A DNA stretch of 64,000 bases from contig DAIUCM010000002.1 in NCBI GenBank assembly GCA_036846145.1, positions 15,345 through 79,344 on the forward strand, read 5' to 3'. This stretch comes from Bacteroidota bacterium. GTDB lineage: Bacteria > Bacteroidota > Bacteroidia > CAILMK01. How positions within the stretch are numbered: position 1 is the stretch's first letter; each line of letters opens with the position of its first letter. The notes beneath the pieces are model-generated. The model was not told the DNA's origin. It worked only from the letters and a program-made list of their open reading frames with translations, and did no database searches. The position numbers and the translations under genes are program-made. This document shows positions 1 through 64,000 of this stretch, piece by piece.

Positions 1-255
1 TATAAAAGGAAGTATTTTTTCGATGGTATGTAAATCGAAATCATGTACCGCCTGCAGCTCGTAAATGGAAATAAACTCGCCGAATTGTTTCCGGTGATTC
101 AATATTGCCTGTATTTGCGCGGGCGTTAAAATATAAAGATGCTGAAGATCTTCCTGGCTGGCGCGGTTAAGGTTCAGCGGATGCTCATAAAAATAATTCA
201 GCCAGTAATACAGATCGGTAAAATCCACTTCGCCTTCCAGCTCTTCCGCGCGCAT
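1..255 (-). CDS. helix-hairpin-helix (ComEA-like) domain protein, 5' part only (gene runs off window start)
   Basis: Stop-free reverse-strand frame from ~330 to 1 translating MRAEELEGEVDFTDLYYWLNYFYEHPLNLNRASQEDLQHLYILTPAQIQAILNHRKQFGEFISIYELQAVHDFDLHTIEKILPFI; repeated HhH-like 'L..LP.I...A..I...R...G.F.S..EL' motifs; first ATG at 255. Confidence 0.4.
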   Translation of the reverse strand, partial: MRAEELEGEVDFTDLYYWLNYFYEHPLNLNRASQEDLQHLYILTPAQIQAILNHRKQFGEFISIYELQAVHDFDLHTIEKILPFI

Positions 256-349
256 TTCGATCAGCTGCTGCAGGTGCGTTTCTTTTAATTCTTCCTGCCC
301 AAAGCATTTTTCCGGCAGTATATATATGGTAAACAACACCAGTATTATA

Positions 350-1189
350 CTATAAACCTGTTTCCGGCCTGCCATATTGCAAGGTAATATTTGGTGTGGA
401 ACCTAAGATGCCATAAACGCCGAAACCAAGGTGAATTTTAACATTTTTATGGTAGAAACCTGCGCCGAAAGTATAAGCAACAGCCTGGGTACGGAAACCT
501 GCCTGCAGCTCGATTTTATCGTTCGGCTTATATTCAAGGCCGAGTTTTACGCTTGTTTTCTGCTTTATTTCGTGCGCTGCTTCGGCAACAATTGTAATAT
601 GCTGGCTTAGCCGGTGATTTGCGCCGAAGCGTACAATTTGTGGCAGGCGCTCATTCTGGTAAATGCTGAACCTGGGCGGAGAAACATTCCACACAAGGAG
701 CGAAACATCCGTCTGGCTATTTAATTTATATAGAACCGAAATATCGCCGATGGCAACAGTAAGCCTGCCGTAAGGCTCGGCAATGCGGGTGTGCAAGGCA
801 TGGAAACCAACCCCTGCGCTTACCTGCCTGTTTAGCTTCAGGCCATAAGCCAAAGTATATTTTTGCTGCTGGAAATATGGCGACGCGCCAAAAATATACA
901 GTCCGCCGCCTAGTGTGCCTGCCTTGCCTTTTTGTAATGGTAAAGCTGCGGTAAAAGCGCCGTTGGTAAGCTCCTTTAAGTTGAATTTACGCTCCGCCCA
1001 AACACCGGCGCCGGCATTTTGCAGCCATGCAAGCTGCGATGGATTATTATGTACCGCCCAAACATCTGTTAGCCCAAGGCTTGCATCGGCGAGTGAATTA
1101 GCCCTGCCACCCGCATAATATGGCGACTGTGCCTTTGCCCGGAACAAAAGCACAAACAGCAATAATATGATATATTTAGATTTTCGCAC
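350..1189 (-). CDS. outer-membrane beta-barrel protein with signal peptide; possible T9SS-associated PorP/SprF/PorQ-like partner of the upstream type-B CTD protein
   Basis: 279 aa, N-terminal signal peptide (MRKSKYIILLLFVLLFRAKAQ), alternating amphipathic beta-strand composition; located two genes downstream of a type-B CTD cargo gene, the usual position of PorP/SprF-family genes; canonical PorP N-terminal QDPQFSQY motif not seen. Confidence 0.4.
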   Translation of the reverse strand: MRKSKYIILLLFVLLFRAKAQSPYYAGGRANSLADASLGLTDVWAVHNNPSQLAWLQNAGAGVWAERKFNLKELTNGAFTAALPLQKGKAGTLGGGLYIFGASPYFQQQKYTLAYGLKLNRQVSAGVGFHALHTRIAEPYGRLTVAIGDISVLYKLNSQTDVSLLVWNVSPPRFSIYQNERLPQIVRFGANHRLSQHITIVAEAAHEIKQKTSVKLGLEYKPNDKIELQAGFRTQAVAYTFGAGFYHKNVKIHLGFGVYGILGSTPNITLQYGRPETGL

Positions 1190-1241
1190 AAAGCATTTTT
1201 ACAGTATTATATATATGCTTTTTATGCGAAATGGTTTAATA

Positions 1242-1550
1242 TCAGGCAGTAAATGATGGGAAAGCCGGTGAAACTTCTTCTACGCTCCAGGCTTCGGCCT
1301 TAAAAGCGAAAAGTGCTTTTGTGCGTTTCCAGGTTTGCGCAAAAAGCGCTGAATTTCTGTAGGCATGCAGCGATGTTTCATTGTCCCAAATGCTGTATGT
1401 AAATAAAATATTGGGCGTATTTTTATCCTGCAACAGGCGCAAATGCGAACAACCGGGAAAGGAGCTGATCTTTGGGTAAACTTCGGCGAAAAGCTTCAGA
1501 AAATTATCTGTTTCTTCATCGCGGAAGTGCATTTTCACAATTCGTATCAT
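1242..1550 (-). CDS. small hypothetical protein (possible ABM/Dabb-like alpha+beta barrel)
   Basis: 102-aa ORF between T9SS cargo gene and beta-barrel gene, same strand; no strong motif. Confidence 0.35.
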   Translation of the reverse strand: MIRIVKMHFRDEETDNFLKLFAEVYPKISSFPGCSHLRLLQDKNTPNILFTYSIWDNETSLHAYRNSALFAQTWKRTKALFAFKAEAWSVEEVSPAFPSFTA

Positions 1551-1619
1551 ATATGCAAAGCTCAGGAAATACTTGCTGTATAAGAAGAAATCTACCTTTA
1601 AAAATTTTTACCAGGAATA

Positions 1620-4484
1620 TCAGCGAAGCAAAGTAACCGTGCCTTTGTAAAACTTGCCGCCAATGGTTATGAGGTAAAAATAAGTACCATCGGCCAGCTG
1701 TTTGCCGTTGCGGCTGTCGGTTCCGTCCCAGCAGTATTTATCGTTCCGGAAAACAAGCTCGCCCCAGCGGTTATAAATGTGCATTTCGGGCACGCATTTG
1801 ATATCATAATTTTTAATTATCGCACCGAAACATTCATTCTGGCCATCGCCATTTGGAGTAATTACATTCGGGATATAAAAATCCAGATCGTTAAACTCAG
1901 GGAAGTCAAAGGCAAAAGGTTTGGTATCTGTACATTTTGCGCCGGCAGTAGTCAGCAGGAAACCATTAACTTTTTCACCATACGGAAACTCAAGCACCGG
2001 GTTAGCTTCGGTAGAAACTACCTGGTTATTTACGTACCATATATAACTTAAGCTATCAGTTGCGGTTGTTGCAAAACTAACTGTGTTCCTGTCGCAGGCT
2101 TGTTTTATTTCGTAAGCCAATTCCACAACAGGATTATCAACCGTAATGGTTACAGAATCGGTTACGCTGCAGCCTTTAAATGTTTTTGTTACGCGGTAGG
2201 TAATAGTTTCCTGCGGTATGGCAATTGGGTTGGGAATATTCGCATTGCTCAACCATTTTTGTGGCGACCAATATATGGAATAGCCATCATTGGCTGAAGT
2301 TGTGCCCAGTTGCACCTGTTTTCCATAACAAATAGCAGTATCATTTATGGTGAAAACATAATCGGCAGGATCTAAAATAGTTATGTTTTTACTGAAAAAC
2401 GTTGTGCAGTGGCCTGCTTTTGAACGCAGCTGCACCGTATAGGTTCCGTTTGCCGGGAAGGTAAACACCGGGCTATGTAAAGTGGAAGTATCTGCAAGGC
2501 TGGTATCTACGCCAAAATCCCAGTAAAAACTATCGCCTTTGCCCTGGTTGATGAATGAAACCTGCTTTGTACAAACGGAATCGGGCACGGTAAAATCTGC
2601 AACAGGATCATAAACCACAATCTTTACCGAATCTCTGTAAACACAATTGAGGAAAGTTTTGGTAACGTAATAGGTAATGGATTCCTGCGGTGTTGCCAGC
2701 GGATTAACCGAGGAATTATCATCCAGCCATTTATCGGGCAGCCAGCTGACTTTATAAGCCTGCTCCGTTGTATCTGCACCAATTTTCAGTGAAGCGCCGG
2801 CACAAATTGCAGTGTCATCTACAGCCAGTTTATAGCCTTCTAAAGTGTGAATGGTTATATTTTTAGATATTGTATTTGTACAAACTCCGGTTTTGGCAAG
2901 CAGTTTAACCGTGTAAGTTCCGGTACCGGGAAATGTAAAAACAGGATTTTTTAAGGTTGATACATCGGTATCTGAATTTGCGACACCAAAATCCCAGTAA
3001 AAGCTATCGGCGCTGCCAAGGTTGGTAAAAGCTACTTCCCTCCTGCAAAAAAGCTGCGGCGCAAAAAAATCGGCCCGCGGATTATTTACTTTAACGGTAA
3101 CCGTATTGGTATAAGTACATTGCTGGAAAGATTTTGTAACTATGTAAGTTGTGGTTTCCTGCGGCCTGGCTACAGGGTTTGGCACAGAAGTACTGCTAAG
3201 CCATTTATCTGGCGACCATGATATGGTATAACCATCAGTGCTTGTAGTTGTGCCTAAATTCAGCGAATCGCCCAGGCAAATTACAGTATCGTTTATAGCG
3301 AAGAAATAATCTTTCGGATCTTTTATAATAATTTCCCTGGAAAAGCTATCGTAACAATTCCCCGAAAGGGCAACCTGCCATACTTTATATGTACCGTTTG
3401 CCGGGAAAGTAAAAACCGGGTTAAATGCAGTTGATGTATCATTCTCTGTACCAGCCACGCCAAAATCCCAGAAAAAGCTATCGCCCGTACCCAGGTTTGT
3501 AAACTGTACTTCTTTTTTACAATAAATTGGCGGCGCAGTAAAATTTCCCTTTACGGCAAACTGGCATGGCAAAACATTAAACTGGTAATCTCTTTTTGTT
3601 TCGCCAATAAGTGTGCCTTTACGATATTCCTTTACAGCCACGCCCACAACAAACTGCCCGAGCGTTTTTGGCAGAAAAGTAAGCTTGCCTGTTGTGGAAT
3701 CTATCTGTAATTTTGAGTTTGTGCCCAAAGCGAATTTCTCATTATAAGTACTACGCCATTGTATGGTATTGTATGGCGGGGCAGATGGCGGCCTGGGCAG
3801 CGAAAATGTAGCCGTACCGCCAATAAACGGTGTATATAGCTCATATGCAAGCGAATCGCCATCTGCATCAACTGCTGCATGGTCGAAAACAAAGGTTTCG
3901 TTTACACATAAAAAATTAGGCGGCAGGCTTTTAAAAACAGGCGCGGAATTGCTGTCAACCAAATTTACGCCCGGTATTCTGGTAAAATATGTAGCGCCCG
4001 TACTGGCCGGGTTTATAATATTGGTAATGGTACGGTTACGGCAGCAGCGCTGGTAAGCCAGTATGTAGCCATCGGCAGTATCTTTAAGCACAATGGTTTT
4101 GGTGTAAACGTACATATCCACACAGGCGTTGCTGGGCGGTACAATACAGGTGTAATTTGCGTTGTCTATACGTGTTGGCCCGGTTCGTTCTATGCTGAAA
4201 GAATCGAGTAAATTAAATTTAGAATCGAAAATGCCGATGTTGGCGAACCTGTCCTGCGCAATGGCTTGCGGCAGGCCGTTTACGCAATCTACAAACAATA
4301 CAAGCTTTATTTCGTACCTGTTGGAATCCTGCCTGGTATAGGTAATTTCTCCCCCAACAATGTGAGAAGCCCTTAATCCTGTACAGCATAATAAGCACAG
4401 CAGTACAACGGCACTAAACCTATGAAAAATTTTCATATGCCACCTCCCGGAAAAACAATATTTACAGCGCTGATTTTCATCCAT
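1620..4484 (-). CDS. T9SS type-B C-terminal sorting domain protein with three tandem PKD-like repeat modules
   Basis: 954 aa; signal peptide; three ~160-aa repeats each containing F(T/I)N(L/Q)G.GDSF(F/Y)WDFGV...NPVFTFP..GTY.V and ...GY.I.W.PDKWL....NP.A.PQE(T/S)(T/I)TY.VTK; C-terminus FYIPNVITPNGDGQNECFGAI...YNRWGELVF matches gliding-motility-associated CTD (TIGR04131-like). Confidence 0.75.
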   Translation of the reverse strand: MDENQRCKYCFSGRWHMKIFHRFSAVVLLCLLCCTGLRASHIVGGEITYTRQDSNRYEIKLVLFVDCVNGLPQAIAQDRFANIGIFDSKFNLLDSFSIERTGPTRIDNANYTCIVPPSNACVDMYVYTKTIVLKDTADGYILAYQRCCRNRTITNIINPASTGATYFTRIPGVNLVDSNSAPVFKSLPPNFLCVNETFVFDHAAVDADGDSLAYELYTPFIGGTATFSLPRPPSAPPYNTIQWRSTYNEKFALGTNSKLQIDSTTGKLTFLPKTLGQFVVGVAVKEYRKGTLIGETKRDYQFNVLPCQFAVKGNFTAPPIYCKKEVQFTNLGTGDSFFWDFGVAGTENDTSTAFNPVFTFPANGTYKVWQVALSGNCYDSFSREIIIKDPKDYFFAINDTVICLGDSLNLGTTTSTDGYTISWSPDKWLSSTSVPNPVARPQETTTYIVTKSFQQCTYTNTVTVKVNNPRADFFAPQLFCRREVAFTNLGSADSFYWDFGVANSDTDVSTLKNPVFTFPGTGTYTVKLLAKTGVCTNTISKNITIHTLEGYKLAVDDTAICAGASLKIGADTTEQAYKVSWLPDKWLDDNSSVNPLATPQESITYYVTKTFLNCVYRDSVKIVVYDPVADFTVPDSVCTKQVSFINQGKGDSFYWDFGVDTSLADTSTLHSPVFTFPANGTYTVQLRSKAGHCTTFFSKNITILDPADYVFTINDTAICYGKQVQLGTTSANDGYSIYWSPQKWLSNANIPNPIAIPQETITYRVTKTFKGCSVTDSVTITVDNPVVELAYEIKQACDRNTVSFATTATDSLSYIWYVNNQVVSTEANPVLEFPYGEKVNGFLLTTAGAKCTDTKPFAFDFPEFNDLDFYIPNVITPNGDGQNECFGAIIKNYDIKCVPEMHIYNRWGELVFRNDKYCWDGTDSRNGKQLADGTYFYLITIGGKFYKGTVTLLR

Positions 4485-4769
4485 GCCATTAGCTTAATTG
4501 CCTGTATAGCAAAAGCCCGGCAGGGAAAATATGTTCCCTTAGCAGCAGAGATATTTTTTACAGGATGATGAAAACAGTAAACGTAAAGATGTACTTAGCA
4601 TAAATGGCAGTTTTTTTTGTAAAAAAAAATTTCAGTTTGATATTTAAGGCGCTGTGAATATACGCATTAATGCCTGTTTTTCCAAAAAAATGATGCTTCA
4701 TTAGCAGCTGCATATATACTTTTGCCATAAAATGCTTTAATTTTACCGCACCCAAAAAACTAAACCAAT

Positions 4770-5198
4770 ATGTACCAGGGCATACTGCACGCACATTCTT
4801 ATCTTGCTTATTTAGTGCTGATAGGCTTGATCATTTCCATTATTAACGCCATTGCGAAAAGCAGCAAACCTTTTACCAATGCCGACCGCAAAATTTCCTT
4901 ACTGGGCCTCATTCCCGCGCACCTGCAATGGGTACTTGGTGTAATACTGTATTTTGTTTCACCGCTGGGCATACAAAGCGCTACCGAAGGTTTTATGAAA
5001 AACAGCAACCTGCGCCTGTACGTAATGGAACATCCGCTTACAATGGTTATTGCAGTTGTGCTGATTACCGTTGGCTATTCCCGCGCAAAAAGGATGATCG
5101 GCAGTGAGAAAGGCAATAAAAGCATTCTTATGTTTTACACTATTGGCCTTGTGCTTATTTTATTGCGAATCCCGTGGATCAGCTGGCCGGGCAACTAA
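4770..5198 (+). CDS. hypothetical integral membrane protein (about 4 TM helices)
   Basis: 142 aa, four hydrophobic segments; palindromic motif 35-70 nt upstream. Confidence 0.45.
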   Translation: MYQGILHAHSYLAYLVLIGLIISIINAIAKSSKPFTNADRKISLLGLIPAHLQWVLGVILYFVSPLGIQSATEGFMKNSNLRLYVMEHPLTMVIAVVLITVGYSRAKRMIGSEKGNKSILMFYTIGLVLILLRIPWISWPGN

Positions 5199-5494
5199 TT
5201 ATTGTTCAATATTATACAGCAGCTTTTAACAGCCCATTTGCATATAAGTATTCTCTTAAAAATGCTTTACACATTGGTTGTGAATAGGCAAGCTATTTGC
5301 AAACCAATGCAGTACGGGCAGTAAAAAGCGAACTGAATAATTATGGTTAAATAGCGCCAGATTTTATTATATCTTGATGTTCAGCTAAAGAAGTTAGTGT
5401 AAAGATCTAAGTAAGACACTTCCCTCAAACACTCGGCTGCAGCAGAGCGACTGTACAGGAGACTGTAACGAAAATGTTCTATTGATTCATTATT

Positions 5495-6550
5495 TCATTG
5501 CACAAACAGAAACTCGCCCGGAGAAACCCCAACCTGGAACTGGTGCTTAAACGCACCGCCGGATGTATAATGTAAAACGTAGCCTTGCTGCACATTATCA
5601 ACCGCATCGCTCACATAAATATCGTTGTTATTAGGATCTATGCCGAGGCCATAAAACTGCTTGCTGCCGGCCGTAATAAACGGTGTTTGCGGAAGAGCGT
5701 TATCAGTGACTGACATTCTGTAAACATCTTTATAGATGAAATATAATACATCGCCTTCAGCATTTATTTTAAGCTCGGAAACAGCTCTTGCTCTGCTCTC
5801 AAACTCAAAGGTTCTGATAATTCTTTTTGCATCGGGATCTATACAATACAGGTAGGAATTTTTACCGTTTACAGCGCCATCGCAAAGCACCCACAGTTTA
5901 TTGTTTTTATCCAGCTGCATCCATTGCGGCTCAGCTTTAACCATTAATACTTTGGTGATCGTATCTGTTCCTGCATCTATAACCAATATTTCCTGTTGCT
6001 TTGGCGCGCAGACGAATACCTCGCCTTTATGCATTATCATCTGCTCGGTCCAGTTATTCAGCAAAGTATCTTTATCCTGTTCATAACCTATCTTGCGCAA
6101 TACCTGGTAAGTTGATGGGTCTATTATCCATATTCCATTGGCATACAAATCGGTAACATAGGCTTTTGATGCATTCACCGGCAGGAAATACCGAGGCGAA
6201 TTAAGGCCTTCAATCAGCGCTTCGGACTTTAAGGTCTGGCTGTTGAGCACCTCAATTTTCTGCATATTGTTTACTACGGCAAAATACTTATCGTTATAAA
6301 GATACATGCTCTGGAAAACATCGCCGATGGGCCGGTTATTGATGCGCCGGAAAACATCATTCTCTACCTTCTGGCTATCAGGATTATACAAGCTCAGGCT
6401 GCCCGATGTTAGCGTAAAAGTGCCTTCGTTAATTACATAAACACCTTTGGAAACATCGCCTTTTGGCTGATCTAAATTTATCGGGTCATCATCCCTGCAC
6501 GTAGAAAAAGCAAAGCAGATAAGCAGTAAAAACGGAAAATATTTTTTCAT
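5495..6550 (-). CDS. YncE-like (YVTN/DUF5074-type) beta-propeller surface lipoprotein, translationally coupled to TonB-dependent receptor
   Basis: 351 aa; lipoprotein signal (LLLICFAFSTC); repeated Y-V-x-N/D-x-G blade motifs (VYVINEGTF, AYVTDLYANGIWIID, LWVLCDGAVNG, IYVSDAVDN); start overlaps TBDR stop by 4 nt (ATGA). Confidence 0.6.
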   Translation of the reverse strand: MKKYFPFLLLICFAFSTCRDDDPINLDQPKGDVSKGVYVINEGTFTLTSGSLSLYNPDSQKVENDVFRRINNRPIGDVFQSMYLYNDKYFAVVNNMQKIEVLNSQTLKSEALIEGLNSPRYFLPVNASKAYVTDLYANGIWIIDPSTYQVLRKIGYEQDKDTLLNNWTEQMIMHKGEVFVCAPKQQEILVIDAGTDTITKVLMVKAEPQWMQLDKNNKLWVLCDGAVNGKNSYLYCIDPDAKRIIRTFEFESRARAVSELKINAEGDVLYFIYKDVYRMSVTDNALPQTPFITAGSKQFYGLGIDPNNNDIYVSDAVDNVQQGYVLHYTSGGAFKHQFQVGVSPGEFLFVQ

Positions 6551-8457
6551 AATTTCTGAGTGAAATTTATAGCTGCGCCTAATTCAAACCATCGGCCCGG
6601 CATGGCGCGGAATTCTATGGCCTGGTAAGAAACATCTAACAGGTTATTGCATTTGGCAAAAGCGCGCAACGCAACATTTTTTAGAGTAAAGCCACTCTCC
6701 AGCTGCAAATTTACAATGCTGTAAGCGGGCAGAAAATAGGTTGGCGTATTTCGGCGCTGCGTGTATATATACTGCGCCGAAAAAATGCTTTTGCCGTAGC
6801 CTGCTGTTGCGCCCATTTGCGCTGTGTGAACAGGTACATAAATTAGCTGCCGGCCAACAGTTTTATCAAGTTCGCTCAAAGCGCGCTGGCTGGTGGAACG
6901 CACATAGCTGTATGCGCCGGAAACGTCTACTTTAAATCCGGCTACATCAACAGCTGTTTTTGATGAAATCTCTGTTCCGCGCGACCAAACTTTTTTAAGG
7001 TTTTGCGGCGTCCAGAATCCTCCCGAACCGGGCTGCCATTGTATGTAATTATCTACAGTTGTAGTAAAAAATGTCACCCCGTTCTGCCAGTTTATTTTTC
7101 CATTTTTTGATCGTAGCTGATTCTTACATCCGGCTTCTGCCGATAAGGCGTTTTCCGGCTGCAGGTTTGGATTTCCGCCCGGGTACCAGTATAAATCGTT
7201 CAATGTGGGATAGTTATAATTTCGTCCGATATTACTGTAAAAATCAAGCTTCTTATTTTTAATCACCTCGACATTTGCTGCTGCTGCGTACGATAGTACA
7301 TAGTTCTGGAAATTGAAAGTTTCAGGGCGCAATAAAAAGCTTAACTGTAAGCGCCTGATTCCGGCATACTGCAGGTTTACAGGAATACTTACCCGCTGCT
7401 GGCCTTTACGGTTGTATTTGGGCGATGTTGCCTCATCTGCAATAGCCTGTAAACCAGCATCTGCCTGCAGGCTCCTTAATTTTTTCCAGCGCAAATGCGG
7501 GTATATATAGTATCGCTGAAAAATGCTTCGGGAATGAATACCGGCAATTAAATTATCGTAATCCAGCTTTTCGCGGCTGTAACCTGCATCCAGAAAATAT
7601 TGCGTGTTTTCTGCATATTTACGGAGCTGGAAAGTTGCGCGTGCCGATGCATCATACTGCGTTTCGTTATTATTGGCGGTGATCAGCAGCGGAGGCAATT
7701 GCTTGTCCGCTTCCTGGTACCAGAAAGCCGCCGAAAACCATAACTTTTCCCTGATTTCACCATCCAGTGTTTGCACCCACCCGTATTGCCTGTACGCTGC
7801 ATTTTTTTGCCTTTCTTTTGGCAAACCTGGTTTCGTGGTATTGATAAATAAGAAATCGTTATCTGACTTTTGATGGTATATACGTGTGGAAGCCATTATT
7901 TTCTTCCCGTAACCGGCCCTGAATTGTGTTTGCCTTAAACCGAAACTACCGTAACTCTGCATCAGCTCGCCGCTCAGCTCATTTCTTTTTGATGAAACCG
8001 ATTGCATGGAAATATTACCGCCGAAACCGCCGCTTCCTTGCTGCAAACCTGCATTTCCGTATTGCAGTTCCACCGCATCTACCGCGAAAACCGGCACCAG
8101 GTTAAAATCCGCAACACCCAGCATGGGTGATGTTAAGGGCAGCCCGTTCCAATAGAGTTTTGTGTGCCCTGCCGCAGTACCGCGAAAACTGGGTAATGCC
8201 AACGCGCCCGGACCATAATTTTTAATAAAAACTGTTGAATTGCGGGTTAATAATTCTGCCAGCGAGTAATTTCGGTTGTTTGCCAGCACCAGCGAATCCA
8301 TTTCAACCATTTTCATACCCTGGAATGGTTTTGCTTTGCCGGTAATTTCTACTTCGGGCATTGTAAGCGAGTCGGGCGGTGTTTGGGAGAAAACTGCAGC
8401 AGGAAATATGCTCAACAAAAGCCATAGAACAACGCTGCAAATTTGTTTTCCTAGCAT
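6547..8457 (-). CDS. TonB-dependent receptor (plug + 22-strand barrel), small BtuB-like size
   Basis: 636 aa; signal peptide; plug-domain motifs (E.ITG....G....E..V.....R.YSLAELL, FIKNYGPGALALPSFRG, LYWNG.PL); size typical of BtuB/CirA class. Confidence 0.8.
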   Translation of the reverse strand: MLGKQICSVVLWLLLSIFPAAVFSQTPPDSLTMPEVEITGKAKPFQGMKMVEMDSLVLANNRNYSLAELLTRNSTVFIKNYGPGALALPSFRGTAAGHTKLYWNGLPLTSPMLGVADFNLVPVFAVDAVELQYGNAGLQQGSGGFGGNISMQSVSSKRNELSGELMQSYGSFGLRQTQFRAGYGKKIMASTRIYHQKSDNDFLFINTTKPGLPKERQKNAAYRQYGWVQTLDGEIREKLWFSAAFWYQEADKQLPPLLITANNNETQYDASARATFQLRKYAENTQYFLDAGYSREKLDYDNLIAGIHSRSIFQRYYIYPHLRWKKLRSLQADAGLQAIADEATSPKYNRKGQQRVSIPVNLQYAGIRRLQLSFLLRPETFNFQNYVLSYAAAANVEVIKNKKLDFYSNIGRNYNYPTLNDLYWYPGGNPNLQPENALSAEAGCKNQLRSKNGKINWQNGVTFFTTTVDNYIQWQPGSGGFWTPQNLKKVWSRGTEISSKTAVDVAGFKVDVSGAYSYVRSTSQRALSELDKTVGRQLIYVPVHTAQMGATAGYGKSIFSAQYIYTQRRNTPTYFLPAYSIVNLQLESGFTLKNVALRAFAKCNNLLDVSYQAIEFRAMPGRWFELGAAINFTQKL

Positions 8458-8466
8458 TTAAACGAT

Positions 8467-8862
8467 TTAATTTACAACCAGTTTTCGCTGTATTATTTCT
8501 TCATTCACAGCAACCATTTTCAGCATATATACACCTTTAGAAAAATGCTTTGAAGCGATATTTATACTGATATTTTTTTCGCCGTTTATTGCCTGATAAT
8601 AAATTTGTTGCCCATAGATATTATAAATTTCGAGCGCTTTATAAACTGTATTCACCAACTGCAATTGAATATTAACTGACCTGGAAATTTCTACCGGGTT
8701 CGGGAATATTTTTATACCTTGAAACTGAATATCATCATTCAATCCCAAAGCAACATTCCTCGTTTCGCCCATGGCATAACCATCGCCGTTTCCACCCAGG
8801 TACTGCGCTTTAGCTGAAGTAAAGCTCAGCAGGAATAATATTGCTATTACAAGATATTTCAT
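8467..8862 (-). CDS. small secreted protein consisting essentially of a T9SS type-A C-terminal sorting domain
   Basis: Signal peptide MKYLVIAILFLLSFTSAKAQ then ~110 aa ending IFPNPV..S..V.IQL......ALEIYNIYGQQIY......GEKNISI......KGVYMLKM (Por_Secre_tail pattern); first gene of the TBDR operon; ORF could start at 8901 (alt ATG). Confidence 0.55.
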   Translation of the reverse strand: MKYLVIAILFLLSFTSAKAQYLGGNGDGYAMGETRNVALGLNDDIQFQGIKIFPNPVEISRSVNIQLQLVNTVYKALEIYNIYGQQIYYQAINGEKNISINIASKHFSKGVYMLKMVAVNEEIIQRKLVVN

Positions 8863-8913
8863 ATCCATTAAAAAATTAAAAATGCAGTAAACCAATCTCA
8901 ATTATAAATTAAA

Positions 8914-9057
8914 AATTACGAATGCATCGTCGCGGTTTTCAGACGTTGCAATGCAACGTTTCTACAAAAGCCAACACCTATATTTTACATATATACCAGT
9001 TGCTAAAAATGCTTCAATACGTAAAATCCAAATCAGCGATTAACTGTCGCGACGCTG
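8914..9057. mobile_element. degenerate copy of MITE-like family 2 (AATTACGAATGCATCGTCGCGG ... CTGTCGCGACGCTG ends; AGACG..CGTCT hairpin; internal TATATA..AAAAATGC motif)
   Basis: Shares left-end block gcatcgtcgcgg and agacg-N-cgtct(c) hairpin with copies at 28068-28193 and 36761-36905; internal palindromic-motif half-site at 8989-9015. Confidence 0.45.
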
Positions 9058-9083
9058 AATTTTCAAATTTTCAGATCTGCATA

Positions 9084-10589
9084 TTATCTCCCTCCTCTCC
9101 CACCGCTGGTTCCGCGCCTTGTATCGGGTTTCTGGCCGGCATAAAACCTGTCGGAAATCGCCAGATCGCGGAATTCCGGTAAAATGCCGCTGTTCCAGCC
9201 GCCGCCACGAAATCCTGCACCATCGCCACTTGGATGAGGCCAGTTTTGTACATCTGCATCGCCGGTTTCTTCCAGTTCGCCATTACCCAATTTGCCATCA
9301 AACTGTAAGCCTTTTTCATTTACCGTTACACACATTTCCCAAAGGTTGCCGCTCATTTCCATAGCACCAAAATAGGCTGCGCCGGCTTCTACTCTGCCTG
9401 TAGCGCCGGCCGCAGCAAATCCTGGCCTTAATGCGCCTTGCGGACCGTTGTAACCATGGCTCGCCAATCCTGTGGTTGCATTTCCTTTCTCGGTTACGCC
9501 TTCATTTTCAGCGCCATCATTCTGTAATGTATTCGCATCAATAACTTTATCTGTTCCCCAGGCATATTCTTGCTTTACAGGCACTATTGGACCACGACAA
9601 ATTTTTTCGAACTCAAATTCCGTTAACGGTCGCAAAGCCGACCAATCGAGGTAAGCTGCAAGATCTGCCCAATGGAGGAAATTACACGCGCGGTTTTGGC
9701 CATCATCCTTCGCATCGAAAATATTATCGTTTTTGGAATTGCATGCATATACGGCTGGCCTGGAAGGGGCTTCACCTGGCTCTGAAATAATTATTCCGTT
9801 ACGGTTGGCAAGGAAGCTATTCATAGCGGGTGAGCCTTTAATACCTGCGGGCGATGTTGCGGTGCGCTTTTGCTGCTGCGAATAATTGAGGCAATTCAGG
9901 AAATCGGTGTATTGCTGTTGTGAAATTTCGTACTTCATACAATAAAAACCATTGTAGCCTTTCGGGTAATTTGCAGGAATATCAAGCGCTGGCGCAAATT
10001 TTCCGGTATCATTCAGCATAAAGGAATCTTTACCAACAGGTATTTCCTGGTTAGATGTTATATGGAAAGGTCTGTCGCTATCGCCACGGCGGAAACGGCT
10101 TTGGCTCGCTGCATCGCCAAGGTAAAAAGCGCCCTCATTCACCCAAACCATTTCTATCGCAAAAACCTTAAAATCGTAATTTCCTTTCGGCAGATAGTTT
10201 CCCCAGCTTAGCGTAACTTCTTCATTCTCAATATTTCCCTTGCCATAATTTGCCCGTTTCAGGAAAATGCCTTTTTCATCTGCTGTGGTTTCTACAGAGA
10301 GGTTTTGCGAGGTGAAATGCTCATTCGCATTGTTAGAAATGGTAAGATGTTTCCAGCTGCCATTGGAATTTGTTTCGCGGAATTTCACGAAAATCCAGAC
10401 CGCATCGTGATTATTCGGCGCTTCTGCAGCATCTGATTTCCAGGAATTTTCCCATGAAATAGTAAATTTTATCTGCCTGCTGCCCGTTACAGAAACCTGC
10501 GAAACCTGCACATTATTAGCTTCGGCCACTGAAAATACATTCAGCCACAGGAACACAAAAATGAGCAGGTTTTGCAAGTGTTTCTTCAT
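9084..10589 (-). CDS. formylglycine-generating-enzyme (SUMF1/EgtB/PvdO) family protein with N-terminal beta-sandwich region; secreted
   Basis: 501 aa; signal peptide; FGE-sulfatase signature residues GNLWEMC and FRGGGWNSG near C-terminus; same fold family as GldJ/GldK but no lipoprotein Cys. Confidence 0.65.
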   Translation of the reverse strand: MKKHLQNLLIFVFLWLNVFSVAEANNVQVSQVSVTGSRQIKFTISWENSWKSDAAEAPNNHDAVWIFVKFRETNSNGSWKHLTISNNANEHFTSQNLSVETTADEKGIFLKRANYGKGNIENEEVTLSWGNYLPKGNYDFKVFAIEMVWVNEGAFYLGDAASQSRFRRGDSDRPFHITSNQEIPVGKDSFMLNDTGKFAPALDIPANYPKGYNGFYCMKYEISQQQYTDFLNCLNYSQQQKRTATSPAGIKGSPAMNSFLANRNGIIISEPGEAPSRPAVYACNSKNDNIFDAKDDGQNRACNFLHWADLAAYLDWSALRPLTEFEFEKICRGPIVPVKQEYAWGTDKVIDANTLQNDGAENEGVTEKGNATTGLASHGYNGPQGALRPGFAAAGATGRVEAGAAYFGAMEMSGNLWEMCVTVNEKGLQFDGKLGNGELEETGDADVQNWPHPSGDGAGFRGGGWNSGILPEFRDLAISDRFYAGQKPDTRRGTSGGRGGR

Positions 10590-10626
10590 ACTTTTTTAAA
10601 ATTCGATTTTTTTTGATACTATTATT

Positions 10627-10677
10627 AAACCTGGGGCGTTGCCCCAAGCTGTGTTGTGTAACCCTTTCAGGGTTTGG
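10627..10677. repeat. REP-like palindromic element (GGGGCGTTGCCCC hairpin + GCTGTGTTGTGTAACCCTTTCAGGGTT hairpin)
   Basis: Sequence cctggggcgttgccccaagctgtgttgtgtaaccctttcagggtttgg; same two-hairpin module as REP units flanking the RAYT gene (29705-29838) and at 25531-25615. Confidence 0.6.
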
Positions 10678-10771
10678 TTAGCGTAATTCTTATTCCGGAG
10701 ATATATAAATAAATTACATATAAACCAGCACGAAATCATAGTTTATCTAAAAAATCATTATAATCAAAGTT

Positions 10772-12085
10772 CTATTGTTTAATGAATTTCTGCACGCCAT
10801 TTGCCTGGTCTGCCTTTACATTAATAATGTACAAACCTGCCGGTAAATGCTGTATATTAATTTGCGTAATTGGATTGTTTTCAACATTTTGCTGCATCAC
10901 AACTTTGCCGCTTATATCTGTAACAGTAATTATTGCATTGGTTAAATTCTCAGCCCCAATATACAAAGTATTTTTTGCCGGGTTTGGATATGCGTTCACC
11001 AATAAATTGCCTTTACTTGATGATTTCTGGATACCAACAGTTGAGCGGTAATCTACAGCAATGGCCTCGGGTGAAACACCTACAGCAAATGTATCAATCA
11101 TCTCGCCCATTGTATTAAAAATGTATGTTTCGCCGGTGCTTGCATAATTGGTAGCGCTTACGTAAAACAGGTTATTTAAAGTATCAATTGCTGCGCCGGA
11201 AATGAAATTACTGAAAGTGCTTATACCCGGTATTTTGTTATAATTTACCAGTAACTGCTGGCTGAAAGCATCGCCTTCAATATCGTAATAACCAATGCCG
11301 CTATAACCGAAATCCATAAATACTTTATTATCATCTAAGCCAACACCAAAGCCGCTCGGGTAAGAATTGTAACCGATTTTGTGCGTTAAAGCGCAGGTTG
11401 CAACATTGTAAGTTGTAATAACATTTCGCTTGCTGTTAACGGCATAAACGTTTGTGCCATCGGTAAAAATACGGCCAATCTGCGCGCCGAGCGTATCCAG
11501 CATTATTTCGCGTTTCAGCTGCATGTTAACCAGGTCAATTACAGCAATGGTTCCGGTATCTTTATTGTACGGGCCGGCAACCGCAACATACGCTGTATCG
11601 CCAACAACTACAATGCCTGCAGCCTGGTCCGAAATTCCTGTTATAGTAAAAGCCTCGGTGAGATCTGTGTTGTTATACACTTTTACAAAATCGCTGCCTG
11701 CGCCATAACCGCGCGTTGCAATTACATAATTTTTGTACGTGGCCAGGTACGAAAGCCCGGTTGTGGATTTTGGTGTAACAGCCATGCGTGTATGATTATC
11801 AATATCATACTTTACCAGCAAAGTATCGGCAGTTAAATAAGTGAATTTGCCATCGGTAATAACTGTTTTTGTAGAGGCTGCGCGTATTGAATCAAAAACG
11901 GTATAAACCTTGGTATTTGGATTATATGCGCCGATACGAACATAATTGTTTGGGTTGCCGAACTGGCCTCCGCTGGCAACTATAACCTGGTTTGTTTTGA
12001 AGCTTTGTGCCGTAGCTGTTGGAAATGGTAAAAGTAAAACAAGCGCAAATACCGCCTGTAAAAGTAATGTAGCAATACGATTCAT
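10772..12085 (-). CDS. T9SS type-A CTD secreted protein (beta-propeller-like body)
   Basis: 437 aa; signal peptide; C-terminus NAYPNPAKNTLYI......ITVTDISGKVVMQQNV......INIQHLPAGLYIINV = Por_Secre_tail. Confidence 0.65.
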   Translation of the reverse strand: MNRIATLLLQAVFALVLLLPFPTATAQSFKTNQVIVASGGQFGNPNNYVRIGAYNPNTKVYTVFDSIRAASTKTVITDGKFTYLTADTLLVKYDIDNHTRMAVTPKSTTGLSYLATYKNYVIATRGYGAGSDFVKVYNNTDLTEAFTITGISDQAAGIVVVGDTAYVAVAGPYNKDTGTIAVIDLVNMQLKREIMLDTLGAQIGRIFTDGTNVYAVNSKRNVITTYNVATCALTHKIGYNSYPSGFGVGLDDNKVFMDFGYSGIGYYDIEGDAFSQQLLVNYNKIPGISTFSNFISGAAIDTLNNLFYVSATNYASTGETYIFNTMGEMIDTFAVGVSPEAIAVDYRSTVGIQKSSSKGNLLVNAYPNPAKNTLYIGAENLTNAIITVTDISGKVVMQQNVENNPITQINIQHLPAGLYIINVKADQANGVQKFIKQ

Positions 12086-12513
12086 TATATTAATTTCAGT
12101 TTAAAAGCATTTTTTGTGCTATGGAGATATGGAAAACCGAAATAAGGAAACGCCGCTTTTGCTAATGAAAAAATATTGCCGGCACTGCCAAAATCTCGCT
12201 GCTCCACTCCCCGGAAGCATATGAAATAAAAAGTTTTAGCAAGGGCAGGTCTTCTGGCTTACCTCGTTTTCTTCGTGCCTTCCCATCCAATTTATACAGC
12301 GGACAGTGGCTAAGGGGTTGAAGAAAAATATGCTCTTTTTTAAGGAGCATGAAGGCTTACAGCAGCGGGGACTGCTCCGGATTTCCACCGGATTCCCATT
12401 TTAAGGCATACAGTTTTTATACAATATTGCCACCAATGCTGCTGCAAAGTTAAAGTATTTTTTGTATGTTTGATATATGGCTTCCGCCAAAAAGCCATTG
12501 CCAAACCAAAACT

Positions 12514-15324
12514 ATGAACCAAACTGCCTTTGTTAAACGTGTAGCATTGCTGTGCTTCTGCCTGATATTTTCAGCAAAGCTGGGCGCGCAAAGCTATAAT
12601 TTATGGCCTTTTGAGCAAGGATTGCTGGATTTTTCTATCGATCCGCCAACATTTATTAACGGTAAATTTGATAACCATACCGGCGGCCCTGCACTCTCTA
12701 TTGCAGATTCAGCCGGAAAATTGATATTCTACTCTGACAGAACTGATATTTTTAACAAGTTTAGTAAAAGGATGGATTCCGCTGCCTATATGCACCTGAT
12801 GAACTCAAGACAGGGAATGGTTGCTTTTCCATCGCTGCAACGGCCAGGCAATTACATATTTGTGTTTTGTGGAGAGGAAACGCATGGCAATGTTGAATTT
12901 GGATATCAAAAAGAGGATTTTTATACTTTGGGCTACTACGAAATTGACCCAAAACTGGATAATGATTCCGGTAATGTAACAAGGAAACGCTTTACAAATA
13001 TTGATAAACGGCCGTTTAGTAAAATAACATTGGTGCGGATGCCAAATGGTGCCGGTTACTGGCTTGTGGGAAGATACAAGGAAAATCTGTATGCCTTTCC
13101 ATACACAAAATCAGGTTTTGGAAAGGCTGTTGTTAGCGAAATCGGAAGTGAAAGTCTCCAGGGAAACCTGAAAGCATCGCACGATGGAAAGTATTTTGTA
13201 GAATGCGACGGAATTATTTATCATTATGATTTTGACCTCAAAACAGGAAAATTCTCTAATCAGGAATTATTACCAGTTGCAGGCAAATTTAATGCTTACG
13301 ATGTTGCTTTCTCGCCAAACGATTCGCTGTTTTACGTTATTGATATCACAAAAGTCAGCGCTTCTGTAAAAATAATACAATATCAACGCTACAGCAATAA
13401 CCATGAAGCGACAAATAAAGAGCTGTTTATTAATGATTATTATTTTTACAAAGATTGGTATGATCCAATAACCGACGAAACAAAAGATACATTGATGTCT
13501 TTGAGCGCGAATTTGGGAAGTGGTAGCTCTTATCGGGGCATCTCCGGGATACAACTGGCGCCAAACGGAAAGATATATTTTGTGTGCGCACCCAATTCCT
13601 ATAAAAACAACGAGCGGCAAACTTACCTGGGCGAAATTTCGTATCCCAATAAAATTGGCTTCGATTGCAAGATCAATCCACGCGCATACAGTCTTAATAT
13701 TTACACCCAGGAAGGGTTTACCGGCCTTCCTTTCGCTATGTATGAGCCGGGTAAATTTCCTTTATTTTCTTATACTATAAGCTGCAACAGCATATTGTTT
13801 AAAAATTTATCGCATACAGATTTTAAAAATTTCACCTGGTATTTTGGCGATGGCGACAGCCTTGTAAAAAATGATTTTGCGGATGTTTCGCATCAATACA
13901 AAACAGGCGGCAGGTTTCGCGTAAGGTTAAAAGCGCAAATGGCAAACGGTTATACAGCCTGGTTTTCAGATTCGCTGTTTTATTATCCCAATTCGGTAAA
14001 ATCTGTAAATATAAAAGTAAGCGATAACATCAGCTGCCAATATACTTTGTCCGGTTTCCGGGCGCAGATAAACCAAGACACGGTTGATGCTGCTACCGGT
14101 GCTTTTTATGCATGGGACTTTGGCGACGGCAACACCAAAGTTGTACGCAATGATAGCCTTGTAAAACATCGCTACACCAAAACGGGCATATATACAGTTT
14201 CGCTAAAATACTTCAATGGTTTCTGTACGCAAAACGCTGTGCTGCAAAAAGCCATTAACATTATTCCGGCGCCAAAACCGGGTTGTAGTATTTCACAAAA
14301 GGCAGGCTGCGCTCCCTTAACTGTTTCCGTAACTGATAATGCTAAAGGAAATATTGTAAAGCGCTGGTACACATTTGGTAACGGGCAAACAGATAGCGCT
14401 GCCAGCCCAACCGCCATATATACAAAGCCCGGAAAATACTTCATTGTGCAAAACCTGGTTAGCGAAAACGGCTGCCATACGCAGGATTCTGTGCTGATAA
14501 CCATTTACCGTGGTTTTTCCGCTGCCGATACGGTACATATTGTTAATGTAACCGTTAGCGATAATAAGCCATATATCTACTGGCAGAAAAATGCTTTTGC
14601 ACGTAATTATGTACTTTCTCGCAAAGCTGAAAATGATACTGCTTTTACTGCCATTGCAAACTTTCGTGGTAACGGGATTTATATAGATTCTACTGCTGAT
14701 GTACAAGCCCATAGCTACACTTATAAAATAAAAGCCGAAGATAGCTGCGGAAATATTTCAGAAAATGGACGAAGCGGAAAAACCATTTTACTACAGGTAA
14801 GTGAAACAGATATAAACTACATGCAATTAAAATGGAATAGCTACAAAGGCTGGGCTTCCGGTGCAGAAAATTACAAACTTTCATTCCACCATGGCGATAC
14901 AGCATGGCGAACCATACAAAAACGTAAAGATACCATGTTTTTGCACCCCGATTATGCTGAATTCGGGCAAACACATGCCTGTTATTACATACAAGCCAAA
15001 GCCCGCAACGATACTTTCACCAGCAACAGCAATAAAGTATGCCTTCCTTTAAAACCGGTTTTCTTTATTCCCAACGCTTTTACGCCAAATGCCGATGGGC
15101 TGAATGATGTTTTCAAAGTTTTTGCCATTGGAGTAAGCGATTTCGAAATGCATATTATTACAAGAGATAACGCCCATGTTTTTAGTGCGTATAATATGAA
15201 TGAAGGCTGGGATGGATTTTTTAGAGGAGAATTGCTTGCCGAAGAGGAATATGTTTATTTTATAAAAGCGCTTACTAAAGATGGCTGGGTTTACCGTAAA
15301 GGCTTTGTAATGCTGCTGCGATAA
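12514..15324 (+). CDS. T9SS type-B C-terminal sorting domain protein with PKD domains
   Basis: ORF 12466-15324; likely start at MNQTAF (12514) giving signal peptide; PKD-like W(Y/D)FGDG(D/N) motifs x3; C-terminus FFIPNAFTPNADGLNDVFKVF....EGWDG = gliding-motility-associated CTD. Confidence 0.75.
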   Translation: MNQTAFVKRVALLCFCLIFSAKLGAQSYNLWPFEQGLLDFSIDPPTFINGKFDNHTGGPALSIADSAGKLIFYSDRTDIFNKFSKRMDSAAYMHLMNSRQGMVAFPSLQRPGNYIFVFCGEETHGNVEFGYQKEDFYTLGYYEIDPKLDNDSGNVTRKRFTNIDKRPFSKITLVRMPNGAGYWLVGRYKENLYAFPYTKSGFGKAVVSEIGSESLQGNLKASHDGKYFVECDGIIYHYDFDLKTGKFSNQELLPVAGKFNAYDVAFSPNDSLFYVIDITKVSASVKIIQYQRYSNNHEATNKELFINDYYFYKDWYDPITDETKDTLMSLSANLGSGSSYRGISGIQLAPNGKIYFVCAPNSYKNNERQTYLGEISYPNKIGFDCKINPRAYSLNIYTQEGFTGLPFAMYEPGKFPLFSYTISCNSILFKNLSHTDFKNFTWYFGDGDSLVKNDFADVSHQYKTGGRFRVRLKAQMANGYTAWFSDSLFYYPNSVKSVNIKVSDNISCQYTLSGFRAQINQDTVDAATGAFYAWDFGDGNTKVVRNDSLVKHRYTKTGIYTVSLKYFNGFCTQNAVLQKAINIIPAPKPGCSISQKAGCAPLTVSVTDNAKGNIVKRWYTFGNGQTDSAASPTAIYTKPGKYFIVQNLVSENGCHTQDSVLITIYRGFSAADTVHIVNVTVSDNKPYIYWQKNAFARNYVLSRKAENDTAFTAIANFRGNGIYIDSTADVQAHSYTYKIKAEDSCGNISENGRSGKTILLQVSETDINYMQLKWNSYKGWASGAENYKLSFHHGDTAWRTIQKRKDTMFLHPDYAEFGQTHACYYIQAKARNDTFTSNSNKVCLPLKPVFFIPNAFTPNADGLNDVFKVFAIGVSDFEMHIITRDNAHVFSAYNMNEGWDGFFRGELLAEEEYVYFIKALTKDGWVYRKGFVMLLR

Positions 15325-15456
15325 AACAAGTAAAAATCTGCATATATAATGGTGTTGAAAAATGCTTATTATCTGTGGATAAAACATTTTGCAGTTTCCG
15401 CTTTATGAACATACCTTTGTAAGGTCAAAAGGAAAAATGTATAAAAACCCAACCTT

Positions 15457-15720
15457 TTGAACTTTTTGATCGTCTTATTCATTATACAGGCCTCAACAAA
15501 TACCCAAATGATCGAGAGTAAATCTACACCCAATAAATTCCGCCCGATTTCTTACAGCAGCATAAAACCTGCAACCTTATCGGAAACCCGCGTTTCTATA
15601 CAGAACGAGTTCGGAAAAGAAATTCGTTCAATTAACTTTAGCAGCCGCGAAGATGGTATTGTAGAAATAGAAATGCTGGATGTTGCGGAAGCAGTTCCTT
15701 TCAGCTTTACGAGAGGATAA
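15457..15720 (+). CDS. small hypothetical protein (start may be 15508)
   Basis: 87-aa ORF followed immediately by an intrinsic terminator; palindromic motif half-site ~100 nt upstream. Confidence 0.3.
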   Translation: MNFLIVLFIIQASTNTQMIESKSTPNKFRPISYSSIKPATLSETRVSIQNEFGKEIRSINFSSREDGIVEIEMLDVAEAVPFSFTRG

Positions 15721-15748
15721 ACGAAGCACATACAAATAAACGCAAAAA

Positions 15749-15780
15749 AGGCAGGATTTTTTTATCCTGCCTTTTTCGTT
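15749..15780 (+). terminator. rho-independent terminator
   Basis: aaaaaaggcaggat-ttttttat-cctgcctttttcg: 8-bp GC-containing stem, T-run. Confidence 0.7.
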
Positions 15781-16146
15781 TTCGGGGTGCGAACCAAGCA
15801 ACCCCGAACTGAACCAGAAACCAAACAAACCTAAATCATTGCAATAGATGTTTCAACAACTATGCCATAAATTGGTGAGCGTGGTTTTATTTTATAAAGA
15901 TTTTTTTTCCGAACAAAAACGCCCTGCCGGTTTTAGTATAAACCGAGAGCAAGAATTTTAAGGGCGCTCCCGTAATCCAAATTTTTCCTATTTTAACCTA
16001 TCAAGCCATACCGCGCCCTTTTTTGCTCTGTTTATCAGCTGCTTATATTTGGCAGCAACATCGTGCAACTTAAAGTTTAGTCTAATTCCCTGGTTTTGCC
16101 AATTCACAAAATCACTTAAAGCATTATTTTTTTCCTGCCAAAGCAG

Positions 16147-16803
16147 ATGAAAATATTATCTTTACCACAAAAATTGCACAAGCCAATGTTTACAGCCCGT
16201 TTTATTGCTTTCGTATTTTCTGCTGCCGTTTTATTTTCCGCATGTAATTCCGGATCATCAAATCCCGATAGCGCTAAACAGCAGCAGGCTTCCGTATCGT
16301 TAGAATCTTTCTTTGCAGAATTTCCGCAGGTAAATTTACCGGTAACACTGCCTGAAATGCAGGAGCCGCAAACCAAAAGTTTAAGCAACAGCACTATAAA
16401 GCAAATATTCGCCAAAAGCGGTTACAGGCCGGCAATAGGCAACAGTAAAGATGTACCCGACCTGGCCGATAACGCCGAGAGCGCGAAATATTTTGCGGAA
16501 GGAATTTTTCGTACCGATGCTTTTACAGCGGTTATTATACGAAAAACCGATGATGGCGATACATACTATTACCTGAGCACATTCGATTCCAAAGGGCAGT
16601 TTATAGATGGCATGTGCGTAGCTTTTGACCTGGATGGTGAAATTAGCCGTATAGCATCCATAAACGATGATTATTCCATACAAATTGGCCAGGCAGAGAA
16701 AACCAATGGCGCCGCAAGCGCACAAACCAGAGTGTTCTTCGAGCTGCTTGAAGACGGCCATATAAACTCGCTGAGCAATAACGCTGCAAACGCCCCGGTG
16801 TAG
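16147..16803 (+). CDS. hypothetical lipoprotein
   Basis: 218 aa; lipobox ...AAVLFSAC NSGSS. Confidence 0.5.
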   Translation: MKILSLPQKLHKPMFTARFIAFVFSAAVLFSACNSGSSNPDSAKQQQASVSLESFFAEFPQVNLPVTLPEMQEPQTKSLSNSTIKQIFAKSGYRPAIGNSKDVPDLADNAESAKYFAEGIFRTDAFTAVIIRKTDDGDTYYYLSTFDSKGQFIDGMCVAFDLDGEISRIASINDDYSIQIGQAEKTNGAASAQTRVFFELLEDGHINSLSNNAANAPV

Positions 16804-16853
16804 CCCAATTTATTTTTGGGCAAAAGGTAATATGCAGATAATCCGCTAAAACT

Positions 16854-17195
16854 CTATTTTTTCAGGCCTAACATACCATATATTAGGTTCAGCACCCAAA
16901 TTAGTATACCCAGTAAAATAGCCGGCAGAAAACCCGTTATTTCAAAACCATCTACAAAATAATCTACCAGTAAAATTACCAGTGCGTTTACAATAAGCAG
17001 GAACAAGCCCAGCGTAAGCACAGTAATGGGCATGGTTAAAATTTTAAGTATTGGCTTAACAATAAAGTTGGCCGCACCCAGCAAAACACCGGCAATTACA
17101 GCAGCCCAAACACCTGTAAGCTGCACACCTTCAATAATCAGCGAGCCTATATAGAGCGATAAGGCATTCAGCAGTAAAGAAATAATAAGCGACAC
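16854..17195 (-). CDS. phage-holin-family (PF04020-like, 4-TM) small membrane protein
   Basis: 113 aa, four TM helices, sequence pattern LIISLLLNALSLYIGSLI..GV......AVIAGVLLGAAN..VKPILKILT.PIT..TLGLFLL..NALV..LV typical of the DUF360/phage holin 4 family. Confidence 0.6.
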   Translation of the reverse strand: MSLIISLLLNALSLYIGSLIIEGVQLTGVWAAVIAGVLLGAANFIVKPILKILTMPITVLTLGLFLLIVNALVILLVDYFVDGFEITGFLPAILLGILIWVLNLIYGMLGLKK

Positions 17196-17431
17196 TGTTT
17201 AGGATTTTTTAAGGTTTTGAATGAAAACGCAAGTTTAGGTAATTGGTTGATTTGGTGAAATTATATGAAGCATTTTTTGCAGTTTGTATATATGAAAATA
17301 TTTATTTGAAGGTATTTCATAATAGTTTTACAGAAATGTTGTGCTTAACCAGCTAGTTTGGATGGACTGCCGCTATAGATTTAATGATAGCTAACGACAA
17401 AGCATTTTACTAAATTTTATACTCAGGGGAA

Positions 17432-17764
17432 ATGAATTTACAAAATTCCTTATTTATTTGGTGGAAAAACGTACAAGTGGGTCAACTGAAAAATCCCATA
17501 CTTGATATGGGCTATATTGAAGGAATTTGGCAACCAAATATTAACGATTTTGCTAAAGAATTTACTATTAAAGCCGGAAAGCTTGTTCCTAAGCAGGTAA
17601 TAATTAACCCTGCAAAAGGCTTCAGAATTAAATTTAGCGATGTATTAGCAGATGAACCGACAATTCATGCCTATGTATTAGAACTTAAAAATGGAATTTT
17701 ATTGATAAAAATGGTGTCAGATAATGATTCTGTAGAAGGCTTAATTAAAACTGTGCCCGAATAA
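17432..17764 (+). CDS. hypothetical protein
   Basis: 110-aa ORF, no recognisable motif. Confidence 0.35.
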   Translation: MNLQNSLFIWWKNVQVGQLKNPILDMGYIEGIWQPNINDFAKEFTIKAGKLVPKQVIINPAKGFRIKFSDVLADEPTIHAYVLELKNGILLIKMVSDNDSVEGLIKTVPE

Positions 17765-18040
17765 TAAAATGCATACAAATTTATAAAATTATCGGCAATG
17801 AGAAATTGAGCGAACGAGTGAATATTTAAAGTAGTCGTAGGGATCGTTTTCAATTTTATAAAGGCATTCTTTGAGGTTTATATATATGTGAAACTGATTG
17901 TATAAAAGTAATTTTTGGCAATTTTACAATTGTCCTGCATAAAACCCTGTTTTGTAGGATATTCAAGCAATAGTAACAAAGAAAAACATTAACAATGCGA
18001 GTAACTGAGAGTTATATGCCGATTTTAAAATTACTATACC

Positions 18041-18984
18041 ATGGAAAATATAACAGATAATACCTTTAAAAAGTATATCCCAGTTTTCACAGCAATTTGC
18101 TGTTTAACGAGCATCATTTTATTTATTGGAATTAATCTGGAAGAAAACCTCGATACATGGGATGTATATAAAAAATGGGGAGCACCGTCTGTAACTGATA
18201 TTTTTAATGGCGATTATTGGGGAATTATAACTTCAAATTTTTTACACACTGAATATGGCACATTGCCTTCAACCTGTATTGGCTTTGGGTATTTGGAAGA
18301 AAGATTGAGTTTGAAACCCAAAAGACATTTTATATCTTCCTAATATTGACATCTGCATTGGTAAGTTCATTGGCTCAACTTGCATTTTCCGATTCATCAG
18401 GAATAGGATTATCGGGTATAGGGTATGCCTTATTCGGGTTTATATATGTAAAGCGCAGTTTATCAGACGCGTACAGGAATTTCCTGGATAAAAAGACAAT
18501 CAATTTATTTCTGTTTTGGTTGGTACTGTGCATCGTTTTAACAAGTACAGGTGCATGGGCCGTGGGTAATGCTGCTCATATTGGCGGGCTGCTCTGGGGA
18601 GTTATAATTGCTTACACGTCAAAGTATAATAAATATATGCAATTGTTAAGCGGATCTGTTTATATAGCACTATTGATAATTTTAATTTTTTACAGCCCGC
18701 TTTCAACTTCTTATCTTTCATACAAAGCATATGATCTGCATCAGCACCAAAAGGTTAATGAAGCTATGGAAGTTTATAAAGAAATTCTCAAACGAAAACC
18801 GGGCAGTGAATTTGCCAAAGAGAATTTAAAACAACTTGAGCTGCACCTTTTACAGGAAGAAGCCTTTAAGCTACATACAAATCAAAAATATATTGAAGCA
18901 CGGCAACTTTACATAAAAATATTAAGTATTGACAATGAAAACGAGTGGGCAAAAGAAGGTTTAAGCAGGCTTTCGAGCGAATAA
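18041..18984 (+). pseudogene. rhomboid-family intramembrane serine protease with C-terminal TPR region, interrupted by a frameshift near 18248-18256
   Basis: ORF1 (18041-18343) carries ITSNFLH; the next frame continues IWHIAFNLYWLWVFGRKIE... (rhomboid HxxxN / WLWxFG), then GLSGIGYALFG (GxSG catalytic Ser) and NAAHIGGLLWG (catalytic His); the two ORF-track pieces 18041-18343 and 18346-18984 are in different frames. Confidence 0.7.
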
Positions 18985-19137
18985 AATCTGTGTCAAAATT
19001 TGGCGCGTTATAATTCTGGAAGATTGTAGCATTTCGGTTCAATCCTTTTAACTAAATTAAAGGTTCTCCATGCTGCCGGCTGAAGGAGCTGTATGATTAA
19101 ACAGAAAATTGGTTACAATACTTAACAAAAAAAGGAA

Positions 19138-19380
19138 ATGGTGAAGCCTGGCGATTTTATTCCTGTAGAATTATTGAAAGGCAAAACAACAGATCATAAA
19201 ACGAAGAAAAAAAGTGAATCTGATCTGTTCCGGCGAATAACTGATTATGATACTGAATTTATACGAGAACGGGAAAGAAATGGCGCTTATCTGATATATT
19301 ATATAGATACAATTCCGGTAAATGAGTTGCCAAAAGATTTTTCTAAACTAACTGCTTCTGATTTTTACAGGTTAAAATAG
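19138..19380 (+). CDS. small hypothetical protein
   Basis: 80-aa ORF, Lys/Glu-rich. Confidence 0.3.
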   Translation: MVKPGDFIPVELLKGKTTDHKTKKKSESDLFRRITDYDTEFIRERERNGAYLIYYIDTIPVNELPKDFSKLTASDFYRLK

Positions 19381-19549
19381 ATGCAGAAAAGGCATTGCAG
19401 ACAGTTTTTGGAATGTACTTCTACATACCGTTTATGACAACATACAGGTATATGACTCAACTTTTTTAATGACCAAAGGAGGGAAATATTCATTTCTATC
19501 GCGAACTTCTAAAAACACTTCAACTGAGTATGACGGTTATAAAATGCTT

Positions 19550-20461
19550 TCAACCAAGCCTGCGGCGGAAAACAAAAAATACTATTAAGCCGGCAATAAT
19601 AAAAGGCCATAAATAGGTAACGCCTACAATAAAGCCCAGCATCATGCGCCAGCCATTGGCAAACGCCTCGCCCAGCTTCGCGAAAAAGCCGGTTTCGGTT
19701 GGCGGTGTTACTTTATAAGGTAAGTTCTGGTAAACATATAGCTGTAAAGTGCTGTACATAACCTGGTCGCGCATAAGTTTAAGCTGTCCTTCGGCGCTTT
19801 CAATTTCTTCACGCAACTGGCGTATCTGCTCTTCTATTTTCAAAGTTTCATCAATGTTTTTAGCCCTCTTCAAAAAATCCATATAACGCGCTTCCACTTC
19901 GCGCCTGGTTTTAAGCCGGCCTTCAATATCAACAAACTGTGCCGTTACATCCTGTACATTTACGGTTTTGCTCTCCACGTAACTGGCTTCTTTTTCCAGC
20001 TGGCTCACAAGCGCATCGTACTGGTTAAAAGGAATGCGAATGGTAATATTATTCTGGATAGTATTGCCTGTATTGCTTTCATTTTCGCTGCTTATATAAC
20101 CGTTATGCCCGGCAATCAGCTGGTTTATGCGTGGCCTGGTTTGGGCGTAATCTTCTACCTGCATGCGCAGGCTTCCGTTTTTTATCAGCTTTTTCTGGAT
20201 TTCCGGCTTGGGAACTGGTGTGTTTTGGTTTACTGAATGCTGTGTGCTTACCGCTGTTGCATGGCTAGTACTGGCATCCGTAAAAGCAACTGTTGTACGG
20301 TTAATATTGCTCCCGGTATTTTCTTCAACATCCAAAATGGCTGCGGGTGGTGGCGGTGCTTCTTCCGATCCAGCATAATCCAGGCTTTTTGAATTATTTT
20401 GCTGTTCGCTGTTACAGGCTGCGGCCAGGAGTAAAATTACCAGTAAGTATATATTTTTCAC
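19550..20461 (-). CDS. lipoprotein with central coiled-coil and C-terminal TM anchor (DUF4349-like)
   Basis: 303 aa; lipobox LLAAAC; Pro/Ala-rich linker; heptad region EEQIRQLREEIESAEGQLKLMRDQV; C-terminal hydrophobic helix + RRRLG. Confidence 0.45.
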   Translation of the reverse strand: MKNIYLLVILLLAAACNSEQQNNSKSLDYAGSEEAPPPPAAILDVEENTGSNINRTTVAFTDASTSHATAVSTQHSVNQNTPVPKPEIQKKLIKNGSLRMQVEDYAQTRPRINQLIAGHNGYISSENESNTGNTIQNNITIRIPFNQYDALVSQLEKEASYVESKTVNVQDVTAQFVDIEGRLKTRREVEARYMDFLKRAKNIDETLKIEEQIRQLREEIESAEGQLKLMRDQVMYSTLQLYVYQNLPYKVTPPTETGFFAKLGEAFANGWRMMLGFIVGVTYLWPFIIAGLIVFFVFRRRLG

Positions 20462-20666
20462 TGTAAGTGTTTTATGGTTTTACAAGCATACAATTTAACT
20501 GCCGAATATGGCAATTACTAGTTGGAACGATAAAAGTAACTAATATTTTGCATATTTGCCCTGCGCAGAAAATACTTTAAGCTGCCGCTGATATGGGGAA
20601 TGCGCCTTAACTTTGAAGTTTACTGCGAAACGCAAGCTTAATATAATTTTTTTTACCAAAGGGCGA

Positions 20667-21659
20667 ATGATCCAGCTTTTCCGCACCAACCGGCCGATAG
20701 TATTTTTGCTGCTGCTGCTATATGCAGCCGGCCTGCGCGCGGGCTTACTGTTGTTCCCTGATATTGTTGTGCCCGGCTCAGATTCATTTTTGGGGCCTTT
20801 TATTATAAACCTGGTAAAGGCCAACAACATACCTGCGCTATATTTGCAAATTGCCGATGTGGTTTTTATTTACCTGCAGGCTATATTTCTTAATTTTACG
20901 CTGAGTACAAACAACGTTTTTGAGCGCAATACTTATGTGCCGGCCTTTGTTTTTATAACGCTTACCGGGCTTTTTGGCAGCTGGCAGGCGGCCGATCTTC
21001 AAACCATTTCACAGCTTTTTCTGCTTATATCTATTTATAACCTTTTTACGCTTTCGGGTAAGGAAATCAGCCGGCAGAATATATTTTTCACCTCGCTGTT
21101 TTTAAGTATTGGCTCGCTGTTTTATTTCCCGGTAACCTTGTTCCTCTTAATTATTTTAGTGGTACTGATGGTTCGTTCGTATAGCTTTTTTGAACTGCTG
21201 CTGCTGCTTGTTGGCTTTGTATTACCATATTATTTTATTGGGATAGGATTTTATTACCAGGATGCGTTGCCGCAATATTTCCGTTTCCTAAAGCATGTTG
21301 TGCATTTTGACCCCAATCTGTCGCCAGATATGACGTATATGGAATTGGGCATGATGATTTACCTGCTGCTGCTGATAATACTGGGCTATTTTTATATACG
21401 CGCCGATAGTAATTTTAAGATAGTGAAGCAGCGCAGGCTGGTTTTTATTTTGCTGGGCTACACTTTGTTAACATTTTTGGTGGCGCCATTTGTAAGCAGT
21501 CACAAACTTTTCTACCTGCAAATGATCTGCGTGCCGGCAACCGTTTTCATTGCCAAAATTTTCGATAGGGACAGGATTGGCTGGCTGAACCAGGTTTTAT
21601 TCCTTTTGCTGCTCCTTGGCGCTGTTTTCTTTGAGCTGTATTATTTACGGATCTTGTAA
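20667..21659 (+). CDS. polytopic integral membrane protein (8-10 TM), unknown function
   Basis: ORF 20613-21659; ATG at 20667 gives MIQLFRTNRPIVFLLLLLYAAGL; continuous hydrophobic helices. Confidence 0.5.
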   Translation: MIQLFRTNRPIVFLLLLLYAAGLRAGLLLFPDIVVPGSDSFLGPFIINLVKANNIPALYLQIADVVFIYLQAIFLNFTLSTNNVFERNTYVPAFVFITLTGLFGSWQAADLQTISQLFLLISIYNLFTLSGKEISRQNIFFTSLFLSIGSLFYFPVTLFLLIILVVLMVRSYSFFELLLLLVGFVLPYYFIGIGFYYQDALPQYFRFLKHVVHFDPNLSPDMTYMELGMMIYLLLLIILGYFYIRADSNFKIVKQRRLVFILLGYTLLTFLVAPFVSSHKLFYLQMICVPATVFIAKIFDRDRIGWLNQVLFLLLLLGAVFFELYYLRIL

Positions 21660-21712
21660 ATCCAAGATTTTCCATATATGGTTTAATGGAAAAATAGTTT
21701 AAATATCAACGT

Positions 21713-22237
21713 CTAATCTTTCCTGATTAGCGTAATAACTACTTCATCATTCAGCGTTAAAGTCAATGTATTATTGTTGAATTCGCAAACATATTTGGTT
21801 TTATTATTAGGTTGTTTTTGGTCATATGCTACAAGGCTCTTTGTTAAAACATCAGGAAGATGAGGCACTTCTGGGATAGTTGGGTTTTCTAATCTGTAGA
21901 AAAATAACCTATTGAGGTCTAGAGCTATCGCTGGCAAATAATTGTATGATAGATACTTAAATGTGTCAGTTCCGATGTATATTAATAATTCTCCAGGCAC
22001 TTCATTCAACACAGAATAGCCCCATCTTACAAAATTTATAATAATTTCCTTTTCTGGTGTATAGAAAGTATCTGCCGTTTTGATATGCGCTAATTTCCAT
22101 TCGCCTTCTAATTCTTTGGACTTCAGCTTGACGTAATTAACGTTATTATTATGTTGGCTGATTATCGAATAAAATACGCATGAGGACTGCACAAAAATGA
22201 AAAAAGCAATAAAAAATAATAATTTCGCTAAATGCAT
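21713..22237 (-). CDS. hypothetical secreted protein
   Basis: 174 aa with signal peptide MHLAKLLFFIAFFIFVQSSC. Confidence 0.4.
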   Translation of the reverse strand: MHLAKLLFFIAFFIFVQSSCVFYSIISQHNNNVNYVKLKSKELEGEWKLAHIKTADTFYTPEKEIIINFVRWGYSVLNEVPGELLIYIGTDTFKYLSYNYLPAIALDLNRLFFYRLENPTIPEVPHLPDVLTKSLVAYDQKQPNNKTKYVCEFNNNTLTLTLNDEVVITLIRKD

Positions 22238-22289
22238 CTTACTTATTTCATACTATATTTTCCTAATTAAATTAACCTTCGAAGCGCTC

Positions 22290-22508
22290 GTAGAAACGAC
22301 GATTTATCGCGTCTCATTCTTGAGATGAAGCTGAGACGCGATAAATCGGCGTCTCTACAACACCAGAATGCCATTTACATATATACTTTGTCCAAAAAAT
22401 ACTTTCATAATTGAATCACGAAACCAGTGAAATCAAATTAATCATTATTAATCAGCGGTCTGACATGAAAACCGCGACGAAGCATTCGTAATTCGTAATT
22501 CGTAATTG
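22290..22508. mobile_element. degenerate MITE-like family-2 copy (27-bp hairpin GTAGAAACGACGATTTATCGCGTCTCA / TGAGACGCGATAAATCGGCGTCTCTAC; right end CCGCGACGAAGCATTCGTAATTCGTAATTCGTAATTG)
   Basis: Near-perfect 27-bp inverted repeat at 22290-22358; right-end block is reverse complement of the AATTACGAATGCATCGTCGCGG block at 8914; internal palindromic-motif half-site 22379-22406. Confidence 0.45.
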
Positions 22509-22510
22509 AA

Positions 22511-25342
22511 TTAGTGCGCTTCCAGCCAGTTATCGCCGGTTCCCATTTCAACTTCAATCGGTATTTTCAGTTTCAGGGCGTTGCGCATTTTATCTTCCAC
22601 AATTTCTTTTACTTCATCAATTTCAGATTTCAGCGCATCGAAAACCAATTCATCATGTACTTGTAAAAGCATTTTACTTTTTAGTTTGCGCTCCTGTAAT
22701 TCCTTGTAAATATTGATCATCGCAATTTTGATCATATCGGCAGCGGTTCCTTGGATAGGCGCGTTGATGGCGTTTCGCTCTGCATAGCCGCGCGTTGTGG
22801 CGTTGCGTGAATTGATATCACGTAAATATCTCCTTCGGCCAAGCAAAGTTTCCACATAGCCGTTTTGCTGCGCGAAAGCAACCATATCGTGCAGATATTG
22901 ATTGATGCGCGGATACTGAACATTGTATTGCGCAATAATATCGGCAGCTTCACCACGGGAAATACTTAGTCGCTGGGCCAGACCAAACGCAGAAATACCG
23001 TAAATGATACCGAAATTCACCATTTTGGCTTTGCGGCGCATCTCCGGCGTTACACCTTCTACCGGCAAACTGTAAATTTTTGCAGCCGTAGCCGTGTGAA
23101 TATCATGCTTTTGCTCAAATGCTTCTATCATGGCTTCATCGCCGCTGATCTCCGCAATTAAACGCAACTCGATCTGTGAATAATCCGCAGAAAGAATGGT
23201 GTGGTTTTCATCGCGCGGAATAAATGCTTTACGAATTTCACGGCCTTTCTCTGTACGAATTGGAATATTCTGCAAATTCGGATCGGTAGAACTTAATCTG
23301 CCTGTTGCGGCAACTGCCTGGTTGTAAGAAGTATGTATGCGGCCGGTTTTGCGGTTTACCAATAACGGAAGCGCATCTACATACGTACTTTTTAGTTTTT
23401 GCAGGGAACGATACTCCAGGATTTTTTTAGCGATATCGTGCTTCATGGCCAGAACACTCAGAACATCTTCACCGGTGGAATATTGCTTGCTTTTGGCGGT
23501 TCGTTTCGCTTTCGGATCTAATTTTAACTTATCGAAAAGTATTTCACCAAGCTGCATCGGCGAATTAAGGTTGAAAGTGCAATCTGCCATGCCATATATA
23601 TCCGCCTCAATTTCGCGCAGATCTTTCCGCAAGTCTTCTGAGAAGTTTTTTAAAGCCTCTGTATCCAGTCGAATTCCTTCGCGCTCCATATCCGCCAAGA
23701 CATAAACCAAAGGCAATTCTACTTCTTTCAGCAACTTTTCGGCATTTACTCCAGCTAATTCAGGCTTTAGTTTTTCGCGTAATTGCAAGGTTACATCGGC
23801 ATCTTCAGCAGCATAATCTTTTATATTTTCTGCAGGAATCTGCGCCATGCTGAGCTGCTTTTTACCTGCTTTACCAATTAAATTTTCAATAGGAATTGGC
23901 GAATAACCAAGGTAAATATTGGCGAGAAAATCCATTCCGTGACGCTTATCCGGATCAATTAAGTAATGTGCCAGCATAGTATCGAAAAGCGGCCCGCGCA
24001 TCGTCAGACCATAGTTTTTCAATATCTGCACATCGTATTTTATATTCTGGCCTACTTTCTCAATGGTTTCACTTTCAAATATTTCGCGAAAATCTTCCAG
24101 TGCTTTTTTGTCTTCCTTTTCATCGCCGCTGCAATGTATATAAAATGCTTCGCCCGGTTTAGCAGCAAAGGAGAATCCAACTATATCACAATCGTGCGGA
24201 TTTAAATTCGATGTTTCCGTATCGAAACTTACTGCATCAAATCCTTTCAGATATTCCGCCAGTTTTTTACGCTCTTCTTCAGTTTGAATCAGCTTATAAT
24301 CGTGCGGAACATCTTTCAACGTTTTCAGATCTGTACCGGAAAAAGCTTGTGTTTCCTGTTCGTCTGCTGCCGCAAAATCGAATAATCCGGGCTGCTGAAT
24401 CTTTGCAGGTTTTGAAGTTGCAGATGTTCCTTTATCCTGAATTACATCATTTTCATCTGTAAAAAATCTCTTTCCTAAAGCGCGGAATTCCAGCTCGTTA
24501 AACAGCTCACGCAGCATGGGTAAATTCGGCGGAGAAAGCTCAAGCGCGTGTTCATCAAGTTCAATCGGCACATTTATGTTGATGGTTGCCAGCTCTTTGC
24601 TCATAATCGCCTGCTGTGCATGTGTTGCAACTAACTCCGCTAATTTGCCTTTCAGTTTATCCTGGTTGGCGATCATATTTTCCACGCTTCCAAACTCTTT
24701 AATAAGTTTTTTCGCTGTTTTTTCGCCCACGCCTGGTATGCCGGGAATATTGTCAACCGCATCACCCATCAAACCCAGAATATCAATTACCTGCTCCACA
24801 TTATCCACTTCCCATTTGCGTAAAATTGCTGCCTCATCCAGTATTTCTGCAGGATTTCCCATAAAGCCGGGCTTGTGCTGGTAAATGCATGGTCCAACCA
24901 ATTGCGCGTAATCTTTATCCGGCGTCATCATATACACCTGGAAATCTGTACAGGCCGCTTTTTTTGCGAGTGCGCCGATTACATCATCCGCCTCATAACC
25001 ATCTACAAATAAATTTGGAATGCCCAATGCCTCTGACATTTTATAAATATATGGAATAGCAACCGTTATATCTTCCGGCCTGGATTGTCTATTCGCCTTA
25101 TATTCAGAAAATTGATCGTGGCGGAAAGTTGGTTTATCGGTATCGTAAACTATGCCAATATGCGACGGTTTTTCGTTGTTCAGAATCTCCAGCAATGTAT
25201 TTGTAAAGCCATAAATAGCAGACGTATTCATGCCTTTGGAGTTGATTCGCGGCGCGCGGATAAATGCGAAATGGGCGCGGTAAATAAGCGCCATGGCATC
25301 GAGTAAATATAATTTTCTAAGCGGTTTATCTTGCTCGTTCAT
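22511..25342 (-). CDS. polA: DNA polymerase I
   Basis: 943 aa; 5'-3' exonuclease N-terminus (LYLLDAMALIYRAHFA), 3'-5' exo domain, polymerase motifs (RRKAKMVNFGIIYGISAFGLA, LLQVHDELVFD). Confidence 0.95.
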   Translation of the reverse strand: MNEQDKPLRKLYLLDAMALIYRAHFAFIRAPRINSKGMNTSAIYGFTNTLLEILNNEKPSHIGIVYDTDKPTFRHDQFSEYKANRQSRPEDITVAIPYIYKMSEALGIPNLFVDGYEADDVIGALAKKAACTDFQVYMMTPDKDYAQLVGPCIYQHKPGFMGNPAEILDEAAILRKWEVDNVEQVIDILGLMGDAVDNIPGIPGVGEKTAKKLIKEFGSVENMIANQDKLKGKLAELVATHAQQAIMSKELATININVPIELDEHALELSPPNLPMLRELFNELEFRALGKRFFTDENDVIQDKGTSATSKPAKIQQPGLFDFAAADEQETQAFSGTDLKTLKDVPHDYKLIQTEEERKKLAEYLKGFDAVSFDTETSNLNPHDCDIVGFSFAAKPGEAFYIHCSGDEKEDKKALEDFREIFESETIEKVGQNIKYDVQILKNYGLTMRGPLFDTMLAHYLIDPDKRHGMDFLANIYLGYSPIPIENLIGKAGKKQLSMAQIPAENIKDYAAEDADVTLQLREKLKPELAGVNAEKLLKEVELPLVYVLADMEREGIRLDTEALKNFSEDLRKDLREIEADIYGMADCTFNLNSPMQLGEILFDKLKLDPKAKRTAKSKQYSTGEDVLSVLAMKHDIAKKILEYRSLQKLKSTYVDALPLLVNRKTGRIHTSYNQAVAATGRLSSTDPNLQNIPIRTEKGREIRKAFIPRDENHTILSADYSQIELRLIAEISGDEAMIEAFEQKHDIHTATAAKIYSLPVEGVTPEMRRKAKMVNFGIIYGISAFGLAQRLSISRGEAADIIAQYNVQYPRINQYLHDMVAFAQQNGYVETLLGRRRYLRDINSRNATTRGYAERNAINAPIQGTAADMIKIAMINIYKELQERKLKSKMLLQVHDELVFDALKSEIDEVKEIVEDKMRNALKLKIPIEVEMGTGDNWLEAH

Positions 25343-25530
25343 GCTGTTAATTATTCTTTATACTGAAGCATTTTTAGCCGTCTGCATATATGGATGCGCC
25401 GGAAAATGCTTCGTGATTTATTATTCTAAATATTCCCCTTCCAGGTAAAAATTATGGTTAACAAAAGGGTTTTTCAAAGGTATAAAAAATAGTTTCTATT
25501 CTTAGAGCATTGCCTTAAGCTGTAAAAGTC

Positions 25531-25615
25531 CCATGCCTTCAGCCTGTGTTGAAGCGGTAAAATACAAGAAGAGCCTTAAAGGCTCAGACACCAAAGCCTG
25601 GGGCAACGCCCTAGG
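25531..25615. repeat. REP-like cluster (GAGCCTTAAAGGCTC hairpin + CCTGGGGCAACGCCCTAGG hairpin, plus partial CAGGCTGAAGG...CATGGG module)
   Basis: Reverse-complement matches the module order of 10627-10677 and of the REP arms around the RAYT gene. Confidence 0.55.
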
Positions 25616-25667
25616 GAAAAATCAAAGCATTTTTCAGCAATACGCTATATGGAAAAGGCATAAAAAA

Positions 25668-25700
25668 AGCCCGCTGAATTGGTTCAGCGGGCTTTTTTTA
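25668..25700 (-). terminator. bidirectional rho-independent terminator
   Basis: aaaaaaagcccgctgaa-ttgg-ttcagcgggcttttttta; 11-bp stem, A-run/T-run on both sides; lies downstream of 25719-25922 (-). Confidence 0.75.
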
Positions 25701-25718
25701 TAGATTTTATAAGCAAAA

Positions 25719-25922
25719 TTAGTTTTTCGCTACTTTCTTGTTAGATTTTTTCTCTGCTTTGTGATCAGCAGCACATTTTTCTGCTGATTTACCTTTGCAG
25801 CACTCTTTGGTTTCAGCTGTTTTTTTGCTTTTGCAGCCAGCCTGGTCGCCACATGCGAAAGAAGAAGTAGCTACAGACATGCTGAACATAAGAGCTAAAG
25901 CTGATGCGAATAATGTTTTCAT
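25719..25922 (-). CDS. small secreted Cys/Lys-rich protein, hypothetical
   Basis: 67 aa; signal peptide MKTLFASALALMFSMSVATSSFA; 6 Cys, 14 Lys; followed by strong terminator. Confidence 0.4.
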   Translation of the reverse strand: MKTLFASALALMFSMSVATSSFACGDQAGCKSKKTAETKECCKGKSAEKCAADHKAEKKSNKKVAKN

Positions 25923-25999
25923 AGAATTATGTTTTAAATTTTGAATATAAGGGTTTCAACCGCAAGATACGTAAAATAATTCAAATATCCGGCCAATAA

Positions 26000-26683
26000 T
26001 TAATATCCAGAGAAAATTATTCCCAGGCTGTATAAATTATAATTCGGTACATTGGTAGCTTTAAAGGTAGATGACAGATCGTAACGGCCATATATGCTGA
26101 ACATTCCGTAGCCGATACGAACGGTTGGGCCGTAACGCAGGCGGTTAATGTTATCAAAATCTTTACGTTTACTTATAGCGTCCTCATCTTTAAACTTGGT
26201 GTGCGCATCTATACAAAAACCTGTACGCCAGCCAATTGCAAATTTAAAGCCGGCCTTTGCGCTGGAATCTCCTCTTTTGGTCGCCAGGCTAAGCTCTACA
26301 GGTACCTCCAGGTAAGTAAGAGAAAGTTTATTTTTAATATACTTGCTTTTATCCATCAGAATATGGTTGCCTAAAACATTGCCGTCTTCATCAAACTCCC
26401 AGGTGCGGAAATTGGTGTGAATGTTTACATTAGAGATGGCAAGCCCGGTGTTTATACCAAACGTGCCCTTTTGCCCGAATTTAAAACGGTGCGTTAACGC
26501 TACGTCAATACCTCTGTTTCTTTCAGGCCGCATTTCTATTTTACTATCGTTGTAATTGTGCCAGTTGCTAAAGGTTGGCCCAATTTGTATGGAAGATCGT
26601 TTCAGCGCATCACCAATTCCTTGGGAAAAAGCATAATTTTGAAGTGCGAAGAAGCAAAGCAGAAATGGAAGTATTTTTTTCAT
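26000..26683 (-). CDS. outer-membrane beta-barrel (OmpA-like porin family) protein
   Basis: ORF 26000-26725; start at MKKILPFLLCFFALQNYAFSQ (26683); alternating beta-strand pattern, terminal aromatic. Confidence 0.55.
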   Translation of the reverse strand: MKKILPFLLCFFALQNYAFSQGIGDALKRSSIQIGPTFSNWHNYNDSKIEMRPERNRGIDVALTHRFKFGQKGTFGINTGLAISNVNIHTNFRTWEFDEDGNVLGNHILMDKSKYIKNKLSLTYLEVPVELSLATKRGDSSAKAGFKFAIGWRTGFCIDAHTKFKDEDAISKRKDFDNINRLRYGPTVRIGYGMFSIYGRYDLSSTFKATNVPNYNLYSLGIIFSGY

Positions 26684-26803
26684 TTGATGTATATAAGTTT
26701 CCGAATATAGAGTAAAACTAAGCAATATAATAAAAGTTTAAACCCTTTTTTTCAATTTCAACAAATGCGCTATACTTTAGACCAACCTCAGGAAGATCCT
26801 GAA

Positions 26804-27616
26804 ATGTCGTTTTTAGATCATCTGGAGGCGTTGCGCTGGCATATTATACGCGTTGTACTGGCAGTGTTCCTGTTCGCCATACTGGCCTTTGTAAATAAAA
26901 GCCTGGTGTTCGATACAATTTTTCTTGGCCCATCCAGGCTCGATTTCTGGACCTACCGGAAACTTTGCTGGCTCTCGGAAAACTTTAATATGGGCGATGC
27001 CATGTGCGTAAAAAAAATGGGCTTCTCGGTAATAAATACCGAAATGGCCGGCCAGTTTACCCAGCATATCGGCATATCCATAACGGTAGGCTTTGTGCTG
27101 GCTTTCCCTTATGCTTTGTTCGAGTTGTGGCGGTTTTTCAGGCCGGCTTTAACACCTGCCGAGCGCAGTTATACTAAAGGTGTAGTGGGTTTCAGCGCAG
27201 TTTTATTTTTGGTTGGGATTTTATTCGGCTACTATGTAATTTCACCTGTAACTATACAATTTCTTGGCAATTACAACCTTAGCGAAGACATTGAGAACAC
27301 CATACAGATAAGCGATTATATTTCCACGCTAACCATGACAACTTTTTCCATAGCTTTGGTTTTTGAATTGCCAGTTATAGTGTTTTTTCTGAGCCAGGGC
27401 GGTATTTTTACACCACAAGGCATGCGCACTTACCGCAAACACGCTATACTGGCCATACTTGTTCTGTCGGCTATACTTACGCCATCATCAGATATTCTAA
27501 GCTTGCTGCTGGTAAGTTTACCTTTCTGGATTTTGTATGAATTAAGTATATTGGTATCGGCATTTGTAAATAACAGAAGAATAAAACGAGAAAGAAATGA
27601 ATATAGTAATCGCTAA
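26804..27616 (+). CDS. tatC: twin-arginine translocase subunit TatC
   Basis: MSFLDHLEALRWHIIRVVLAV... 6 TM; classic TatC N-terminus; ORF-track start 26765 is probably upstream of true start. Confidence 0.9.
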   Translation: MSFLDHLEALRWHIIRVVLAVFLFAILAFVNKSLVFDTIFLGPSRLDFWTYRKLCWLSENFNMGDAMCVKKMGFSVINTEMAGQFTQHIGISITVGFVLAFPYALFELWRFFRPALTPAERSYTKGVVGFSAVLFLVGILFGYYVISPVTIQFLGNYNLSEDIENTIQISDYISTLTMTTFSIALVFELPVIVFFLSQGGIFTPQGMRTYRKHAILAILVLSAILTPSSDILSLLLVSLPFWILYELSILVSAFVNNRRIKRERNEYSNR

Positions 27617-28025
27617 CGATCATGCAGGTTTTGGCTTGAAACAAAAGGTTAAAAACTGGCTAACAGAAGCAAATTATACCGTTGATGATATTGGCGCGCA
27701 CAGCGAAGATTCAGTTGATTATCCGGATTTTGCGCATAATTTGGCAGATAAAGTTGAAAGTGGCGAAGCAGATCTGGGAATTTTGATTTGCGGCTCCGGC
27801 AATGGTGTTTCTATGGCTGCCAACAAGCACAAAGGCATTCGTGCGGCGCTAGCCTGGCTGCCGGAAATTGCTTCGCTTGCACGCCAGCACAACAACGCCA
27901 ATGTACTTAGTTTGCCTGCCCGATTTATTACTGATGATCAAGCAAAAGAAATAGTTTTCGCGTATTTAAATGCAGAATTTGAAGGCGGAAGGCACGCGAA
28001 GAGAGTTGATAAGATAACCTGTTAA
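27597..28025 (+). CDS. rpiB: ribose-5-phosphate isomerase B
   Basis: 142 aa; MNIVIANDHAGFGLK...ILICGSGNGVSMAANK (RpiB/LacAB catalytic Cys motif); overlaps tatC by 20 nt. Confidence 0.9.
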   Translation: MNIVIANDHAGFGLKQKVKNWLTEANYTVDDIGAHSEDSVDYPDFAHNLADKVESGEADLGILICGSGNGVSMAANKHKGIRAALAWLPEIASLARQHNNANVLSLPARFITDDQAKEIVFAYLNAEFEGGRHAKRVDKITC

Positions 28026-28042
28026 TAAGGAATTAACAATTA

Positions 28043-28193
28043 CGAATTACGAATACATTAACGCGATGTAAAGACGACATGCCTGGCGTCTCGTTGCCGC
28101 GAAGATGTGAATTTCTATATATCAATTTACTAAAAAATGCTCTGAGCAAAATTTTCAATGTCGCGGATGAGACGCCAGGCATGTCGTCTCTAC
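28043..28193. mobile_element. MITE-like family-2 element, copy 1 (25-bp TIRs GTAAAGACGACATGCCTGGCGTCTC / GAGACGCCAGGCATGTCGTCTCTAC)
   Basis: Perfect 24/25 terminal inverted repeats at 28068-28092 and 28169-28193 enclosing ~75 bp that carries a palindromic-motif half-site (ctatatat..aaaaaatgctct); preceded by AATTACGAATTACGAATA block. Confidence 0.7.
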
Positions 28194-28312
28194 ACAGATC
28201 AACAGATAACAGAAATCTAAGGCATTTTCTGAATAAAGTATATATGTAGAAACAATAACTGGAATCTAAATTTCATTCAAAATTCAGCATTCAACATTCA
28301 AAATTTCACTCC

Positions 28313-29698
28313 ATGTCAAGCCCTAAAACGCAATTCATACAGCAGTCCAATAAAAAGGCATTTGATGTTGAGCACCGCAAACGCATCAACTTCAACATAG
28401 CCAAATACAAAGCCAGCGTTTATACGGGAATGAACCAGTTTGCCGATGTTACTTTGGCGCGCGAAAGGGCAGCAGCAGCAAAACGAAAAGTGGTGGAAAA
28501 CCTGGATAAATACCTGATAGAGTGGGAGGCAAATTTCAAGAAGAACGGCGGAAAAGTAATTTGGGCGCAGGATGCCGCTGAAGCCAATAAAGAAATTTTA
28601 GCCATACTGAAAAAGCACAATGTAAAAAGCATTGTGAAAAGTAAAAGTATGGTTACCGAGGAAATAAAGCTCAACGAATTCCTCAAACAAAACAATATAG
28701 AGCCGATTGAAACCGATCTGGGCGAATATATTCAGCAGCTGGATGGCGAGCCGCCTTACCACATTGTAACGCCAGCCATGCACAAAAGCAAGGAAGATAT
28801 CGCCAAACTTTTCCATGAGAAACTAGGTACGCCATTAGATTTCACCCCGCAGGAATTAACCTTAAAAGCACGCGAAATTTTACGGCAAAAGTATGTAGAA
28901 GCCGGCGCCGGATTTACAGGTGCTAACTTTTTACTGGCTGATATCGGTGGCGTGCATATGCTCGAGAATGAAGGCAACGGCAGGCTGAGCGCCTCTTTCC
29001 CTAAAGTGCATATTGTGGTTACAGGTATTGAAAAAATTCTTCCTTCGGTTCACGATCTTTCGTTATTTCTGCCGATGCTCTCTACGTTTGGTACGGGACA
29101 GAAAATCTGCAATTACAACACCATATATACAGGTCCGAAAAAACGCTTTGAGATTGACGGCCCGGAAGAAATGTATGTTGTTTTGCTTGATAATGGTAGA
29201 AGTGATCTGTTGGCGCAAGTTCCTCAGCGAGAGGCTTTGGGTTGTATTCGTTGCGGCGCTTGCTTAAATGCGTGCCCGGTTTATAAAAATGTAGGCGGAC
29301 ATACTTACGGGAAAACTTATTCCGGGCCTATTGGCTCTGTAATAACGCCGTATTACAATGGTTTCAAGAACTATGTACACTTAAGCTATGCTTCTTCGCT
29401 ATGCGGAAATTGTACGGAAGTTTGCCCGGTAAATATAGATCTTCATAAATACTTATTATACAATCGCCAGAAAGCAGTAGAAAGTAATTACACCGGCAGA
29501 GCTGAAAAACTTACCTGGTTTATGTGGCGCAAAGGCATGCTGAACCGTAAAACCATGAATCGCGGAAACGCTACTTTGAAAAATATTATGTTCCGAACTG
29601 TTTTTAGTGGAAGCTGGGGGAAACACCGTGCGCCAATTAAGTTTTCAGGAAAAACATTTAATGAGGAGTGGAAAGAGAAGTTTATGCCGAAGTCCTAA
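28313..29698 (+). CDS. lutB: LutB/YkgF-type lactate-utilization iron-sulfur protein (LUD domain + 2x[4Fe-4S])
   Basis: 461 aa; CIRCGACLNACPVY and CGNCTEVCPV ferredoxin motifs; LUD/DUF162 N-terminal region. Confidence 0.8.
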   Translation: MSSPKTQFIQQSNKKAFDVEHRKRINFNIAKYKASVYTGMNQFADVTLARERAAAAKRKVVENLDKYLIEWEANFKKNGGKVIWAQDAAEANKEILAILKKHNVKSIVKSKSMVTEEIKLNEFLKQNNIEPIETDLGEYIQQLDGEPPYHIVTPAMHKSKEDIAKLFHEKLGTPLDFTPQELTLKAREILRQKYVEAGAGFTGANFLLADIGGVHMLENEGNGRLSASFPKVHIVVTGIEKILPSVHDLSLFLPMLSTFGTGQKICNYNTIYTGPKKRFEIDGPEEMYVVLLDNGRSDLLAQVPQREALGCIRCGACLNACPVYKNVGGHTYGKTYSGPIGSVITPYYNGFKNYVHLSYASSLCGNCTEVCPVNIDLHKYLLYNRQKAVESNYTGRAEKLTWFMWRKGMLNRKTMNRGNATLKNIMFRTVFSGSWGKHRAPIKFSGKTFNEEWKEKFMPKS

Positions 29699-29704
29699 TG
29701 AAAA

Positions 29705-30529
29705 AATCCTGACGCGTCGCATCAGGCTGTGTTGTTTGAGCCTTTCAGGCTCTGCGTGTTGCCGATCCTAAACAGGCTGAAGGCCTGAAACAACCCGGCA
29801 TGGGGCATCGCCCTATGAATTTCGCCCCATGGAAATCGTCTAATTATTTTCATATATCAATCATATGCAGTCATGTGATTGATACATCAATCATCTTCCC
29901 AAAAATATTTCGGATCATATTCTGCAACCTGATATTCTTTCATAAACAATGCAGTTTCTTCTTCAAAACTATGATGCTGATGATGCTCTTTTTGATTTTG
30001 GATATATTGAATTACAGATTGTAGTTTGGAAGCGCTTACCGAAAATGCGCCATATCCCTTCTGCCAGAAAAATGCTTCAACACCTTGTTCCTTCATCCAT
30101 TTCGACGATTGTTTTTTCAGTTCTTCTACAACCCTGGCCAACGTATAATTTTTCGACATTCGGAACAAAATATGCACATGATCCGGCATGGTGTTGATGG
30201 CCAATCCCATACACTGATATTGCTGCAACGTACCGGCCAGATAGCTATGCAACCTTTCTTCAATTTCCGGCAAAATCCATGGCTCCCTGTGCTTTGTGCC
30301 GAACATTAGATGAATGTATAGTTGCGATAAAGACTGAGACATTTGTGAGATGTTTATAGAAAGGGAATTTACAAAAATTGTATAAATCCTGGCGGTATTC
30401 ATTTGACAATTTCCATGGGGCGATGCCCCATGCTGGGTTGTTTCAGGCCTTCAGCATGTGATGCAGTGGTTATTACAAACAGAGCCTGAAGGGCTCAGAC
30501 AATACAGCCTGATGCATCGCATCAGGATT
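29705..30529. mobile_element. REPtron-like unit: RAYT gene flanked by ~125-bp inverted arrays of REP hairpins
   Basis: Left arm 29705-29838 and right arm 30407-30529 are reverse complements (aatcctgacgcgtcgcatcaggctgtgttgtttgagcctttcaggctctg...gctgaaggcctgaaacaacccggcatggggcatcgcc vs revcomp of right arm), each with >=2 hairpin modules. Confidence 0.75.
29887..30342 (-). CDS. REP-associated tyrosine transposase (RAYT; IS200/IS605 TnpA-like HUH Y1 enzyme)
   Basis: HUH motif DHVHILF; catalytic Tyr region SKLQSVIQYIQNQKEHH; N-terminus LYIHLMFGTKHR; ORF-track start 30402, probable start at MSQSLSQLYIH (30342). Confidence 0.8.
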   Translation of the reverse strand: MSQSLSQLYIHLMFGTKHREPWILPEIEERLHSYLAGTLQQYQCMGLAINTMPDHVHILFRMSKNYTLARVVEELKKQSSKWMKEQGVEAFFWQKGYGAFSVSASKLQSVIQYIQNQKEHHQHHSFEEETALFMKEYQVAEYDPKYFWEDD

Positions 30530-30615
30530 ATTTGGCTATTACGATGTTGTATAACAGTTAGTTACATTTCCATATATGCTTTGGCCAAAAAATGCCTTGA
30601 GTGGCGCAGAAAAAT

Positions 30616-31212
30616 TTACCCTCTCCTTCTCTCCAGCAAAATCATCATCATTAGGCTTAAAATAGCACGTTCTTCTTCATCTCCACTAAATTCCGCAAGT
30701 TTATTCACAGAGAATTTACGGCCGAAGAAGGAAGGTTCTTTTCTTAAGCGTGCAACGGCTTCACCGCTTTGCCTGGTAACAATGTACGATGGATTGAAAA
30801 GGTAACCGCTGAGCAATCCTACAATGGGAATTGATTCCAGCAACGCGTCGGCCACTTTTACCCAACCATTCTCTTCCTGTATAATCATATCCTGCGTTTG
30901 GTTGCGGTCGTAAATTTCATAGCGCGCTTTCCATAAGCTGGCCCAGCCTTTCCTTGCCACGCGGCCAATTTCCGTGCCTGCGTTATTCGTAAAGATATAG
31001 GCCGCCGAAAAATCTATCCACTTGTTTGCTTTAATTGTATAAAGCGTTTGAGATTTGGTTTCATTGTTATAAACCAATACTTCTTCTATAAATTTAAAAA
31101 GCTTCTGCTTAACAAAAAATACAGTTGAATTCGAAGCATCACTAATTACAAAATCATTGGAAAAAGTTGTGATCTTAAAGGTGAAATTCAGCGGGTATTT
31201 TAGTTGAGACAT
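30616..31212 (-). CDS. hypothetical protein (possible LURP-one-related/tubby-like DUF567 fold)
   Basis: 198 aa; no catalytic motif; composition and length consistent with DUF567. Confidence 0.35.
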   Translation of the reverse strand: MSQLKYPLNFTFKITTFSNDFVISDASNSTVFFVKQKLFKFIEEVLVYNNETKSQTLYTIKANKWIDFSAAYIFTNNAGTEIGRVARKGWASLWKARYEIYDRNQTQDMIIQEENGWVKVADALLESIPIVGLLSGYLFNPSYIVTRQSGEAVARLRKEPSFFGRKFSVNKLAEFSGDEEERAILSLMMMILLERRRG

Positions 31213-31301
31213 GTTTTGGTATATGATTATTTGGTGCCAATTTAGGCTTTATTAATCGAATTATTTTTTAATCGCCATATATACTCCGGCCAAAAAATGG
31301 G

Positions 31302-32225
31302 TTAATAACTCATATACCAGCCAAAAAGCTGCTTTATAATACTTTCTTTCTCATGCTGCAGGTGGGCGATAAATGCGGCTGCCGGCGGCGATAGTTTTTT
31401 ATCTTTCAACCAAACCAGGTTCCATGTAGAGGTTAACGGCAGGCCCTTCACCGGGATTATTTGTAAATGGTTGTTCTTTAGCTCATTTTTTATGCCGATA
31501 ATAGGCATAATGGAATACCCAAGGCCTGCAATTACAGCCTGTTTTACAGCTTCGTTAGATGTAAGCTCGAATTTTTTATGTACCGACAAAGTGTTGCTGG
31601 CAATAAACCTTTCCATTACCTGCCGCGTGGCGGAACCTTCCTCGCGGTAAATAAGCGGTATTTTTTCCAGTATGGCCGGCGTATAGGTTTTGCGCCCGAA
31701 TTTCTGCTCGCCATTGCCCACCAGCACCAGTTTGTTCTGCAGCAGCGGTATAACATTAAGCTGCAGGCTTGCCGGTAACAAAGAAACCAGCGAAAAATCT
31801 ACCTCGTTTTTTTCCAGGCTTTCCACCACGCGGGCCTTGTTGGTAACATCCAGCACCAGCTCCACGCCATCGTGCTTTTTAAGGAAGGACGACAAAAAAA
31901 ACGGAATTACATACTTGCCAGTTGAAACCACCGATATTTTCAGCCGGCCAAACAGCTTGCCTTTGTGCGCCAGCAGCTTGTAGTTGATGGCGTACACTTC
32001 GTTTAAAATATTCTCTGCGGCGGCAGCTATTTCTTTACCAAAATCTGTAATGTAAAGGCGTTTGTTTACCACCTCCGTAAGGGGAATATGAAACTGCTGC
32101 TGAAAATTTTTTAGCTGTATAGATACTGCCGGTTGCGTAAGATGAAGCTCTTCGGCAGCTTTGGTAATGCTTTGTGTCTGAGCAATTTTAAGGAATATGC
32201 GCAGCTGGTTGAGGGTGTAGTTCAT
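31302..32225 (-). CDS. LysR-family transcriptional regulator
   Basis: 307 aa; N-terminal HTH LNQLRIFLKIAQTQSITKAAEELHLTQPAVSIQLKNFQ; LysR substrate-binding domain. Confidence 0.85.
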   Translation of the reverse strand: MNYTLNQLRIFLKIAQTQSITKAAEELHLTQPAVSIQLKNFQQQFHIPLTEVVNKRLYITDFGKEIAAAAENILNEVYAINYKLLAHKGKLFGRLKISVVSTGKYVIPFFLSSFLKKHDGVELVLDVTNKARVVESLEKNEVDFSLVSLLPASLQLNVIPLLQNKLVLVGNGEQKFGRKTYTPAILEKIPLIYREEGSATRQVMERFIASNTLSVHKKFELTSNEAVKQAVIAGLGYSIMPIIGIKNELKNNHLQIIPVKGLPLTSTWNLVWLKDKKLSPPAAAFIAHLQHEKESIIKQLFGWYMSY

Positions 32226-32234
32226 AAATTTTGC

Positions 32235-32249
32235 TTATGCAATTCATAA
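32235..32249. promoter_or_regulatory. LysR-type T-N11-A dyad (TTATGCAATTCATAA) in divergent LysR/IDH promoter region
   Basis: Perfect dyad ttatg-caatt-cataa between divergently transcribed LysR gene and IDH-family gene. Confidence 0.45.
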
Positions 32250-32317
32250 CAAAGTTAAATAAAAGTTTATGAAAAATCTTTCCCAACTTTGTGCAATCAA
32301 TGCTAAACAAAACAAAC

Positions 32318-33760
32318 ATGGAACAAAAGAGAATTACAGTTGCAAAAGGCGATGGCATAGGCCCTGAAATTATGGATGCCACGCTGAAAATAATCCTGGC
32401 CGCCGGTGCGCAGCTTAAGATTGATGAAATAGAGATAGGCGAAAAGGTGTACCTCGCAGGCAATACTTCCGGCATTTCACGCGAATCCTGGGACATCATC
32501 CGCAGGAACAAAATTTTCCTTAAAGCGCCCATTACCACACCACAAGGTGGCGGCTATAAAAGCCTTAACGTTTCTGCACGCAAGTTTTTAGGGCTGTACG
32601 CCAATATAAGGCCCTGCACCAGCCTGCACCCTTTTGTAAAAACCAAGCACCCGGAAATGGACATTGTAATTGTACGCGAAAACGAGGAAGACCTGTATGC
32701 CGGTATAGAGCACCAGCAAACCGATGAAGTAATACAATGCCTGAAGCTGATAAGCCGCCCGGGATGCGAAAAGATTGTACGGTATGCGTTTGAATACGCT
32801 AAACAATACGGCCGCAAGAAAGTGAGCTGCTTCACCAAAGATAACATCATGAAGCAAACGGATGGCTTGTTCCACCAGGTGTTTAACGAAATAGCGGCAG
32901 AATACCCAGAAATAGAAAACGAACACTGGATTATAGATATTGGCGCCGCCATGCTGGCCGATACGCCCGAAGCCTTTGATGTAATTGTAACCCCTAATTT
33001 ATATGGCGATGTAGTATCGGATATTGCCGCGCAGATTGCCGGATCGGTAGGTCTGGCGGGTTCCTCTAACATTGGTGAGAGCTGTGCCATGTTCGAGGCC
33101 ATACATGGCTCGGCGCCTAAAATTGCAGGCCAGGATATAGCCAATCCCTCTGGCTTGCTACAAGGTGCCGTAATGATGCTGAACCACATAGGCCAGAGCC
33201 ATGTAGCCGAAAAAGTACACAACGCCTGGCTGAAAACCATTGAAGATGGCATCCACACTGCAGATATTTACAAAGAAGGCGTAAGCCAGCGCAAGGTGGG
33301 CACACAGGAATTTGCCGTGGCGGTTATTAAAAATTTAGGACAGCAGCCCGGTTATTTCAAACCTGTGCAGTACAGCGGCAATGCTGTAATAAACCTGCCA
33401 CAGTACAAACGCCGTAAACCCGGCCAGAAAGAACTCGTAGGCACCGATGTATTTGTGCATTGGAGCGGCCATAACGCCAACGAGCTGGCAGAAATAATGA
33501 AGAAGATAGAAAATGCTGCGCTGGAGCTTACCATGATTACCAACCGCGGCATAAAAGTATGGCCCGATGGCTTTGAAGAAACCTTTTGTACCGACCACTG
33601 GCGCTGCCGCTTTAAGCCCGCTAACGGCAAGCCGCTTACCAATAAAGATATTATAAACCTGCTGGCCGCCGCGGCAGACCATAATATAGATACAATAAAA
33701 ACGGAAAATCTCTACGCTTTTGACGGCCGGCAGGCCTTTTCGCTGGGGCAGGGGCAATAG
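32318..33760 (+). CDS. isocitrate/isopropylmalate dehydrogenase-family enzyme with C-terminal extension; probable NADP-isocitrate dehydrogenase
   Basis: ORF 32291-33760; conserved Iso_dh motifs (ITVAKGDGIGPEIMDA, SLNVSARKFLGLYANIRP, NLYGDVVSDIAAQIAGSVGLAGSSNIGE); ~130-aa C-terminal extra domain. Confidence 0.6.
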   Translation: MEQKRITVAKGDGIGPEIMDATLKIILAAGAQLKIDEIEIGEKVYLAGNTSGISRESWDIIRRNKIFLKAPITTPQGGGYKSLNVSARKFLGLYANIRPCTSLHPFVKTKHPEMDIVIVRENEEDLYAGIEHQQTDEVIQCLKLISRPGCEKIVRYAFEYAKQYGRKKVSCFTKDNIMKQTDGLFHQVFNEIAAEYPEIENEHWIIDIGAAMLADTPEAFDVIVTPNLYGDVVSDIAAQIAGSVGLAGSSNIGESCAMFEAIHGSAPKIAGQDIANPSGLLQGAVMMLNHIGQSHVAEKVHNAWLKTIEDGIHTADIYKEGVSQRKVGTQEFAVAVIKNLGQQPGYFKPVQYSGNAVINLPQYKRRKPGQKELVGTDVFVHWSGHNANELAEIMKKIENAALELTMITNRGIKVWPDGFEETFCTDHWRCRFKPANGKPLTNKDIINLLAAAADHNIDTIKTENLYAFDGRQAFSLGQGQ

Positions 33761-33833
33761 TGCCGGCCCCGGCTTTTCCCGGAAAAATCAATGAAAAAAA
33801 TTTACATATAACCAACTTTAAAAAAATACTTCT

Positions 33834-34154
33834 ATGCAAACTATACAGGCAGAAACAACAGGCAGAAACAACTCGCAGGAGCAAAGTTTCACCTTTAGGC
33901 TTATAGATGGTGAATTTGACCAGTACGACGCCAAAGAAATACTGATGACGCTGATTAAAAGCAAGATGAATTACCATAATCTTAAAAATTTTTCATCGGA
34001 AATACGCTATGGCCGGCCCGATGAGCATTCCCAAAAGCGCATGAGCGAGCTGAAAGAAACGCGTGAAGACCTGCTGGCATTGCTGAGCCATACCTTGTGC
34101 GAAGGCAAAACCCTGCAGATAAATTCAACCATAGAAATAAACATTTTGGACTAA
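33834..34154 (+). CDS. hypothetical protein
   Basis: 106-aa ORF directly upstream of the SbtA-like permease; not PII-like. Confidence 0.3.
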   Translation: MQTIQAETTGRNNSQEQSFTFRLIDGEFDQYDAKEILMTLIKSKMNYHNLKNFSSEIRYGRPDEHSQKRMSELKETREDLLALLSHTLCEGKTLQINSTIEINILD

Positions 34155-34205
34155 GGCTTTGAAAAATTTAAAGGAAAAACACCAACAAAATTTTTTAATC
34201 CTGAA

Positions 34206-35168
34206 ATGAACTTCAACCTCTTATTAGAGAACCTTACCAACCCGGCCCTGCTGTTTTTTTTGCTGGGCATTGTTGCCGTGAGTTTAAAAAGCGACCTGGA
34301 AATACCGCCCAATTCATCCAAATTCATATCGCTGTACCTTTTGTTCAGCATTGGTTTTAAAGGTGGGCAGGAGCTTTCGCATGAGCATTTTAACGGGGAA
34401 GTAGCGCTTTCCATGTTGTTTGGCCTGGCAGTTTCGGTTGTTATTCCGCTATACACTTTTTTTGTTGCCAAACGCAAGATGAATATTTTTGATGCTGGCG
34501 CCATTGCCGCAGCGTATGGCTCTATAAGCGCGGTAACTTTTGTAACAGCGGTAAGCTACCTGGAAACACGCCAGATGGTTGTTAGCGGGCACATGGTGGC
34601 TTTAATGGCCATGATGGAAGTGCCTGCCATTGTTACCGGGTTGCTGCTGATATCTATGTTTAATAAAGACGCTGCGGAAAAAGTAGATAACGTTTCGGCC
34701 ATAAAACACTCGCTAACAAACGGCAGCGTGCTGATGATTTTGGGCAGCTTGTTTATAGGCTTTATAGCCAATGCCAAGCAAGCGGAAGGCATAAAACCCT
34801 TTACCACAGATATTTTTAAGGGTTTCCTGGCTATTTTCCTGCTGGATATGGGCATTGCCAGCGGCCGCAAGCTGAATACTTTTTTATCGAACGGGTTTTT
34901 CCCGCTGGTTTTCGCTGTGGTGGTTCCTGTGCTAAATGGCTGTGCAGTAGCCCTGCTGAATGGTGCCGTAACGCACAGCATAAGCAGCAGGTTTATCCTG
35001 GCCATTTTGGCTGCCAGTGCTTCTTATATTGCTGTGCCTGCCGCTATGAAAATGGCTGTACCGAGGGCCAATCCTGGTGTATTTCTGCCTATGGCGCTGG
35101 CCATTACCTTCCCGGTAAATATTACCTTAGGCATGCCGCTATATTATTTAATTATACAATCTCTCTGA
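34206..35168 (+). CDS. sodium-dependent bicarbonate transporter-family permease (SbtA/DUF897-like)
   Basis: 320 aa, ~10 TM, two-fold internal symmetry; length and hydropathy match SbtA family. Confidence 0.55.
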   Translation: MNFNLLLENLTNPALLFFLLGIVAVSLKSDLEIPPNSSKFISLYLLFSIGFKGGQELSHEHFNGEVALSMLFGLAVSVVIPLYTFFVAKRKMNIFDAGAIAAAYGSISAVTFVTAVSYLETRQMVVSGHMVALMAMMEVPAIVTGLLLISMFNKDAAEKVDNVSAIKHSLTNGSVLMILGSLFIGFIANAKQAEGIKPFTTDIFKGFLAIFLLDMGIASGRKLNTFLSNGFFPLVFAVVVPVLNGCAVALLNGAVTHSISSRFILAILAASASYIAVPAAMKMAVPRANPGVFLPMALAITFPVNITLGMPLYYLIIQSL

Positions 35169-35186
35169 GTTCCTTTGTTTGTAGCA

Positions 35187-35224
35187 AGCCCGCCGGTTTC
35201 ATCTCTCCACCGGCGGGCTTTTTA
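35187..35224 (+). terminator. rho-independent terminator
   Basis: agcccgccgg-tttcatctctcca-ccggcgggc-ttttt. Confidence 0.7.
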
Positions 35225-35250
35225 CATATATAGGGTTGCCGGAAAATGCT

Positions 35251-36714
35251 TCAAATACGCAATCCCACCAGCACTTTTTCAATCTTACTTTTAATTTCTG
35301 CGGAAGAACAGGTGTAATTATTCACGATCAGCGCAAAGGCATATTTTTTATCGGCAGATGTATAGCCGGCATAACTTCTTACCCTGTCCATGTGGCCGCT
35401 TTTGGCGCGTAATTTTCCCGAAATGGCAGTTCCATCGCCCATGTTACGCATAGCGCCGCTTTCTCCCGCAACCGGCAAAGAATTATAAAAACTGCTGAAA
35501 TAAGTTTCTTTCTTTACAGATGCCAGCACAGCAGTTAATTGATTGGCCGTTATGGCGTTGTAATGCGATAATCCACTGCCGTCATTCATAAAAAAACCTT
35601 TCGCATCTACACCTTTACTTTTCCAGAATTGCGTAATGGCTTTTGCACCCGCTTCGGTAGAACCTTCGTTAAAAACCTTGTAGCCGCATTCTTTCAATAA
35701 ATGTTCCGCGTACAGGTTGATGCTTTTAAGGTTTGTATGATAGACAATGTCCTTTAGCGGCGGCGAAACTGTTGTATGCAGCGCAGGGAATTCCGGCTTA
35801 AACGGGCTGTTATTACCTTGATTAAGCTGGAAACCACGGTTTTTAAGTTCGTTTATTAAGCTTTCCACGCAAAAAGCAACAGGATTTGGCATAGCGCCTT
35901 TGACCTTAAAGCCTTTGCTGCCGGCCGGGATTGTGCCGCGAATAACAAAATTAGGATTGTTCGGAGCGCCAAAAATATAAGCGTTATCTCCGGAATTTGC
36001 CGGCCCTGCCTTCAGCTCGCTTATCAGTGTAAATTGCGGCAGTTTCGGGTTGATGTCAACAATTTCCACTTCGCTGCCGACTGTTGCCGGTGCATTTAAT
36101 GTAACCACATACGTATTTTCATTGATGGTTAAAGCACTGGCGCCCGAACCATAATAATTACCGATATCGTTCCAGGCCCAATTGGCGGGTTGCATGGCAT
36201 TTTCGTAGCGGTTGGTAATAGCCGAAATACTGCCAATTTTTTTCTGCGGAAATTTCTGGGTAATGGCATCGGCCCAGGATTTTACCAGCGCATCCGAACC
36301 CGACGAGCCTTTTACCCTGTCTGAACCCAAAGTCGGGTCGCCTCCGCCAATGATGAAAATATTGTTGCTAACAGAATCGTAAACGAGTTGCGTTTTAAAA
36401 GTATAATCTTCGCCCAAAATACCCAAAGCGGCTGCAGTAGTTACAATTTTTAAGCTGGAAGCCGGAATAATCGACTGGTTAGCGTTGTGCTCAAAAATAG
36501 CTTTTCCGGTTTCTGTATCTACCAAAGCAAAACCCACAGAAGCGTGCGCAAGTGCCGGATCGTTTATGAAGGTTTTGAATATTTGCCTGAATTTTTCTAG
36601 TTTATCAGAATCTGCAGGTGGAGAAATGGACGAGAAACCAATAAAGCAAAAGAGCAAAATCAGGCTAAACAAAGCATTTTTTCGGGTTCGTATATATGGA
36701 GAAGTTTGATCCAA
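35251..36714 (-). CDS. dacB: D-alanyl-D-alanine carboxypeptidase/endopeptidase (PBP4 family)
   Basis: 487 aa; signal peptide; SxxK active site in IIPASSLKIVTTAAALGIL; PBP4 fold length; annotated first 14 codons overlap a palindromic-motif instance. Confidence 0.8.
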   Translation of the reverse strand: MDQTSPYIRTRKNALFSLILLFCFIGFSSISPPADSDKLEKFRQIFKTFINDPALAHASVGFALVDTETGKAIFEHNANQSIIPASSLKIVTTAAALGILGEDYTFKTQLVYDSVSNNIFIIGGGDPTLGSDRVKGSSGSDALVKSWADAITQKFPQKKIGSISAITNRYENAMQPANWAWNDIGNYYGSGASALTINENTYVVTLNAPATVGSEVEIVDINPKLPQFTLISELKAGPANSGDNAYIFGAPNNPNFVIRGTIPAGSKGFKVKGAMPNPVAFCVESLINELKNRGFQLNQGNNSPFKPEFPALHTTVSPPLKDIVYHTNLKSINLYAEHLLKECGYKVFNEGSTEAGAKAITQFWKSKGVDAKGFFMNDGSGLSHYNAITANQLTAVLASVKKETYFSSFYNSLPVAGESGAMRNMGDGTAISGKLRAKSGHMDRVRSYAGYTSADKKYAFALIVNNYTCSSAEIKSKIEKVLVGLRI

Positions 36715-36760
36715 TTAAAAATTAAGAATTAAAAATTAAAAATGCCGTGATATGTTTTGT

Positions 36761-36905
36761 GTAGAGACGACATGCCTGGCGTCTCGTTGCCGCGAAATTG
36801 CGGTTTTCATATATGGTTTCGCTGAAAAATGCCTTCATTCAGTGACCAGTAATCAGTGACCAGTGCATCGTCGCGGCGTAGAGACGCCAGGCATGTCGTC
36901 TCTAC
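36761..36905. mobile_element. MITE-like family-2 element, copy 2 (TIRs GTAGAGACGACATGCCTGGCGTCTC / GAGACGCCAGGCATGTCGTCTCTAC)
   Basis: 25/25 perfect TIRs at 36761-36785 and 36881-36905; internal catatatgg..aaaaatgcc motif and CAGTGACCAGTAATCAGTGACCAG direct repeat; sits between dacB start and Fic-like gene stop. Confidence 0.75.
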
Positions 36906-36941
36906 AAAAACCACATAACGCACACCTCAAACCGCATTTCG

Positions 36942-38093
36942 CTAATACAGTACCTTGAAATCCAGGTGATAACGAATAGCTCTGCCGCCGCCGCGTTGTT
37001 CTACGAGGCCGAGCTCCAGCAAAGTGTTAAAATCGCGCTGAATGGTTTTTCGGTCGAGTTGGAAAACGGGAACAAGATCTTTGGTGGCAACGTAGCTGTA
37101 TTGCGCCATAATGGTCATGATATCGTGCTGTCGAGGCGTGAGATTTTTCAGCTTTTCTTTGTGCATGAAAAAGCCTTTTTCCAGCCAGAAATTCACTGCG
37201 TTTTTTTGTCGTGGTTTTAAGGTTTCGTACTCAAATTCTTGCTTTACAACGTTTATAAGCGTATTTTTAGCCTCTAAAATATTTTTGCGGAGCTTGTTGG
37301 TGCAGATTTCCAGGTAAGTGGTGAGATCGGTATCAAGCCTTTCCAGGTAATTCTGTTCGCCAAATAAATGCGCGGTTTGTACCAGGTAATTTGGGTTGAA
37401 AAAGATGTGTTTTTCTAAATTCAACAAACCAAACAAAGGCATTTTTGCATGATGCAATATATGGTGCGCGCCTAAAATGGCCAGAATTTCGTTGCTGTTG
37501 GCGAAGGGACGAATGGCGGTGAAAATATAGAAAAACAGAAAAGCCTTTACCGGCGCAGCTTCAGCTTCAGCTTCATCCGAAACCAAATCAAACAAACCGG
37601 AAATATATTTTTGCAATTCATCGTGTTCCGGCAATAAAACGCCTTCCTCAATAAACGAAAAAAGATTACGGCCATCTACGCGCAAACGGCCTGCTTCGTG
37701 CGCATCTTTTGTTTTCTGAACCAGTATTTTATGCGCCTGCTGCAACAGGTTCAATGTTAACGGCTGCGCGCTTTTATCTGCCAGGAAATCTATAGCCTGC
37801 TGTATGTTGCTGATCCATTGTTCCGATGCGGTTTCGGGTTCCTTGGCTCCTTCAATTACAGCGGGAATTTCGGCTTCATCGGGCGGCGCGAGCGGACTTT
37901 GCTTGTACATACTCAGCCGGCTGATGAGATTGGATTCCGTATCGGGCAAAAGCGTATCGGCATCCAGGTTATAATACGAGGCAAAAAGGCGCAATTCTTC
38001 CAGCTCCTCCGCCACCATTGCAAGCGCGGCAGGCAAAGTGTATTTCAACTGTAATTTTTTCCGTACCGCAACATTCTCCATTACCACAGCCAT
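36942..38093 (-). CDS. Fic/DOC-like protein with degenerate active-site motif and C-terminal winged-helix DNA-binding domain
   Basis: 383 aa; segment AIRPFANSNEILAILGAHHIL aligns to Fic HPFx(D/E)GNGRxxR with H,D,G,G,R replaced; C-terminal HTH (TPRQHDIMTIMAQYSYVATKDLVPVFQLDRKTIQRDFNTLLELGLV). Confidence 0.4.
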   Translation of the reverse strand: MAVVMENVAVRKKLQLKYTLPAALAMVAEELEELRLFASYYNLDADTLLPDTESNLISRLSMYKQSPLAPPDEAEIPAVIEGAKEPETASEQWISNIQQAIDFLADKSAQPLTLNLLQQAHKILVQKTKDAHEAGRLRVDGRNLFSFIEEGVLLPEHDELQKYISGLFDLVSDEAEAEAAPVKAFLFFYIFTAIRPFANSNEILAILGAHHILHHAKMPLFGLLNLEKHIFFNPNYLVQTAHLFGEQNYLERLDTDLTTYLEICTNKLRKNILEAKNTLINVVKQEFEYETLKPRQKNAVNFWLEKGFFMHKEKLKNLTPRQHDIMTIMAQYSYVATKDLVPVFQLDRKTIQRDFNTLLELGLVEQRGGGRAIRYHLDFKVLY

Positions 38094-38258
38094 ATATGTA
38101 TCTCACTAAAAATGCTTTCGAAAAATGGTCTTCTTTCAGAAACTGATATTTGTCACCCGTAGAACAGAACGCAAACTTAAAAAGAAATAGTATTGTTGCG
38201 TGTTGATACAGGTTCTATTTCAAAAATAGCAAATTTGTATAGCAATAAGAATAATTTT

Positions 38259-38774
38259 ATGCAGAAATCTACATCGCCGGAAACACAAAGCAAACTTGTG
38301 GAAGATATTTGGAAAGTGCTTGAAGAAGTGCCCGATCCGGAAATACCTACTTTAAGCGTTGTAGATCTGGGTATTGTAACCAAAGTAGAAGTTGCAGATG
38401 GCTATAAAGTAGATGTAACCATTACGCCGACTTTCAGCGGTTGCCCGGCCATAAACCACATGCGCGATACTGTAAAGGCGCGCATACAGCAACTATTACC
38501 CGATTTCGCCGTAACTGTAACCGTAGATTTCCAGACGCAATGGAACACGAATATGATCACCGATAAAGGCCGCGAAATCCTGAAAAATTTCGGTCTTGCT
38601 CCACCTAAAAAATATTCCGGCGAGCTGAGCGTAGATAGCATTGCCAACGTAAACTGCCCTTTCTGCAACAGCGAAAACACTACTTTAAATTCTCCTTTTG
38701 GCCCAACGCTTTGCAGATCTGTACATTATTGTTTCGATTGTCTGCAGGGTTTCGAGCAGTTTAAACCGCTTTAG
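38259..38774 (+). CDS. paaD: PaaD-type protein (MIP18/DUF59 Fe-S assembly domain + C-terminal zinc ribbon), stand-alone
   Basis: DIWKVLEEVPDPEIPTLSVVDLGIV......TPTFSGCPA and CPFCNSENT...CRSVHYCFDC closely match E. coli PaaD; ORF-track start 38193, probable start 38259. Confidence 0.7.
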   Translation: MQKSTSPETQSKLVEDIWKVLEEVPDPEIPTLSVVDLGIVTKVEVADGYKVDVTITPTFSGCPAINHMRDTVKARIQQLLPDFAVTVTVDFQTQWNTNMITDKGREILKNFGLAPPKKYSGELSVDSIANVNCPFCNSENTTLNSPFGPTLCRSVHYCFDCLQGFEQFKPL

Positions 38775-38924
38775 GGGAAGTTATGATTTATGGCTTATGA
38801 GTTATGAATTGGTTGGCGCGTATTTACGCGTGGCCGATATGAAAGCATTTTCTGAGGGTGTGATATATGGATTCCTAAAATATCTACACAACGTGAGTTC
38901 GAAAATTATCTTGTTGATAATCTT

Positions 38925-39080
38925 TTAATTATAATAGCAAGTCCATATTGCGTAAAGCCGAAAAATGATTTTGCAAATTAATGGGATTAAAATTTATTTC
39001 ACTAAATAAAGTTAGATGTGCCATATTTTGAAAATATGGCACATCTGCGCTCTGAACCTAATATATTTACCAACCATTAA
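38925..39080. repeat. ~160-bp duplicated element copy 1, containing perfect 33-bp palindrome (38994-39026); candidate sRNA or MITE
   Basis: ~85% identical to 55975-56152; begins with palindromic-motif half-site (gtccatattgcg..gccgaaaaatgatttt); palindrome AGATGTGCCATATTTTGAAAATATGGCACATCT identical in both copies; ends with ccaacc..gttgg hairpin + T7 in this copy. Confidence 0.6.
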
Positions 39081-39117
39081 TGCATAAAATCTTCTGTTGG
39101 ATTTTTTTCGAGTCACG

Positions 39118-39277
39118 TTATTCAGCAAATAATTTTTTAGCCATTCTTGCAGCTAAGTTATCAATATCATTACGCCTTAATAATTGGTTCAACCAATTTT
39201 CAGGTATTGAATTATAACCATATAGTAAGCCTGCAAGCCCGCCGGTTACCGCTGCAGTTGTGTCTGTATCTGATATA
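39118..39277 (-). pseudogene. 3'-terminal remnant of an ADP-ribosylglycohydrolase gene
   Basis: Minus-strand frame translates ISDTDTTAAVTGGLAGLLYGYNSIPENWLNQLLRRNDIDNLAARMAKKLFAE*, the conserved C-terminus of the ADP-ribosylglycohydrolase family (DTDT.AA..G.L.G...G...IP..W); upstream homology stops at a T8 run and an in-frame stop; no room for the N-terminal 250 aa. Confidence 0.5.
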
Positions 39278-39381
39278 AAAAAAAGAATATTTTATCTCAT
39301 AATTATTGAATTCCAGGTTGCCATCTAACTCTAAAGGATAAATCTTGACCAGGTAAATATTATATGCCGTATTTATTTTCT

Positions 39382-39780
39382 TTATGAATGGTATAGTTTT
39401 TTTAAGCCAATCTGCACAATTTTATCATACTCGGTTTTGAAAACTATGTTTCCATCCAGGTCTGTTGCTCCGTGTTTCCCGTATTCTTGCACCAAAAACC
39501 TGTTGCGCCCCATAAAAAAGTAAATCTGTTCATATTTTACAGGAAGAATCGGCTTTAAGCTGCTATTGTAAACACCGTATTTTTCTTCTGCAGAAACCAT
39601 GAAAAAATGCTTCCCTTCAGCGTAAACTATTAAATTATTATTGAATGCTATGGAAAATATTTGTTTCGGCTGTGCATCAAGCAATCCTTTTTTATTGTCA
39701 TTATAAACAGTTATAAAATACTGCTCAGCAGAGAATCCGATAAGTGGACGATCATCTATTTTATCATAAGTTGGCGCCAA
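39382..39780 (-). CDS. WG-repeat (KWG-like) containing protein
   Basis: 132 aa; repeated YDKI/YEQI...G...V...GK.G..D..GN.V motifs. Confidence 0.4.
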   Translation of the reverse strand: MAPTYDKIDDRPLIGFSAEQYFITVYNDNKKGLLDAQPKQIFSIAFNNNLIVYAEGKHFFMVSAEEKYGVYNSSLKPILPVKYEQIYFFMGRNRFLVQEYGKHGATDLDGNIVFKTEYDKIVQIGLKKLYHS

Positions 39781-40072
39781 TGCTAATTGTCCTAATTGAT
39801 TTATAAACCCCCACTTGCCTTCGGCTTATACAGCAAATAGAAAGGGCTTGGCGCTAAAAAAATTAAAAGTGAAAATAATTAGCAAGGCATAATTCACTTA
39901 AATAATGCTTTTATTTAAATTAAAAAACCATTCGAAAGTATTTTTTCGGCCTGGTATATTTGGGTAATTTTTTGCGCTGTATTTGAACAATATATGTTGT
40001 AAGAACATCTAATAAAGGTTAATATATCACAAACAAACCTTTAAAAATTCCGACTAACAAAAACAAACCAAT

Positions 40073-40411
40073 ATGAGAGTTAAAAACCAGAACGAAGTTG
40101 AGATCAGGTACAGCGAATCATCTCACTACAATAGTGCTTATATTTCAGGCACTTTCGGCGGCTTAAACCCAAGCGGTATGCTGGAAATTGATTTCTTTAC
40201 CGACAGGCTGCACAGGCCGGAGTCAACCACGCATAAAATTGAAGATGGGAAAATAGCAACCGAAATGGACGGTGAAATGGAAAGGCACCTGCATGTAAGA
40301 AAGGTAGAGTTTACGGCTATGATGAACCTTGAAGTTGCGAAAGCTTTCCATCAATGGCTTACACAAAAAATTACAGACCTGGAAAGCTTTAACAGCGCGC
40401 AAAGCAGGTAA
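40073..40411 (+). CDS. hypothetical protein
   Basis: 112-aa ORF followed by strong terminator. Confidence 0.4.
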   Translation: MRVKNQNEVEIRYSESSHYNSAYISGTFGGLNPSGMLEIDFFTDRLHRPESTTHKIEDGKIATEMDGEMERHLHVRKVEFTAMMNLEVAKAFHQWLTQKITDLESFNSAQSR

Positions 40412-40425
40412 AAAAATATAACACG

Positions 40426-40484
40426 CCGGCCGGTAAAAATTGAAGTGCATTTAAATTTCGATTTTTACCGGCCGGTTTATTTTA
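40426..40484 (+). terminator. rho-independent terminator (long stem)
   Basis: gccggccggtaaaaat...atttttaccggccgg-tttatttt. Confidence 0.7.
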
Positions 40485-40530
40485 CCGGTAACATACCAAG
40501 GCATTTTTTAGTACGTTTATATATGTAAAT

Positions 40531-41322
40531 GTGCGCTTTATGGTTTTTGCGAAATACTTGTTTCTATACGGTTTGCTTATTTTTCTGCCTGTTGTAACAT
40601 CGTTGCTGGTTATTAGGCCGGCGGAAAAACAAGCATTACAGGCTGCTTCTACGGAACAGGATCCTCAACCCAATAATGGCGCAAAAAGTCTTCATGAAAA
40701 ATATACTGAATTAAAAGATTCGCTTGCCGATGAGCGCAATAAACTGGCCGGTTTGTATAAAAACGCGGAAACTGAGGCGCAGAAAAACCAGCTGCTGGAA
40801 AAAGCCAGGCATTTATTTTTACAAACTTTGCAGCAGCGGATAATACCGGCATGGTACGGCACGCCCTGGGAGTTTTATGGCGCCAGCGAAATACCAAACG
40901 AGGGAAGCATTGCCTGCGGTTATTTTGTAACTACTGTTTTGCGTGATGCCGGGGTAAAGTTAGATCGTGTACACCTGGCGGAAATAGAATCGGAAACCAT
41001 GATACGCACCGTTATCGGAACGCCATATATTACCCGCTACAAAAATAAAGATATAGACGCTTTTATCAACAGCATTAAAAAGGCGGGCGACGCTTTTTAT
41101 ATTGTTGGCTTAGACTACCATACCGGTTTCCTGCTTTGCGATAAAGGAAAAACCTATTTCATACATGCTTATATACCAAGTGTTATAAAAGCAGACGCTT
41201 ACAGAAGCTATTTCTTAAGAATATCAGCATACAGAGTAACAGGTAAAATCAGCCACGACCCGGTTTTTGTGCGTAAATGGCTGCTGGGTGAAAGCTTTCC
41301 CAACCTTACCGTAAAGAAATAA
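40531..41322 (+). CDS. hypothetical secreted/membrane-anchored protein, possible transglutaminase-like Cys-peptidase core
   Basis: 263 aa; N-terminal hydrophobic helix; GSIACGYFVTTVLRDAGV resembles the G.C..F.....LR..GIP segment of transglutaminase-like folds; GTG start at 40531 or ATG at 40540; palindromic motif centre 6-15 nt upstream. Confidence 0.4.
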   Translation: MRFMVFAKYLFLYGLLIFLPVVTSLLVIRPAEKQALQAASTEQDPQPNNGAKSLHEKYTELKDSLADERNKLAGLYKNAETEAQKNQLLEKARHLFLQTLQQRIIPAWYGTPWEFYGASEIPNEGSIACGYFVTTVLRDAGVKLDRVHLAEIESETMIRTVIGTPYITRYKNKDIDAFINSIKKAGDAFYIVGLDYHTGFLLCDKGKTYFIHAYIPSVIKADAYRSYFLRISAYRVTGKISHDPVFVRKWLLGESFPNLTVKK

Positions 41323-41655
41323 TACATATATGGGCACTAATAAAAACTCAATCTCTGCGTTGTGCTATCCAATTTAAAATCATCACTTACAAAGTAAACT
41401 CCGGTTTTAAATTTTCTGCGCGCCTTGATCTAAAGATTTTTAGAGGTGCCCATATATGTATATGCCGGAAAATGCTTTGGCCGGGCAATGAAAACTGCAC
41501 TTAGCAGTAATTACTTTTACCAATATAGAATGAAAAACGCATAAATAATACTGGTTTGTGAGCCATGAAACCAGGTTGTAATACTTCGAAGCTCCGTTGC
41601 CTGTAGCTCACAGCACAATTTTCAAATGCGCACAATTCATGCTATATTGATATTA

Positions 41656-41943
41656 TTAAAAAGTTACGCTGGTAATACAGCAAACGGGTATGATGGCGCC
41701 GCCCTTCAGCGCAATATCGGCATCGGAAGCGTGCCAAACCGTAGTTTCCACACAGTTTTTTCCCTCTTTTGCGGCGAACTCTATTTTTACTTTTGTATGG
41801 TAAGCATTGCCTAAAATCATGGCTCGGTAAAGGTCTGCACGGCGTTTACGGATGGCTTCCTCGCTTCGTAAAACTTCGCTCCGGTTGAAGTGTAGCTTAC
41901 CAATGTCTTCTTTTGCAATTAACTTTTCATTGATCAATTCCAT
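41656..41943 (-). CDS. hypothetical protein
   Basis: 95-aa ORF; no recognised motif. Confidence 0.3.
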   Translation of the reverse strand: MELINEKLIAKEDIGKLHFNRSEVLRSEEAIRKRRADLYRAMILGNAYHTKVKIEFAAKEGKNCVETTVWHASDADIALKGGAIIPVCCITSVTF

Positions 41944-42295
41944 AGCAGTAAATTAAAGATTATCAAAAATATAGGCTACGGTATAAAAAGATTCTAACAA
42001 AAGCTGTAAACGGGCACAATTGTAATGTTTAACCGGAAATATAATTAAATACTTACCCCATTACTGCCGAAAATCCCATTACCGCCAAATTCAGCGAAAC
42101 CATCATACCAAAACCTATAATAAAAACTGTAAGTAAATATACGTAAAATACAGCAGTTTAGTGCAAACAGCCCAAAAAAATTGATTTTTGCAGTTATTTT
42201 ACAAGCTCCTGCCATATAACTAACCCTGACGACTGCTTTAGGTTCATATAACTAAGCGTTTGAAGGCCTGGCAGGCAGAGAACAGGCAGCGCTAT

Positions 42296-43972
42296 TTATT
42301 TGCAGTAAACTATGAATTTTACCGGTTGGCTGATTGTATCTTGCCCAGAAACAGAAAGTAAGTAAGCACCTTGTTTCAAACTCTTAATATCCAAGGTTTC
42401 ATATATTAAGCCGATTTTATCGCCTGATATAAGTTGCTGACTCACAACCTGCCCAAGCATATTTACAATATTTATTTTCACCTGGCCAGGCGAAGTTTTG
42501 ATGAACTGAACAGTTAACAGGTTACTGGCAGGATTTGGATAAAGCTGCAGTAGATCCAGAGCTATTGTTTCAGTTTCGCAAAGCTTATTAATTTCGGCCA
42601 TTGCCTTATTAACGTTTAATATTCCGCCGGCAGCAACTGTATCTGTAAAGGCTTCGCCTACTTCTGCATTCCGTAAAAGCATCTCTTTTATATAAAGCGC
42701 GTTTTGTTGCGGGTAATCTGCCGCCATTTTAATAAATTTTGTACACGGATGCGCGTACAGCAACGCAATACTGCCTGCAACATGCGGCGCTGCGAAAGAT
42801 GTACCTGAAACCGTGCCATAGCCACCCGGCTGCGTAGTAAATATACTTACACCGGGCGCAGCAATATCTACAGTGTTTTTTCCAAATGCTGTTACAGGAT
42901 CTCTTCTGCCCTGCTGGTTAGCGCTTGTTACTGTAATTAAATACGGGCTTGTACAACTGCTTGGTATATCGTGCGCTGAATCTAAATTAATACCGGCGTT
43001 GGCAGTGGCTGCTACATTTAATACCCCAAGGCTGCCAAGCGCGTTATACATCTCGCACCAGATGGGAAAATCATCGGCTTTGCCAAAATCCACCCCAAAA
43101 GATGTGTTGGTGCATACAACATAAGCGCCTGTTTTTTTGCGGTTATATTGCTCGCGCAGGGTATAAATATAGCTGTAAGCACTTACTACCTCGGCTTCAG
43201 TTTCTGAAGAGCCCGCTACAGCAAGTGTTTTTACATGCCAGTTTACACCACTAATGCCGGTATTATTGTTTCCGCGCGCAGCGGCAATCCCGGCCACTTG
43301 TGTACCATGAAACCTGTTAGGGATAGAATCGGAGCGGTTAAATACATTCCAGCCGTAGTAATCATCTGCATAGCCGTTTTCATCATCATCAATGCCGTTA
43401 CCGGGAATTTCATAATGGTTCCGCCAGTAATCAATATCTTCATGCCGCATATCGAAACCATTATCAATAACAGCAATTACAATTGTATCTCCAGCCGGTG
43501 TTGTACCGCCGGTTGTGGTTTGCCATGCTTCGGTTATCTGAATGTCCGTTCGGCTTGTACCAGGCTGGTTGTGAGCATTATTTAAATTCCATTGCCGCGG
43601 AAAAAGCGAATCGGAAGGTATTTTTTGGCGGAGGCTTATATGGTGGTTATGCTGCGCAAGAAGTATGTTTTCGTTTTGCCTTAACTGCTGTAGCAGCTGT
43701 ATTGAAGTATTTTCCGCAGTATCTATATATAGCAGCCAGATATTAAGCTGAGCGCTCAGTTGCTTATTTTCCTTTATGTGAGAATGTTTTGCTCTTGCGC
43801 CAAAGTTAATTGAGTTTACATCGGCTCCATCTTTAAGCTTTACGATAAACTGGCCGCCAATTACATTGCTTTTATTAGCCTGTGCAGCGGTTTCGGAATG
43901 GAAAAATACCAGCAGGAAAGCGGCAAACCAAATACTCACCGCCATAATATATCTTATAAAAATATGCTTCAA
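42296..43972 (-). CDS. S8 (subtilisin-like) serine peptidase with T9SS type-A C-terminal sorting domain
   Basis: 558 aa; D/H/S triad contexts (VIDNGFD, HGTQVAGIAAARGNN, GTSFAAPHVAGSIALL); C-terminus LYPNPASNLLTV......INIVNMLGQVV.......GAYLLSV. Confidence 0.85.
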   Translation of the reverse strand: MKHIFIRYIMAVSIWFAAFLLVFFHSETAAQANKSNVIGGQFIVKLKDGADVNSINFGARAKHSHIKENKQLSAQLNIWLLYIDTAENTSIQLLQQLRQNENILLAQHNHHISLRQKIPSDSLFPRQWNLNNAHNQPGTSRTDIQITEAWQTTTGGTTPAGDTIVIAVIDNGFDMRHEDIDYWRNHYEIPGNGIDDDENGYADDYYGWNVFNRSDSIPNRFHGTQVAGIAAARGNNNTGISGVNWHVKTLAVAGSSETEAEVVSAYSYIYTLREQYNRKKTGAYVVCTNTSFGVDFGKADDFPIWCEMYNALGSLGVLNVAATANAGINLDSAHDIPSSCTSPYLITVTSANQQGRRDPVTAFGKNTVDIAAPGVSIFTTQPGGYGTVSGTSFAAPHVAGSIALLYAHPCTKFIKMAADYPQQNALYIKEMLLRNAEVGEAFTDTVAAGGILNVNKAMAEINKLCETETIALDLLQLYPNPASNLLTVQFIKTSPGQVKINIVNMLGQVVSQQLISGDKIGLIYETLDIKSLKQGAYLLSVSGQDTISQPVKFIVYCK

Positions 43973-43982
43973 CGCCTGATGT

Positions 43983-44456
43983 TTATTCCTGCTTCTCGGG
44001 CTGGCCTTTTTCCCAGCTAAGTAAAGAGAAAGTTATGGGAAATTTGATCAGCATTCTTATTGATTCTCCTTTATGCGAAGCCGGAATCCACTTCGGCATT
44101 TCCTTGATCATCCGCGCGGCTTCCTCGCCCAAACCGGCTCCCGGATCTTCTAAAATCTTTACTTCTGTAATACTGCCATCTTTATCTATAATGGCTTGTA
44201 CATAAACCTTACCTTCAACCTTATCTTGCAGCGCTTTCGCCGGATATTTCATGTTTTCACGAACATAGGCCTGGAAATTTCCGGGAAACTGAGGAATTTT
44301 ATCAACCACTGCGAATTCATCGCTATTGGCATTGCTTTGCGAAAGCACTTTTGCTGAACCGGGCAATAAAAACAATACTAGCAGAAATAACCTGTAAATA
44401 AACTGTTGCTTCTGTTTCATAAATCTTATTTTAAATAATTCGGCTTGTCGGGTCAA
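43983..44456 (-). CDS. secreted TonB C-terminal-domain protein, paralog 1
   Basis: 157 aa; signal peptide; PKFPGGxxAxxxYLxxNxxYPxxAxxxxIxGTVxVxFVIxKDGxIxxVxIVRSxxxxLDxEAxRVVxxMPxWxPGxxNGKPVxV... consensus shared with 44644 and 45126 ORFs (DPG.GLGEEAAR..KEMP.W.PA). Confidence 0.6.
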   Translation of the reverse strand: MTRQAELFKIRFMKQKQQFIYRLFLLVLFLLPGSAKVLSQSNANSDEFAVVDKIPQFPGNFQAYVRENMKYPAKALQDKVEGKVYVQAIIDKDGSITEVKILEDPGAGLGEEAARMIKEMPKWIPASHKGESIRMLIKFPITFSLLSWEKGQPEKQE

Positions 44457-44643
44457 AAAACTTGAAGGCTAATAAAATGACTTTCAATTTAAGGAACATA
44501 AAATAGCTAATATACTGCAATTTAGCTAAAATACGCGGATATTTATGGTTACAGAAGCATTTTTTGGCACATGGATATATGCAGAAACATGCTTTGGCCA
44601 GCTTTATAAACGAAAGCTATTATCTGATAATAGATTGAAAGCC

Positions 44644-45069
44644 TTACTTCCTCTTCTTTTTCTTACTCTTGCCTGAATCACCAATCATAAATTTTACAGG
44701 TAAGGTCAGCTGATAATTTACCGTTTTGCCATTTTGTGATGCTGGTTCCCAATCGGGCATCTGCCAGATTACGCGCGCTGCCTCCTCACCCAATCCGCCA
44801 CCCGGATCTTCCATAATCTCAACATCTTCTACTTTTCCTGTTTTACCAATTAATACTTTAAGCTTTACGGTGCCTGAAATATCATTTTCAAGAGCTTCTA
44901 TAGGATACCTGATATTTTGTGCCAGGTATCTACTATAATTGCCTTTGAATGATGCAGGAATATCTACAAACTCATAAATCTTTTTGCTGCTATCTGCCTG
45001 GGCAAAAAGCTGCAATTGCACGAAAAAGAATAAAATAACCAGGAAAAAACTATTTTTTGTAATGCGCAC
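44644..45069 (-). CDS. secreted TonB C-terminal-domain protein, paralog 2
   Basis: 141 aa; same architecture; MEDPGGGLGEEAARVIWQMPDWEPASQNGKTV. Confidence 0.6.
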   Translation of the reverse strand: MRITKNSFFLVILFFFVQLQLFAQADSSKKIYEFVDIPASFKGNYSRYLAQNIRYPIEALENDISGTVKLKVLIGKTGKVEDVEIMEDPGGGLGEEAARVIWQMPDWEPASQNGKTVNYQLTLPVKFMIGDSGKSKKKKRK

Positions 45070-45125
45070 AGGCTTATGGTGTGTTTAGAAATAGAAATGA
45101 TATTTTGCGACAGCGTAAATTGATT

Positions 45126-45572
45126 TTACTTTTCTTTATCTGTTTCTGACGGTAATAGATTTTGCAGTACAAATTTTACAGGTACCATTAGTTTTACACG
45201 CACAGGCCTGCCGTTGATTTTGCCTGGCCTCCAGTTGGGCATTTCCCTAACTACTTTCGCTGCTTCTTCGCCTAATCCACCACCCGGATTTCTAACAATC
45301 TGTACACTTTCAACTTCACCGGCTTTACCTATAATCAGCGACAAATAAACAGTGCCTTGTATATTGTTTTTCATTGCTTCGGCAGGATAGCTTACATGCT
45401 CGGATAAGTATGCCACATAATCGCTTTCAAAAAAGGGCATTTCATCGGCAAATTCATGAACAGGATCATTATCCTTCGGCGCGGCTTTTATATTCTGCGC
45501 AGAAATACTATGCCCTGTTAAAACAAAAATGACGAATAATGCCGGCAGCAATTGGTTTTTATAAAGATCCAT
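45126..45572 (-). CDS. secreted TonB C-terminal-domain protein, paralog 3
   Basis: 148 aa; VRNPGGGLGEEAAKVVREMPNWRPGKINGRPVRV. Confidence 0.6.
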   Translation of the reverse strand: MDLYKNQLLPALFVIFVLTGHSISAQNIKAAPKDNDPVHEFADEMPFFESDYVAYLSEHVSYPAEAMKNNIQGTVYLSLIIGKAGEVESVQIVRNPGGGLGEEAAKVVREMPNWRPGKINGRPVRVKLMVPVKFVLQNLLPSETDKEK

Positions 45573-45674
45573 ATTTTAATATACTTAAGCTTTTAAAAAT
45601 ATGCAATTTAACGATAAAGCACCGGAATAATTTCTTGCCGAAGCATTTTTCCGCATTTATATATATGGAATATT

Positions 45675-46859
45675 TTAAATACCCAGCTCTACCTGCAAAG
45701 CGAAGTACCAGTTTTTTTCACCGCCAATAATATTCTGGTAACCGATATTTTCCTGTACTTTAACCCTGTGGCCTTTTAAATATTGCGTACAGCCAAGCAC
45801 ATAATGCGTTACAGGCTTATCTGTAGATTTTCTGTATTCATACGGATGCATGGCTGTGAACCTTCCGGCAAGCTCAACATTGTTTTTAAACAGGTAGCTG
45901 GCCTGTATATTTTCGCCATAGCCCACATAAATATTACGATTTTGAATACCGCTTACTGTAACAGGCTTCGCAGCGTTCCTTATAATATATTCACCGCTTA
46001 AAGCGAAGCCACGGTATTTTAGTACGGCATCGCCAATAATAGTTTCCATATCGCGCTTTTCAAAAAGATCTCGGCCAATCTGCCCGCCGCTTCTTACTGC
46101 ATTATCGTTGAAACTATAAACTGCGCCAACCGATAATTTTGGTGTTTTTTCACGCATTAAATCTCCTTCAAAATAATCGCCCTTGTTTTCGAAGTTGCCG
46201 AAAGGCAAAACCTCAACACGCCCTGTATAAGCTAAGCCATTGTCTGAAGAAACTGAATTACGTCCCTCACCGCTTGTTAGCGCCGCTTTAAAATTGTAGT
46301 TGAAGTCGCCGAAATTATTGTTATAAGCGGCCTGCAAACCAAAATCACGATCGATATTTAAAGTAGCATTTAATATAGACCGGTCCACAAACTGCTGATC
46401 ACCGGAGGAAATTACACGCTGCCGGTTGCCGGGAAGTTTTCCCTGCCCGAATGAAAGCGTAAAATTTGGCGTAAATTTATAGGAGATCATAGCATCGCGC
46501 ACAACATTTGGGCTGGTGTTGTATTTCGAATTATCAGGCCCGCTCCAGTCCATATCGCCGCGGGAGAATGATAACTGCAAACTATAAGTAAGTTTCGGGT
46601 TCCATACAAAACCTTCGAACCTTAAGCGGCAGCGCCGCACACGCGCTTCAACCTCGCTGGCTGAGAGATCTGTATTACTTACGGTCTGCATAATAGCCCT
46701 GTTCTGCATACGAAACCTTATGTTCATGCTGAAACTGCTGTCGGCTGCGGTAATTCCCAATCCATTCTTATAACTAAAAAATGGCGTGTTGGCCTGCTGG
46801 GCATTACAAACAACATTTATAAAAAACCATAACAGGCAAACTAAACAACTGTATTTCAT
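45675..46859 (-). CDS. OprO/OprP-like (phosphate-selective) porin-family outer-membrane protein
   Basis: 394 aa; signal peptide; beta-barrel; first gene of the porin-TonB_C x3-S8 peptidase same-strand cluster, adjacent to pst locus. Confidence 0.5.
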   Translation of the reverse strand: MKYSCLVCLLWFFINVVCNAQQANTPFFSYKNGLGITAADSSFSMNIRFRMQNRAIMQTVSNTDLSASEVEARVRRCRLRFEGFVWNPKLTYSLQLSFSRGDMDWSGPDNSKYNTSPNVVRDAMISYKFTPNFTLSFGQGKLPGNRQRVISSGDQQFVDRSILNATLNIDRDFGLQAAYNNNFGDFNYNFKAALTSGEGRNSVSSDNGLAYTGRVEVLPFGNFENKGDYFEGDLMREKTPKLSVGAVYSFNDNAVRSGGQIGRDLFEKRDMETIIGDAVLKYRGFALSGEYIIRNAAKPVTVSGIQNRNIYVGYGENIQASYLFKNNVELAGRFTAMHPYEYRKSTDKPVTHYVLGCTQYLKGHRVKVQENIGYQNIIGGEKNWYFALQVELGI

Positions 46860-47068
46860 GCGAATAAATCGTTACTATTTTCTACAAAGAAGAATGCTTT
46901 ATTTTTAACTAACTGAAGCATTTTTAGCCATACATATATATGGTACACCTGTAAAAATGATTCATCATACAGCAAATGTATTAACGATTTCTTAACACAC
47001 GCTTAACATTTGGCCAATTTTGCGTGCGGAACTTTGCAGAGAATTAATAATTTTATAAAACCTGCTTA

Positions 47069-48307
47069 ATGCGTTTCCTTCAAAAGTTTATACAGCACAC
47101 TCTGTTATTCATCTGCATTACTTTCAGCACGAATGTTTTTTCACAAACCGACAGCATAAAAAAGCCTTCCGTTGCCGAACAGCCAGCCAGGGAAAAAGCC
47201 TGGTACGAAAAAATAGCTTTGCGTGGCTATACACAAATACGCTATAACAGGCTGCTGGAAACGAACCCGGATCTTAAATGCGACCAGTGCGATAAATCAT
47301 GGGGAGCAAATGGTGGTATTTTTATTCGCCGCGCCAGGCTTGTGCTTAGTGGCGATGTGCATCCGCAGGTTTATATTTATATTCAGCCCGATTTAGCTTC
47401 TGCACCTTCCAGCAACTCATTGCATTTTGCGCAGCTGCGCGATGCTTATTTCGACCTTAGTTTCGATAAAAGCAAAGAATACCGTTTGCGTGTAGGCCAA
47501 AGCAAAATACCTTATGGTTTTGAGAATTTACAATCGAGCCAGAACCGTTTAGCGCTGGACAGGAACGATGCATTGAACAGCGCTGTTGCCAATGAACGCG
47601 ATATGGGCGCTTTTTTCTACTGGGCGCCAAAACACATCCGCGAAAGATTTTCAAGCCTTATAAAATCCGGATTGAAAGGCTCGGGAGATTATGGTGTTTT
47701 TGCTTTTGGCGCTTATAACGGGCAAACTGCCAATAAGCCGGACCTTAACAATTCACTGCATTACGTAGCAAGAGTTTCCTATCCTTTCCAGTTTAAAAAT
47801 GGCCAGATCATCGAACCGGGCATACAGGCTTACACAGGTAAATTTGTTGTTGCTACAGACCAGATCACAAAAGGCGTAACTTTAAATAACACGGAAGTTT
47901 TAGATGAGCGCGCCGCAGCAAGCTTTGTAGTTTACCCACAGCCATTTGGTTTCCAGGCAGAATATAATATCGGCACCGGCCCGGAGTTCAATCCGCAGAC
48001 CAATACAATAGATTCCAGGAAACTGGAAGGCGGCTATGCCATGATAAATTACAAGCTGAATATTGGAAAACAGCTTTTGTATCCATTCATCAGAACCCAA
48101 TATTACAGCGGCGGAAAAAAGCACGAAACCGATGCCCGTAAATACCGCGTTCGCGAGCACGAATTTGGCATAGAATGGCAGCCTTACAACAACTTCGAGC
48201 TTGTAGCTATGTACACCATTTCGGATAGAACCTTTGAAGATTTCAAGCTGCCAAGCAACGCACAAAGCGGTAATTTATTAAGGCTGCAGCTACAGTTCAA
48301 TTACTAA
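47069..48307 (+). CDS. OprO/OprP-like porin-family outer-membrane protein
   Basis: 412 aa; signal peptide; IRRARLVLSGDVHPQVYIYIQPD segment typical of Porin_O_P; divergent from 45675 porin. Confidence 0.5.
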   Translation: MRFLQKFIQHTLLFICITFSTNVFSQTDSIKKPSVAEQPAREKAWYEKIALRGYTQIRYNRLLETNPDLKCDQCDKSWGANGGIFIRRARLVLSGDVHPQVYIYIQPDLASAPSSNSLHFAQLRDAYFDLSFDKSKEYRLRVGQSKIPYGFENLQSSQNRLALDRNDALNSAVANERDMGAFFYWAPKHIRERFSSLIKSGLKGSGDYGVFAFGAYNGQTANKPDLNNSLHYVARVSYPFQFKNGQIIEPGIQAYTGKFVVATDQITKGVTLNNTEVLDERAAASFVVYPQPFGFQAEYNIGTGPEFNPQTNTIDSRKLEGGYAMINYKLNIGKQLLYPFIRTQYYSGGKKHETDARKYRVREHEFGIEWQPYNNFELVAMYTISDRTFEDFKLPSNAQSGNLLRLQLQFNY

Positions 48308-48385
48308 GAATAATGAATGATTGAATGAATGTAAGAATGAAAGAATATGCCGCGATGCGAAGCAAACCGAAATTCAATTACGAAT

Positions 48386-48551
48386 CAATGTCGTTTAATT
48401 AAGGATGGAATAAATTCCATCCCTACAATATTTGATCGTCCATACTGGACTTGATTAACGCTCCGAACCAAGTTCCATGGGAACGATAAAATATTGTAGC
48501 AACGGATTTTAATCCGTTGATGGCAAGAATTTTCTTACCTAAACGACATTG
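48386..48551. repeat. structured element with nested inverted repeats (outer 12-bp IR CAATGTCGTTTA/TAAACGACATTG; inner IR CTACAATATTT/AAATATTGTAG; hairpins GGATGGAATAAATTCCATCC and CAACGGATTTTAATCCGTTG); candidate ncRNA or MITE
   Basis: Four independent stem pairs within 166 bp, flanked on both sides by direct copies of AATTACGAAT + GCCGCGATGCGAAGCAA blocks related to MITE family 2 ends. Confidence 0.5.
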
Positions 48552-49048
48552 AATTACGAATGCCGCGATGCGAAGCAACCTTACAACCTTACAACTATAA
48601 AACTTCACAACTTCATTTACATATAAACATCTCGGAAAAAATACTTTGTGCCTTTGTGCCTTCGTGGCAAAAAAACCTGAAGATGAAGCAAGCTTACAAA
48701 CTTCAGCTTGAATTGCATATAAATGAAGCCTAAAAGTGCTTTCAAAACGAATCACACAATCAGCGAAATCTTAAAAATCATCATTAATCAGCGGTTAAAA
48801 CCGCGATGCGAAGTAATTTTTCAATTTTCCAATATTACAATTTTCCAATTCATCCATATATTACCCTCAGAAAAAATGCTTCATGTTTGGAGTGTTAAAA
48901 ACACAAAGTGTTAACAATTTCTTAACATTGGAGCTTCCACAACATTGCTTTGCTGCGTAACTTTGTATTGAAATTCCATATTTGCAACAAGGCTTCAATA
49001 AAACCATAACACACTTCAAATCAACGGAATATAATTATTAAAACACGA

Positions 49049-50071
49049 ATGAAAAAAGCCATTTATTTTTTACTGGCAGCAGGAATCAGTTTAAGCGCCT
49101 GCAACAATAATAATCAAGGCGATAATGCAGGAAAGACAGAACAACAGGGAGCGATACAGATTGACGGCTCCAGCACTGTTTATCCTATTACTGAAGCAAT
49201 TGCAGAAGAATACCGTACAGAAAGTCCGGGTATAAAAATTACAGTTGGCGTTTCGGGTACAGGCGGCGGCTTTAAAAAATTCACACGCGGCGATATTGAT
49301 ATTAACGATGCTTCCCGCTCAATTTCAGCTGGTGAGCTTGAGCAGGCAACACAAAATAAAATTGATTTTATAGAATTACCCGTTGCTTATGATGGTCTCG
49401 CTATTGTGGTAAACCCTGAGAATAACTGGGCGAAAGATATTACCGTTGCCGAGCTGAAAAAGCTTTGGGAGCCGGAAGCGCAGAATAAAATAAAACGCTG
49501 GAACCAGATTCGCCCGGAATGGCCTAACGAGGAAATTCACTTGTTTGGCGCGGGAGTAGAATCAGGCACGTATGATTATTTTACAGAGGCAATTGTAGGC
49601 AAAGCGCACAGCAGCCGTGGCGATTATACTGCCAGCGAGGATGACAATGTATTGGTACAGGGAATTTCTACCGATAAAAATGCGCTTGGCTTTTTTGGTG
49701 TAGCTTATTACAACGAAAATAAGGCAAAACTGAAGCTATTACCAGTTGACGACGAGAACGATGCGAACGGAAAAGGCGCAATTTCACCAACCGATGAAAC
49801 CATACAAAACGGAACTTACCAGCCGCTGAGCCGCCCGATTTTTATTTATGTTAACGCTAAAGCCGCAGAACGGGCAGAAGTAAGCGATTTTATAAACTTT
49901 TACCTTGAAACTGTAGGCCAGATTGCAAAAGAAGTTGGTTACGTTGCCTTACCAAATGATGTTTACGAACTGGTAAAAAAACGCTTTAACAATAAGAAAA
50001 CCGGCTCTGCATTTCTAAATAAATCGCATGTAAATGTGAACCTGAAAGAAATGCTTAGCGATAGCAAGTAA
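49049..50071 (+). CDS. pstS: phosphate ABC transporter substrate-binding protein PstS
   Basis: 340 aa; lipoprotein signal (LAAGISLSAC); DGSSTVYPITEA...SGTGGGFKKF PBP motifs. Confidence 0.9.
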   Translation: MKKAIYFLLAAGISLSACNNNNQGDNAGKTEQQGAIQIDGSSTVYPITEAIAEEYRTESPGIKITVGVSGTGGGFKKFTRGDIDINDASRSISAGELEQATQNKIDFIELPVAYDGLAIVVNPENNWAKDITVAELKKLWEPEAQNKIKRWNQIRPEWPNEEIHLFGAGVESGTYDYFTEAIVGKAHSSRGDYTASEDDNVLVQGISTDKNALGFFGVAYYNENKAKLKLLPVDDENDANGKGAISPTDETIQNGTYQPLSRPIFIYVNAKAAERAEVSDFINFYLETVGQIAKEVGYVALPNDVYELVKKRFNNKKTGSAFLNKSHVNVNLKEMLSDSK

Positions 50072-50091
50072 TTCTTTTCGCCAAATACTTT

Positions 50092-50973
50092 TTGGATATG
50101 AATACAAAGGAAAAAATAATTGAAAGGCTGCTGTTTTTATGCAGCCTTCTTACTGTTTTAACAACACTGGGAATTATACTGGTGCTGCTTGTGCAAAGTT
50201 TTTCCTTTTTCAGCGAGGTTTCCCTTTGGGATTTTTTAACCGATACCGAATGGACGCCATTGTTCGCCGATAAGCATTTCGGTATATTGCCTTTGTTATC
50301 GGGCACATTTCTTACTACCTTAATTGCCATTACAGTTGCGCTGCCTATAGGACTTATTATAGCCGTTTACCTCAGCCAGTACGCTCATCCACGTACACGT
50401 AATATAATCAAGCCTTTCCTTGAGCTCCTGGCAGCTGTACCAACAGTGGTTTATGGTTATTTCGCTTTAGTTTTTGTTACACCTTTGCTGCAAACATTCA
50501 TCCCGGGATTATCAGGCTTCAACGCACTTTCTCCTGGCCTTGTTATGGGCATTATGATTGTTCCGTTAATTTCATCGCTCAGCGAAGATGCCATGTCATC
50601 TGTTCCTAAAGCACTTCGCGAAGGATCTTATGCCATGGGCGCAACACGTTTACAAACAGCATTAAAAGTAATTTTTCCATCAGCTGCATCAGGTATCGGC
50701 GTATCAATTATACTGGCAATTTCCAGGGCTATTGGCGAAACCATGATTGTTGCCATTGCTGCCGGCCAGCAGCCTCGATTAACCCTGGACCCAACTGTGC
50801 CGATTGAAACCGTAACAACCTATATTGTACAGGTAAGCCTTGGCGATGTTCCACATAATTCATTGGAATACAGGACAATATTCGCAGTAGGCATGGCCCT
50901 GTTCGTTATTACTTTTATTTTAAACAACATCAGCTACTACGTTAAAAAACGTTTCCACCAAAGCTATGAGTAA
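50092..50973 (+). CDS. pstC: phosphate ABC transporter permease PstC
   Basis: 293 aa, 6 TM, EAA-like loop (SRAIGETMIVAIAAG). Confidence 0.9.
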   Translation: MDMNTKEKIIERLLFLCSLLTVLTTLGIILVLLVQSFSFFSEVSLWDFLTDTEWTPLFADKHFGILPLLSGTFLTTLIAITVALPIGLIIAVYLSQYAHPRTRNIIKPFLELLAAVPTVVYGYFALVFVTPLLQTFIPGLSGFNALSPGLVMGIMIVPLISSLSEDAMSSVPKALREGSYAMGATRLQTALKVIFPSAASGIGVSIILAISRAIGETMIVAIAAGQQPRLTLDPTVPIETVTTYIVQVSLGDVPHNSLEYRTIFAVGMALFVITFILNNISYYVKKRFHQSYE

Positions 50974-51823
50974 ATCATTCGTACACGAGGTAAAAGACAA
51001 GATCTTCCGTATAGTAGGTATAATTTCTACTGTATTTGCGCTGCTTGTATTGGTTGTGTTGCTGATAGATGTAGCGACAGATGGCGGCGCTAGGCTCAGC
51101 TGGGATTTTCTTACAAAACTGCCTTCCAGGTTTCCGCACAAAGCAGGTATTTTAACCGCTTGGGTGGGTACAATATGGATAATGGTTATGACTGCTATTT
51201 TCGCCTGCCCGATTGGTATTGCAGCCGGAATTTACTTACAGGAATATGGCAAGAAAAATCGCTGGACATCATTCATCGAAGTAAATATTGCTAACCTGGC
51301 CGGCGTGCCATCAATTATTTATGGTCTTTTAGGCCTTGAGCTATTTGTAAGGGCGCTAAGTTTGGGTGAAAGCATTTTAACGGGTGGTTTAACTTTATCA
51401 TTACTTATCCTGCCAATTATAATTGTTTCCACAAGAGAAGCCATAAAAGCAGTACCTTATACTTTGCGCGAAGCATCTTACGCTATGGGCGCTAGCAAAT
51501 GGCAAACCATATGGCACCAGGTTTTACCTGCGGCAAGCGGTGGCATTTTAACCGGCATTATCCTTTCGCTTTCGCGCGCCATTGGAGAAACCGCGCCGCT
51601 GATTGTAATTGGTGCATTAACTTATGTGCCTTTTGTGCCGAGCTCGCCTATGGATTCCTTTACAGTTTTACCAATACAGATATTTAACTGGGTTTCCCGT
51701 CCTCAGCAAGGCTTCGTAATAAACGCGGCAGCAGGTATTATTGTATTACTTATATTAACTTTGTTAATGAATGGCTTCGCAATTTACCTGCGCCAGCGCT
51801 GGCAGCGTAAGGTGAAATGGTAA
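50966..51823 (+). CDS. pstA: phosphate ABC transporter permease PstA
   Basis: 285 aa, 6 TM, LSRAIGETAPLIVIGAL; 8-nt overlap with pstC. Confidence 0.9.
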   Translation: MSKSFVHEVKDKIFRIVGIISTVFALLVLVVLLIDVATDGGARLSWDFLTKLPSRFPHKAGILTAWVGTIWIMVMTAIFACPIGIAAGIYLQEYGKKNRWTSFIEVNIANLAGVPSIIYGLLGLELFVRALSLGESILTGGLTLSLLILPIIIVSTREAIKAVPYTLREASYAMGASKWQTIWHQVLPAASGGILTGIILSLSRAIGETAPLIVIGALTYVPFVPSSPMDSFTVLPIQIFNWVSRPQQGFVINAAAGIIVLLILTLLMNGFAIYLRQRWQRKVKW

Positions 51824-51826
51824 TTT

Positions 51827-51867
51827 CAGTGATCAGTGATCAATTAACAGTGATCAGTGATCAATTG
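51827..51867. repeat. tandem direct repeat 2 x CAGTGATCAGTGATCAATT(A/G) in the pstA-pstB gap
   Basis: cagtgatcagtgatcaattaa-cagtgatcagtgatcaattga; related CAGTGACCAGTAATCAGTGACCAG occurs inside MITE copy 2 (36841-36866). Confidence 0.6.
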
Positions 51868-52115
51868 AATATGAACATGTATAATCTCGGTTGCCGGGAT
51901 ACTGAAAGTGCGAAACCCAAAAGCATAAAAGTTTGCATAGCGTTTTTAGAAAATAATATATAGAAGAAAAATTAAGAGTAGCCATTAATGGGCGAAAAAA
52001 ACAGCCTGGCCTAAAGGCCAGGAAATAACAAAGCATTTTTACTTGCTTCCATATATGGAAACCACGGAAAATGCTTTACTTGATAATTGATAATTGATAA
52101 TTGAACATTGGGAAA

Positions 52116-52868
52116 ATGTATAAATTAGAAGCGGCAGATGTAAATTTTTATTACGGGCAGGTACACGCGCTGAAGAATATAAACATTGGTATAGAAGAAA
52201 ATACGGTAACGGCATTTATCGGCCCTTCCGGTTGCGGAAAATCTACTTTCCTGCGCCTTTTTAACCGTATGAACGACCTTATTGATGGCGCACGCGTGGA
52301 AGGAAACGTATTGATTGACGGGCAGGATATTTACTCCAAACGCACAAATGTTTATGAACTGCGCAAAAAAGTAGGTATGGTTTTCCAGAAGCCAAATCCT
52401 TTTCCTAAATCCATCTTTGAGAATGTAGCTTACGGGCTTCGTGTTACAGGCGTAAAAGACAAGAATTTTATTGAAGAGCGCGTAGAAACATCACTAAAGC
52501 AGGCAACGCTTTGGGAAGAAGTGAAAGATAAGCTGAAAAAATCGGCATTCTCATTATCGGGCGGCCAGCAGCAGCGTTTATGCATTGCGCGCACCTTAGC
52601 TATAGAACCATCTGTGCTTTTAATGGATGAACCTACTTCTGCATTAGATCCAATATCTAACAGTAAAATTGAAGAGCTTATTTTCTCGCTGAAACAGGAA
52701 TATACCATTGTAATTGTAACGCACAACATGCAGCAGGCTGCGCGTGTTAGTGATAAAACAGCGTTCTTTTATATTGGTGAGCTTGTGGAATATGATAATA
52801 CGCAAAACATCTTCACCAAGCCAAAAGAAGTACGTACTCAGAATTATATAACCGGAAGGTTTGGGTAA
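52116..52868 (+). CDS. pstB: phosphate ABC transporter ATP-binding protein PstB
   Basis: Walker [10 protein letters not shown], signature LSGGQQQRL, Walker [12 protein letters not shown]; ORF-track TTG start 52101 lies inside a TTGATAA x3 tandem repeat, ATG 52116 preferred. Confidence 0.9.
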
Positions 52869-53161
52869 ACAATGTAATAATGAATAAATACATTAATGAT
52901 ATAATAGGAATGTGTAGATGTGGAAATATGTAAATGTGCAAATTAGCTGAACAGGACAATCGGAGCACCACTCCTTCCCTGTTCCAGGGAAAGTGCCCAA
53001 AAGGCGGAAGGGCAAATTTCATATATAATAACACTGAAAAATGCTTTCAATCAATCTTCATATTTTCACATCTGCAAATAAAAATTTATTCATTCATTCT
53101 TACATTCATTCAATCTTACATTAAAAATAAACGTAACTTAGCAAAAACGTAACAGTAACAA

Positions 53162-53839
53162 ATGACGCACCTCGAAGTAGAATTAGGAAAGATTCGCGAA
53201 AGCGCGCTGGAAATGATGAACATGGTGAAAAACCAGCTTTGCAAAGGCAAAGAAGCCCTCATCACATCCAACAAGGAACTCGCATTGGAAGTAATGCACA
53301 ACGAGAAACGCGTTAACGGTTACGAATTACTGATTGATAATGATTGTGAGAACGTAATTGCCCTTTTCAGCCCGGTAGCAATTGATTTACGTTTTGTTTT
53401 GGCCACTTTAAAAATAAACTATCATTTAGAACGTATTGGCGACAACGCCGATGGTATTGCCAGAAACGTACTCGACCTGCAGGCGCAGTGGAATGCAGAG
53501 CTACTTGATTCGCTGGAAATTGTAAAAGCTTTTGATACGGCTGTGGAAATGCTGGATTTTATAATCGATTCATACGAGCATGAAGATTCCTCGCTGGCGC
53601 GTAAGGTGTTTGAAATGGACAAAACTATTGACGATATAACCGACCGGGCAATTGTTAAAATAGCAGAATACCTGAAACAAAATAATCAAAACCTCGAAAA
53701 AGATTTATATTTGCTGCTGATACATCGTAAACTGGAGCGTGTTGGCGACCTGATGAAGAATATGGCGGAAGAGATCATCTTCTACGTAGAAGCTAAGGTG
53801 CTTAAACATAAACCGAAAAAGGAAAAAATTGGCAAATAA
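53162..53839 (+). CDS. phoU: phosphate signalling complex protein PhoU
   Basis: 225 aa; two PhoU repeats with ERIGD motifs (LERIGDNADGIARN, LERVGDLMKNMAEEI). Confidence 0.9.
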   Translation: MTHLEVELGKIRESALEMMNMVKNQLCKGKEALITSNKELALEVMHNEKRVNGYELLIDNDCENVIALFSPVAIDLRFVLATLKINYHLERIGDNADGIARNVLDLQAQWNAELLDSLEIVKAFDTAVEMLDFIIDSYEHEDSSLARKVFEMDKTIDDITDRAIVKIAEYLKQNNQNLEKDLYLLLIHRKLERVGDLMKNMAEEIIFYVEAKVLKHKPKKEKIGK

Positions 53840-53849
53840 TATTTAAAGC

Positions 53850-54827
53850 ATGCAATATCAGGGTAAAGATTTAGCTACATTTCCGAAACAGATACAATAC
53901 GCAATTGATAATTATATACCGCATGGCCTCAAAGTGAGCGCTTTCGATAATGTTATCATTTGCGGTTTAGGCGGCAGCGGCATTGCCGGCCGTTTGTTCA
54001 AGGTAAATACATTCAACAGCTTCCCTTTACCGATCGAGATTATATCTGACTATAATTTACCTGCTTATGTAGGCCCGCGCACTTTAGCCATACAATGCTC
54101 GTACTCAGGCAATACCGAAGAAACCTTAAGCATGTATGCGCATGCAAAGGCCAAAGGCGCAGCCATGATATGCATTGCCACAGGCGGCAAGCTACAGGAT
54201 GTTGCTTTTAATGATCATGTAATGTTTTACAAGGCGGAAGCCGGCTACCAGCCACGCATGGCGCTGGGTTATCCGCTGGCCTACCTTTTCCTTATTTTCG
54301 ATGAGCTGACAGGCACAAACAAGCGCGCGGAGTTAGAAGCAACCATAGAAACGCTTAGTAATACAGATCTGCATATAACCGAAGCACGAAAAATGCTTGA
54401 GCAGATAAAGCCGCATTTCCCTAAAAAAATAGTTGTTATTACCGATTATTTCAGCAGCGCAGCGGGTTTACGCTTTTGCCAGCAGATACAGGAAAACGCT
54501 AAAGCTGAGGCATTCCTTAACGAACTGCCTGAAAGCAACCACAATGTTATTGAATCGTACTACGGCCGGTTAGATAGTATTTTCTACTGCCTCAATACGC
54601 ATAAAAATCCGCGCACCGATCTGCGTTTCAGTTTTATAAAAGACCTTCTGCGTAAAAACGGCGATGTGGTTTTTGATATTGATATTGATGCCGACTCCAT
54701 GACTGACCTGCTGCAGAAAATATATGTAATGGATTGGCTGTCACTGCTGCTGGCCGAATATAAAGGCGCTGTATCATCGGATATTCGTAATATAAATGCG
54801 CTGAAGGATTATCTTTCTCGCCAGTAA
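53850..54827 (+). CDS. SIS-domain protein of the bifunctional phosphoglucose/phosphomannose isomerase family
   Basis: 325 aa; CGLGGSGIAGRL and CSYSGNTEET SIS motifs. Confidence 0.5.
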   Translation: MQYQGKDLATFPKQIQYAIDNYIPHGLKVSAFDNVIICGLGGSGIAGRLFKVNTFNSFPLPIEIISDYNLPAYVGPRTLAIQCSYSGNTEETLSMYAHAKAKGAAMICIATGGKLQDVAFNDHVMFYKAEAGYQPRMALGYPLAYLFLIFDELTGTNKRAELEATIETLSNTDLHITEARKMLEQIKPHFPKKIVVITDYFSSAAGLRFCQQIQENAKAEAFLNELPESNHNVIESYYGRLDSIFYCLNTHKNPRTDLRFSFIKDLLRKNGDVVFDIDIDADSMTDLLQKIYVMDWLSLLLAEYKGAVSSDIRNINALKDYLSRQ

Positions 54828-54899
54828 TTCATTTTTCCATATAAGTACCTGGCAAAAAATGCTTTAAATGGCTTAAATTAGCTTGCTAAAAGTATTTAT

Positions 54900-55556
54900 A
54901 TGTCGGCAGGCCAGTTTCTTACATTCCGCAAATTTTCAAATGAAGATGTTGCAGGTGATCTTATTGCTTTTTTGGATGAAGAAAATATCCCTTACGAGGT
55001 AGAAGAAAATAATATCAGGGCGGATATTACTTCATTAACTGTGGCCAGCCCATTTACAAAAGAGATCAGTATAAAATTAAGGCAAGAAGATTTTACCCGC
55101 GCGAATACACTTTGGGAAGAAGCCATAAACAAGCAGCTGAACGATGTTGATAAAGATTATTACCTCTACAGCTTTACCGATGAAGAACTTACCGATGTAA
55201 TTACCCGGCCCGATGAATGGAGTACTTTCGATTTTTTACTTGCGCAGAAGATCTTCCGGAGCCGCGGCGCTGATATTAAGCCCGAAGTTATAAACGAGCT
55301 AAAGCAAAACAGGCTGCAGGTGCTTGCCCGGCCAGAAGAAAGCCAGGCAGGCTGGATTGTTGCCGGGTATCTGCTTGCATTGGCTGGCGGCTTACTTGCC
55401 ATTTTTATTGGCTGGCATCTATCAACTTTTAAAAGAACCCTGCCCAACGGCGAACAGGTTTTTGGCTACACCGAAACCGACAGAAAGCATGGCAAAATTA
55501 TATTGTTGCTTGGCAGCATTAGCTTTATCATATGGCTTTGGCTGCGTTATAAATAA
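54900..55556 (+). CDS. membrane-anchored protein with N-terminal DUF2007-like (putative signal-transducing) domain
   Basis: 218 aa; soluble N-domain, two C-terminal TM helices. Confidence 0.35.
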   Translation: MSAGQFLTFRKFSNEDVAGDLIAFLDEENIPYEVEENNIRADITSLTVASPFTKEISIKLRQEDFTRANTLWEEAINKQLNDVDKDYYLYSFTDEELTDVITRPDEWSTFDFLLAQKIFRSRGADIKPEVINELKQNRLQVLARPEESQAGWIVAGYLLALAGGLLAIFIGWHLSTFKRTLPNGEQVFGYTETDRKHGKIILLLGSISFIIWLWLRYK

Positions 55557-55974
55557 GGAAGCGAAAAAAGTATGTATGAATGTCCGCCAGCGACACTGCT
55601 TAGTCGAATTCTAAACAATATTAGCCTGAACTCATACATTCAACGTGAACCTGGGAATTAATAATACAGTATACTGCTAATCGTAGCATTTTTGCTATGA
55701 ATATTTTAGCTGGTAGTTTACAAACTACAAGCTAAAATCTGCGAAGTTTAAAAACTTCGCAGAGCATACCCAGGTCTTGGATTTGTGCGTCAAATTTTCA
55801 ATTGCAATTAATATATCCCGATACCTCGAGACATTTTTATACTTAAGCTTATATGGAAATTAGGATTTATACTAATACTTTTTCGCTATCCGGGAATTGG
55901 GCACAGGGCCCTTAAAGTCATGTACCGGAGCCTGTATTTTGATAAGGTGAGCTTGAGATTTATTTATCTGACTA

Positions 55975-56152
55975 TAATTTAATTATAACGAAAGTCCATA
56001 TAGCGTTAAGCCGAAAAATGCTTTTTCCAAATTAATAGGATTAAAGTTTATTTCTCCGAATAAAGTTAGATGTGCCATATTTTGAAAATATGGCACATCT
56101 GCGCTCTGAATCTAATATACTTACCAACTATTAATACATAAAACCCTCAGTT
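55975..56152. repeat. ~160-bp duplicated element copy 2 with identical 33-bp palindrome (56067-56099)
   Basis: Aligns to 38925-39080; starts with gtccatatagcg..gccgaaaaatgcttttt (palindromic-motif half-site); embedded in 1-kb ORF-free AT-rich region upstream of the hybrid kinase. Confidence 0.6.
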
Positions 56153-56560
56153 GGAATTCCCGGGTTCAGGCAATGATAAATACAGTATAACATGTCATGT
56201 AATAAGTATTGTGATGAATTCAGTTCAAATCAGGCGCACTGCTGAAACCATTGAAAGATACTGATTTACAGCAATCTGATAACATATTTTATTTGCACGC
56301 AATACATAATACTTTTGCCTCGAAACTTATAAATAATTACCTTAGCCGCCGCAACTGAATCAGCATTGTAAACAGCATTAATTTTAATTAGAATTTATAC
56401 AAGATTAGCATATTTATTACATTTGCGTTATGCAGAGATTATTTTAATGTTAAATTAATAGAATTAAGTTTAACTTGCATAAAATAAAATGTTTATTTAG
56501 CATTTCACCAAATGGGCTCTTTAAATAACTGGCTGTCCTTTTATTTAACAAACCGAATAA

Positions 56561-59500
56561 ATGAAGAAAAATTTTTGGCAGCGGGTAAGCGCAATTGGCG
56601 TTGATCCGGATTTACCCGATGAAATAAACAAGAAAATTATACTTACCAACCAGGTTTGCTTTATTGGCTTCACTTTGCTTTGCATAGGGTTAATAGATAA
56701 CATACTGGGCGTACAAGTACCTTTAACCGGTATAATTGCCGGCATTATGGCCGGTATTGCAGTAACCTTGTTCCTTAACATGAGCGGTTACCACACTGCT
56801 GCCAGGCTGTTATTTATTGTTATGGCCTGCGCAAATGTTATACTGGTGGACTGGAAAATAGGCAACGAAACTTATAACCATGTTTACTATTTTACTACGC
56901 TGGCTTCAACATTAATACTGATAAGGCTGAAGGAACGCAGGCTCATGTTTTTTTGCATAGCGCTGTTTATTGCCACTGTTTGCCTGCTTCAGTTTAGTGA
57001 TTACAGCCCTTTTCCCCGATTGGCCTACCGGCGCGAAGAGCTGCAGTTTATACGGAATTCAAATATCTTCGTTTCGCTGAGCCTTGTTTCGTTGTACCTG
57101 TACAGTGTTTTGCGCGAGAACGAAAACAACGAAGCATCTTTACGCAGGCAGAAAGAAAATACTAATGCCATTATACAGGCTTCTAACGATTCCATTTGGC
57201 TGGTAGATAACGATTACAAGATCATATCCTATAATAACAAAGCGAAACAATCGCTACAGGAAGAATATAATTTAATTGCAGAAGAAGGAACAGATTTTAT
57301 AGCAGTACTTGAACAAAACGGACTGGCGCAGGATGCTGAAAAATGGAGAAATTATTACCAGCGTGCGCTTGCAGGCGAAAAATTTGTAACGGAAGAGTAT
57401 TTTTACTACAGCGCAAATAAAGCTTACTGCGAAATTTCCTTCAGCCCGATAAAGCAGGATAATATTATAAAAGGCGTAAGTGTTTTCGCTAAAAACATCA
57501 CCGACCGCAAACAGGCAGAAACCACCATTTCCGAACTGAATAACCTGCAAAGCGCAATTATCAACGGCACAAAAAGCTCCATTATTTCGCTCGATCTAAA
57601 CGGTTACATTACCACTTTTAACAAGGCAACCGAAAAAATATCGGGCTTTACTGCCGAGGAAGTTATCGGCAAGCACACAAAAACATTGTTCGGTATTTCC
57701 GTACAGGATGAAAAAGAGAATGCCGGCTTCATTTCAGAAAAAGAAAGAACCTTTTCAACCAAAGATGGCAGGCTTGTAAACGTATCAACCAATACAACGC
57801 CATTGCGCAACGCACAGAACGAAACCATTGGCTATCTTATTATTTCGGAAGATATTACCGAGAAAAAGCAGGTTGAGGAACGCTTAAAGCTCATAGCCGA
57901 GAACGAGAAAAAGCGCGCCTGGGTTGCGAATGGCGTTGCGCAGCTTAACGAGCATATAAGAAATTACCAGCAGGCGCCGGATGCGCTTTGCAAAGAAGCG
58001 TTGAATTTTATTGCCAACTATTTACGTGCCAGCCAGGCTGCGCTTTATATACGCAACAGCAACGAAAAACAGGCAATGCTCAATTTAAAAGCGGCTTATG
58101 CGCTGAACATCGAAAAGCTTCAGAAACATACATTTGGTTTTGGCGAAGGTTTGGTTGGCCAGGCCGCCGTTAACAAATCACCTGCTATATTTACAGATCT
58201 GCCGCAAGGCTACCTGAAGCTGGAATCGGCGCTGGGCGGCGCAATTCCTACACTTTTATTTATTGTGCCGCTTATTTTTAATGATGAAGTAAACGGCGTT
58301 GCGGAGTTCGCTTTCCTCAATGCGCCGGATGATACACAAAAGGAATTCGCCGAAAAAGCAATGATTGCCCTGGCCGCAACGATTGACCTGATAAGCCGAA
58401 AAACAAAAACCGAGAACCTGCTAAAACAATCGCAATTATTGAACGAAAAACTAAAACAGCAGGAAGAAGAGCTAAAAGTGAGCAATGAAGAGCTGATAGA
58501 AAAAGGCCGCCAGCTGGAAGCATCGCAGGAAGAACTTTTAAAAACAAATTTGCAGATTGCGGAAAAAGCACGTTTGCTACAGGACCAGAACGATGCGTTG
58601 GAATCGGCCAGAGATGCGTTGAAGCTGAAGGCAGAACAGCTTGAAGTAAGCAGCCAGTATAAATCTGAGTTTTTAGCCAACATGAGCCACGAGCTGAGAA
58701 CCCCGCTGAACAGTATCCTCATCCTCGCCAACCTGCTTTCTGAAAACACAGAGCAAAACCTTACCGAAAAGCAGACGGAATTCGCCAAAGTGATACAAAA
58801 ATCAGGAGCCGATCTGCTGAATCTTATAAATGATATTCTTGACTTATCGAAAATAGAATCGCGCAAAATAGAACTTGAAATTACACCGGTTGATGTTGCT
58901 GAAATTACGTACGATATGGAAGTACTTTTCCGCGAACTGGCATATGAGAAGCAGATCAACTTTAAAGTAACCTTAGATCCTGAGCTGCCCAAAACCATAC
59001 ATACCGACATCATGCGTGTGGAACAGGTACTGAAAAACCTGCTATCCAATGCCTTTAAATTTACCGATAAAAACGGCACTGTAGAATTACAGGTTACAAC
59101 ACCCGGCAAAAACACCAGCTACAAAAACGAGGCGCTATATAAGGATATCCCGAAAATTGCTTTCCATGTAAAAGATACCGGCATTGGCATTGCGGAAGAT
59201 AAGCAGCAGTATGTTTTCGAAGCATTCCGCCAGGCAGATGGTTCTACAAGCCGCAAATTTGGTGGTACAGGTTTGGGCCTTAGCATCAGCCGTGAGCTTG
59301 CGCTGATTTTGGGCGGCGAGCTGCAGCTAGAAAGCAAGCCGGGCGTTGGCAGTACTTTCTCGCTTATAATTCCTGCCGGAAATAATACAAATGCACAGCC
59401 TGCTCCACAGACCATAAACCGAGAAAAAACTGCCGCTTCCCATATAGCTGATGCTGGAAAAATGCTTTCGGAAAAAACAGAAACGCCCGCACCAGAACAA

Positions 59501-60688
59501 GCCCAAAGCAAGCAGGGTAAAACCGTTCTTATTATTGAAGATGATGAGAATTTCGCCAGGATACTGGAAACCGAAGCGAAGCAAAATGGCTTTGTAACAG
59601 CGCATGCCACACGTGGCGATACGGGCCTGGCCGAAGCGCAGAAGCTGAATCCGGATGCGATAATTCTTGATATTTCTTTGCCGGTGATGGATGGCTGGGA
59701 AGTGATTCGCAGGCTGAAGGCAGATGAAAACCTGAAGCACATTCCTGTACATATTATGAGCGGCGGCGATAACCAGGAGCAAAGCTTGAAAGAAGGCGCC
59801 GTGGACTTTTTACAGAAGCCGGTAAGCAAGCAGGATATTGTGCATATTTTCGAAACCATTGCCAGCGAAACGGTATGGAACTTTAAGCGCGTGCTGATAG
59901 TGGAAGACAGTAAAACCCAGAACGAGGCCATAAAAGCGCTGCTGAATGGTTATGAGCTTGTTTGTCATTCGGCATTATCGGCGGCGGAAGCGTTTGCAGA
60001 GCTGAAAAAATTCAGCTTCGACCTGGCCATTTTCGATCTTAACCTGCCTGATGCAACAGGCGCAGAAATCATTAAGCAAATAAAAACCAATCCCGAGTGG
60101 GAACACATACAGATCATTGTTTATACCGGCAAAAACCTTCCGCAGGCAGAGTACGATGAGCTAATCCCATATTGTAACGCCATTATTCTTAAAACCGCAA
60201 AATCTTACGAGCGGCTATTGGATGAAACAACCCTGTTCCTGAGGAATTTAGAAAACCCCCATGCCAAAAATGTACATGTTATTAAGCGTAACAGCAGTGT
60301 GATACAGGATTCGCTGAAAGGGAAAAAAGTATTGCTTACAGATGATGATATGCGCAATGTTTTCGCGCTAACCAATGTACTGCAAAGCCATGATCTTGAA
60401 GTTATTATAGCCAATGACGGGCAGGAAGCGCTGGACAAACTGGCTGAACATAAAGATATAGATATTGTGCTGATGGATATAATGATGCCCGGAATGGATG
60501 GCTACACAACCATGCAGGAAATACGCAAAATGCCACAATATAAACAGTTGCCCATTGTAGCGCTCACCGCAAATGCCATGAAGGGCGACCGGGAAAAATG
60601 CATACAGGCCGGCGCATCCGATTATATTTCAAAACCGGTAGATACAGGCCGTTTACTATCATTAATGCGCGTCTGGTTATCGCGCTAA
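56561..60688 (+). CDS. hybrid sensor histidine kinase/response regulator: N-terminal polytopic membrane sensor, PAS x2, GAF, coiled coil, HisKA-HATPase, three receiver domains
   Basis: 1375 aa; H-box FLANMSHELRTPLN; HATPase G-boxes (DTGIGI, GGTGLGLSI); three REC domains with conserved D (ILDISLP, FDLNLPD, LMDIMMPGMDG) and K (LQKP, LKTA, ISKP). Confidence 0.85.
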   Translation: MKKNFWQRVSAIGVDPDLPDEINKKIILTNQVCFIGFTLLCIGLIDNILGVQVPLTGIIAGIMAGIAVTLFLNMSGYHTAARLLFIVMACANVILVDWKIGNETYNHVYYFTTLASTLILIRLKERRLMFFCIALFIATVCLLQFSDYSPFPRLAYRREELQFIRNSNIFVSLSLVSLYLYSVLRENENNEASLRRQKENTNAIIQASNDSIWLVDNDYKIISYNNKAKQSLQEEYNLIAEEGTDFIAVLEQNGLAQDAEKWRNYYQRALAGEKFVTEEYFYYSANKAYCEISFSPIKQDNIIKGVSVFAKNITDRKQAETTISELNNLQSAIINGTKSSIISLDLNGYITTFNKATEKISGFTAEEVIGKHTKTLFGISVQDEKENAGFISEKERTFSTKDGRLVNVSTNTTPLRNAQNETIGYLIISEDITEKKQVEERLKLIAENEKKRAWVANGVAQLNEHIRNYQQAPDALCKEALNFIANYLRASQAALYIRNSNEKQAMLNLKAAYALNIEKLQKHTFGFGEGLVGQAAVNKSPAIFTDLPQGYLKLESALGGAIPTLLFIVPLIFNDEVNGVAEFAFLNAPDDTQKEFAEKAMIALAATIDLISRKTKTENLLKQSQLLNEKLKQQEEELKVSNEELIEKGRQLEASQEELLKTNLQIAEKARLLQDQNDALESARDALKLKAEQLEVSSQYKSEFLANMSHELRTPLNSILILANLLSENTEQNLTEKQTEFAKVIQKSGADLLNLINDILDLSKIESRKIELEITPVDVAEITYDMEVLFRELAYEKQINFKVTLDPELPKTIHTDIMRVEQVLKNLLSNAFKFTDKNGTVELQVTTPGKNTSYKNEALYKDIPKIAFHVKDTGIGIAEDKQQYVFEAFRQADGSTSRKFGGTGLGLSISRELALILGGELQLESKPGVGSTFSLIIPAGNNTNAQPAPQTINREKTAASHIADAGKMLSEKTETPAPEQAQSKQGKTVLIIEDDENFARILETEAKQNGFVTAHATRGDTGLAEAQKLNPDAIILDISLPVMDGWEVIRRLKADENLKHIPVHIMSGGDNQEQSLKEGAVDFLQKPVSKQDIVHIFETIASETVWNFKRVLIVEDSKTQNEAIKALLNGYELVCHSALSAAEAFAELKKFSFDLAIFDLNLPDATGAEIIKQIKTNPEWEHIQIIVYTGKNLPQAEYDELIPYCNAIILKTAKSYERLLDETTLFLRNLENPHAKNVHVIKRNSSVIQDSLKGKKVLLTDDDMRNVFALTNVLQSHDLEVIIANDGQEALDKLAEHKDIDIVLMDIMMPGMDGYTTMQEIRKMPQYKQLPIVALTANAMKGDREKCIQAGASDYISKPVDTGRLLSLMRVWLSR

Positions 60689-60747
60689 AGCATTTTTAGC
60701 CATACGCATATATGCAGTTTTATTATTTAATGAAGGTATAAATTTTT

Positions 60748-61860
60748 ATGCAGCATAAAATATTATTGGTTGACGATCGACAGGAAAATCTCTTCTCGCT
60801 GGAGCAGATGCTGCAGCTGGATGGGCGAATTTTTTATCACGCTACTTCCGGTAACGATGCCTTAAAAATTGCCTTCAAGGAAGATATTTCGCTCATTTTG
60901 CTGGACGTCCAGATGCCGGAAATGGACGGATTTGAAACTGCCGAACTGCTGAAAATGAACGAAAAAACAGCCAGGATTCCTGTACTTTTTGTTACTGCTA
61001 TAAACAAAGACAGCAAGTACGTAGTGAGAGGTTTGCAGGGCGGCGCTGTAGATTACCTGTTTAAGCCATTAGATGTGGAAGTTACAAGATCTAAGGTGGC
61101 AACATTGCTCCAGTTTATGCAGCAACAGGTAGAGCTCGACAGTAAAAACAAACAGCTGAAGCAGCTAAACGAAGAAAAGAACAGGTTTATAGGCATGGCA
61201 GCGCACGATATCAGGAATCCTGCAGGAAATATAATGATGCTTGCCAGCTTTGTAGAGGAAGAAGCGGGCGAAAAGTTGTCTGAAGAAAGTAAGGAGTATT
61301 TACAGCTTATAAAGCAAAGTGCCGAGCAAATGCTTACACTGGTAAATAACCTGCTGGATATATCGCGCATTGAGGCCGGAAACCTGAACCTTAAATTACA
61401 GAAAACAGATGTTTGCGAGCAGATCAAGAGCATTGTTAAGCTTTTCCAGCTGCAGGCGAATCAGAAAAATATAGCCATTTCATTCAGTCCGCCAGCCGAT
61501 AAAGTAGAAATATATGCCGATGCAGCTTGTATAGGGCAGGTGTTGGGAAACCTTATCTCTAACGCTTTAAAATACTCGCATGGTAATACAAAAGTGGAAG
61601 TGTTACTGAAAAATACATCTGATAATTTAACCATTTCCGTAAAGGACGAAGGTCAGGGCATACCGGAACAGGAGCTGAATAAGCTGTTTAAATTTTTCTC
61701 CAGAACTGCCGTGCAAAGTACCGGCGGCGAGCTGAGCACAGGCTTAGGGCTGGCTATTTCGCGCAAGCTTATAGAAGCGCACAAAGGCAATATTTCTGTA
61801 GAAAGCACACCGGGAAAAGGCTCTACGTTTACATTCTCTATCCCTAAAAACCTGGTTTAA
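60748..61860 (+). CDS. response-regulator receiver fused to histidine kinase core (REC-HisKA-HATPase)
   Basis: 370 aa; REC (LLVDDRQEN...LLDVQMPEMDG...FKP); H-box FIGMAAHDIRNP; HATPase (DEGQGIPE, GLGLAIS). Confidence 0.8.
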   Translation: MQHKILLVDDRQENLFSLEQMLQLDGRIFYHATSGNDALKIAFKEDISLILLDVQMPEMDGFETAELLKMNEKTARIPVLFVTAINKDSKYVVRGLQGGAVDYLFKPLDVEVTRSKVATLLQFMQQQVELDSKNKQLKQLNEEKNRFIGMAAHDIRNPAGNIMMLASFVEEEAGEKLSEESKEYLQLIKQSAEQMLTLVNNLLDISRIEAGNLNLKLQKTDVCEQIKSIVKLFQLQANQKNIAISFSPPADKVEIYADAACIGQVLGNLISNALKYSHGNTKVEVLLKNTSDNLTISVKDEGQGIPEQELNKLFKFFSRTAVQSTGGELSTGLGLAISRKLIEAHKGNISVESTPGKGSTFTFSIPKNLV

Positions 61861-61977
61861 AAGCTAAAAAACACCAGGCTTCATAAATACTCCAATCAAA
61901 AAACAATTTGGTAAGATGCTGAATATCAATCAATAGTTTCACAAGACTGAAAGATACACAGGAAAATCAAAGTATTT

Positions 61978-62604
61978 CTATTGCTCTTGAATATTTAATA
62001 AGCGCATAAATCTTAAAAAGCAGCTTACGCCATTTTCAACAACCTGTTCCTCAGCAATATCAGTGGTAAATTTATAGCTCAGCTTCAGGAAATCTTTCTG
62101 TTGTATTTCTTCTTTTTCTTCAATAGTTAAATCTTTGAATAACTTATAATTACCAGGCTCATAATCATATTCCCAAAGCCTTTCGCCTGTGCTTATGTAC
62201 AAATCATCATCATGTTCCATATCACCCAGCTGTAAAAAATGCTTTAGTTTCTGCCATGGTTCGCCCTGTAAAAACAGGCTGTAGCTATAAAAATTTCCCC
62301 ACCAAAGCATGCTCCTGTAAAGGAAAATATCTGTGCCGATGATGAGCTTCGGGTAATCTAAAACCACGTATGGCAGGCCTTTATAATTTTCGCCTTTGCT
62401 TATTTTTGCGCCCCGTAAATCGGCATCCAAAGCATTTTCCAGCGCTTGTATATATGCATTTTCCAGCATTAAATTTTGCTGTAGCTGCGCGAAAAGCGCG
62501 TCAACTTTATCTATGGCATGGCGTTTGGCTATGAGGAAACTTGTATCCTGCAGTATCTGCTTTTCGTAAAGAGTGAATTTTATTGCGTTATTTTGCATAT
62601 TCAA
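61978..62604 (-). CDS. hypothetical protein
   Basis: 208-aa ORF divergent from lptF/G-like gene. Confidence 0.4.
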   Translation of the reverse strand: MNMQNNAIKFTLYEKQILQDTSFLIAKRHAIDKVDALFAQLQQNLMLENAYIQALENALDADLRGAKISKGENYKGLPYVVLDYPKLIIGTDIFLYRSMLWWGNFYSYSLFLQGEPWQKLKHFLQLGDMEHDDDLYISTGERLWEYDYEPGNYKLFKDLTIEEKEEIQQKDFLKLSYKFTTDIAEEQVVENGVSCFLRFMRLLNIQEQ

Positions 62605-62633
62605 AGTTAAAACAGTTTTCCGCTTAGGTATTT

Positions 62634-64000
62634 GTGAAGAAGATTTTTACATTAACTACTTTCTCGTTCATGGGGCCGTTTTCCGCTACGTTTTTCGTGG
62701 TGCTGTTTACGCTGCTCATACAGTTTCTGTGGAAGTATATTGATGACCTTGTTGGTAAAGGGCTGGAGTGGTACGTATTAATCGAGCTGTTGTTTTACGC
62801 TTCGGCATCTTTTGTTCCGCTGGCGCTGCCGCTTTCTATATTATTATCATCCATTATGAGCTTTGGCAAACTGGCCGAAACCTATGAGCTTGTAGCTCTG
62901 AAAAGTGCAGGCGTTTCGCTTTTGCGCATCATGGTTCCGCTCATTACAGTAATATTTGCCTTTTCTGTATTTGCCTTTTTCTTCTCCAATAATGTTATTC
63001 CGCGTGCCAATTTAAAATTCCATTCACTGTTGTGGGATATCCGCCAGCAAAGGCCGGCGCTTGATATTGAAGCCGGATATTTTTATGGCGGTATTGATAA
63101 TTACAGCATCCGCATACAGAAAAAAGATAAAAAGAGCTCCAAGATTGAAGGTGTAATTATTTACGACCATACGCGCAACCGCGGAAACGATATTGTAATG
63201 ACTGCCCAGAGCGGTGAAATGTACACCACCGACGATAAGCGCTGGCTGATGCTGAAATTATACGACGGCACGCGCTTTGAGGAAATGGAAGTACGTTCTG
63301 CCGGGCCACCCTCCTACCCTGCCAACAGGCTGAATTTCAAATCCTACGAGCTTAAGTTCGATCTTTCTACCTTTAACCTCAGCCGTACAAAGGAGGAGCT
63401 TTTTAAGGATAATTACCAGATGCTTAACATCAGCCAGCTGGAGTATTACCAGGATTCGCTTGGCAGGATAGTGAATAATAAGCGCAGGGAAGTGGTTGAT
63501 TATTCCAGGCCTTATTTCCAGTTTTACCGCGATACAGCCTATCATTACCACACAAATGTAGCGTATAACAAGCTTACAAAAGGGCAAAGTTTCCTGGCAT
63601 CCATACCTGTCCCCGATCGGTCAACCACTGTTTCGCGTGCTTTAAATACCGCCCGAACGCTGAAAGAAGTTGTGCGCGTACAAGGCGAAGATATTGCCAA
63701 TTACGAAAAAATGCACCGCCGTTACCGTATGGAGTGGCATCGCAAATTCGCGCTTTCACTGGCCTGCTTAACGCTGTTTTTTATCGGTGCGCCGCTTGGC
63801 GCCATTATCCGCAAGGGTGGTTTGGGCATGCCTACAGTGGTAAGTATTATTATGTTTATGATATTTTACATGCTATCTATTATGGGCGAGCGCTCGGCGA
63901 AAGAAGGCGCTTTAACGCCATTTGTTGGTATGTGGATGCCTACATTTGTGCTGATGCCCATAGGATTTTACCTCACCTGGCGCGCAAATGTAGATAAGAT
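62634..64000 (+). CDS. LptF/LptG-family (YjgP/YjgQ) LPS export permease, 3'-partial (runs off window end); not present in the supplied ORF track
   Basis: Stop-free frame from GTG 62634 (or ATG 62670) to window end translating (M)KKIFTLTTFSFMGPFSATFFVVLFTLLIQFLWKYIDDLVGKGLEWYVLIELLFYASASFVPLALPLSILLSSIMSFGKLAETYELVALKSAGVSLLRIM... with periplasmic beta-jellyroll and C-terminal TM block (FALSLACLTLFFIGAPLGAII). Confidence 0.75.
   Translation, partial: MKKIFTLTTFSFMGPFSATFFVVLFTLLIQFLWKYIDDLVGKGLEWYVLIELLFYASASFVPLALPLSILLSSIMSFGKLAETYELVALKSAGVSLLRIMVPLITVIFAFSVFAFFFSNNVIPRANLKFHSLLWDIRQQRPALDIEAGYFYGGIDNYSIRIQKKDKKSSKIEGVIIYDHTRNRGNDIVMTAQSGEMYTTDDKRWLMLKLYDGTRFEEMEVRSAGPPSYPANRLNFKSYELKFDLSTFNLSRTKEELFKDNYQMLNISQLEYYQDSLGRIVNNKRREVVDYSRPYFQFYRDTAYHYHTNVAYNKLTKGQSFLASIPVPDRSTTVSRALNTARTLKEVVRVQGEDIANYEKMHRRYRMEWHRKFALSLACLTLFFIGAPLGAIIRKGGLGMPTVVSIIMFMIFYMLSIMGERSAKEGALTPFVGMWMPTFVLMPIGFYLTWRANVDK

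Follow-up and report, generated by a model that had tools for sequence, protein, structure and literature searches.

A two-part 28-base word repeated about once per kilobase in an uncultured Bacteroidota genome: a probable lineage-specific protein-recognition tag rather than a gene promoter

The window analysed here is a stretch of 64,000 nucleotides from an uncultured Bacteroidota genome. It includes polA, the pst and B12 operons with a cobalamin riboswitch, and ORFs for a TonB-dependent receptor, a Fic protein, an S8 peptidase and a hybrid sensor kinase, together with a RAYT-like Y1 transposase, MITE-like units and a 136-nt duplicated element. Most of the gaps between genes contain, in either orientation and at about one copy per kb, a two-part 28-base word consisting of CCATATAT, ten free bases and AAAAATGCTT. 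Its repeat unit, TcCATATAT-N10-rAAAAATGCTTy, is a directional half-site with a rigid gap. Sites were called with a 30-nt PWM at a threshold of at least 16 bits and are listed below with strand, context and PWM score in bits; each entry is one half-site. L003, to which several entries refer, is a relative with 90% PolA identity.

301-330, -, ACCATATATATACTGCCGGAAAAATGCTTT, intergenic, 34.9
852-881, -, weak, non-coding or doubtful ORF, 16.8
1190-1219, -, AGCATATATATAATACTGTAAAAATGCTTT, intergenic, 29.2
1546-1575, +, weak, intergenic, onto start of ORF 1242-1550(-), 17.0
2250-2279, -, sense within ORF 1620-4484(-), 20.9
4709-4738, +, divergent intergenic region, 34.1
5239-5268, +, convergent intergenic region, 30.3
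6762-6791, +, antisense within TonB-dependent receptor ORF 6547-8457(-), 32.3
7500-7529, +, antisense within ORF 6547-8457(-), 30.3
8522-8551, +, antisense within ORF 8467-8901(-), 30.2
8986-9015, +, operon-internal tandem gap, anti-oriented, 31.7
10965-10994, -, sense within ORF 10772-12085(-), 20.2
12104-12133, -, between cobalamin riboswitch and ATG at 12085, 32.2
12452-12481, -, adjoining canonical -7 box TAACTTTG (12445-12452) ahead of riboswitch, 27.8
14185-14214, +, sense within PKD/CHU_C ORF 12466-15324(+), 25.2
14413-14442, +, sense within ORF 12466-15324(+), 34.4
14568-14597, +, sense within ORF 12466-15324(+), other frame, 33.2
15339-15368, +, stop codon 14 nt before, 26.2
17267-17296, -, divergent gap, 33.9
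17861-17890, -, tandem gap, anti-oriented, 21.6
20549-20578, +, conserved -7 box TAACTTTG (20608-20615) 29 nt downstream, L003 ortholog, 25.8
21671-21700, +, fills 53-nt convergent gap, 22.9
22376-22405, +, tandem gap 3' of polA, anti-oriented, 32.8
25365-25394, -, true double site arm 1, 22 nt 5' of polA ATG, 3' of canonical -7 box 25475-25482, kept in L003 and L247, 35.3
25383-25412, +, true double site arm 2, sharing the CATATATG centre, kept in L003, 36.1
25624-25653, -, past small-ORF terminator, kept in L003, 33.0
28114-28143, +, loop between inverted MITE/REP-like arms, 25.2
28219-28248, -, tandem gap, anti-oriented, kept in L003, 27.2
29120-29149, +, sense within LUD-domain ORF 28313-29698(+), weaker in L003, missing in L004, 30.7
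30049-30078, +, antisense within Y1_Tnp ORF 29887-30402(-), 21.8
30569-30598, +, tandem gap, anti-oriented, stop 17 nt away, 35.8
31274-31303, +, overlaps stop codon by 2 nt, anti-oriented, 23.5
33803-33832, +, ends 1 nt ahead of ATG 33834, 25.1
35223-35252, +, convergent gap, onto stop of 35251-36684(-), kept in L003, 33.0
36671-36700, -, peptidase S13 gene start, kept in L003, 38.1
36806-36835, +, adjoining MITE arm, anti-oriented, kept in L003, 30.5
37436-37465, -, sense within Fic ORF 36942-38093(-), 22.5
38089-38118, +, its CAT is the reverse-strand start codon of ORF 36942-38093, 33.0
38842-38871, -, convergent gap, 32.3
38942-38971, +, 5' end of 136-nt duplicated element, 19.6
39935-39964, -, divergent gap, 27.1
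40498-40527, -, past terminator hairpin, next gene start 3 nt away, anti-oriented, 27.7
41449-41478, +, convergent gap, left arm just 10.4 bits, 34.9
43615-43644, -, sense, N-terminal part of S8 peptidase ORF 42296-43972(-), 27.9
43704-43733, -, sense within ORF 42296-43972(-), 27.7
44554-44583, -, tandem gap, co-oriented, 37.8
45640-45669, -, co-oriented, stop codon 5 nt before, 37.8
46915-46944, -, divergent gap, 3' of -7 box TACATTTG (46973-46980), 31.6
48618-48647, +, non-coding (doubtful ORF), MITE-like surroundings, 30.2
48853-48882, +, 75 nt 5' of pstS -7 box TAACTTTG (48958), 28.8
52030-52059, -, true double site arm 1, operon-internal pstA-pstB gap, 31.8
52048-52077, +, true double site arm 2, pstA-pstB gap, 35.7
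53018-53047, +, pstB-phoU gap, 30.0
54370-54399, +, sense within SIS/PGI ORF 53850-54827(+), 29.0
54836-54865, +, 72-nt gap, copy oppositely oriented in L107 orthologous gap, 33.2
55828-55857, -, weak, intergenic, 16.3
55995-56024, +, 5' end of 136-nt duplicated element, second copy, 32.8
59134-59163, +, sense within hybrid sensor kinase ORF 56561-60688(+), 26.5
59439-59468, +, sense within ORF 56561-60688(+), 28.3
60687-60716, -, 59-nt tandem gap, overlaps stop codon by 2 nt, anti-oriented, 34.8
62216-62245, +, antisense within ORF 61978-62604(-), 25.8
62429-62458, -, sense within ORF 61978-62604(-), 36.2

Every coordinate given in an earlier note on this DNA carries the motif, and the 62 sites compare with 0.1 in shuffled sequence; the count is about double the 30 or so copies first estimated. 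The string ATATAT-N11-AAAATGCTT has 26 exact matches, against none in 100 third-order Markov shuffles, and with up to one mismatch tolerated in each box the count rises to 52 (0.7 in shuffles). Perfect and near-perfect copies dominate the mismatch spectrum, with 24, 20, 13 and 10 sites at 0, 1, 2 and 3 mismatches (shuffles 0, 0.03, 0.4 and 3.1). The gap is exactly 11 nt in 32 of the 37 ATATAT...AAAATGC pairs. The spacers were said to vary freely, and this is nearly so, except for a weak a-C-w-w-w-t-g-C-C bias and modestly more pairs of similar spacers than expected (40 against 19); similar 5' flanks are also modestly over-represented. Six full palindromes had been proposed, but two strong arms are present only at 25365-25412 and 52030-52077, and only a weak second arm, or none, is present at 4690, 41433, 44555 and 46917. 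A search of the word for hairpin potential found none, and the aligned copies have no conserved position 3' of the motif.

The motif occupies 32 of the 46 intergenic regions, where placement by length predicts 22 (P < 5e-5), and is spread across gaps more evenly than such placement would give; among short gaps, 10 of 19 are occupied (3.8 expected). It is found in 20 of the 27 tandem, 7 of the 10 divergent and 5 of the 9 convergent gaps, and its density is equal in convergent, divergent and operon-internal gaps, including those within the pst and B12 operons. Its description as intergenic holds for these gaps but not for the 18 copies inside ORFs, which are sense and antisense and in all frames (29% of copies in the window, about 18% in other contigs). 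Nor does the motif face genes: in tandem gaps of the window and L003 there are 18 co-oriented and 22 anti-oriented copies, and in other motif-rich contigs 11 and 7, giving a strand-neutral 29 against 29 in all data. Most copies had also been placed 5-80 nt upstream of a start codon. The nearest codon is in fact a stop for 22 copies and a start for 18, anti-oriented copies are as frequent as co-oriented ones, and the apparent distance arises because intergenic regions are short. Several copies are squeezed onto start or stop codons.

Comparison with relatives separates the boxes from their surroundings. Nine pairs orthologous between the window and L003 keep both boxes at 88-90% identity, whereas their spacers and flanks are just 42-47% identical and four-fold sites 51%. 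The word is thus maintained against near-saturated neutral divergence. It is also restricted to a clade, being entirely absent from relatives at 65-71% PolA identity. In L003, 95% of the copies are intergenic. Boxes that are conserved at a fixed distance across a free spacer argue for recognition by a protein rather than for a repeat copied whole, and the L003 orthologs bear out the earlier note on this point.

The earlier note also offered the word as a lineage-specific core promoter or UP-like element. CATATAT would then be the upstream and AAAAATGCTT the downstream element, read bidirectionally or by a widely used sigma factor. Two boxes with a rigid spacer are what sigma factors read, and like the sigma-A promoter of Bacteroidota (-33 TTTG / -7 TAnnTTTG; PMC7366714, PMC9723704) the word is intergenic and has some copies shortly before start codons. 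Such copies are co-oriented and 20-35 nt away (for example polA, 4770, 52101 and 54900); a further copy lies immediately ahead of the cobalamin riboswitch, and co-oriented -7 boxes are mildly enriched 10-50 nt 3' of the motif. However, the word differs in sequence from that promoter and coexists with genuine copies of it. TAnnTTTG, which has been reported as the sigma-A consensus of Bacteroides and of Flavobacterium (PMC7366714, PMC9723704), is present in the genome and gene-facing (tandem gaps, 8 co-oriented and 2 anti-oriented; divergent, 8; convergent, 1), and these boxes are conserved blocks in the L003 alignments. The motif lies variously upstream of, over or downstream of the canonical promoter; in three genomes the polA motif sits downstream of that promoter and ahead of the ATG, and the riboswitch is served by a TAACTTTG box of its own. 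Given also the strand-neutrality, the convergent and operon-internal copies, the lack of any conserved 3' position and the reversed motif in the L107 gap orthologous to that of the 54836 site, we regard a promoter function as very unlikely. A signal acting in RNA (a UTR element, small RNA or translation signal) is the least credible of the readings. Several copies do lie in transcribed 5' leaders, as at polA and at 12104 between riboswitch and ATG, and both orientations contain an ATG. Against this, the orientations are equally frequent relative to transcription, there is no structure, the free spacer has hardly any covariation, and Rfam gave no match besides the cobalamin riboswitch.

Mobile elements do carry the motif, as previously reported. 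It is found inside the MITE-like copies 28067-28190 and 36760-36900, with two or three copies placed in the loop that separates inverted REP/MITE arms. It also stands at the 5' end of the 136-nt duplicated element (38969-39104 and 56023-56158). These few copies fit the suggested spread by MITEs, but most copies are not MITE-borne and the cargo is not a promoter. The sites could also be bound by a transposase or recombinase, or be relics of a tiny mobile element (nano-MITE) spread by copy and paste. Transposase-bound terminal repeats resemble bipartite 28-bp sites, the similar spacers and 5' flanks would agree, and the genome has its RAYT-like Y1 gene. Like REP/REPIN sequences with their RAYT, the word is short, very numerous and extragenic. 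Unlike them it forms no hairpin and has a free spacer, and it is arrays of ordinary hairpin REPs, not the word, that flank the RAYT. The half-sites also lack a second terminal repeat, and a selfish element would not keep old, immobile copies at their boxes only, as the orthologous pairs do. This origin is therefore improbable, though less so than a promoter.

A different kind of tag is a self-identifying signal for DNA uptake, which we rank as nearly as likely as the architectural protein discussed below. A surface or periplasmic receptor of a naturally transformable lineage would prefer word-bearing fragments, and biased uptake with homologous recombination (molecular drive) would accumulate the word where it is tolerated, mainly between genes. 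The distribution fits properties shared by the Neisseria DUS and Pasteurellaceae USS (PMC2817400): about one copy per kb, similar numbers on both strands, intergenic enrichment, spacing more even than random, and some dyad pairs. Near-perfect copies and restriction to a clade, with presence in close relatives but not in more distant ones, are further shared features. Coding sequence is depleted yet populated in several frames, to the extent given above, as compared with 34.5% for the Neisseria DUS (PMC2817400). The footprint also extends over some 30 bp, with AT-rich tracts beside a short core containing G/C. On the opposite strand the word reads as AAGCA, T-tract, 10 bp and AT-tract, and the H. 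influenzae USS has a short core with two T-rich tracts on one side (PMC3458573). Drive would moreover explain both a quick genome-wide origin and maintenance of the boxes only. On the other hand, each known uptake core is an unbroken 9-12-mer, whereas this word has two boxes of equal strength and a free 10-bp spacer. Its paired copies share a palindromic centre, at which they overlap, and no terminator hairpin can form from them. Neisseriaceae and Pasteurellaceae are the only families known to take up DNA sequence-specifically, and our literature search turned up no such case reported for Bacteroidota. The occupied very short gaps and the 95% intergenic share in L003 rather resemble a requirement per gap. 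A parallel in abundance is the cyanobacterial HIP1 (GCGATCGC), a hyper-abundant word of unresolved function which is likewise clade-specific, present at more than one copy per gene and over-represented by selection or drive (PMC5861425, PMC4390886). HIP1 is a contiguous 8-bp palindrome abundant within genes, whereas the present word is bipartite, asymmetric and 70-95% intergenic.

The density of about one per kb, the two orientations and the presence in most gaps suggest that the word is a lineage-specific recognition tag and not a promoter. Our best guess, with a probability of roughly one in three, is that its reader is an abundant DNA-bending architectural or gene-boundary protein. TA steps and an A5-6 tract are typical of the sites of DNA-bending proteins, which favours this reading. 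In E. coli RIP/BIME-1 and in the Correia elements of Neisseria, IHF sites have the same layout between inverted arms; like them the word is asymmetric, about 30 bp long, orientation-free and extragenic, has an A-tract, and in some copies lies exactly between REP/MITE arms (28075-28190, 36760-36900). Its sequence, however, is unrelated to WATCAANNNNTTR, and it exceeds IHF sites by far in both abundance and conservation. Most copies have no REP arms, and the word occurs also in divergent promoter regions and ORFs. Several points count against an architectural protein. We know of no nucleoid protein that combines a specificity of some 30 bits with near-perfect sites in the thousands; the 18 strong in-ORF copies are unneeded for a gene-boundary role and better fit a genome-wide drive; and site-by-site selection would struggle to make thousands of 16-base matches so quickly within a narrow clade. 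A search of the window found no candidate binding protein.

On the architectural reading, we hypothesise that the 28-30 bp word (T-c-CATATAT, about ten nearly free bp, r-AAAAATGCTT-y) is recognised in duplex DNA by a sequence-specific protein limited to a genus-level clade of uncultured Bacteroidia. The earlier note's abundant dimeric DNA-binding protein is compatible with the data except in being a dimer: half-sites dominate, and therefore the reader is probably a single protomer that has two reading heads rather than an obligate dimer. This protomer (or else two subunits) would contact two boxes separated by about two helical turns, one of flexible TA steps and the other an A-tract plus TGCTT. 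At the two true full sites, which share the palindromic CATATATG centre, two protomers would lie back to back. The word would act regardless of the direction of transcription, and is kept in about 70% of gaps at roughly one per gap. The analogy is with IHF sites located in REP clusters: at gene borders the protein may shape or insulate the topology of the chromosome, and any effect on individual promoters would be merely incidental.

The motif that recurs through the intergenic DNA of the window consists of two boxes, of 7 and 10 bp, with about 10 free bp between them. Its parts are in excess even when counted separately: AAGCATTTTT, with at most one mismatch, occurs 80 times in the window against 27.5 expected, and CATATATG 11 times against 1.5. 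The boxes combine directionally, as (C)CATATAT followed by AAAATGCTT after an 11-nt gap measured from ATATAT, and this gap is kept in 32 of 37 ATATAT...AAAATGC pairs. The exact directional pattern is present 26 times and did not occur in 100 third-order Markov shuffles; with one mismatch allowed per box there are 52 copies, against 0.7. The motif logo is ttT-c-CATATAT-a...cc-r-AAAAATGCTT-y, outside which no conserved positions were found on either flank.

With a 30-nt matrix, 62 sites score at least 16 bits (58 of them at least 20), against 0.1 in shuffled sequence, a clean separation from background. The copy number is about twice the 30 or so given in the earlier note. Sites with 0, 1, 2 and 3 mismatches to the 16 core bases number 24, 20, 13 and 10 (shuffles: 0, 0.03, 0.4 and 3.1). 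A motif is present at every coordinate listed in the earlier note, which described a tripartite dyad with six full copies. Two of these six, at 25365-25412 and 52030-52077, are the only true double sites with a common palindromic centre, while the other four have one good arm. The palindromic portion is limited to the 8-bp centre, and the motif unit is asymmetric. The analysis confirms the observation and strengthens it.

The genes of the window are ordinary for Bacteroidota: proteins with T9SS tails, CHU_C/PKD surface proteins, TonB-dependent receptors, polA, tatC, rpiB, icd, pstSCAB-phoU, hybrid sensor kinases and lptF/G. There are no tRNAs in the window, and the cobalamin riboswitch was the only known RNA family matched there. 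Several other features lie among these genes.

Features of the window other than the motif
12227-12452 (-): cobalamin riboswitch RF00174 (94.6 bits), with its own -7 box TAACTTTG at 12445-12452
6547-8457 (-): TonB-dependent receptor, in the string of genes headed by the riboswitch
15700-19500: region of GC 0.37 (against about 0.41), with long non-coding gaps and few Pfam hits
25720-25920 (-): unlisted ORF of about 66 aa, Cys/Lys-rich, with a signal-peptide-like N-terminus
25667-25700: clear intrinsic terminator after this ORF
29887-30402 (-): RAYT-like Y1 transposase
29699-29886 and 30403-30540: REP arrays on both sides of it, made of four small hairpins (CCTGAYGCRTCGCATCAGG, GAGCCTTTCAGGCTC, CAGGCTGAAGGCCTG, CATGGGGCATCGCCCYATG)
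about 10640-10680, 25510-25615 and 52001-52023: the same REP hairpins again
28067-28190 and 36760-36900: MITE-like unit with long inverted arms (GACGACATGCCTGGCGTCTC ... GAGACGCCAGGCATGTCGTC) and a motif in the loop
38969-39104 and 56023-56158: two copies of a 136-nt element, 90% identical, with a strong hairpin (AGATGTGCCATATTTTGAAAATATGGCACATCT)
49049-53839: pstSCAB-phoU cluster
22485-22507, 28033-28050, 36836-36865, 38780-38810, 48310-48345, 51826-51865, 52078-52100 and 53085-53125: imperfect tandem repeats of about 7 nt

The minus-strand genes headed by the riboswitch, which also encode T9SS-tail proteins, an FGE-sulfatase-like protein and a DUF5074 protein, look like a B12-uptake operon. 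The region 15700-19500 has fewer motifs per intergenic kb and may be acquired DNA. In L003, a relative with 90% PolA identity, the small Cys/Lys-rich ORF is kept (9324-9524), the RAYT gene is syntenic (4868-5326) and a related copy of the MITE-like unit lies near position 900; ORFs of 73 and 60 aa correspond to the small ORF in the motif-less relatives L004 and L248. Each copy of the 136-nt element, possibly a mobile module or the gene of a small RNA, is preceded by a motif. In the phosphate cluster the pstA-pstB and pstB-phoU gaps are unusually long, at about 280 nt, and contain 7-nt repeats, a REP hairpin and a motif. Syntenic gaps are much shorter in the motif-less relatives: the LUD-rpiB gap is 79 nt in L004 and 287 nt in the window. 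The 7-nt repeats (TCAGTGA, GATAATT, AATTACG, CGTAATT and GAATGAA-like) lie at intergenic edges near gene ends and are reminiscent of the TAACTGA heptamers reported between genes of Beggiatoaceae, cyanobacteria and a few Bacteroidetes (PMC4679880).

The placement of the motif was analysed in the 46 window gaps of at least 20 nt. At least one copy is found in 32 of them, where random placement in proportion to length gives 22 (P < 5e-5). Among short gaps (up to 140 nt) 10 of 19 are occupied against 3.8 expected, and in several of these the 30-nt word runs a few bases into the adjoining stop or start codon. Convergent gaps are occupied in five of nine cases, and copies also stand in operon-internal gaps such as pstA-pstB and pstB-phoU. 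In the tandem gaps of the window and L003 together, 18 copies are oriented with the genes and 22 against them; 22 are closer to the stop and 18 to the start. Other motif-rich contigs (74.7 kb) have 11 with and 7 against in tandem gaps; their convergent gaps contain 16 copies and their divergent gaps 11. In all, the 64-kb window has 62 copies and the 74.7 kb of other contigs 85, while L003 has 23 over 22.8 kb.

Copies are under-represented in ORFs, which contain 18 of 59, while some 80% of the DNA is coding. The ORF copies (12 sense, 6 antisense) fall in all three frames, and the peptides they encode are unrelated; they are therefore features of the DNA and not a protein repeat; the differing frames, strands and peptides rule out a protein-motif artefact. 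At the ORF copy at 29120 the amino-acid sequence is not the same in L004.

The best named PolA matches are Pedobacter and Daejeonella, at only about 60% identity, and the closest sequences are metagenomic. The motif was found in L003, with about 20 of its 23 copies intergenic, and in L247 (GCA_054315435.1, contig JBTDQJ010000050.1; an NCBI MAG labelled 'Bacteroidia bacterium'; PolA 92%), with about 9 copies in 12 kb. It is absent from five relatives at 65-71% PolA identity, which contain no other over-represented words either, and from two at 53-56%. A GTDB genome scan with PolA gave distant relatives alone (53-56% identity, motif absent), so that the source species is not one of those representatives. 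A metagenome scan gave 29 short motif-rich contigs, mostly from JGI sample Ga0157371, with an identical consensus. In L247, same-strand motif arrays with 63-79 nt spacing lie inside single gaps (3534-3714 and 7533-7625), and two IS1595-family transposase genes (1-1822) lie near them.

In nine orthologous site pairs of the window and L003, identity is 88% and 90% in the two boxes, 47% in the spacer and 42-45% in the flanks; at four-fold degenerate sites of four flanking genes it is 51%. This contrast indicates that the boxes are actively maintained, through selection or a homogenising drive, in copies older than the species split, and it argues against a purely selfish copy-and-paste element. 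It also favours the view of the earlier note that the motif reflects recognition by a protein, and not a repeat copied as a whole.

The reading preferred in the earlier note was a core promoter. Canonical sigma-A promoters of the phylum carry the -7 box TAnnTTTG, with or without TTTG at -33 (PMC7366714, PMC9723704). Neither CATATAT nor AAAATGCTT matches this box, and separate TAnnTTTG boxes occur elsewhere in the same gaps. The window has 21 intergenic copies of TAnnTTTG. Of these, 13 face a start codon no more than 150 nt away, against 1-5 for permuted control words. By gap type there are 8 with and 2 against the genes in tandem gaps, 8 in divergent gaps and 1 in convergent gaps. TAnnTTTG is thus present and promoter-like in its behaviour. 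In the L003 alignment its copies stand out as conserved islands: polA has TTTTTTATACCTTTGAAAAAC on its upstream side, and the DUF6427 gene GCGCCTTAACTTTGAAGTT. The motif abuts such a box at the riboswitch (motif 12452-12481), precedes one by 29 nt at 20549 and by 75 nt at 48853, and at polA lies downstream of the canonical promoter, before the ATG, in the window, L003 and L247. There is no fixed distance between motif and -7 box, and since the mild excess at 10-50 nt downstream is broad, coupling at a set distance was dropped. In an orthologous gap of L107, a metagenomic contig, the word is reversed.

Set beside this internal control, the promoter reading does not hold: orientation is neutral, copies are frequent in convergent gaps and occur inside operons (one lies in anti orientation within the riboswitch-headed operon), and the coexisting canonical boxes are conserved separately. 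On these observations a housekeeping or alternative-sigma promoter was rejected, and a lineage-specific promoter is very improbable. A signal acting in RNA has still less to recommend it, being excluded by the strand neutrality and the absence of any fold: the mean MFE of 40-nt motif instances is -3.24 kcal/mol, and that of shuffles -3.05. The same lack of folding potential rules out a hairpin, terminator or REP; the motif, unlike REP/REPIN sequences, does not flank the RAYT gene, whose flanking arrays are made of the four hairpins. A site for a transposase or recombinase is unlikely, though it has some points in its favour. The MITE-like units carry two or three copies, and similar spacers are modestly over-represented (40 pairs, where 19 are expected), which suggests that descent links some of the copies. 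Most copies are elsewhere, however. A repeat finder recovers the two boxes alone, with longer shared sequence only around two MITE-like copies and one 136-nt duplicate. A MITE or other whole-copied repeat was rejected, as neither the spacer nor the flanks are conserved and no second arm accompanies the half-sites. A viral scan, which gave 119 stretches, found no motif-rich virus, with at most two above-threshold matches per locus.

Placement independent of strand, together with two invariant boxes at a rigid distance and a free spacer, points to a putative protein that reads duplex DNA. As half-sites predominate, one protomer would read both boxes, and at each of the two true double sites a pair of protomers would share one CATATATG. 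Of the earlier proposal of an operator for an abundant DNA-binding protein, the protein would thus survive, with a half-site as its target. We give a probability of about 0.35 to an abundant architectural or gene-boundary protein. Its near one-per-gap placement, tiny gaps included, its TA-step plus A-tract composition and the copies in loops between inverted REP/MITE arms are consistent with this. IHF sites in the RIP/BIME-1 elements of E. coli and the Correia elements of Neisseria also lie between inverted arms. The motif stands between inverted REP arms at 28114, at 36806 and in one L003 copy, but most copies do not, and it is unlike the IHF consensus, WATCAANNNNTTR. Against an architectural protein stand the intragenic copies, which it does not explain, and a rapid origin in a single clade; moreover, we know of no nucleoid protein with such specificity and copy number. 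Searches of the window with Pfam and NCBIfam gave no candidate for the binding protein among the ordinary genes and few unknowns, a LysR and a Fic-HTH protein being the only ones with DNA-binding domains.

It is nearly as likely that the word is an uptake tag comparable to DUS and USS, maintained by biased uptake and recombination as a form of molecular drive; this would make it the first DNA-uptake (self-recognition) signal outside Proteobacteria, bipartite and belonging to an uncultured Bacteroidota genus. The motif has all the distributional properties common to DUS and USS (PMC2817400): near-perfect copies at about one per kb, both orientations about equally used (36 plus, 26 minus), presence in several frames of ORFs at reduced frequency, and a spread more even than random. 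Its opposite strand reads AAGCA, T-tract, 10 bp, AT-tract, recalling USS, a core with two T-rich tracts (PMC3458573). However, DUS and USS have a contiguous core of 9-12 bp, which the motif lacks, its paired copies are unable to form terminators, and the phylum has no known uptake specificity. The word also differs from Chi and KOPS, which are strongly strand-skewed; the 36 to 26 split, with a bias whose sign varies in L003 and L247, implies no such polarity. HIP1 differs as a short contiguous palindrome abundant within genes, while copies of the present word are mostly intergenic. The remaining probability goes to explanations outside those considered here.

Literature searches found neither an abundant bipartite intergenic motif nor an uptake sequence described for Bacteroidota, and the strings AAAATGCTT and AAGCATTTT gave unrelated primer-type matches only. 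By these searches the word is new, and it belongs to the small class of hyper-abundant genomic words. Words present genome-wide at one per kilobase are rare, and each that is understood (DUS/USS, Chi, KOPS, REP) has revealed a basic DNA transaction; HIP1, to our knowledge, has had no explanation after decades. The present word is bipartite and strand-neutral, occurs about once per intergenic region, remains intact beside nearly randomised neutral sites and arose in a narrow clade. It is a sharp binning marker for contigs of this clade, and for the annotation of Bacteroidota MAGs it shows that a very strong intergenic motif need not be a promoter. If an abundant gene-boundary protein reads it, it would be chromosome punctuation of a kind undescribed in bacteria. 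If an uptake receptor does, it would be the first uptake sequence beyond two proteobacterial families, and would imply natural, sequence-selective transformation in Bacteroidota.

Follow-up and report, generated by a model that had tools for sequence, protein, structure and literature searches.

The analysed stretch of DNA (64 kb, hereafter the window) carries two short repeat elements, located in the rpiB-lutB and Fic-dacB spacers. Between the rpiB stop codon and copy 1 there are 42 nt, and from copy 1 to the lutB ATG 119 nt; copy 2 follows the stop of the Fic-like gene at a distance of 36 nt, with dacB downstream. At both, the genes on either side are co-directional. An HUH-Y1 transposase gene is present between them, 1.7 kb from copy 1. 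The 25-mer GTAGAGACGACATGCCTGGCGTCTC occurs four times in the window and forms two inverted pairs, one spanning 28068-28193 and the other 36761-36905; shuffled sequence yielded 0 matches, and 0 are expected by chance. A sequence-only reading had described two near-identical copies with inverted ends of 24-25 bp, and this was confirmed: the ends match at 24/25 positions around 76 bp in copy 1 and at 25/25 positions around 95 bp in copy 2, where the inverted repeat continues imperfectly to 50 nt (86%). We call each pair a doublet, composed as follows:

28068-28092, + strand: candidate REP unit, left arm of doublet 1; the 25-mer with one mismatch, tag GTAA for GTAG
28093-28168: spacer of doublet 1, 76 bp; inner inverted blocks CCGCGA / TCGCGG lengthen the hairpin
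28116-28143, + strand: box-arm motif in doublet 1, CTATATAT-N9-AAAAAATGCT; weight matrix, 28.5 bits
28169-28193, - strand: candidate REP unit, right arm of doublet 1; exact 25-mer
36761-36785, + strand: candidate REP unit, left arm of doublet 2; exact 25-mer
36786-36880: spacer of doublet 2, 95 bp; GTTGCCGCGAA at its start as in doublet 1, GCATCGTCGCGGCGTA at its end
36808-36835, + strand: box-arm motif in doublet 2; weight matrix, 32.5 bits; kept in the orthologous spacer of relative L021
36881-36905, - strand: candidate REP unit, right arm of doublet 2; exact 25-mer

The 25-mer is itself a GTAG-footed hairpin. In the fold of a single unit (-7.5 kcal/mol, z -3.9), GTA is unpaired and the stem GAGACG/CGTCTC is extended by 2 inner pairs; its stem of 6 bp and 10-nt loop region make the hairpin of this main subtype a weak one. 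Whole doublets gave -38.3 kcal/mol (z -10.0, doublet 1) and -48.5 kcal/mol (z -10.9, doublet 2). When tetramers are ranked as 5' tags of the window's perfect hairpins, GTAG comes first (8/261 occurrences), and the right arm of doublet 2 has the foot at both ends, GTAG (36878) also preceding it on the + strand. Units are not confined to inverted pairs: some stand singly, some in tandem, and a 28-nt 'double-foot' palindrome also exists. When target-site duplications were looked for, no direct repeats of at least 2 nt flanked any of the three doublets in the window. No T-run was seen at the doublets, which are therefore not intrinsic terminators. The intergenic spacers that hold the doublets are mosaics, containing also AT-rich decamer runs, CCGCGACG blocks and copies of the box-arm motif.

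The degenerate relatives proposed elsewhere in the window proved real, as an inverted pair at 22290-22358 and a single unit at 8940-8965; the whole family amounts to seven units only. Recurrence of the end blocks was likewise borne out. These features are:

8898-8941, + strand: end block, AT-rich decamer run (AATTACGAAT)n plus GCATCGTCGCGG, from the inverted-repeat search (block given to 8937)
8940-8965, - strand: single candidate REP unit of a third subtype, GTAGAAACGTTGCATTGCAACGTCTG
22290-22358: variant-subtype doublet, head-to-head; two units of 26 nt around a 17-nt spacer, GTAGAAACGACGATTTATCGCGTCTC / GTAGAGACGCCGATTTATCGCGTCTC
22466-22509, - strand: end block in opposite orientation, CCGCGACGAAGC plus (ATTCGTAATT)n; kept in L021
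48403-48519: two further GTAG-footed hairpins paired tail-to-tail, GTAGGGATGGAATTTATTCCATCC (- strand) and GTAGCAACGGATTTTAATCCGTTG (+ strand); part of the 48310-48900 cluster

The 22290-22358 doublet folds at -26.1 kcal/mol (z -8.5). The end blocks at 8898-8941 and 22466-22509 are 89% complementary over 44 nt, and CCGCGATGCGAAGC occurs three times within the 48310-48900 cluster, where the stems of the GTAG hairpins are unrelated to the 25-mer family. Gene positions were as previously given for all three copies, the 8940 unit being followed by a small secretion-tail ORF and then the TonB-dependent receptor. By direct reading, subtype feet are GAGACG..CGTCTC or GAGACAA..TTGTCTC, and the upper stems differ yet remain self-complementary, i.e. 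compensated (CA/TG, GGC/GCC, TTGCA/TGCAA, CGAT/ATCG).

We consider it probable, at roughly 0.8, that the 25-bp 'terminal inverted repeats' are GTAG-footed REP units and their pairs head-to-head REP doublets of the REPIN/BIME kind. The foot shared by the subtypes, GTAGAGAC...GTCTC(TAC), is that of REPs flanking subclass 2.4 (RAYT group 4) genes of REP-associated tyrosine transposases (Quentin et al. 2018, PMC6006769). In Additional file 2 of that paper, GTAGAGACAAGGCATGCCTTGTCTCTAC flanks AFL81528.1 (AesuA01), GTAGAGACGCACGGCCGTGCGTCTCTAC flanks ACL24330.1 (CaggA01) and GTAGAGACGTTGCATGCAACGTCTCTAC flanks ACK69880.1 (CyspE01, Cyanothece), all of subclass 2.4; the last REP is identical to L021:18067-18094 and close to the unit at 8940-8965. 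Also shared with the REPs of PMC6006769 are the 25-28 nt length class of 'long' REPs, the 'double-foot' form (here L021:18067-18094, and in L009 the window's subtype followed by TAC) and Bacteroidetes among the hosts. Our family differs in its main subtype (GTAGAGACGA..., inner GACATGCCTGGC), which has 0 occurrences in the published REP table, in consisting here mostly of head-to-head doublets with 76-95 bp spacers, and in that neither the window nor the approximately 200 kb of loci examined yielded a cognate class-2 REP-associated transposase gene. With the GTAG REP super-family (Di Nocera et al. 2013, PMC3733652) and the Pseudomonas REPINs (Bertels and Rainey 2011, PMC3116915) it shares the unpaired GTAG tag, a stem within 5-13 bp, subfamilies with compensated stems, sites downstream of coding regions between co-directional genes, and dimers with tags outside; PMC3733652 describes the head-to-head dimer, whose spacer of 20-100 bp is often conserved, as the typical arrangement of GTAG REPs. 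In contrast, the Di Nocera survey recorded GTAG repeats in Proteobacteria, Cyanobacteria, Chloroflexi and the PVC group, and none in Bacteroidetes.

In the explanation we propose, each unit is a short hairpin whose 5' foot GTAG leaves GTA unpaired while its G closes the stem. Two inverted units with outward feet make up the head-to-head doublet (a REPIN, or BIME in E. coli), which is predicted to form one long hairpin as single-stranded DNA or RNA. An HUH-Y1 enzyme of the RAYT kind, presumably encoded elsewhere in the genome, would cut and rejoin the units on single-stranded DNA, or would have done so in the past, and the family is probably non-autonomous mobile DNA. The doublets past the rpiB and Fic-like stops would serve at most as RNA 3'-end hairpins, and are likely to be neither promoters nor canonical terminators.

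The family extends to other genomes. In a Chitinophagales MAG, 7 contigs carry the exact 25-mer, in single units, tandem copies, one doublet and the double-foot form; 2 contigs from a MAG labelled 'Bacteroidales' have it too, as do 4 metagenome contigs belonging to the window's own clade. Orthologous sites also differ among relatives. At rpiB-lutB, L014-L016 harbour a doublet of a different subtype, L021 has no repeat, and in L022 (80% LutB identity) the spacer consists of 47 nt only and is free of repeats. In the orthologous Fic-dacB spacer of L021 (85% identical overall; Fic-like protein 78% identical), the Fic-proximal arm is 25/25 identical and the other arm is decayed. The 22290 doublet, downstream of polA, has a decayed orthologous copy in L021, and this site carries there an extra 35-nt double-foot REP which the window lacks.

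Thus two of the three doublets (doublet 2 and 22290) occupy orthologous positions in L021, which would fit slow turnover and also a structural role selected by the host. A conserved orthologous structure such as an attenuator had been named as grounds against mobility; orthology does hold for these two doublets, but a locus-specific attenuator is made less likely by the 25-mer at unrelated loci in MAGs labelled as other orders. The broader possibility is that the doublets are immobile long hairpins selected as RNA 3'-end stabilisers, as insulators between co-directional genes or as binding platforms, their REP likeness reflecting origin only. The excess conservation of one arm over its spacer and the placement 36-42 nt past stop codons between co-directional genes speak for it, as does the same location bias in published REP work. 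We nevertheless regard it as unlikely, given the repeats at unrelated loci, the lack of T-runs and the rpiB-lutB site, which changes subtype in L014-L016 and is empty in L021 and L022; moreover, one arm is decayed in each orthologous L021 doublet, and the long hairpin is therefore not maintained in that genome. Very improbable is a classical MITE, i.e. a deletion derivative of a DDE-type IS whose transposase would bind the 25-bp ends in trans and duplicate the target. The model apparently behind the sequence-only reading is the Correia (NEMIS) element, a MITE found in Neisseria; it has 26-bp TIRs, contains an IHF site and provides promoters as well as terminators. The inverted ends around 76-95 bp, the similar size, the intergenic siting and the enclosed protein-site-like motif all suit such an element. 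However, Correia elements duplicate a TA target and their ends are not known to be GTAG-footed hairpins, whereas here neither duplications nor a promoter consensus were found, the ends are self-complementary and also exist as singletons, tandem copies and the 28-nt palindrome, and their foot is that of catalogued REPs. Furthermore, both arms of a pair change subtype together (rpiB-lutB in L014-L016), and no IS or full-length element with the 25-bp ends was detected in the sequence examined. Of the MITE-like description, dispersed modular repeats with inverted ends remain.

The window might alternatively hold a complete enzyme-plus-repeat system, with its own Y1 gene handling the GTAG units. 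The features concerned are:

29701-29838: 'family 2' inverted doublet, a different hairpin repeat beside the Y1 gene; partner at 30393-30533
29887-30342, - strand: HUH-Y1 (IS200-like) gene of subclass 1.2, 151 aa; Pfam Y1_Tnp 2.9e-28

Its position between the two main doublets speaks for this, as do its presence in single copy and its conserved synteny (tatC-rpiB-lutB-Y1-LOR) in four related assemblies, together with the co-occurrence of the GTAG family in the host clade. Its product is identical to P0001 over 151 aa, and its motifs DHVH, WQ and YIQNQKEHH agree with Table 1 of PMC6006769. Against this, it is flanked here and at every orthologue examined (L012, L013, L014) by family 2, which has no GTAG foot, and the 25-mer loci of the Chitinophagales and Bacteroidales MAGs contain neither a family-2 unit nor a Y1 homologue. 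The residues contacting GTAG are conserved in subclasses 2.2, 2.4, 2.5 and 2.7, while subclass 1.2 is recorded as 'REP: no' (PMC6006769). Judged from these sequence relationships, the gene is probably not the cognate enzyme, and a self-contained system appears quite improbable.

Finally, we examined the internal motif TATATA...AAAAATGC(T/C)T, which had been taken as promoter-like and characteristic of the elements. It is indeed inside both doublets, but it is not private to them and is far more widespread in the host lineage: a weight-matrix scan for the box-arm motif gave 73 sites in the 64-kb window (about 55 strong) versus 0-1 in shuffles. Among the relatives sampled, it was detected in the closest ones only. 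The sigma-70 scan gave 0 hits on the motif, and it does not match the Bacteroidetes promoter consensus TTG-N19-TAnnTTTG. With respect to the downstream gene it takes both orientations (15:11 in tandem spacers), without consistency, and it is also found within genes and in convergent spacers. Because of this lack of consensus, the mixed orientation and the intragenic and convergent sites, promoter donation is unproven. Pseudomonas REPIN spacers are short and are not known to carry a separate protein-site-like motif, and in E. coli BIMEs of the RIB/RIP type an IHF site lies between two inverted REPs. The doublets resemble the latter as REP pairs around a short protein-site-like motif that recurs elsewhere in the genome, in a several-module mosaic, and differ in that the enclosed motif is a bipartite sequence of about 36 bits with about one site per kb. 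Repeats of this kind are already on record from cyanobacteria and Bacteroidetes, so that the family is a real but ordinary find; the genome-wide box-arm motif is the oddest feature encountered here.

The 25-bp inverted ends that the sequence-only reading had described at two places in the window are REP units with a GTAG foot. The 25-mer GTAGAGACGACATGCCTGGCGTCTC is found in four window copies (28068, +, with one mismatch; 28169, -; 36761, +; 36881, -) against zero matches expected in shuffled sequence, and both inverted pairs reported earlier are present, enclosing 76 bp in doublet 1 and 95 bp in doublet 2. The degenerate relatives proposed alongside them were recovered as well: a variant pair at 22290-22358, one variant unit on its own at 8940-8965, and the end blocks. 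The latter consist of AT-rich decamer runs together with GCATCGTCGCGG, and related CCGCGATGCGAAGC blocks lie in 48310-48900. For doublet 1, doublet 2 and the 8940 unit, the gene context agreed with the earlier description:

GTAG-footed doublets and single unit in their gene context
28068-28193, + strand, doublet 1, in the order tatC, rpiB, doublet 1, lutB
36761-36905, - strand, doublet 2, in the order Fic-like gene, doublet 2, dacB
8940-8965, single variant unit, upstream of a small secretion-tail ORF, which is followed by a TonB-dependent receptor gene

Seven units of the family are present in the 64 kb, six of them carrying the GTAG tag and the remaining one GTAA. No 16-mers of the window are more abundant than those derived from the 25-mer, and GTAG is the top-ranked 5' foot tetramer of its perfect hairpins. 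In the fold of the 25-mer, GTA is left single-stranded and a stem forms between GAGACG and CGTCTC (-7.5 kcal/mol, z -3.9). Over three subtypes, the units fold at -7.5 to -11.3 kcal/mol (z -3.9 to -6.6), and a single 22290 unit folds weakly on its own (z -0.65). All subtypes retain the foot GAGAC/GTCTC; their upper stems differ yet remain complementary. As single strands, the three window doublets reach -38.3, -48.5 and -26.1 kcal/mol, with z values from -8.5 to -10.9 across these three and one doublet of L014, a locus from a relative of the window. Three features of GTAG REPs are found together: a GT[AG]G foot, a short stem-loop (stem of 5-13 bp) with compensated changes, and inverted doublets that form one long hairpin. 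According to Di Nocera et al. 2013 (PMC3733652), GTAG repeats usually occur in head-to-head dimers whose spacers measure 20-100 bp and are often conserved, and the doublets described here show the same head-to-head arrangement with the feet pointing outward.

Other modules share the spacers with these units. Microsatellite-like AT-rich decamer runs (AATTACGAAT, ATTAAAAATTAAGA) adjoin REPs at 36715-36745, 28031-28056 and 22485-22509. Upstream of dacB, the window and L021, the locus of a close relative, share an identical 31-nt run, TTTTTAATTTTTAATTCTTAATTTTTAATTG (- strand), while their whole spacers are only 85% identical. The 740-bp spacer between genes for a phosphate-selective porin (47069-48307) and a PstS-like binding protein (49049-50071) holds, in 48310-48900, AATGAATG-type runs, three CCGCGATGCGAAGC blocks, two sites of the bipartite box-arm motif that also occurs inside the doublets, and a tail-to-tail pair of two more GTAG-footed hairpins with unrelated stems (48403-48519).

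Quentin et al. 2018 (PMC6006769) sorted the HUH-Y1 proteins into subclasses, among which subclass 2.4 tnpA(REP) equals group 4 of Bertels' RAYTs. Genes of this subclass are abundant in Cyanobacteria and Bacteroidetes, and their flanks contain long REPs as well as REPs of a "double-foot" type, which carry GT[AG]G at the 5' side and C[TC]AC at the 3' side. In Additional file 2 of that paper GTAGAGAC was found 25 times, and the foot GTAGAGAC...GTCTCTAC is common to the window units and the REPs listed for four genes:

REPs catalogued in PMC6006769 that share the foot of the window units
GTAGAGACAAGGCATGCCTTGTCTCTAC, strain code AesuA01, AFL81528.1
GTAGAGACGCACGGCCGTGCGTCTCTAC, CaggA01, ACL24330.1
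GTAGAGACGTTGCATGCAACGTCTCTAC, CyspE01, ACK69880.1
GTAGAGACAGGGCATTGCCCTGTCTCTAC, EmolA01, AFK02851.1, with '?' in the subclass column

The REP of ACK69880.1 (GTAGAGACGTTGCATGCAACGTCTCTAC) is identical to L021:18067-18094 and close to the window unit 8940-8965, and GTAGAGACAAGGCATGCCTTGTCTCTAC resembles the subtype carried by the related loci L014-L016. As for the main subtype of the window, GTAGAGACGA gave no match in Additional file 2 of PMC6006769, and its double-foot form was seen in a Chitinophagales MAG (L009). The finding is best filed as a new addition to the GTAG-footed REP family tied to subclass 2.4 REP transposases, its units being organised as REPIN/BIME-like doublets within mosaic spacers.

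The sequence-only reading had taken these pairs for MITEs capable of donating promoters or terminators to neighbouring genes. A classical MITE is not borne out by the flanks of the three doublets (AT and AC, GT and AA, TC and AA), at which there was no direct repeat of at least 2 nt, i.e. no target-site duplication; nor was a full-length element with the same ends and a transposase seen in the window or the fetched loci. The proposed donation fared no better: the sigma-70 promoter scan returned no match in either element, and the only terminator-like match of the intrinsic terminator scan was a small hairpin on the strand opposite the genes. Known RNA families were considered too. At the gathering score, Rfam returned only a cobalamin riboswitch in the whole window, and at permissive E-values the elements matched either nothing or generic long-hairpin models far below threshold (plant and animal miRNA precursors, Wolbachia sRNA 46); the elements do not belong to a known RNA family. 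The internal motif that had been called promoter-like is indeed enclosed by the elements, but it is a property of the lineage's spacers rather than of the element. In annotation, such pairs should not be taken for MITEs, nor their contents for promoters.

The window derives from an uncultured Bacteroidia group; with its LutB, that of MAGs labelled 'Sphingobacteriales' or 'Bacteroidia bacterium' shares 94% identity, that of Chitinophaga only about 62%. The exact 25-mer occurs on seven contigs of one Chitinophagales MAG, with at least 10 exact copies, where it is found singly, in tandem at a distance of 173 nt, in a doublet whose partner has decayed, and in a double-foot form. It is also present on two contigs of a 'Bacteroidales' MAG. 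A metagenome scan with the 25-mer yielded four short contigs, all of the window's own clade, and no Y1 gene was found on these four. At L004:6205-6600 of the Chitinophagales MAG (JBBRPD010000063.1), three 25-mers in the same orientation, 173 nt apart, are part of a tandemly repeated composite unit, which indicates that the family also makes head-to-tail arrays in another lineage.

The gene order tatC-rpiB-lutB-Y1-LOR is common to four related assemblies. In L014-L016, the rpiB-lutB spacer is homologous to that of the window and contains a head-to-head doublet of another subtype, both arms having changed together, with a degenerate box-arm motif. In L013/L021, only a single GTAGGGGC... hairpin is present, elsewhere in the spacer, and in L022 (LutB 80% identical) the spacer is 47 nt long and carries no repeat. 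The same element as in the window occupies the Fic-dacB spacer of L021, with the Fic-proximal arm identical at 25 of 25 positions and the other arm decayed; the Fic-like proteins of the two are 78% identical. Downstream of polA, the 22290 doublet is decayed in L021, and an extra 35-nt double-foot REP is found there that is missing from the window. From these comparisons of orthologous sites, it can be inferred that the family persists at its sites for long, decays, and is replaced, gained or lost. This pattern of turnover fits described REPIN populations, unlike a locus-specific attenuator.

From the family match, the GTAG units would be mobilised by a class-2 tnpA(REP) enzyme. A class-2 tnpA(REP) gene was looked for in the 64-kb window and in fetched loci totalling about 200 kb, and none was found. 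The cognate transposase was sought by tblastn, in which the Y1 protein of the window was the query against every locus, by a six-frame search for the regular expression HuH...YIxxNP, and by Pfam on the three ORFs with an HxH motif that lie no more than 1.5 kb from a REP copy in loci of the Chitinophagales MAG; all three were negative.

The window does contain a gene for an IS200-like protein at 29887-30342 (- strand; Pfam Y1_Tnp, 2.9e-28). The protein has a true length of 151 aa and contains the motifs DHVH, WQ (FFWQ) and YIQNQKEHH. Subclass 1.2 is characterised by DH[IV]H, WQ and a YIKNQKEHH-type Y motif (Y---Q--HH) in about 148 aa (PMC6006769 Table 1), and judged by these motifs the gene belongs to TnpA(Y1) subclass 1.2. 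Members of this subclass are low-copy, occur in Cyanobacteria and Bacteroidetes and are recorded as 'REP: no' (PMC6006769); the gene described here is single-copy and syntenic in the four related assemblies. With the NCBIfam IS200/IS605 model NF033573 the protein scores 71.6 bits and passes (cut-off 55), with that for REP-associated tyrosine transposases, NF047646, it scores 36.3 bits and fails (cut-off 80), and the nearest solved structures are IS200/IS605 TnpAs. Motifs, scores and nearest structures together set it apart from canonical REP-associated transposases.

Around the Y1 gene, here and in every orthologue examined, lie inverted doublets of another hairpin repeat, family 2 (within 29701-30533 in the window), whose unit consists of [CYTGGGGCGATGCCCCARG], about 11 nt, then [GAGCCTTTCAGGCTC]. 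Solo copies are located at 10627-10672 and 25500-25618. Since these flanks are a different repeat, which has no GTAG foot and is missing from the MAG loci carrying the 25-mer, the Y1 gene is probably not the cognate enzyme of the GTAG units. The REPtron-like layout may itself be new for subclass 1.2, as the literature gives this subclass without associated REPs (PMC6006769).

The box-arm motif, ttTcCATATATa-N9-aAAAAATGCTTt, is composed of a palindromic box, CATATATG, followed at fixed spacing by the arm AAAAATGCTT; at some sites, arms are present on both sides of the box. A weight matrix detected 73 sites in the window above 11 bits (0-1 in shuffles), 55 of which exceeded 22 bits. The motif contains about 36 bits of information and occurs about once per kb, for example at:

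Examples of box-arm sites in the window
294-335, box-arm site
25358-25419, box-arm site
36664-36705, box-arm site
45633-45674, box-arm site
52023-52084, box-arm site

The sites are roughly ten-fold enriched in spacers, with 17 of the 55 within called genes, and their number per spacer is 0.77 in tandem, 0.80 in divergent and 0.44 in convergent spacers (4 of 9 convergent spacers). When orientation is denoted F for box upstream of arm and R for the reverse, tandem spacers contain 15 F and 11 R sites relative to the genes. The 9-nt spacers of the motif are unconstrained, and at orthologous sites the box and arm are conserved while the spacer varies. Every GTAG unit in the window's clade lies 18-158 nt from a box-arm site without fixed arrangement, with the exception of a sub-group in which the REP is followed by GTTGCCGCGA and then by the box at 19-26 nt. 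L021 contains 14 sites in 20 kb. The window carries the motif, as do those sampled relatives whose LutB falls into the same 90% cluster or is 94% identical. No such site occurs in the 21-kb samples from relatives whose LutB is 80% or 71% identical, nor in the 25-mer-bearing MAG loci.

A 136-nt repeat, present at 38969-39104 and 56023-56158 (90% identical), begins directly after a box-arm site; within it lies a perfect palindrome of 33 nt, AGATGTGCCATATTTTGAAAATATGGCACATCT. In loci L001 and L003-L005 of the Chitinophagales MAG, the 25-mer is adjoined by hairpins that have the foot of this repeat (GATGTGCCAC...GTGGCACATC) and another upper stem. The 136-nt repeat may represent a further shared family of REP-like elements or the gene of a small RNA.

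The one RNA anchor for the direction of the motif is the cobalamin riboswitch at 12227-12452 (- strand, 94.6 bits), as tRNA genes and other Rfam genes were found neither in the window nor in related loci. It is preceded by a box-arm site with a perfect TAACTTTG directly after the arm; most other sites have no such TAACTTTG box at that position. A second strong site, at 12097-12138, separates the riboswitch from the start codon ATG at 12085, the whole arrangement spanning 12085-12486 on the - strand. The product of the gene downstream has a type IX secretion tail.

As for the nature of the motif, the Bacteroidetes promoter consensus is TTG-N19-TAnnTTTG. The arm reads ATGCTTTG, not TAnnTTTG, and candidate canonical -7 boxes (TAAATTnn) are found closer to the start codons, at variable distance. 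A promoter is not supported: this consensus is not matched, the sigma-70 scan of both elements gave no match, and the orientation is inconsistent. The term TAnnTTTG occurs in PMC6847099, PMC9723704 and PMC7366714. Taking the arm for a sigma-54 site (GG-N10-GC) was rejected, the spacing being 8-9 nt and the GG not conserved, and so were copies of a tiny mobile element, the 9-nt spacers being about as dissimilar as column-shuffled controls. A literature search on the motif sequence and on uptake sequences in Bacteroidetes yielded nothing relevant. We consider it rather unlikely that the doublets are carriers or preferential neighbours of a new genome-wide punctuation motif, the putative site of an abundant, lineage-specific DNA-binding protein and not a promoter. 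If they were, the protein would be a nucleoid-structuring factor or an uptake-signal-like receptor, and the RIB/RIP elements of E. coli would serve as a model for doublets that carry or neighbour such a motif.

The GTAG-footed doublets represent a clear example from an uncultured lineage of Bacteroidia and provide material for studying the spread and turnover of subclass 2.4 REP systems. MAGs that bear the labels of other orders share the 25-mer, the family comprises several coexisting subtypes, and the units are embedded in mosaics. The orthologous sites record persistence, decay of one arm, subtype replacement, a REP carried by just one of two relatives and one repeat-free spacer. The repeat-flanked subclass 1.2 gene and the box-arm motif, the latter found at about one site per kb and seen only in the closest relatives sampled, are more unusual than the REP finding and may matter more.

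Follow-up and report, generated by a model that had tools for sequence, protein, structure and literature searches.

Among the described Y1 (HUH) systems, TnpA_Y1 subclass 1.2 is defined by the motifs DH[IV]H, WQ, and YIKNQKEHH (Y---Q--HH), a length of about 148 amino acids, and a conserved C-terminal domain of about 30 amino acids (PMC6006769). Its members were published as lacking REPs or terminal secondary structures (Quentin, Siguier, Chandler & Fichant 2018, BMC Genomics 19:475, PMC6006769), with a low copy number, intragenomic copies that are about 36% identical, and the verdict that the subclass "does not share IS properties" (PMC6006769). In classical REPtrons, TnpA_REP cuts single-stranded REPs at CT, with the AG of GTAG as guide, and the REP of S. 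maltophilia has an 8-bp stem and a 3-nt loop, the first G of which is critical (PMC8266576). A further group, the TIRYTs, corresponds to subclasses 2.1, 2.2, and 2.5 of Quentin (PMC6006769). Acido-Lenti-1 (RF01687) is a candidate sRNA that its original authors judged likely to be RNA on the basis of covariation (Weinberg et al. 2010, PMC2864571). Rfam types it "Gene; sRNA" of unknown function; it is known from Acidobacteria and Lentisphaerae without a link to a transposase, and regulation of virulence proteases has been put forward as its role, speculatively, in a 2026 preprint.

The window (the whole 64-kb stretch of DNA analyzed here) contains a single Y1 gene bracketed by hairpin units, further copies of which lie elsewhere in the window. 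Searched end to end with the covariance model and filters off, the window yielded exactly six units at 54 to 62 bits, scores that are inflated because these six are in the training alignment. Nothing else exceeded 9 bits, which leaves a clear gap. The features are as follows.

10628-10678, + strand: dispersed single unit between the - strand ORFs 9084-10589 and 10772-12085 (62.0 bits)
25499-25550, + strand: decayed partner of unit 25567-25617, forming a tail-to-tail doublet with it (7.4 bits, E = 3.4)
25567-25617, - strand: dispersed unit between polA-like and beta-barrel ORFs (56.2 bits)
29706-29756, + strand: unit L1, distal, on the 3' side of the gene (53.8 bits)
29769-29819, - strand: unit L2, gene-proximal (55.7 bits)
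29809-29836, no strand: imperfect 14-nt tandem repeat in the left arm, duplicating the inner half of hairpin 1
29887-30342, - strand: Y1 (HUH) tyrosine recombinase/transposase gene, 151 amino acids, TnpA_Y1 subclass 1.2
30412-30462, + strand: unit R1, gene-proximal (56.4 bits)
30478-30528, - strand: unit R2, distal (55.3 bits)

Each unit spans 51 nt and comprises an 8-bp hairpin with a 3-nt loop (hairpin 1), a CT-led 12-nt linker, and a 5-bp hairpin (hairpin 2). Hairpin 1 is GC rich with a G-first loop, and the loop of hairpin 2 is TTC. The canonical hairpin 1, GGGGCGWTGCCCC, occurs in the dispersed units and in both gene-proximal units. The distal units carry a variant, CCTGAYGC...GCATCAGG, in which two pairs have changed in a compensatory manner while the stem stays at 8 bp and the loop at 3 nt. 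A first-pass annotation of this DNA had described two different hairpin modules per flank, one with a separate ccatgg-rich tail, and dispersed REPs with a different first hairpin. Instead, each flank holds two oppositely oriented copies of one 51-nt unit, and the supposed tail is hairpin 1 itself (CATGGGGCGATGCCCCATG). The first hairpin of the dispersed copies (GGGGCGWTGCCCC) is the canonical form shared with the gene-proximal units, and it is the distal form that departs from it.

On the 3' side of the gene, L1 starts 8 nt past the lutB-like stop codon. Its hairpin 1 is the variant CCTGACGC-GTC-GCATCAGG, its linker is CTGTGTTGTTTG, and its hairpin 2 is AGCCT-TTC-AGGCT; on the - strand, hairpin 1 is followed by ATTTTTT, a terminator-like arrangement. 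L2 lies tail to tail with L1 across a 12-nt gap and points its hairpin 1 (CATAGGGC-GAT-GCCCCATG) to the gene. R1 likewise points hairpin 1 (CATGGGGC-GAT-GCCCCATG) to the 5' end of the gene, has a partly degraded hairpin 2, and forms a second tail-to-tail doublet, with a 15-nt gap, with R2, whose hairpin 1 is the variant CCTGATGC-GAT-GCATCAGG. The flanks are indeed reverse complements of each other, as originally reported: arms 29772-29838 and 30393-30459 match over 67 nt (81%) and arms 29701-29759 and 30475-30533 over 59 nt (85%), and the column identity of the aligned arms is 86%. The 12-bp duplication described in the left arm (ctatgaatttcg) is not exact; it is an imperfect tandem repeat of CGCCCTATGAATTT (29809-29822) and CGCCCCATGGAAAT (29823-29836) that are identical at 10/14 positions.

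All unit copies within the window are intergenic, in agreement with the first-pass annotation. The stretch 25531-25615, reported as a single REP, does contain one intact unit but is also accompanied by the decayed partner at 25499-25550. A terminator-like placement had been ascribed to all copies. That is true only in part: the locus has five terminator-like sites where 1.3 ± 1.1 are expected, and all five lie inside the two distal units. The outermost hairpins and their T-runs probably double as terminators insulating the gene. Classical REPs typically number more than 100, and up to hundreds of copies, per genome; because only two dispersed sites occur in 64 kb, the unit family of this genome may be small by comparison. 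The intergenic DNA of the window also harbors several further repeat families, none of which flanks the Y1 gene.

The ORF at 29887-30342 bears the HUH motif (DHVHILF) and the catalytic tyrosine (in QYIQNQ) that had been assigned to this 151-residue, - strand frame: DHVH occupies residues 54 to 57, WQ residues 93 and 94, and the tyrosine is Y113 in YIQNQKEHH. It matches Pfam PF01797 (Y1_Tnp) at 99.4 bits (cutoff, 23) over profile positions 2 to 121 of 121 and passes the NCBIfam IS200 equivalog NF033573 at 71.2 bits (cutoff, 55). In the profile search, the same ORF reached 36.9 bits with REP_Tyr_transpos (NF047646), below the cutoff of 80, and the RAYT motif Y---NP was not found in it; its tyrosine motif, YIQNQ, is the Y---Q signature of class 1. 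The RAYT label originally given to the gene therefore fails the HMM comparison proposed for it. A better IS200 score combined with an adjacent tnpB remnant had been named as grounds for giving up the REPtron reading; the IS200 score is better, but neither tnpB nor a remnant of it adjoins the Y1 gene at the locus.

The motif set of subclass 1.2 is present within the 151 residues (DHVH, FWQKGYG, and YIQNQKEHHQHH), and the C-terminal F..E...F..Y....YD..Y.W is conserved. Residues H55, H57, Y113, Q117, H120, and H121 are invariant both in an alignment of 57 homologs and in one of 11 sequences from at least five phyla. The protein is thus a Y1/HUH enzyme of TnpA_Y1 subclass 1.2, and with its catalytic residues invariant, it is predicted to be a catalytically intact single-strand DNA endonuclease-ligase. 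We conjecture that the "IS200 Group 3" of Bertels 2017 is this same subclass. An AF2 model (pLDDT 87) adopts the TnpA fold, and Foldseek aligned it to the ISDra2 and IS608 TnpAs at an E value of about 1e-9 and to 4er8 at 1e-5. The nearest solved relatives are IS200/IS605 TnpAs, and identity to 4ER8 is only 14%. As a monomer, the model superposes on the RAYT structure 4ER8 with an rmsd of 2.6 Å versus 5 to 10 Å for the IS608 and ISDra2 chains. Both of these crystallized IS transposases are domain-swapped dimers. A RAYT-like monomeric action, suggested by the low rmsd to 4ER8, was dropped, as the tyrosine helix is probably folded back in cis in the model. Clusters of Y1 homologs mostly occur on one to three contigs each.

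The two-hairpin structure of the unit is supported by covariation, which is strong in both hairpins. In an alignment of 101 unit sequences, 92.8% of the cells are paired, versus 76.7% in shuffles, and 212 cells are double changes, versus 69 in shuffles (0/500 shuffles as high). The pairing signal collapses when the registers are slid, and all four Watson-Crick types are seen at the pairs left free by the search pattern. G.U pairs account for 5/1313 cells. CT immediately follows hairpin 1 on its 3' side in 144/162 units, and the loop begins with G in 33 of 40 pattern-independent units. No conserved tetranucleotide equivalent to a GT[AG]G foot precedes hairpin 1, the bases at -1 and -2 being just A/T rich; on the complementary strand the foot of the unit reads nYAG, with AG alone in common with GT[AG]G. 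The designation of the repeats as REPs is accordingly apt for their bracketing and dispersal but not for their foot or their bipartite build. Reading the folding strand from an asymmetry between A.C and G.T mismatches was abandoned: the excess in the first alignment was largely an artifact of positions fixed by the search pattern, and the 12 A.C versus 5 G.T mismatches in the 40 pattern-independent units are not significant.

The association between gene and unit holds in both directions. When a pattern derived from the window was run on a collection of genome contigs, 10 of 120 loci sampled by unit, taken among the matches listed (at least 120 stretches), had an adjacent subclass 1.2 gene, in several phyla; genes with the subclass 1.2 signature adjoin the unit in Acidobacteriota, Planctomycetota, Sumerlaeota, and a deltaproteobacterial MAG. 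Genomes with hits include Saccharicrinis (OY762448.1), Acidobacteriota (OY969111.1 and CBDDBI010000008.1), Prolixibacter, Terriglobus albidus, and Marinilabilia salmonicolor. Conversely, among 80 metagenome loci sampled by protein, a unit lies within 300 nt of the gene in 62; none was found within that distance in the other 18, where units may be diverged or absent. The proximal unit is on the - strand upstream of the gene in 42/47 cases and on the + strand downstream in 36/48, with median gaps of 54 and 50 nt and hairpin 1 facing inward, and 131/146 units fall in the gene-nearest 21% of the sequence. This inward-facing bracket is constant whichever direction the gene points, and it recurs at the orthologs in genomes L001, L002, and L004. 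The association is thus reciprocal and geometrically constant in many phyla. The core of the first-pass annotation, inverted hairpin repeats around a Y1 gene with cognate copies dispersed elsewhere, proves to be a family-wide feature, and the flanks are not unique to this locus, a possibility raised there as an objection, as unit copies exist elsewhere.

Units also pair with one another. Counting units no more than 1.2 kb apart in the unit-sampled loci, the window, and L001, L002, and L004, we found 34 head-to-head versus 10 tail-to-tail pairs. Most head-to-head pairs (26/34) enclose no gene and have spacers of 60 to 400 nt, while locus L007 carries tandem arrays with a 50-nt period. A tblastn search for decayed Y1 genes in the gene-sized head-to-head gaps of L038 and L053 returned nothing convincing.

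By sequence and predicted structure, the unit is a relative of Rfam Acido-Lenti-1. Both have an 8-bp hairpin, a linker that starts with CUA/CUG and has a central UAU, and a short hairpin 2 within about 46 nt, and the covariation-supported units of the window display the two-hairpin architecture and conserved linker of RF01687. In a scan of the locus (29400-30800), no unit reaches the Rfam threshold of 37 bits; the best match is part of R1 (30414-30458; 18.7 bits, E = 0.19), and the other three units there are unreported by the RF01687 model. Relatives retrieved with the window pattern do pass, at 37 to 46 bits, in Terriglobus, other Acidobacteriota, and "Ca. Parabeggiatoa," and the covariance model built here recovers Bacteroidota copies that the Rfam model misses. 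Unlike Acido-Lenti-1 as described, the unit here behaves as repeated DNA associated with a Y1 gene and is found in many more phyla.

The locus resembles published subclass 1.2 in its motifs, its size (about 148 to 151 amino acids), its short conserved C-terminal domain, its Bacteroidetes host, and the lack of tnpB. It differs in that a two-hairpin unit brackets the gene, here and at 62/80 sampled loci, whereas the subclass was published as REP-less; the bracketing units conflict with that description and not with membership in the family. With classical REPtrons (RAYT/TnpA_REP, class 2) the locus shares a Y1 gene of apparently low copy number (one in the window), inverted hairpin flanks, and dispersed intergenic singles and inverted doublets, including at least two inverted cognate repeats flanking the gene, by which REPtrons are recognized. 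In contrast to the REPtron enzymes (E. coli YafM, PDB 4ER8), the protein has Y---Q rather than Y---NP and falls short of NF047646. Its unit has no 5' GT[AG]G foot and an obligatory hairpin 2, unlike the GTAG-footed REPs, BIMEs, and REPINs, and its sequence is conserved across phyla rather than being species specific as in classical REPs. In detail, hairpin 1 is much like the group 3 REP of S. maltophilia, with its perfect 8-bp stem, G-first 3-nt loop, and adjacent CT (PMC8266576).

The IS200/IS605 TnpAs (subclass 1.1; IS200, IS608, and ISDra2) resemble the protein in fold, HUH motif, Y---Q, and size and are its top sequence and structure matches; hairpins near both gene ends are the recognition elements to be expected of such an enzyme. 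In IS608 and ISDra2, the two subterminal hairpins share one reading strand, whereas the units here are inverted. The locus further differs in lacking tnpB, in being single copy in the window and syntenic, in its extra HH and C-terminal tail motifs, and in the many gene-less copies of its hairpin unit. Class 3 and subclass 2.6 (Quentin 2018) and the TIRtrons or TIRYTs also have non-GTAG inverted structures that flank Y1 at a fixed distance and are repeated in the genome, with hosts that include Acidobacteria, Planctomycetes, and Bacteroidetes. However, class 3 is marked by the motifs NHVH and YV..EQ together with a CnGA foot, and subclass 2.6 by Y---NP. The consensus GGGGWSAS of the "double palindromic TIRs" of TIRYTs (Di Nocera et al. 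2013, PMC3733652) does not fit GGGGCGWTGCCCC, although a comparison by published consensus only may conceal a partial overlap between those TIRs and the unit.

The Y1 locus is syntenic with that of the related genome L002, where the same position is occupied. Unit 25567-25617 is likewise orthologous in position to an L002 doublet whose second member, degraded in the window, is intact there. The gene locus and one dispersed doublet have thus been inherited vertically in this lineage. The Y1 gene itself is 66% identical between the window and L002, versus 95% and 76% for its neighbors, and stands at least as far from its syntenic L002 counterpart as from a nonsyntenic copy, a divergence so far above that of the neighbors that simple vertical descent does not explain it. 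Among 93 Y1 genes, no near-identical copies occur in demonstrably different contexts. The dispersed sites open to comparison are old; because both are, this lineage offers no direct sign of mobility.

On balance, we consider it probable, with real room for doubt, that the locus is a REPtron-like system whose enzyme is IS200-like rather than a classical RAYT, with the 51-nt bipartite unit as its cognate DNA element. Its behavior resembles domestication: one gene copy in the window, synteny, an orthologous doublet, no tnpB, and a published low copy number. A less probable account, which we nonetheless take seriously, sees an autonomous, low-activity, tnpA-only IS200-type insertion sequence whose ends are the inward-facing units, with the doublets as MITE-like internal-deletion derivatives and the singles as decayed remnants. 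Such an element would naturally pass the IS200 equivalog (71.2 bits versus the cutoff of 55), carry Y---Q, and have IS200/IS605 TnpAs as its nearest relatives in sequence and fold. Units keep a roughly constant 50 nt from the ORF at either end, which hints at a delimited element whose ends are fixed, and the 26 gene-less doublets share the inward-facing geometry. A hairpin 1 that is nearly identical in many phyla and a distribution that is patchy, taken together, suggest that gene and ends have spread horizontally, and it fits as well that the window gene shows no greater similarity to the syntenic L002 gene than to a nonsyntenic one. Yet the ends are mutually inverted where IS200/IS605 subterminal hairpins lie on the same strand, the window has one gene copy in a position also occupied in the related genome, and 0 of 93 genes has a near-identical counterpart in a demonstrably different context. 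The literature on subclass 1.2 (low copy, about 36% intragenomic identity, "does not share IS properties") also points away from an active element, and simple deletion does not account for tail-to-tail doublets or single units.

That the units act mainly as RNA, whether as sRNAs, transcript-end stabilizers, terminators, or insulators, with a regulatory role around the Y1 gene rather than as its substrate, seems to us decidedly unlikely. Relatives of the unit do pass RF01687, typed "Gene; sRNA," whose covariation its original authors judged RNA-like; a gene lies upstream of every window copy; the locus holds more terminator-like sites than expected (5 versus 1.3); and parts of the REP literature describe effects on mRNA stability and termination. 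A strand-specific RNA would not be expected in both orientations and mostly as inverted pairs, however, nor with G.U pairs as rare as 5/1313 cells. The only consistent gene association is with the Y1 gene, in a symmetric inward-facing bracket regardless of gene direction, and the tandem arrays of L007 repeat every 50 nt. A terminator, moreover, needs neither hairpin 2 nor the CT linker, and most units have no T-run. The notion that the gene is a decaying relic amid unrelated, chance intergenic palindromes could appeal to the several other repeat families in intergenic regions of the genome, but none of those in the window borders the gene. As the ORF is intact with invariant catalytic residues and a confident AF2 model, and the unit recurs in the same geometry at 62/80 independent homolog loci, this notion is effectively refuted.

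Under the REPtron-like interpretation, the gene is enclosed by two units that turn hairpin 1 toward it at about 50 to 70 nt from the ORF ends, and the remaining units would be its intergenic singles and inverted doublets. By analogy with the IS608 and ISDra2 TnpAs and the TnpA_REPs of E. coli, S. maltophilia, and Marinomonas, from which we infer binding, cleavage site, and active strand for subclass 1.2, the enzyme would bind hairpin 1 where DNA is single stranded, as at replication forks, and would then cleave at the stem-adjacent CT (on the other strand, the AG at the 5' foot) with formation of a 5'-phosphotyrosine link. In this way, the enzyme may copy, move, or maintain units in trans, while the gene itself would no longer multiply.

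A broader proposal, to which we would give even odds, is that Acido-Lenti-1 is not an RNA gene but the single-stranded DNA substrate of subclass 1.2 Y1 enzymes. These would constitute a third independently organized REP-type system, bipartite, without a GTAG foot, and served by an IS200-like enzyme, with GGGGCGWTGCCCC almost unchanged over at least 10 phyla. The gene cassette may also swap between hairpin-marked sites; such exchange would explain why the Y1 gene is only 66% identical where its neighbor is 95% identical. If this proposal is true, an orphan Rfam family still annotated as an sRNA of unknown role would gain a function and a protein partner, and the published view of subclass 1.2 as IS200-like enzymes without cognate repeats would be corrected. 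The system would occupy the space that separates mobile IS200 elements from domesticated RAYTs and would bear on whether domestication occurred once or several times. With a 151-residue enzyme and a 51-nt substrate whose hairpin is almost invariant across phyla, it would be convenient experimentally as a model for how HUH enzymes choose their hairpins and cleavage sites and could possibly yield tools for sequence-specific conjugation of proteins to single-stranded DNA.

The interval 29500-30750 contains a single substantial ORF (29887-30342, - strand, 151 aa). A 171-aa version starting at an ATG further upstream lacks support, as the first methionine of the orthologs is that of MSQSLSQLYIH. 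The first-pass annotation had described a REPtron-like locus, in which a RAYT gene is bracketed by inverted repeats with related copies elsewhere in the window, and this observation as a whole was confirmed, its interpretation in part. The neighboring genes and the dispersed repeats are as follows.

28313-29698, + strand: lutB-like gene, neighbor of the Y1 ORF on one side
30616-31212, - strand: LOR-family gene, neighbor of the Y1 ORF on the other side
10628-10678: dispersed repeat unit, intergenic
25567-25617: dispersed repeat unit, intergenic, with a decayed partner at 25499-25550

The two flanks of the gene, both intergenic, are mutually inverted, in agreement with the annotation (67-nt arms, 81% complementary; 59-nt arms, 85%; column identity of the aligned arms, 86%). 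Rather than two different modules, as had been proposed, each flank consists of two opposed copies of one 51-nt unit, and a reported 12-bp duplication is instead an imperfect 14-nt tandem repeat (29809-29836). The unit comprises 2 flanking bases, hairpin 1 (8-bp stem, 3-nt loop), a 12-nt linker starting with CT, hairpin 2 (5-bp stem, TTC loop), and 5 flanking bases. A covariance-model search of the whole window with filters off retrieved six copies at 54 to 62 bits, all from the training set, and nothing else above 9 bits; despite training-set membership, this gap separates the six units unambiguously. The order around the gene is L1(+), L2(-), Y1 gene, R1(+), R2(-), such that the proximal units (L2 and R1) turn hairpin 1 toward the gene and each pairs tail-to-tail with a distal unit as a doublet (gaps of 12 to 15 nt). 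Hairpin 1 of the distal units is a variant, CCTGAYGC...GCATCAGG, which differs from CCTGGGGC...GCCCCAGG by two compensatory pair changes that keep the 8-bp stem and 3-nt loop. Terminator-like sites, formed by outer hairpins with T-runs, numbered 5 versus 1.3 expected; these hairpins may insulate the Y1 gene, which would fit the model proposed here.

The HUH motif and catalytic tyrosine seen in the first pass are present (DHVH and YIQNQKEHH; Pfam Y1_Tnp, 99 bits), and the sequence predicts an intact Y1/HUH enzyme gene with invariant catalytic residues. The protein passed the NCBIfam IS200 equivalog (71.2 versus a cutoff of 55) and failed the NCBIfam RAYT model (36.9 versus a cutoff of 80). A better IS200 score together with an adjacent tnpB remnant had been named as grounds against the RAYT reading; the score was indeed better, while no tnpB was found near the Y1 gene in the window or in orthologous loci. 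A PDB sequence search matched solely IS200/IS605-type TnpAs (2fyx, 2f4f, ISDra2, and IS608; E values of 1e-6 to 1e-4). With a confident AlphaFold model (57 homologs; pLDDT 87, pTM 0.79), Foldseek ranked ISDra2 and IS608 TnpA highest (E ~1e-9, 20 to 26% identity) and E. coli RAYT 4ER8 lower (E 1e-5, 14% identity).

By its motif set (DHVH, FWQ, and YIQNQKEHH), length, and conserved 30-residue tail, the protein is assigned to TnpA_Y1 subclass 1.2. Quentin et al. 2018 (PMC6006769) define this subclass by DH[IV]H, WQ, and YIKNQKEHH, a median length of 148 aa, hosts among Cyanobacteria and Bacteroidetes, and 1.7 copies per genome; they place it near IS200 but without IS properties and score it "REP: no." The window comes from an uncultured Bacteroidia MAG. 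A RAYT-like "IS200 Group 3" described by Bertels et al. 2017, with zero duplicates, zero members on plasmids, and abundant flanking 16-mers, may be the same clade.

The alternative that the flanking repeats are unique to this locus proved false, as unit copies occur elsewhere in the window and in many phyla. Y1 orthologs (61 to 71% identity) in the comparison loci L001, L002 (from a related genome), and L004 (Natronoflexus) are bracketed by the same unit, likewise inward facing. A degenerate pattern built from the window units (GGGCGWTGCCCC-N13-18-CYTTCAG) was scanned over a 185,579-species genome collection (596 Gb) and matched at least 120 stretches; by our own estimate, chance would yield ~100 matches in the whole collection. 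The matches are clearly nonrandom, because an 18-nt gap dominates (124/147 matches listed, where chance predicts an even spread across six gap lengths) and because nearly all listed matches complete both stems beyond the specified bases, with compensatory variation. Hosts among the matches listed include Acidobacteriota, Planctomycetota, Verrucomicrobiota, Bacteroidota, Chloroflexota, Desulfobacterota, Sumerlaeota, Calditrichota, Hydrogenedentes, "Ca. Parabeggiatoa," and Thiomargarita.

Within a 101-sequence alignment, 92.8% of cells were paired (76.7% when shuffled) and 212 cells were changed on both sides (69 in shuffles); 0/500 shuffles matched these values, and every slid register collapsed. 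Pairs left free by the search pattern display all four Watson-Crick types (e.g., column pair 5-19: UA 36, CG 35, GC 13, AU 10), and the remaining pairs also covary in 40 units not chosen by pattern. The structured 51-nt unit is under selection for pairing. CT begins the linker in 144/162 units and G is first in the loop in 33/40 unbiased units; no conserved tetranucleotide was found 5' of hairpin 1.

The association between gene and unit is reciprocal. Among 120 unit-sampled loci listed (each ≤8 kb), 10 encode a window-protein homolog right next to a unit, in Sumerlaeota, Planctomycetota, a deltaproteobacterial MAG, Acidobacteriota, and Bacteroidota, and all intact homologs possess the YIxxQxxHH signature. 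Because subclass 1.2 occurs in <4% of species at 1 or 2 copies per genome (PMC6006769), far fewer than one such locus is expected by chance. Conversely, 62 of 80 protein-sampled metagenome loci (40 to 62% identity to the window protein) carry one or more units no further than 300 nt from the gene. In this set the geometry is constant: the proximal unit lies on the - strand upstream (42/47) and on the + strand downstream (36/48), at median distances of 54 and 50 nt, respectively, and 131/146 detected units fall in the gene-near 21% of sequence. Unit and gene stand in a fixed spatial relation, and dispersed gene-less copies also exist.

Counting adjacent units ≤1.2 kb apart in the unit-sampled loci, the window, L001, L002, and L004, we found 34 head-to-head and 10 tail-to-tail pairs. 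The head-to-head pairs enclose a Y1 gene (n = 6), a spacer of 60 to 400 nt alone (n = 26), or a gene-sized gap (n = 2); thus, gene-less, REPIN-like doublets of bracket geometry are common. Doublets in the window's own lineage are instead tail-to-tail. The gene-sized gaps (~610 to 630 nt), in Terriglobus albidus (L038, 5660-6287) and a Balneolaceae MAG (L053, 4211-4823), hold no recognizable Y1 remnant; the former holds an unrelated 146-aa ORF. Cargo could have been replaced within the hairpin bracket. At L004 (Natronoflexus pectinivorans), the subclass 1.2 gene (5001-5456) and its flanking units lie directly upstream of a Cas9 gene (5916-10322; 1468 aa; Cas9-BH, HNH_4, and RuvC_III domains), and this proximity to a type II CRISPR locus is probably coincidental.

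The nearest Rfam model to a window copy is Acido-Lenti-1 (RF01687; 18.7 bits versus a threshold of 37), which shares the two-hairpin layout and a related linker. Pattern-retrieved copies from Terriglobus, other Acidobacteriota, and Parabeggiatoa pass the RF01687 gathering threshold (37 to 46 bits). The window repeat is a diverged relative of Acido-Lenti-1. Weinberg et al. 2010 (PMC2864571) described Acido-Lenti-1 as a probable trans-acting RNA of Acidobacteria and Lentisphaerae, remarking solely that it sometimes occurs near group II introns, and according to a 2026 preprint it is still little understood. No paper tying it to a transposase turned up in a full-text search. A "Ca. Parabeggiatoa" MAG (L007, QNER01000071.1) contains a direct tandem array of 7 or 8 units with a 50-nt period (355-701), all above the Rfam threshold; a group II intron domain on the same contig (6825-6901) echoes Weinberg's remark.

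L002 and the window share their gene order, in which tatC-rpiB-lutB adjoins Y1 at one end and the LOR gene follows at the opposite end (LutB, 95% identity; LOR, 76%). The dispersed doublet between a beta-barrel gene and polA is likewise orthologous in L002 (78% alignable), with one of its two units decayed in the window. Gene locus and dispersed copy are therefore older than the window/L002 split. The 93 sampled Y1 genes have a median pairwise nucleotide identity of 69% and give no clear sign of recent transposition. The sole near-identical pair with flanks testable on both sides (L152 and L162) also matches in its flanks and thus represents one locus in related strains; the flanks of other close pairs are short, partly matching or unmatched. 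The syntenic L002 Y1 protein (5001-5459) is only 66% identical to that of the window, although the adjoining LutB is 95% identical; a nonsyntenic paralogue from the same sample (L001, 5001-5453) is 71% identical to the window Y1 and 65% to the L002 Y1. Fast evolution, or cassette replacement between hairpin-marked sites, could account for the low syntenic identity.

The window contains other repeats. A hairpin family unrelated to the 51-nt unit, TGTAGAGACGACATGCCTGGCGTCTC (GTAG/GTAA foot, 6-bp stem), forms two REPIN-like inverted doublets with spacers of 55 to 75 nt.

28067-28107/28163-28201: TGTAGAGACGACATGCCTGGCGTCTC inverted doublet
36746-36795/36871-36920: TGTAGAGACGACATGCCTGGCGTCTC inverted doublet

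It resembles a canonical GTAG-tagged REP family, whose partner is presumably another RAYT, of class 2, encoded elsewhere in the genome. Its absence from the flanks of the Y1 gene supports specific gene-unit pairing. The intergenic motif AAAGCATTTTT-N11-13-(T/C)ATATATGG is very frequent window-wide in both orientations (e.g., 301-337, 12104-12140, 17267-17303, 25366-25411, 25624-25660, 30552-30598, 36671-36707, 41432-41477, and 52030-52076), with 68 matches to a loose pattern, of which 46 fall outside long ORFs. A copy separates the right repeat arm from the LOR gene, others lie within GTAG-type doublet spacers, and in L002 the motif is kept beside the orthologous doublet. The motif may serve as a promoter or terminator signal specific to the lineage; its placement relative to ORF starts is not clearly promoter-like.

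A 136-nt direct repeat (38969-39104 and 56023-56158, 90% identity) holds a perfect 33-nt palindrome, AGATGTGCCATATTTTGAAAATATGGCACATCT, and could have arisen by duplication of an operator-like site together with its surroundings. A 44-nt inverted repeat (8898-8941 and 22466-22509, 89% complementary) combines CGTAATT/ATTACGA short repeats with TGAAAACCGCGACGA; a related string, ATTACGAATTACGAA, adjoins a GTAG-type doublet at 28040-28055. Three tandem 474-nt coding repeats (2179-3522, 65 to 80% identity) are consistent with a surface protein with repeated domains.

In IS608 and ISDra2, TnpA binds hairpins near the element ends on single-stranded DNA, and a guide tetranucleotide selects the cleavage site. 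The TnpA_REP proteins of E. coli, S. maltophilia, and Marinomonas cut single-stranded REPs at a CT next to the hairpin, with a critical part played by the AG of GTAG. In S. maltophilia, the REP (PMC8266576) has a perfect 8-bp stem and a 3-nt loop in which the leading G is essential. Hairpin 1 has this form of stem and loop, and the conserved CT after it is an AG at the 5' foot of the complementary strand. Given this REP-like form and the adjoining CT, we propose that the Y1 enzyme would bind hairpin 1 on single-stranded DNA and cleave at or near the linker CT via Y113. It would work in trans on the units, while the gene itself would stay as a low-copy resident.

The window system would work like a REPtron, and the architecture claimed in the first pass stands (inverted units bracketing the gene, dispersed copies); the RAYT label does not, as three defining features fail (model score, Y---NP motif, and GTAG foot). 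Di Nocera et al. 2013 (PMC3733652) described "TIRtrons," an Acidobacteria group among them, and some of these have "double palindromic TIRs"; they could overlap the window system. Quentin et al. assign TIRYTs to subclasses 2.1, 2.2, and 2.5. The published description of subclass 1.2 as REP-less appears incomplete, likely because the REP search of Quentin et al. keyed on GT[AG]G-footed hairpins.
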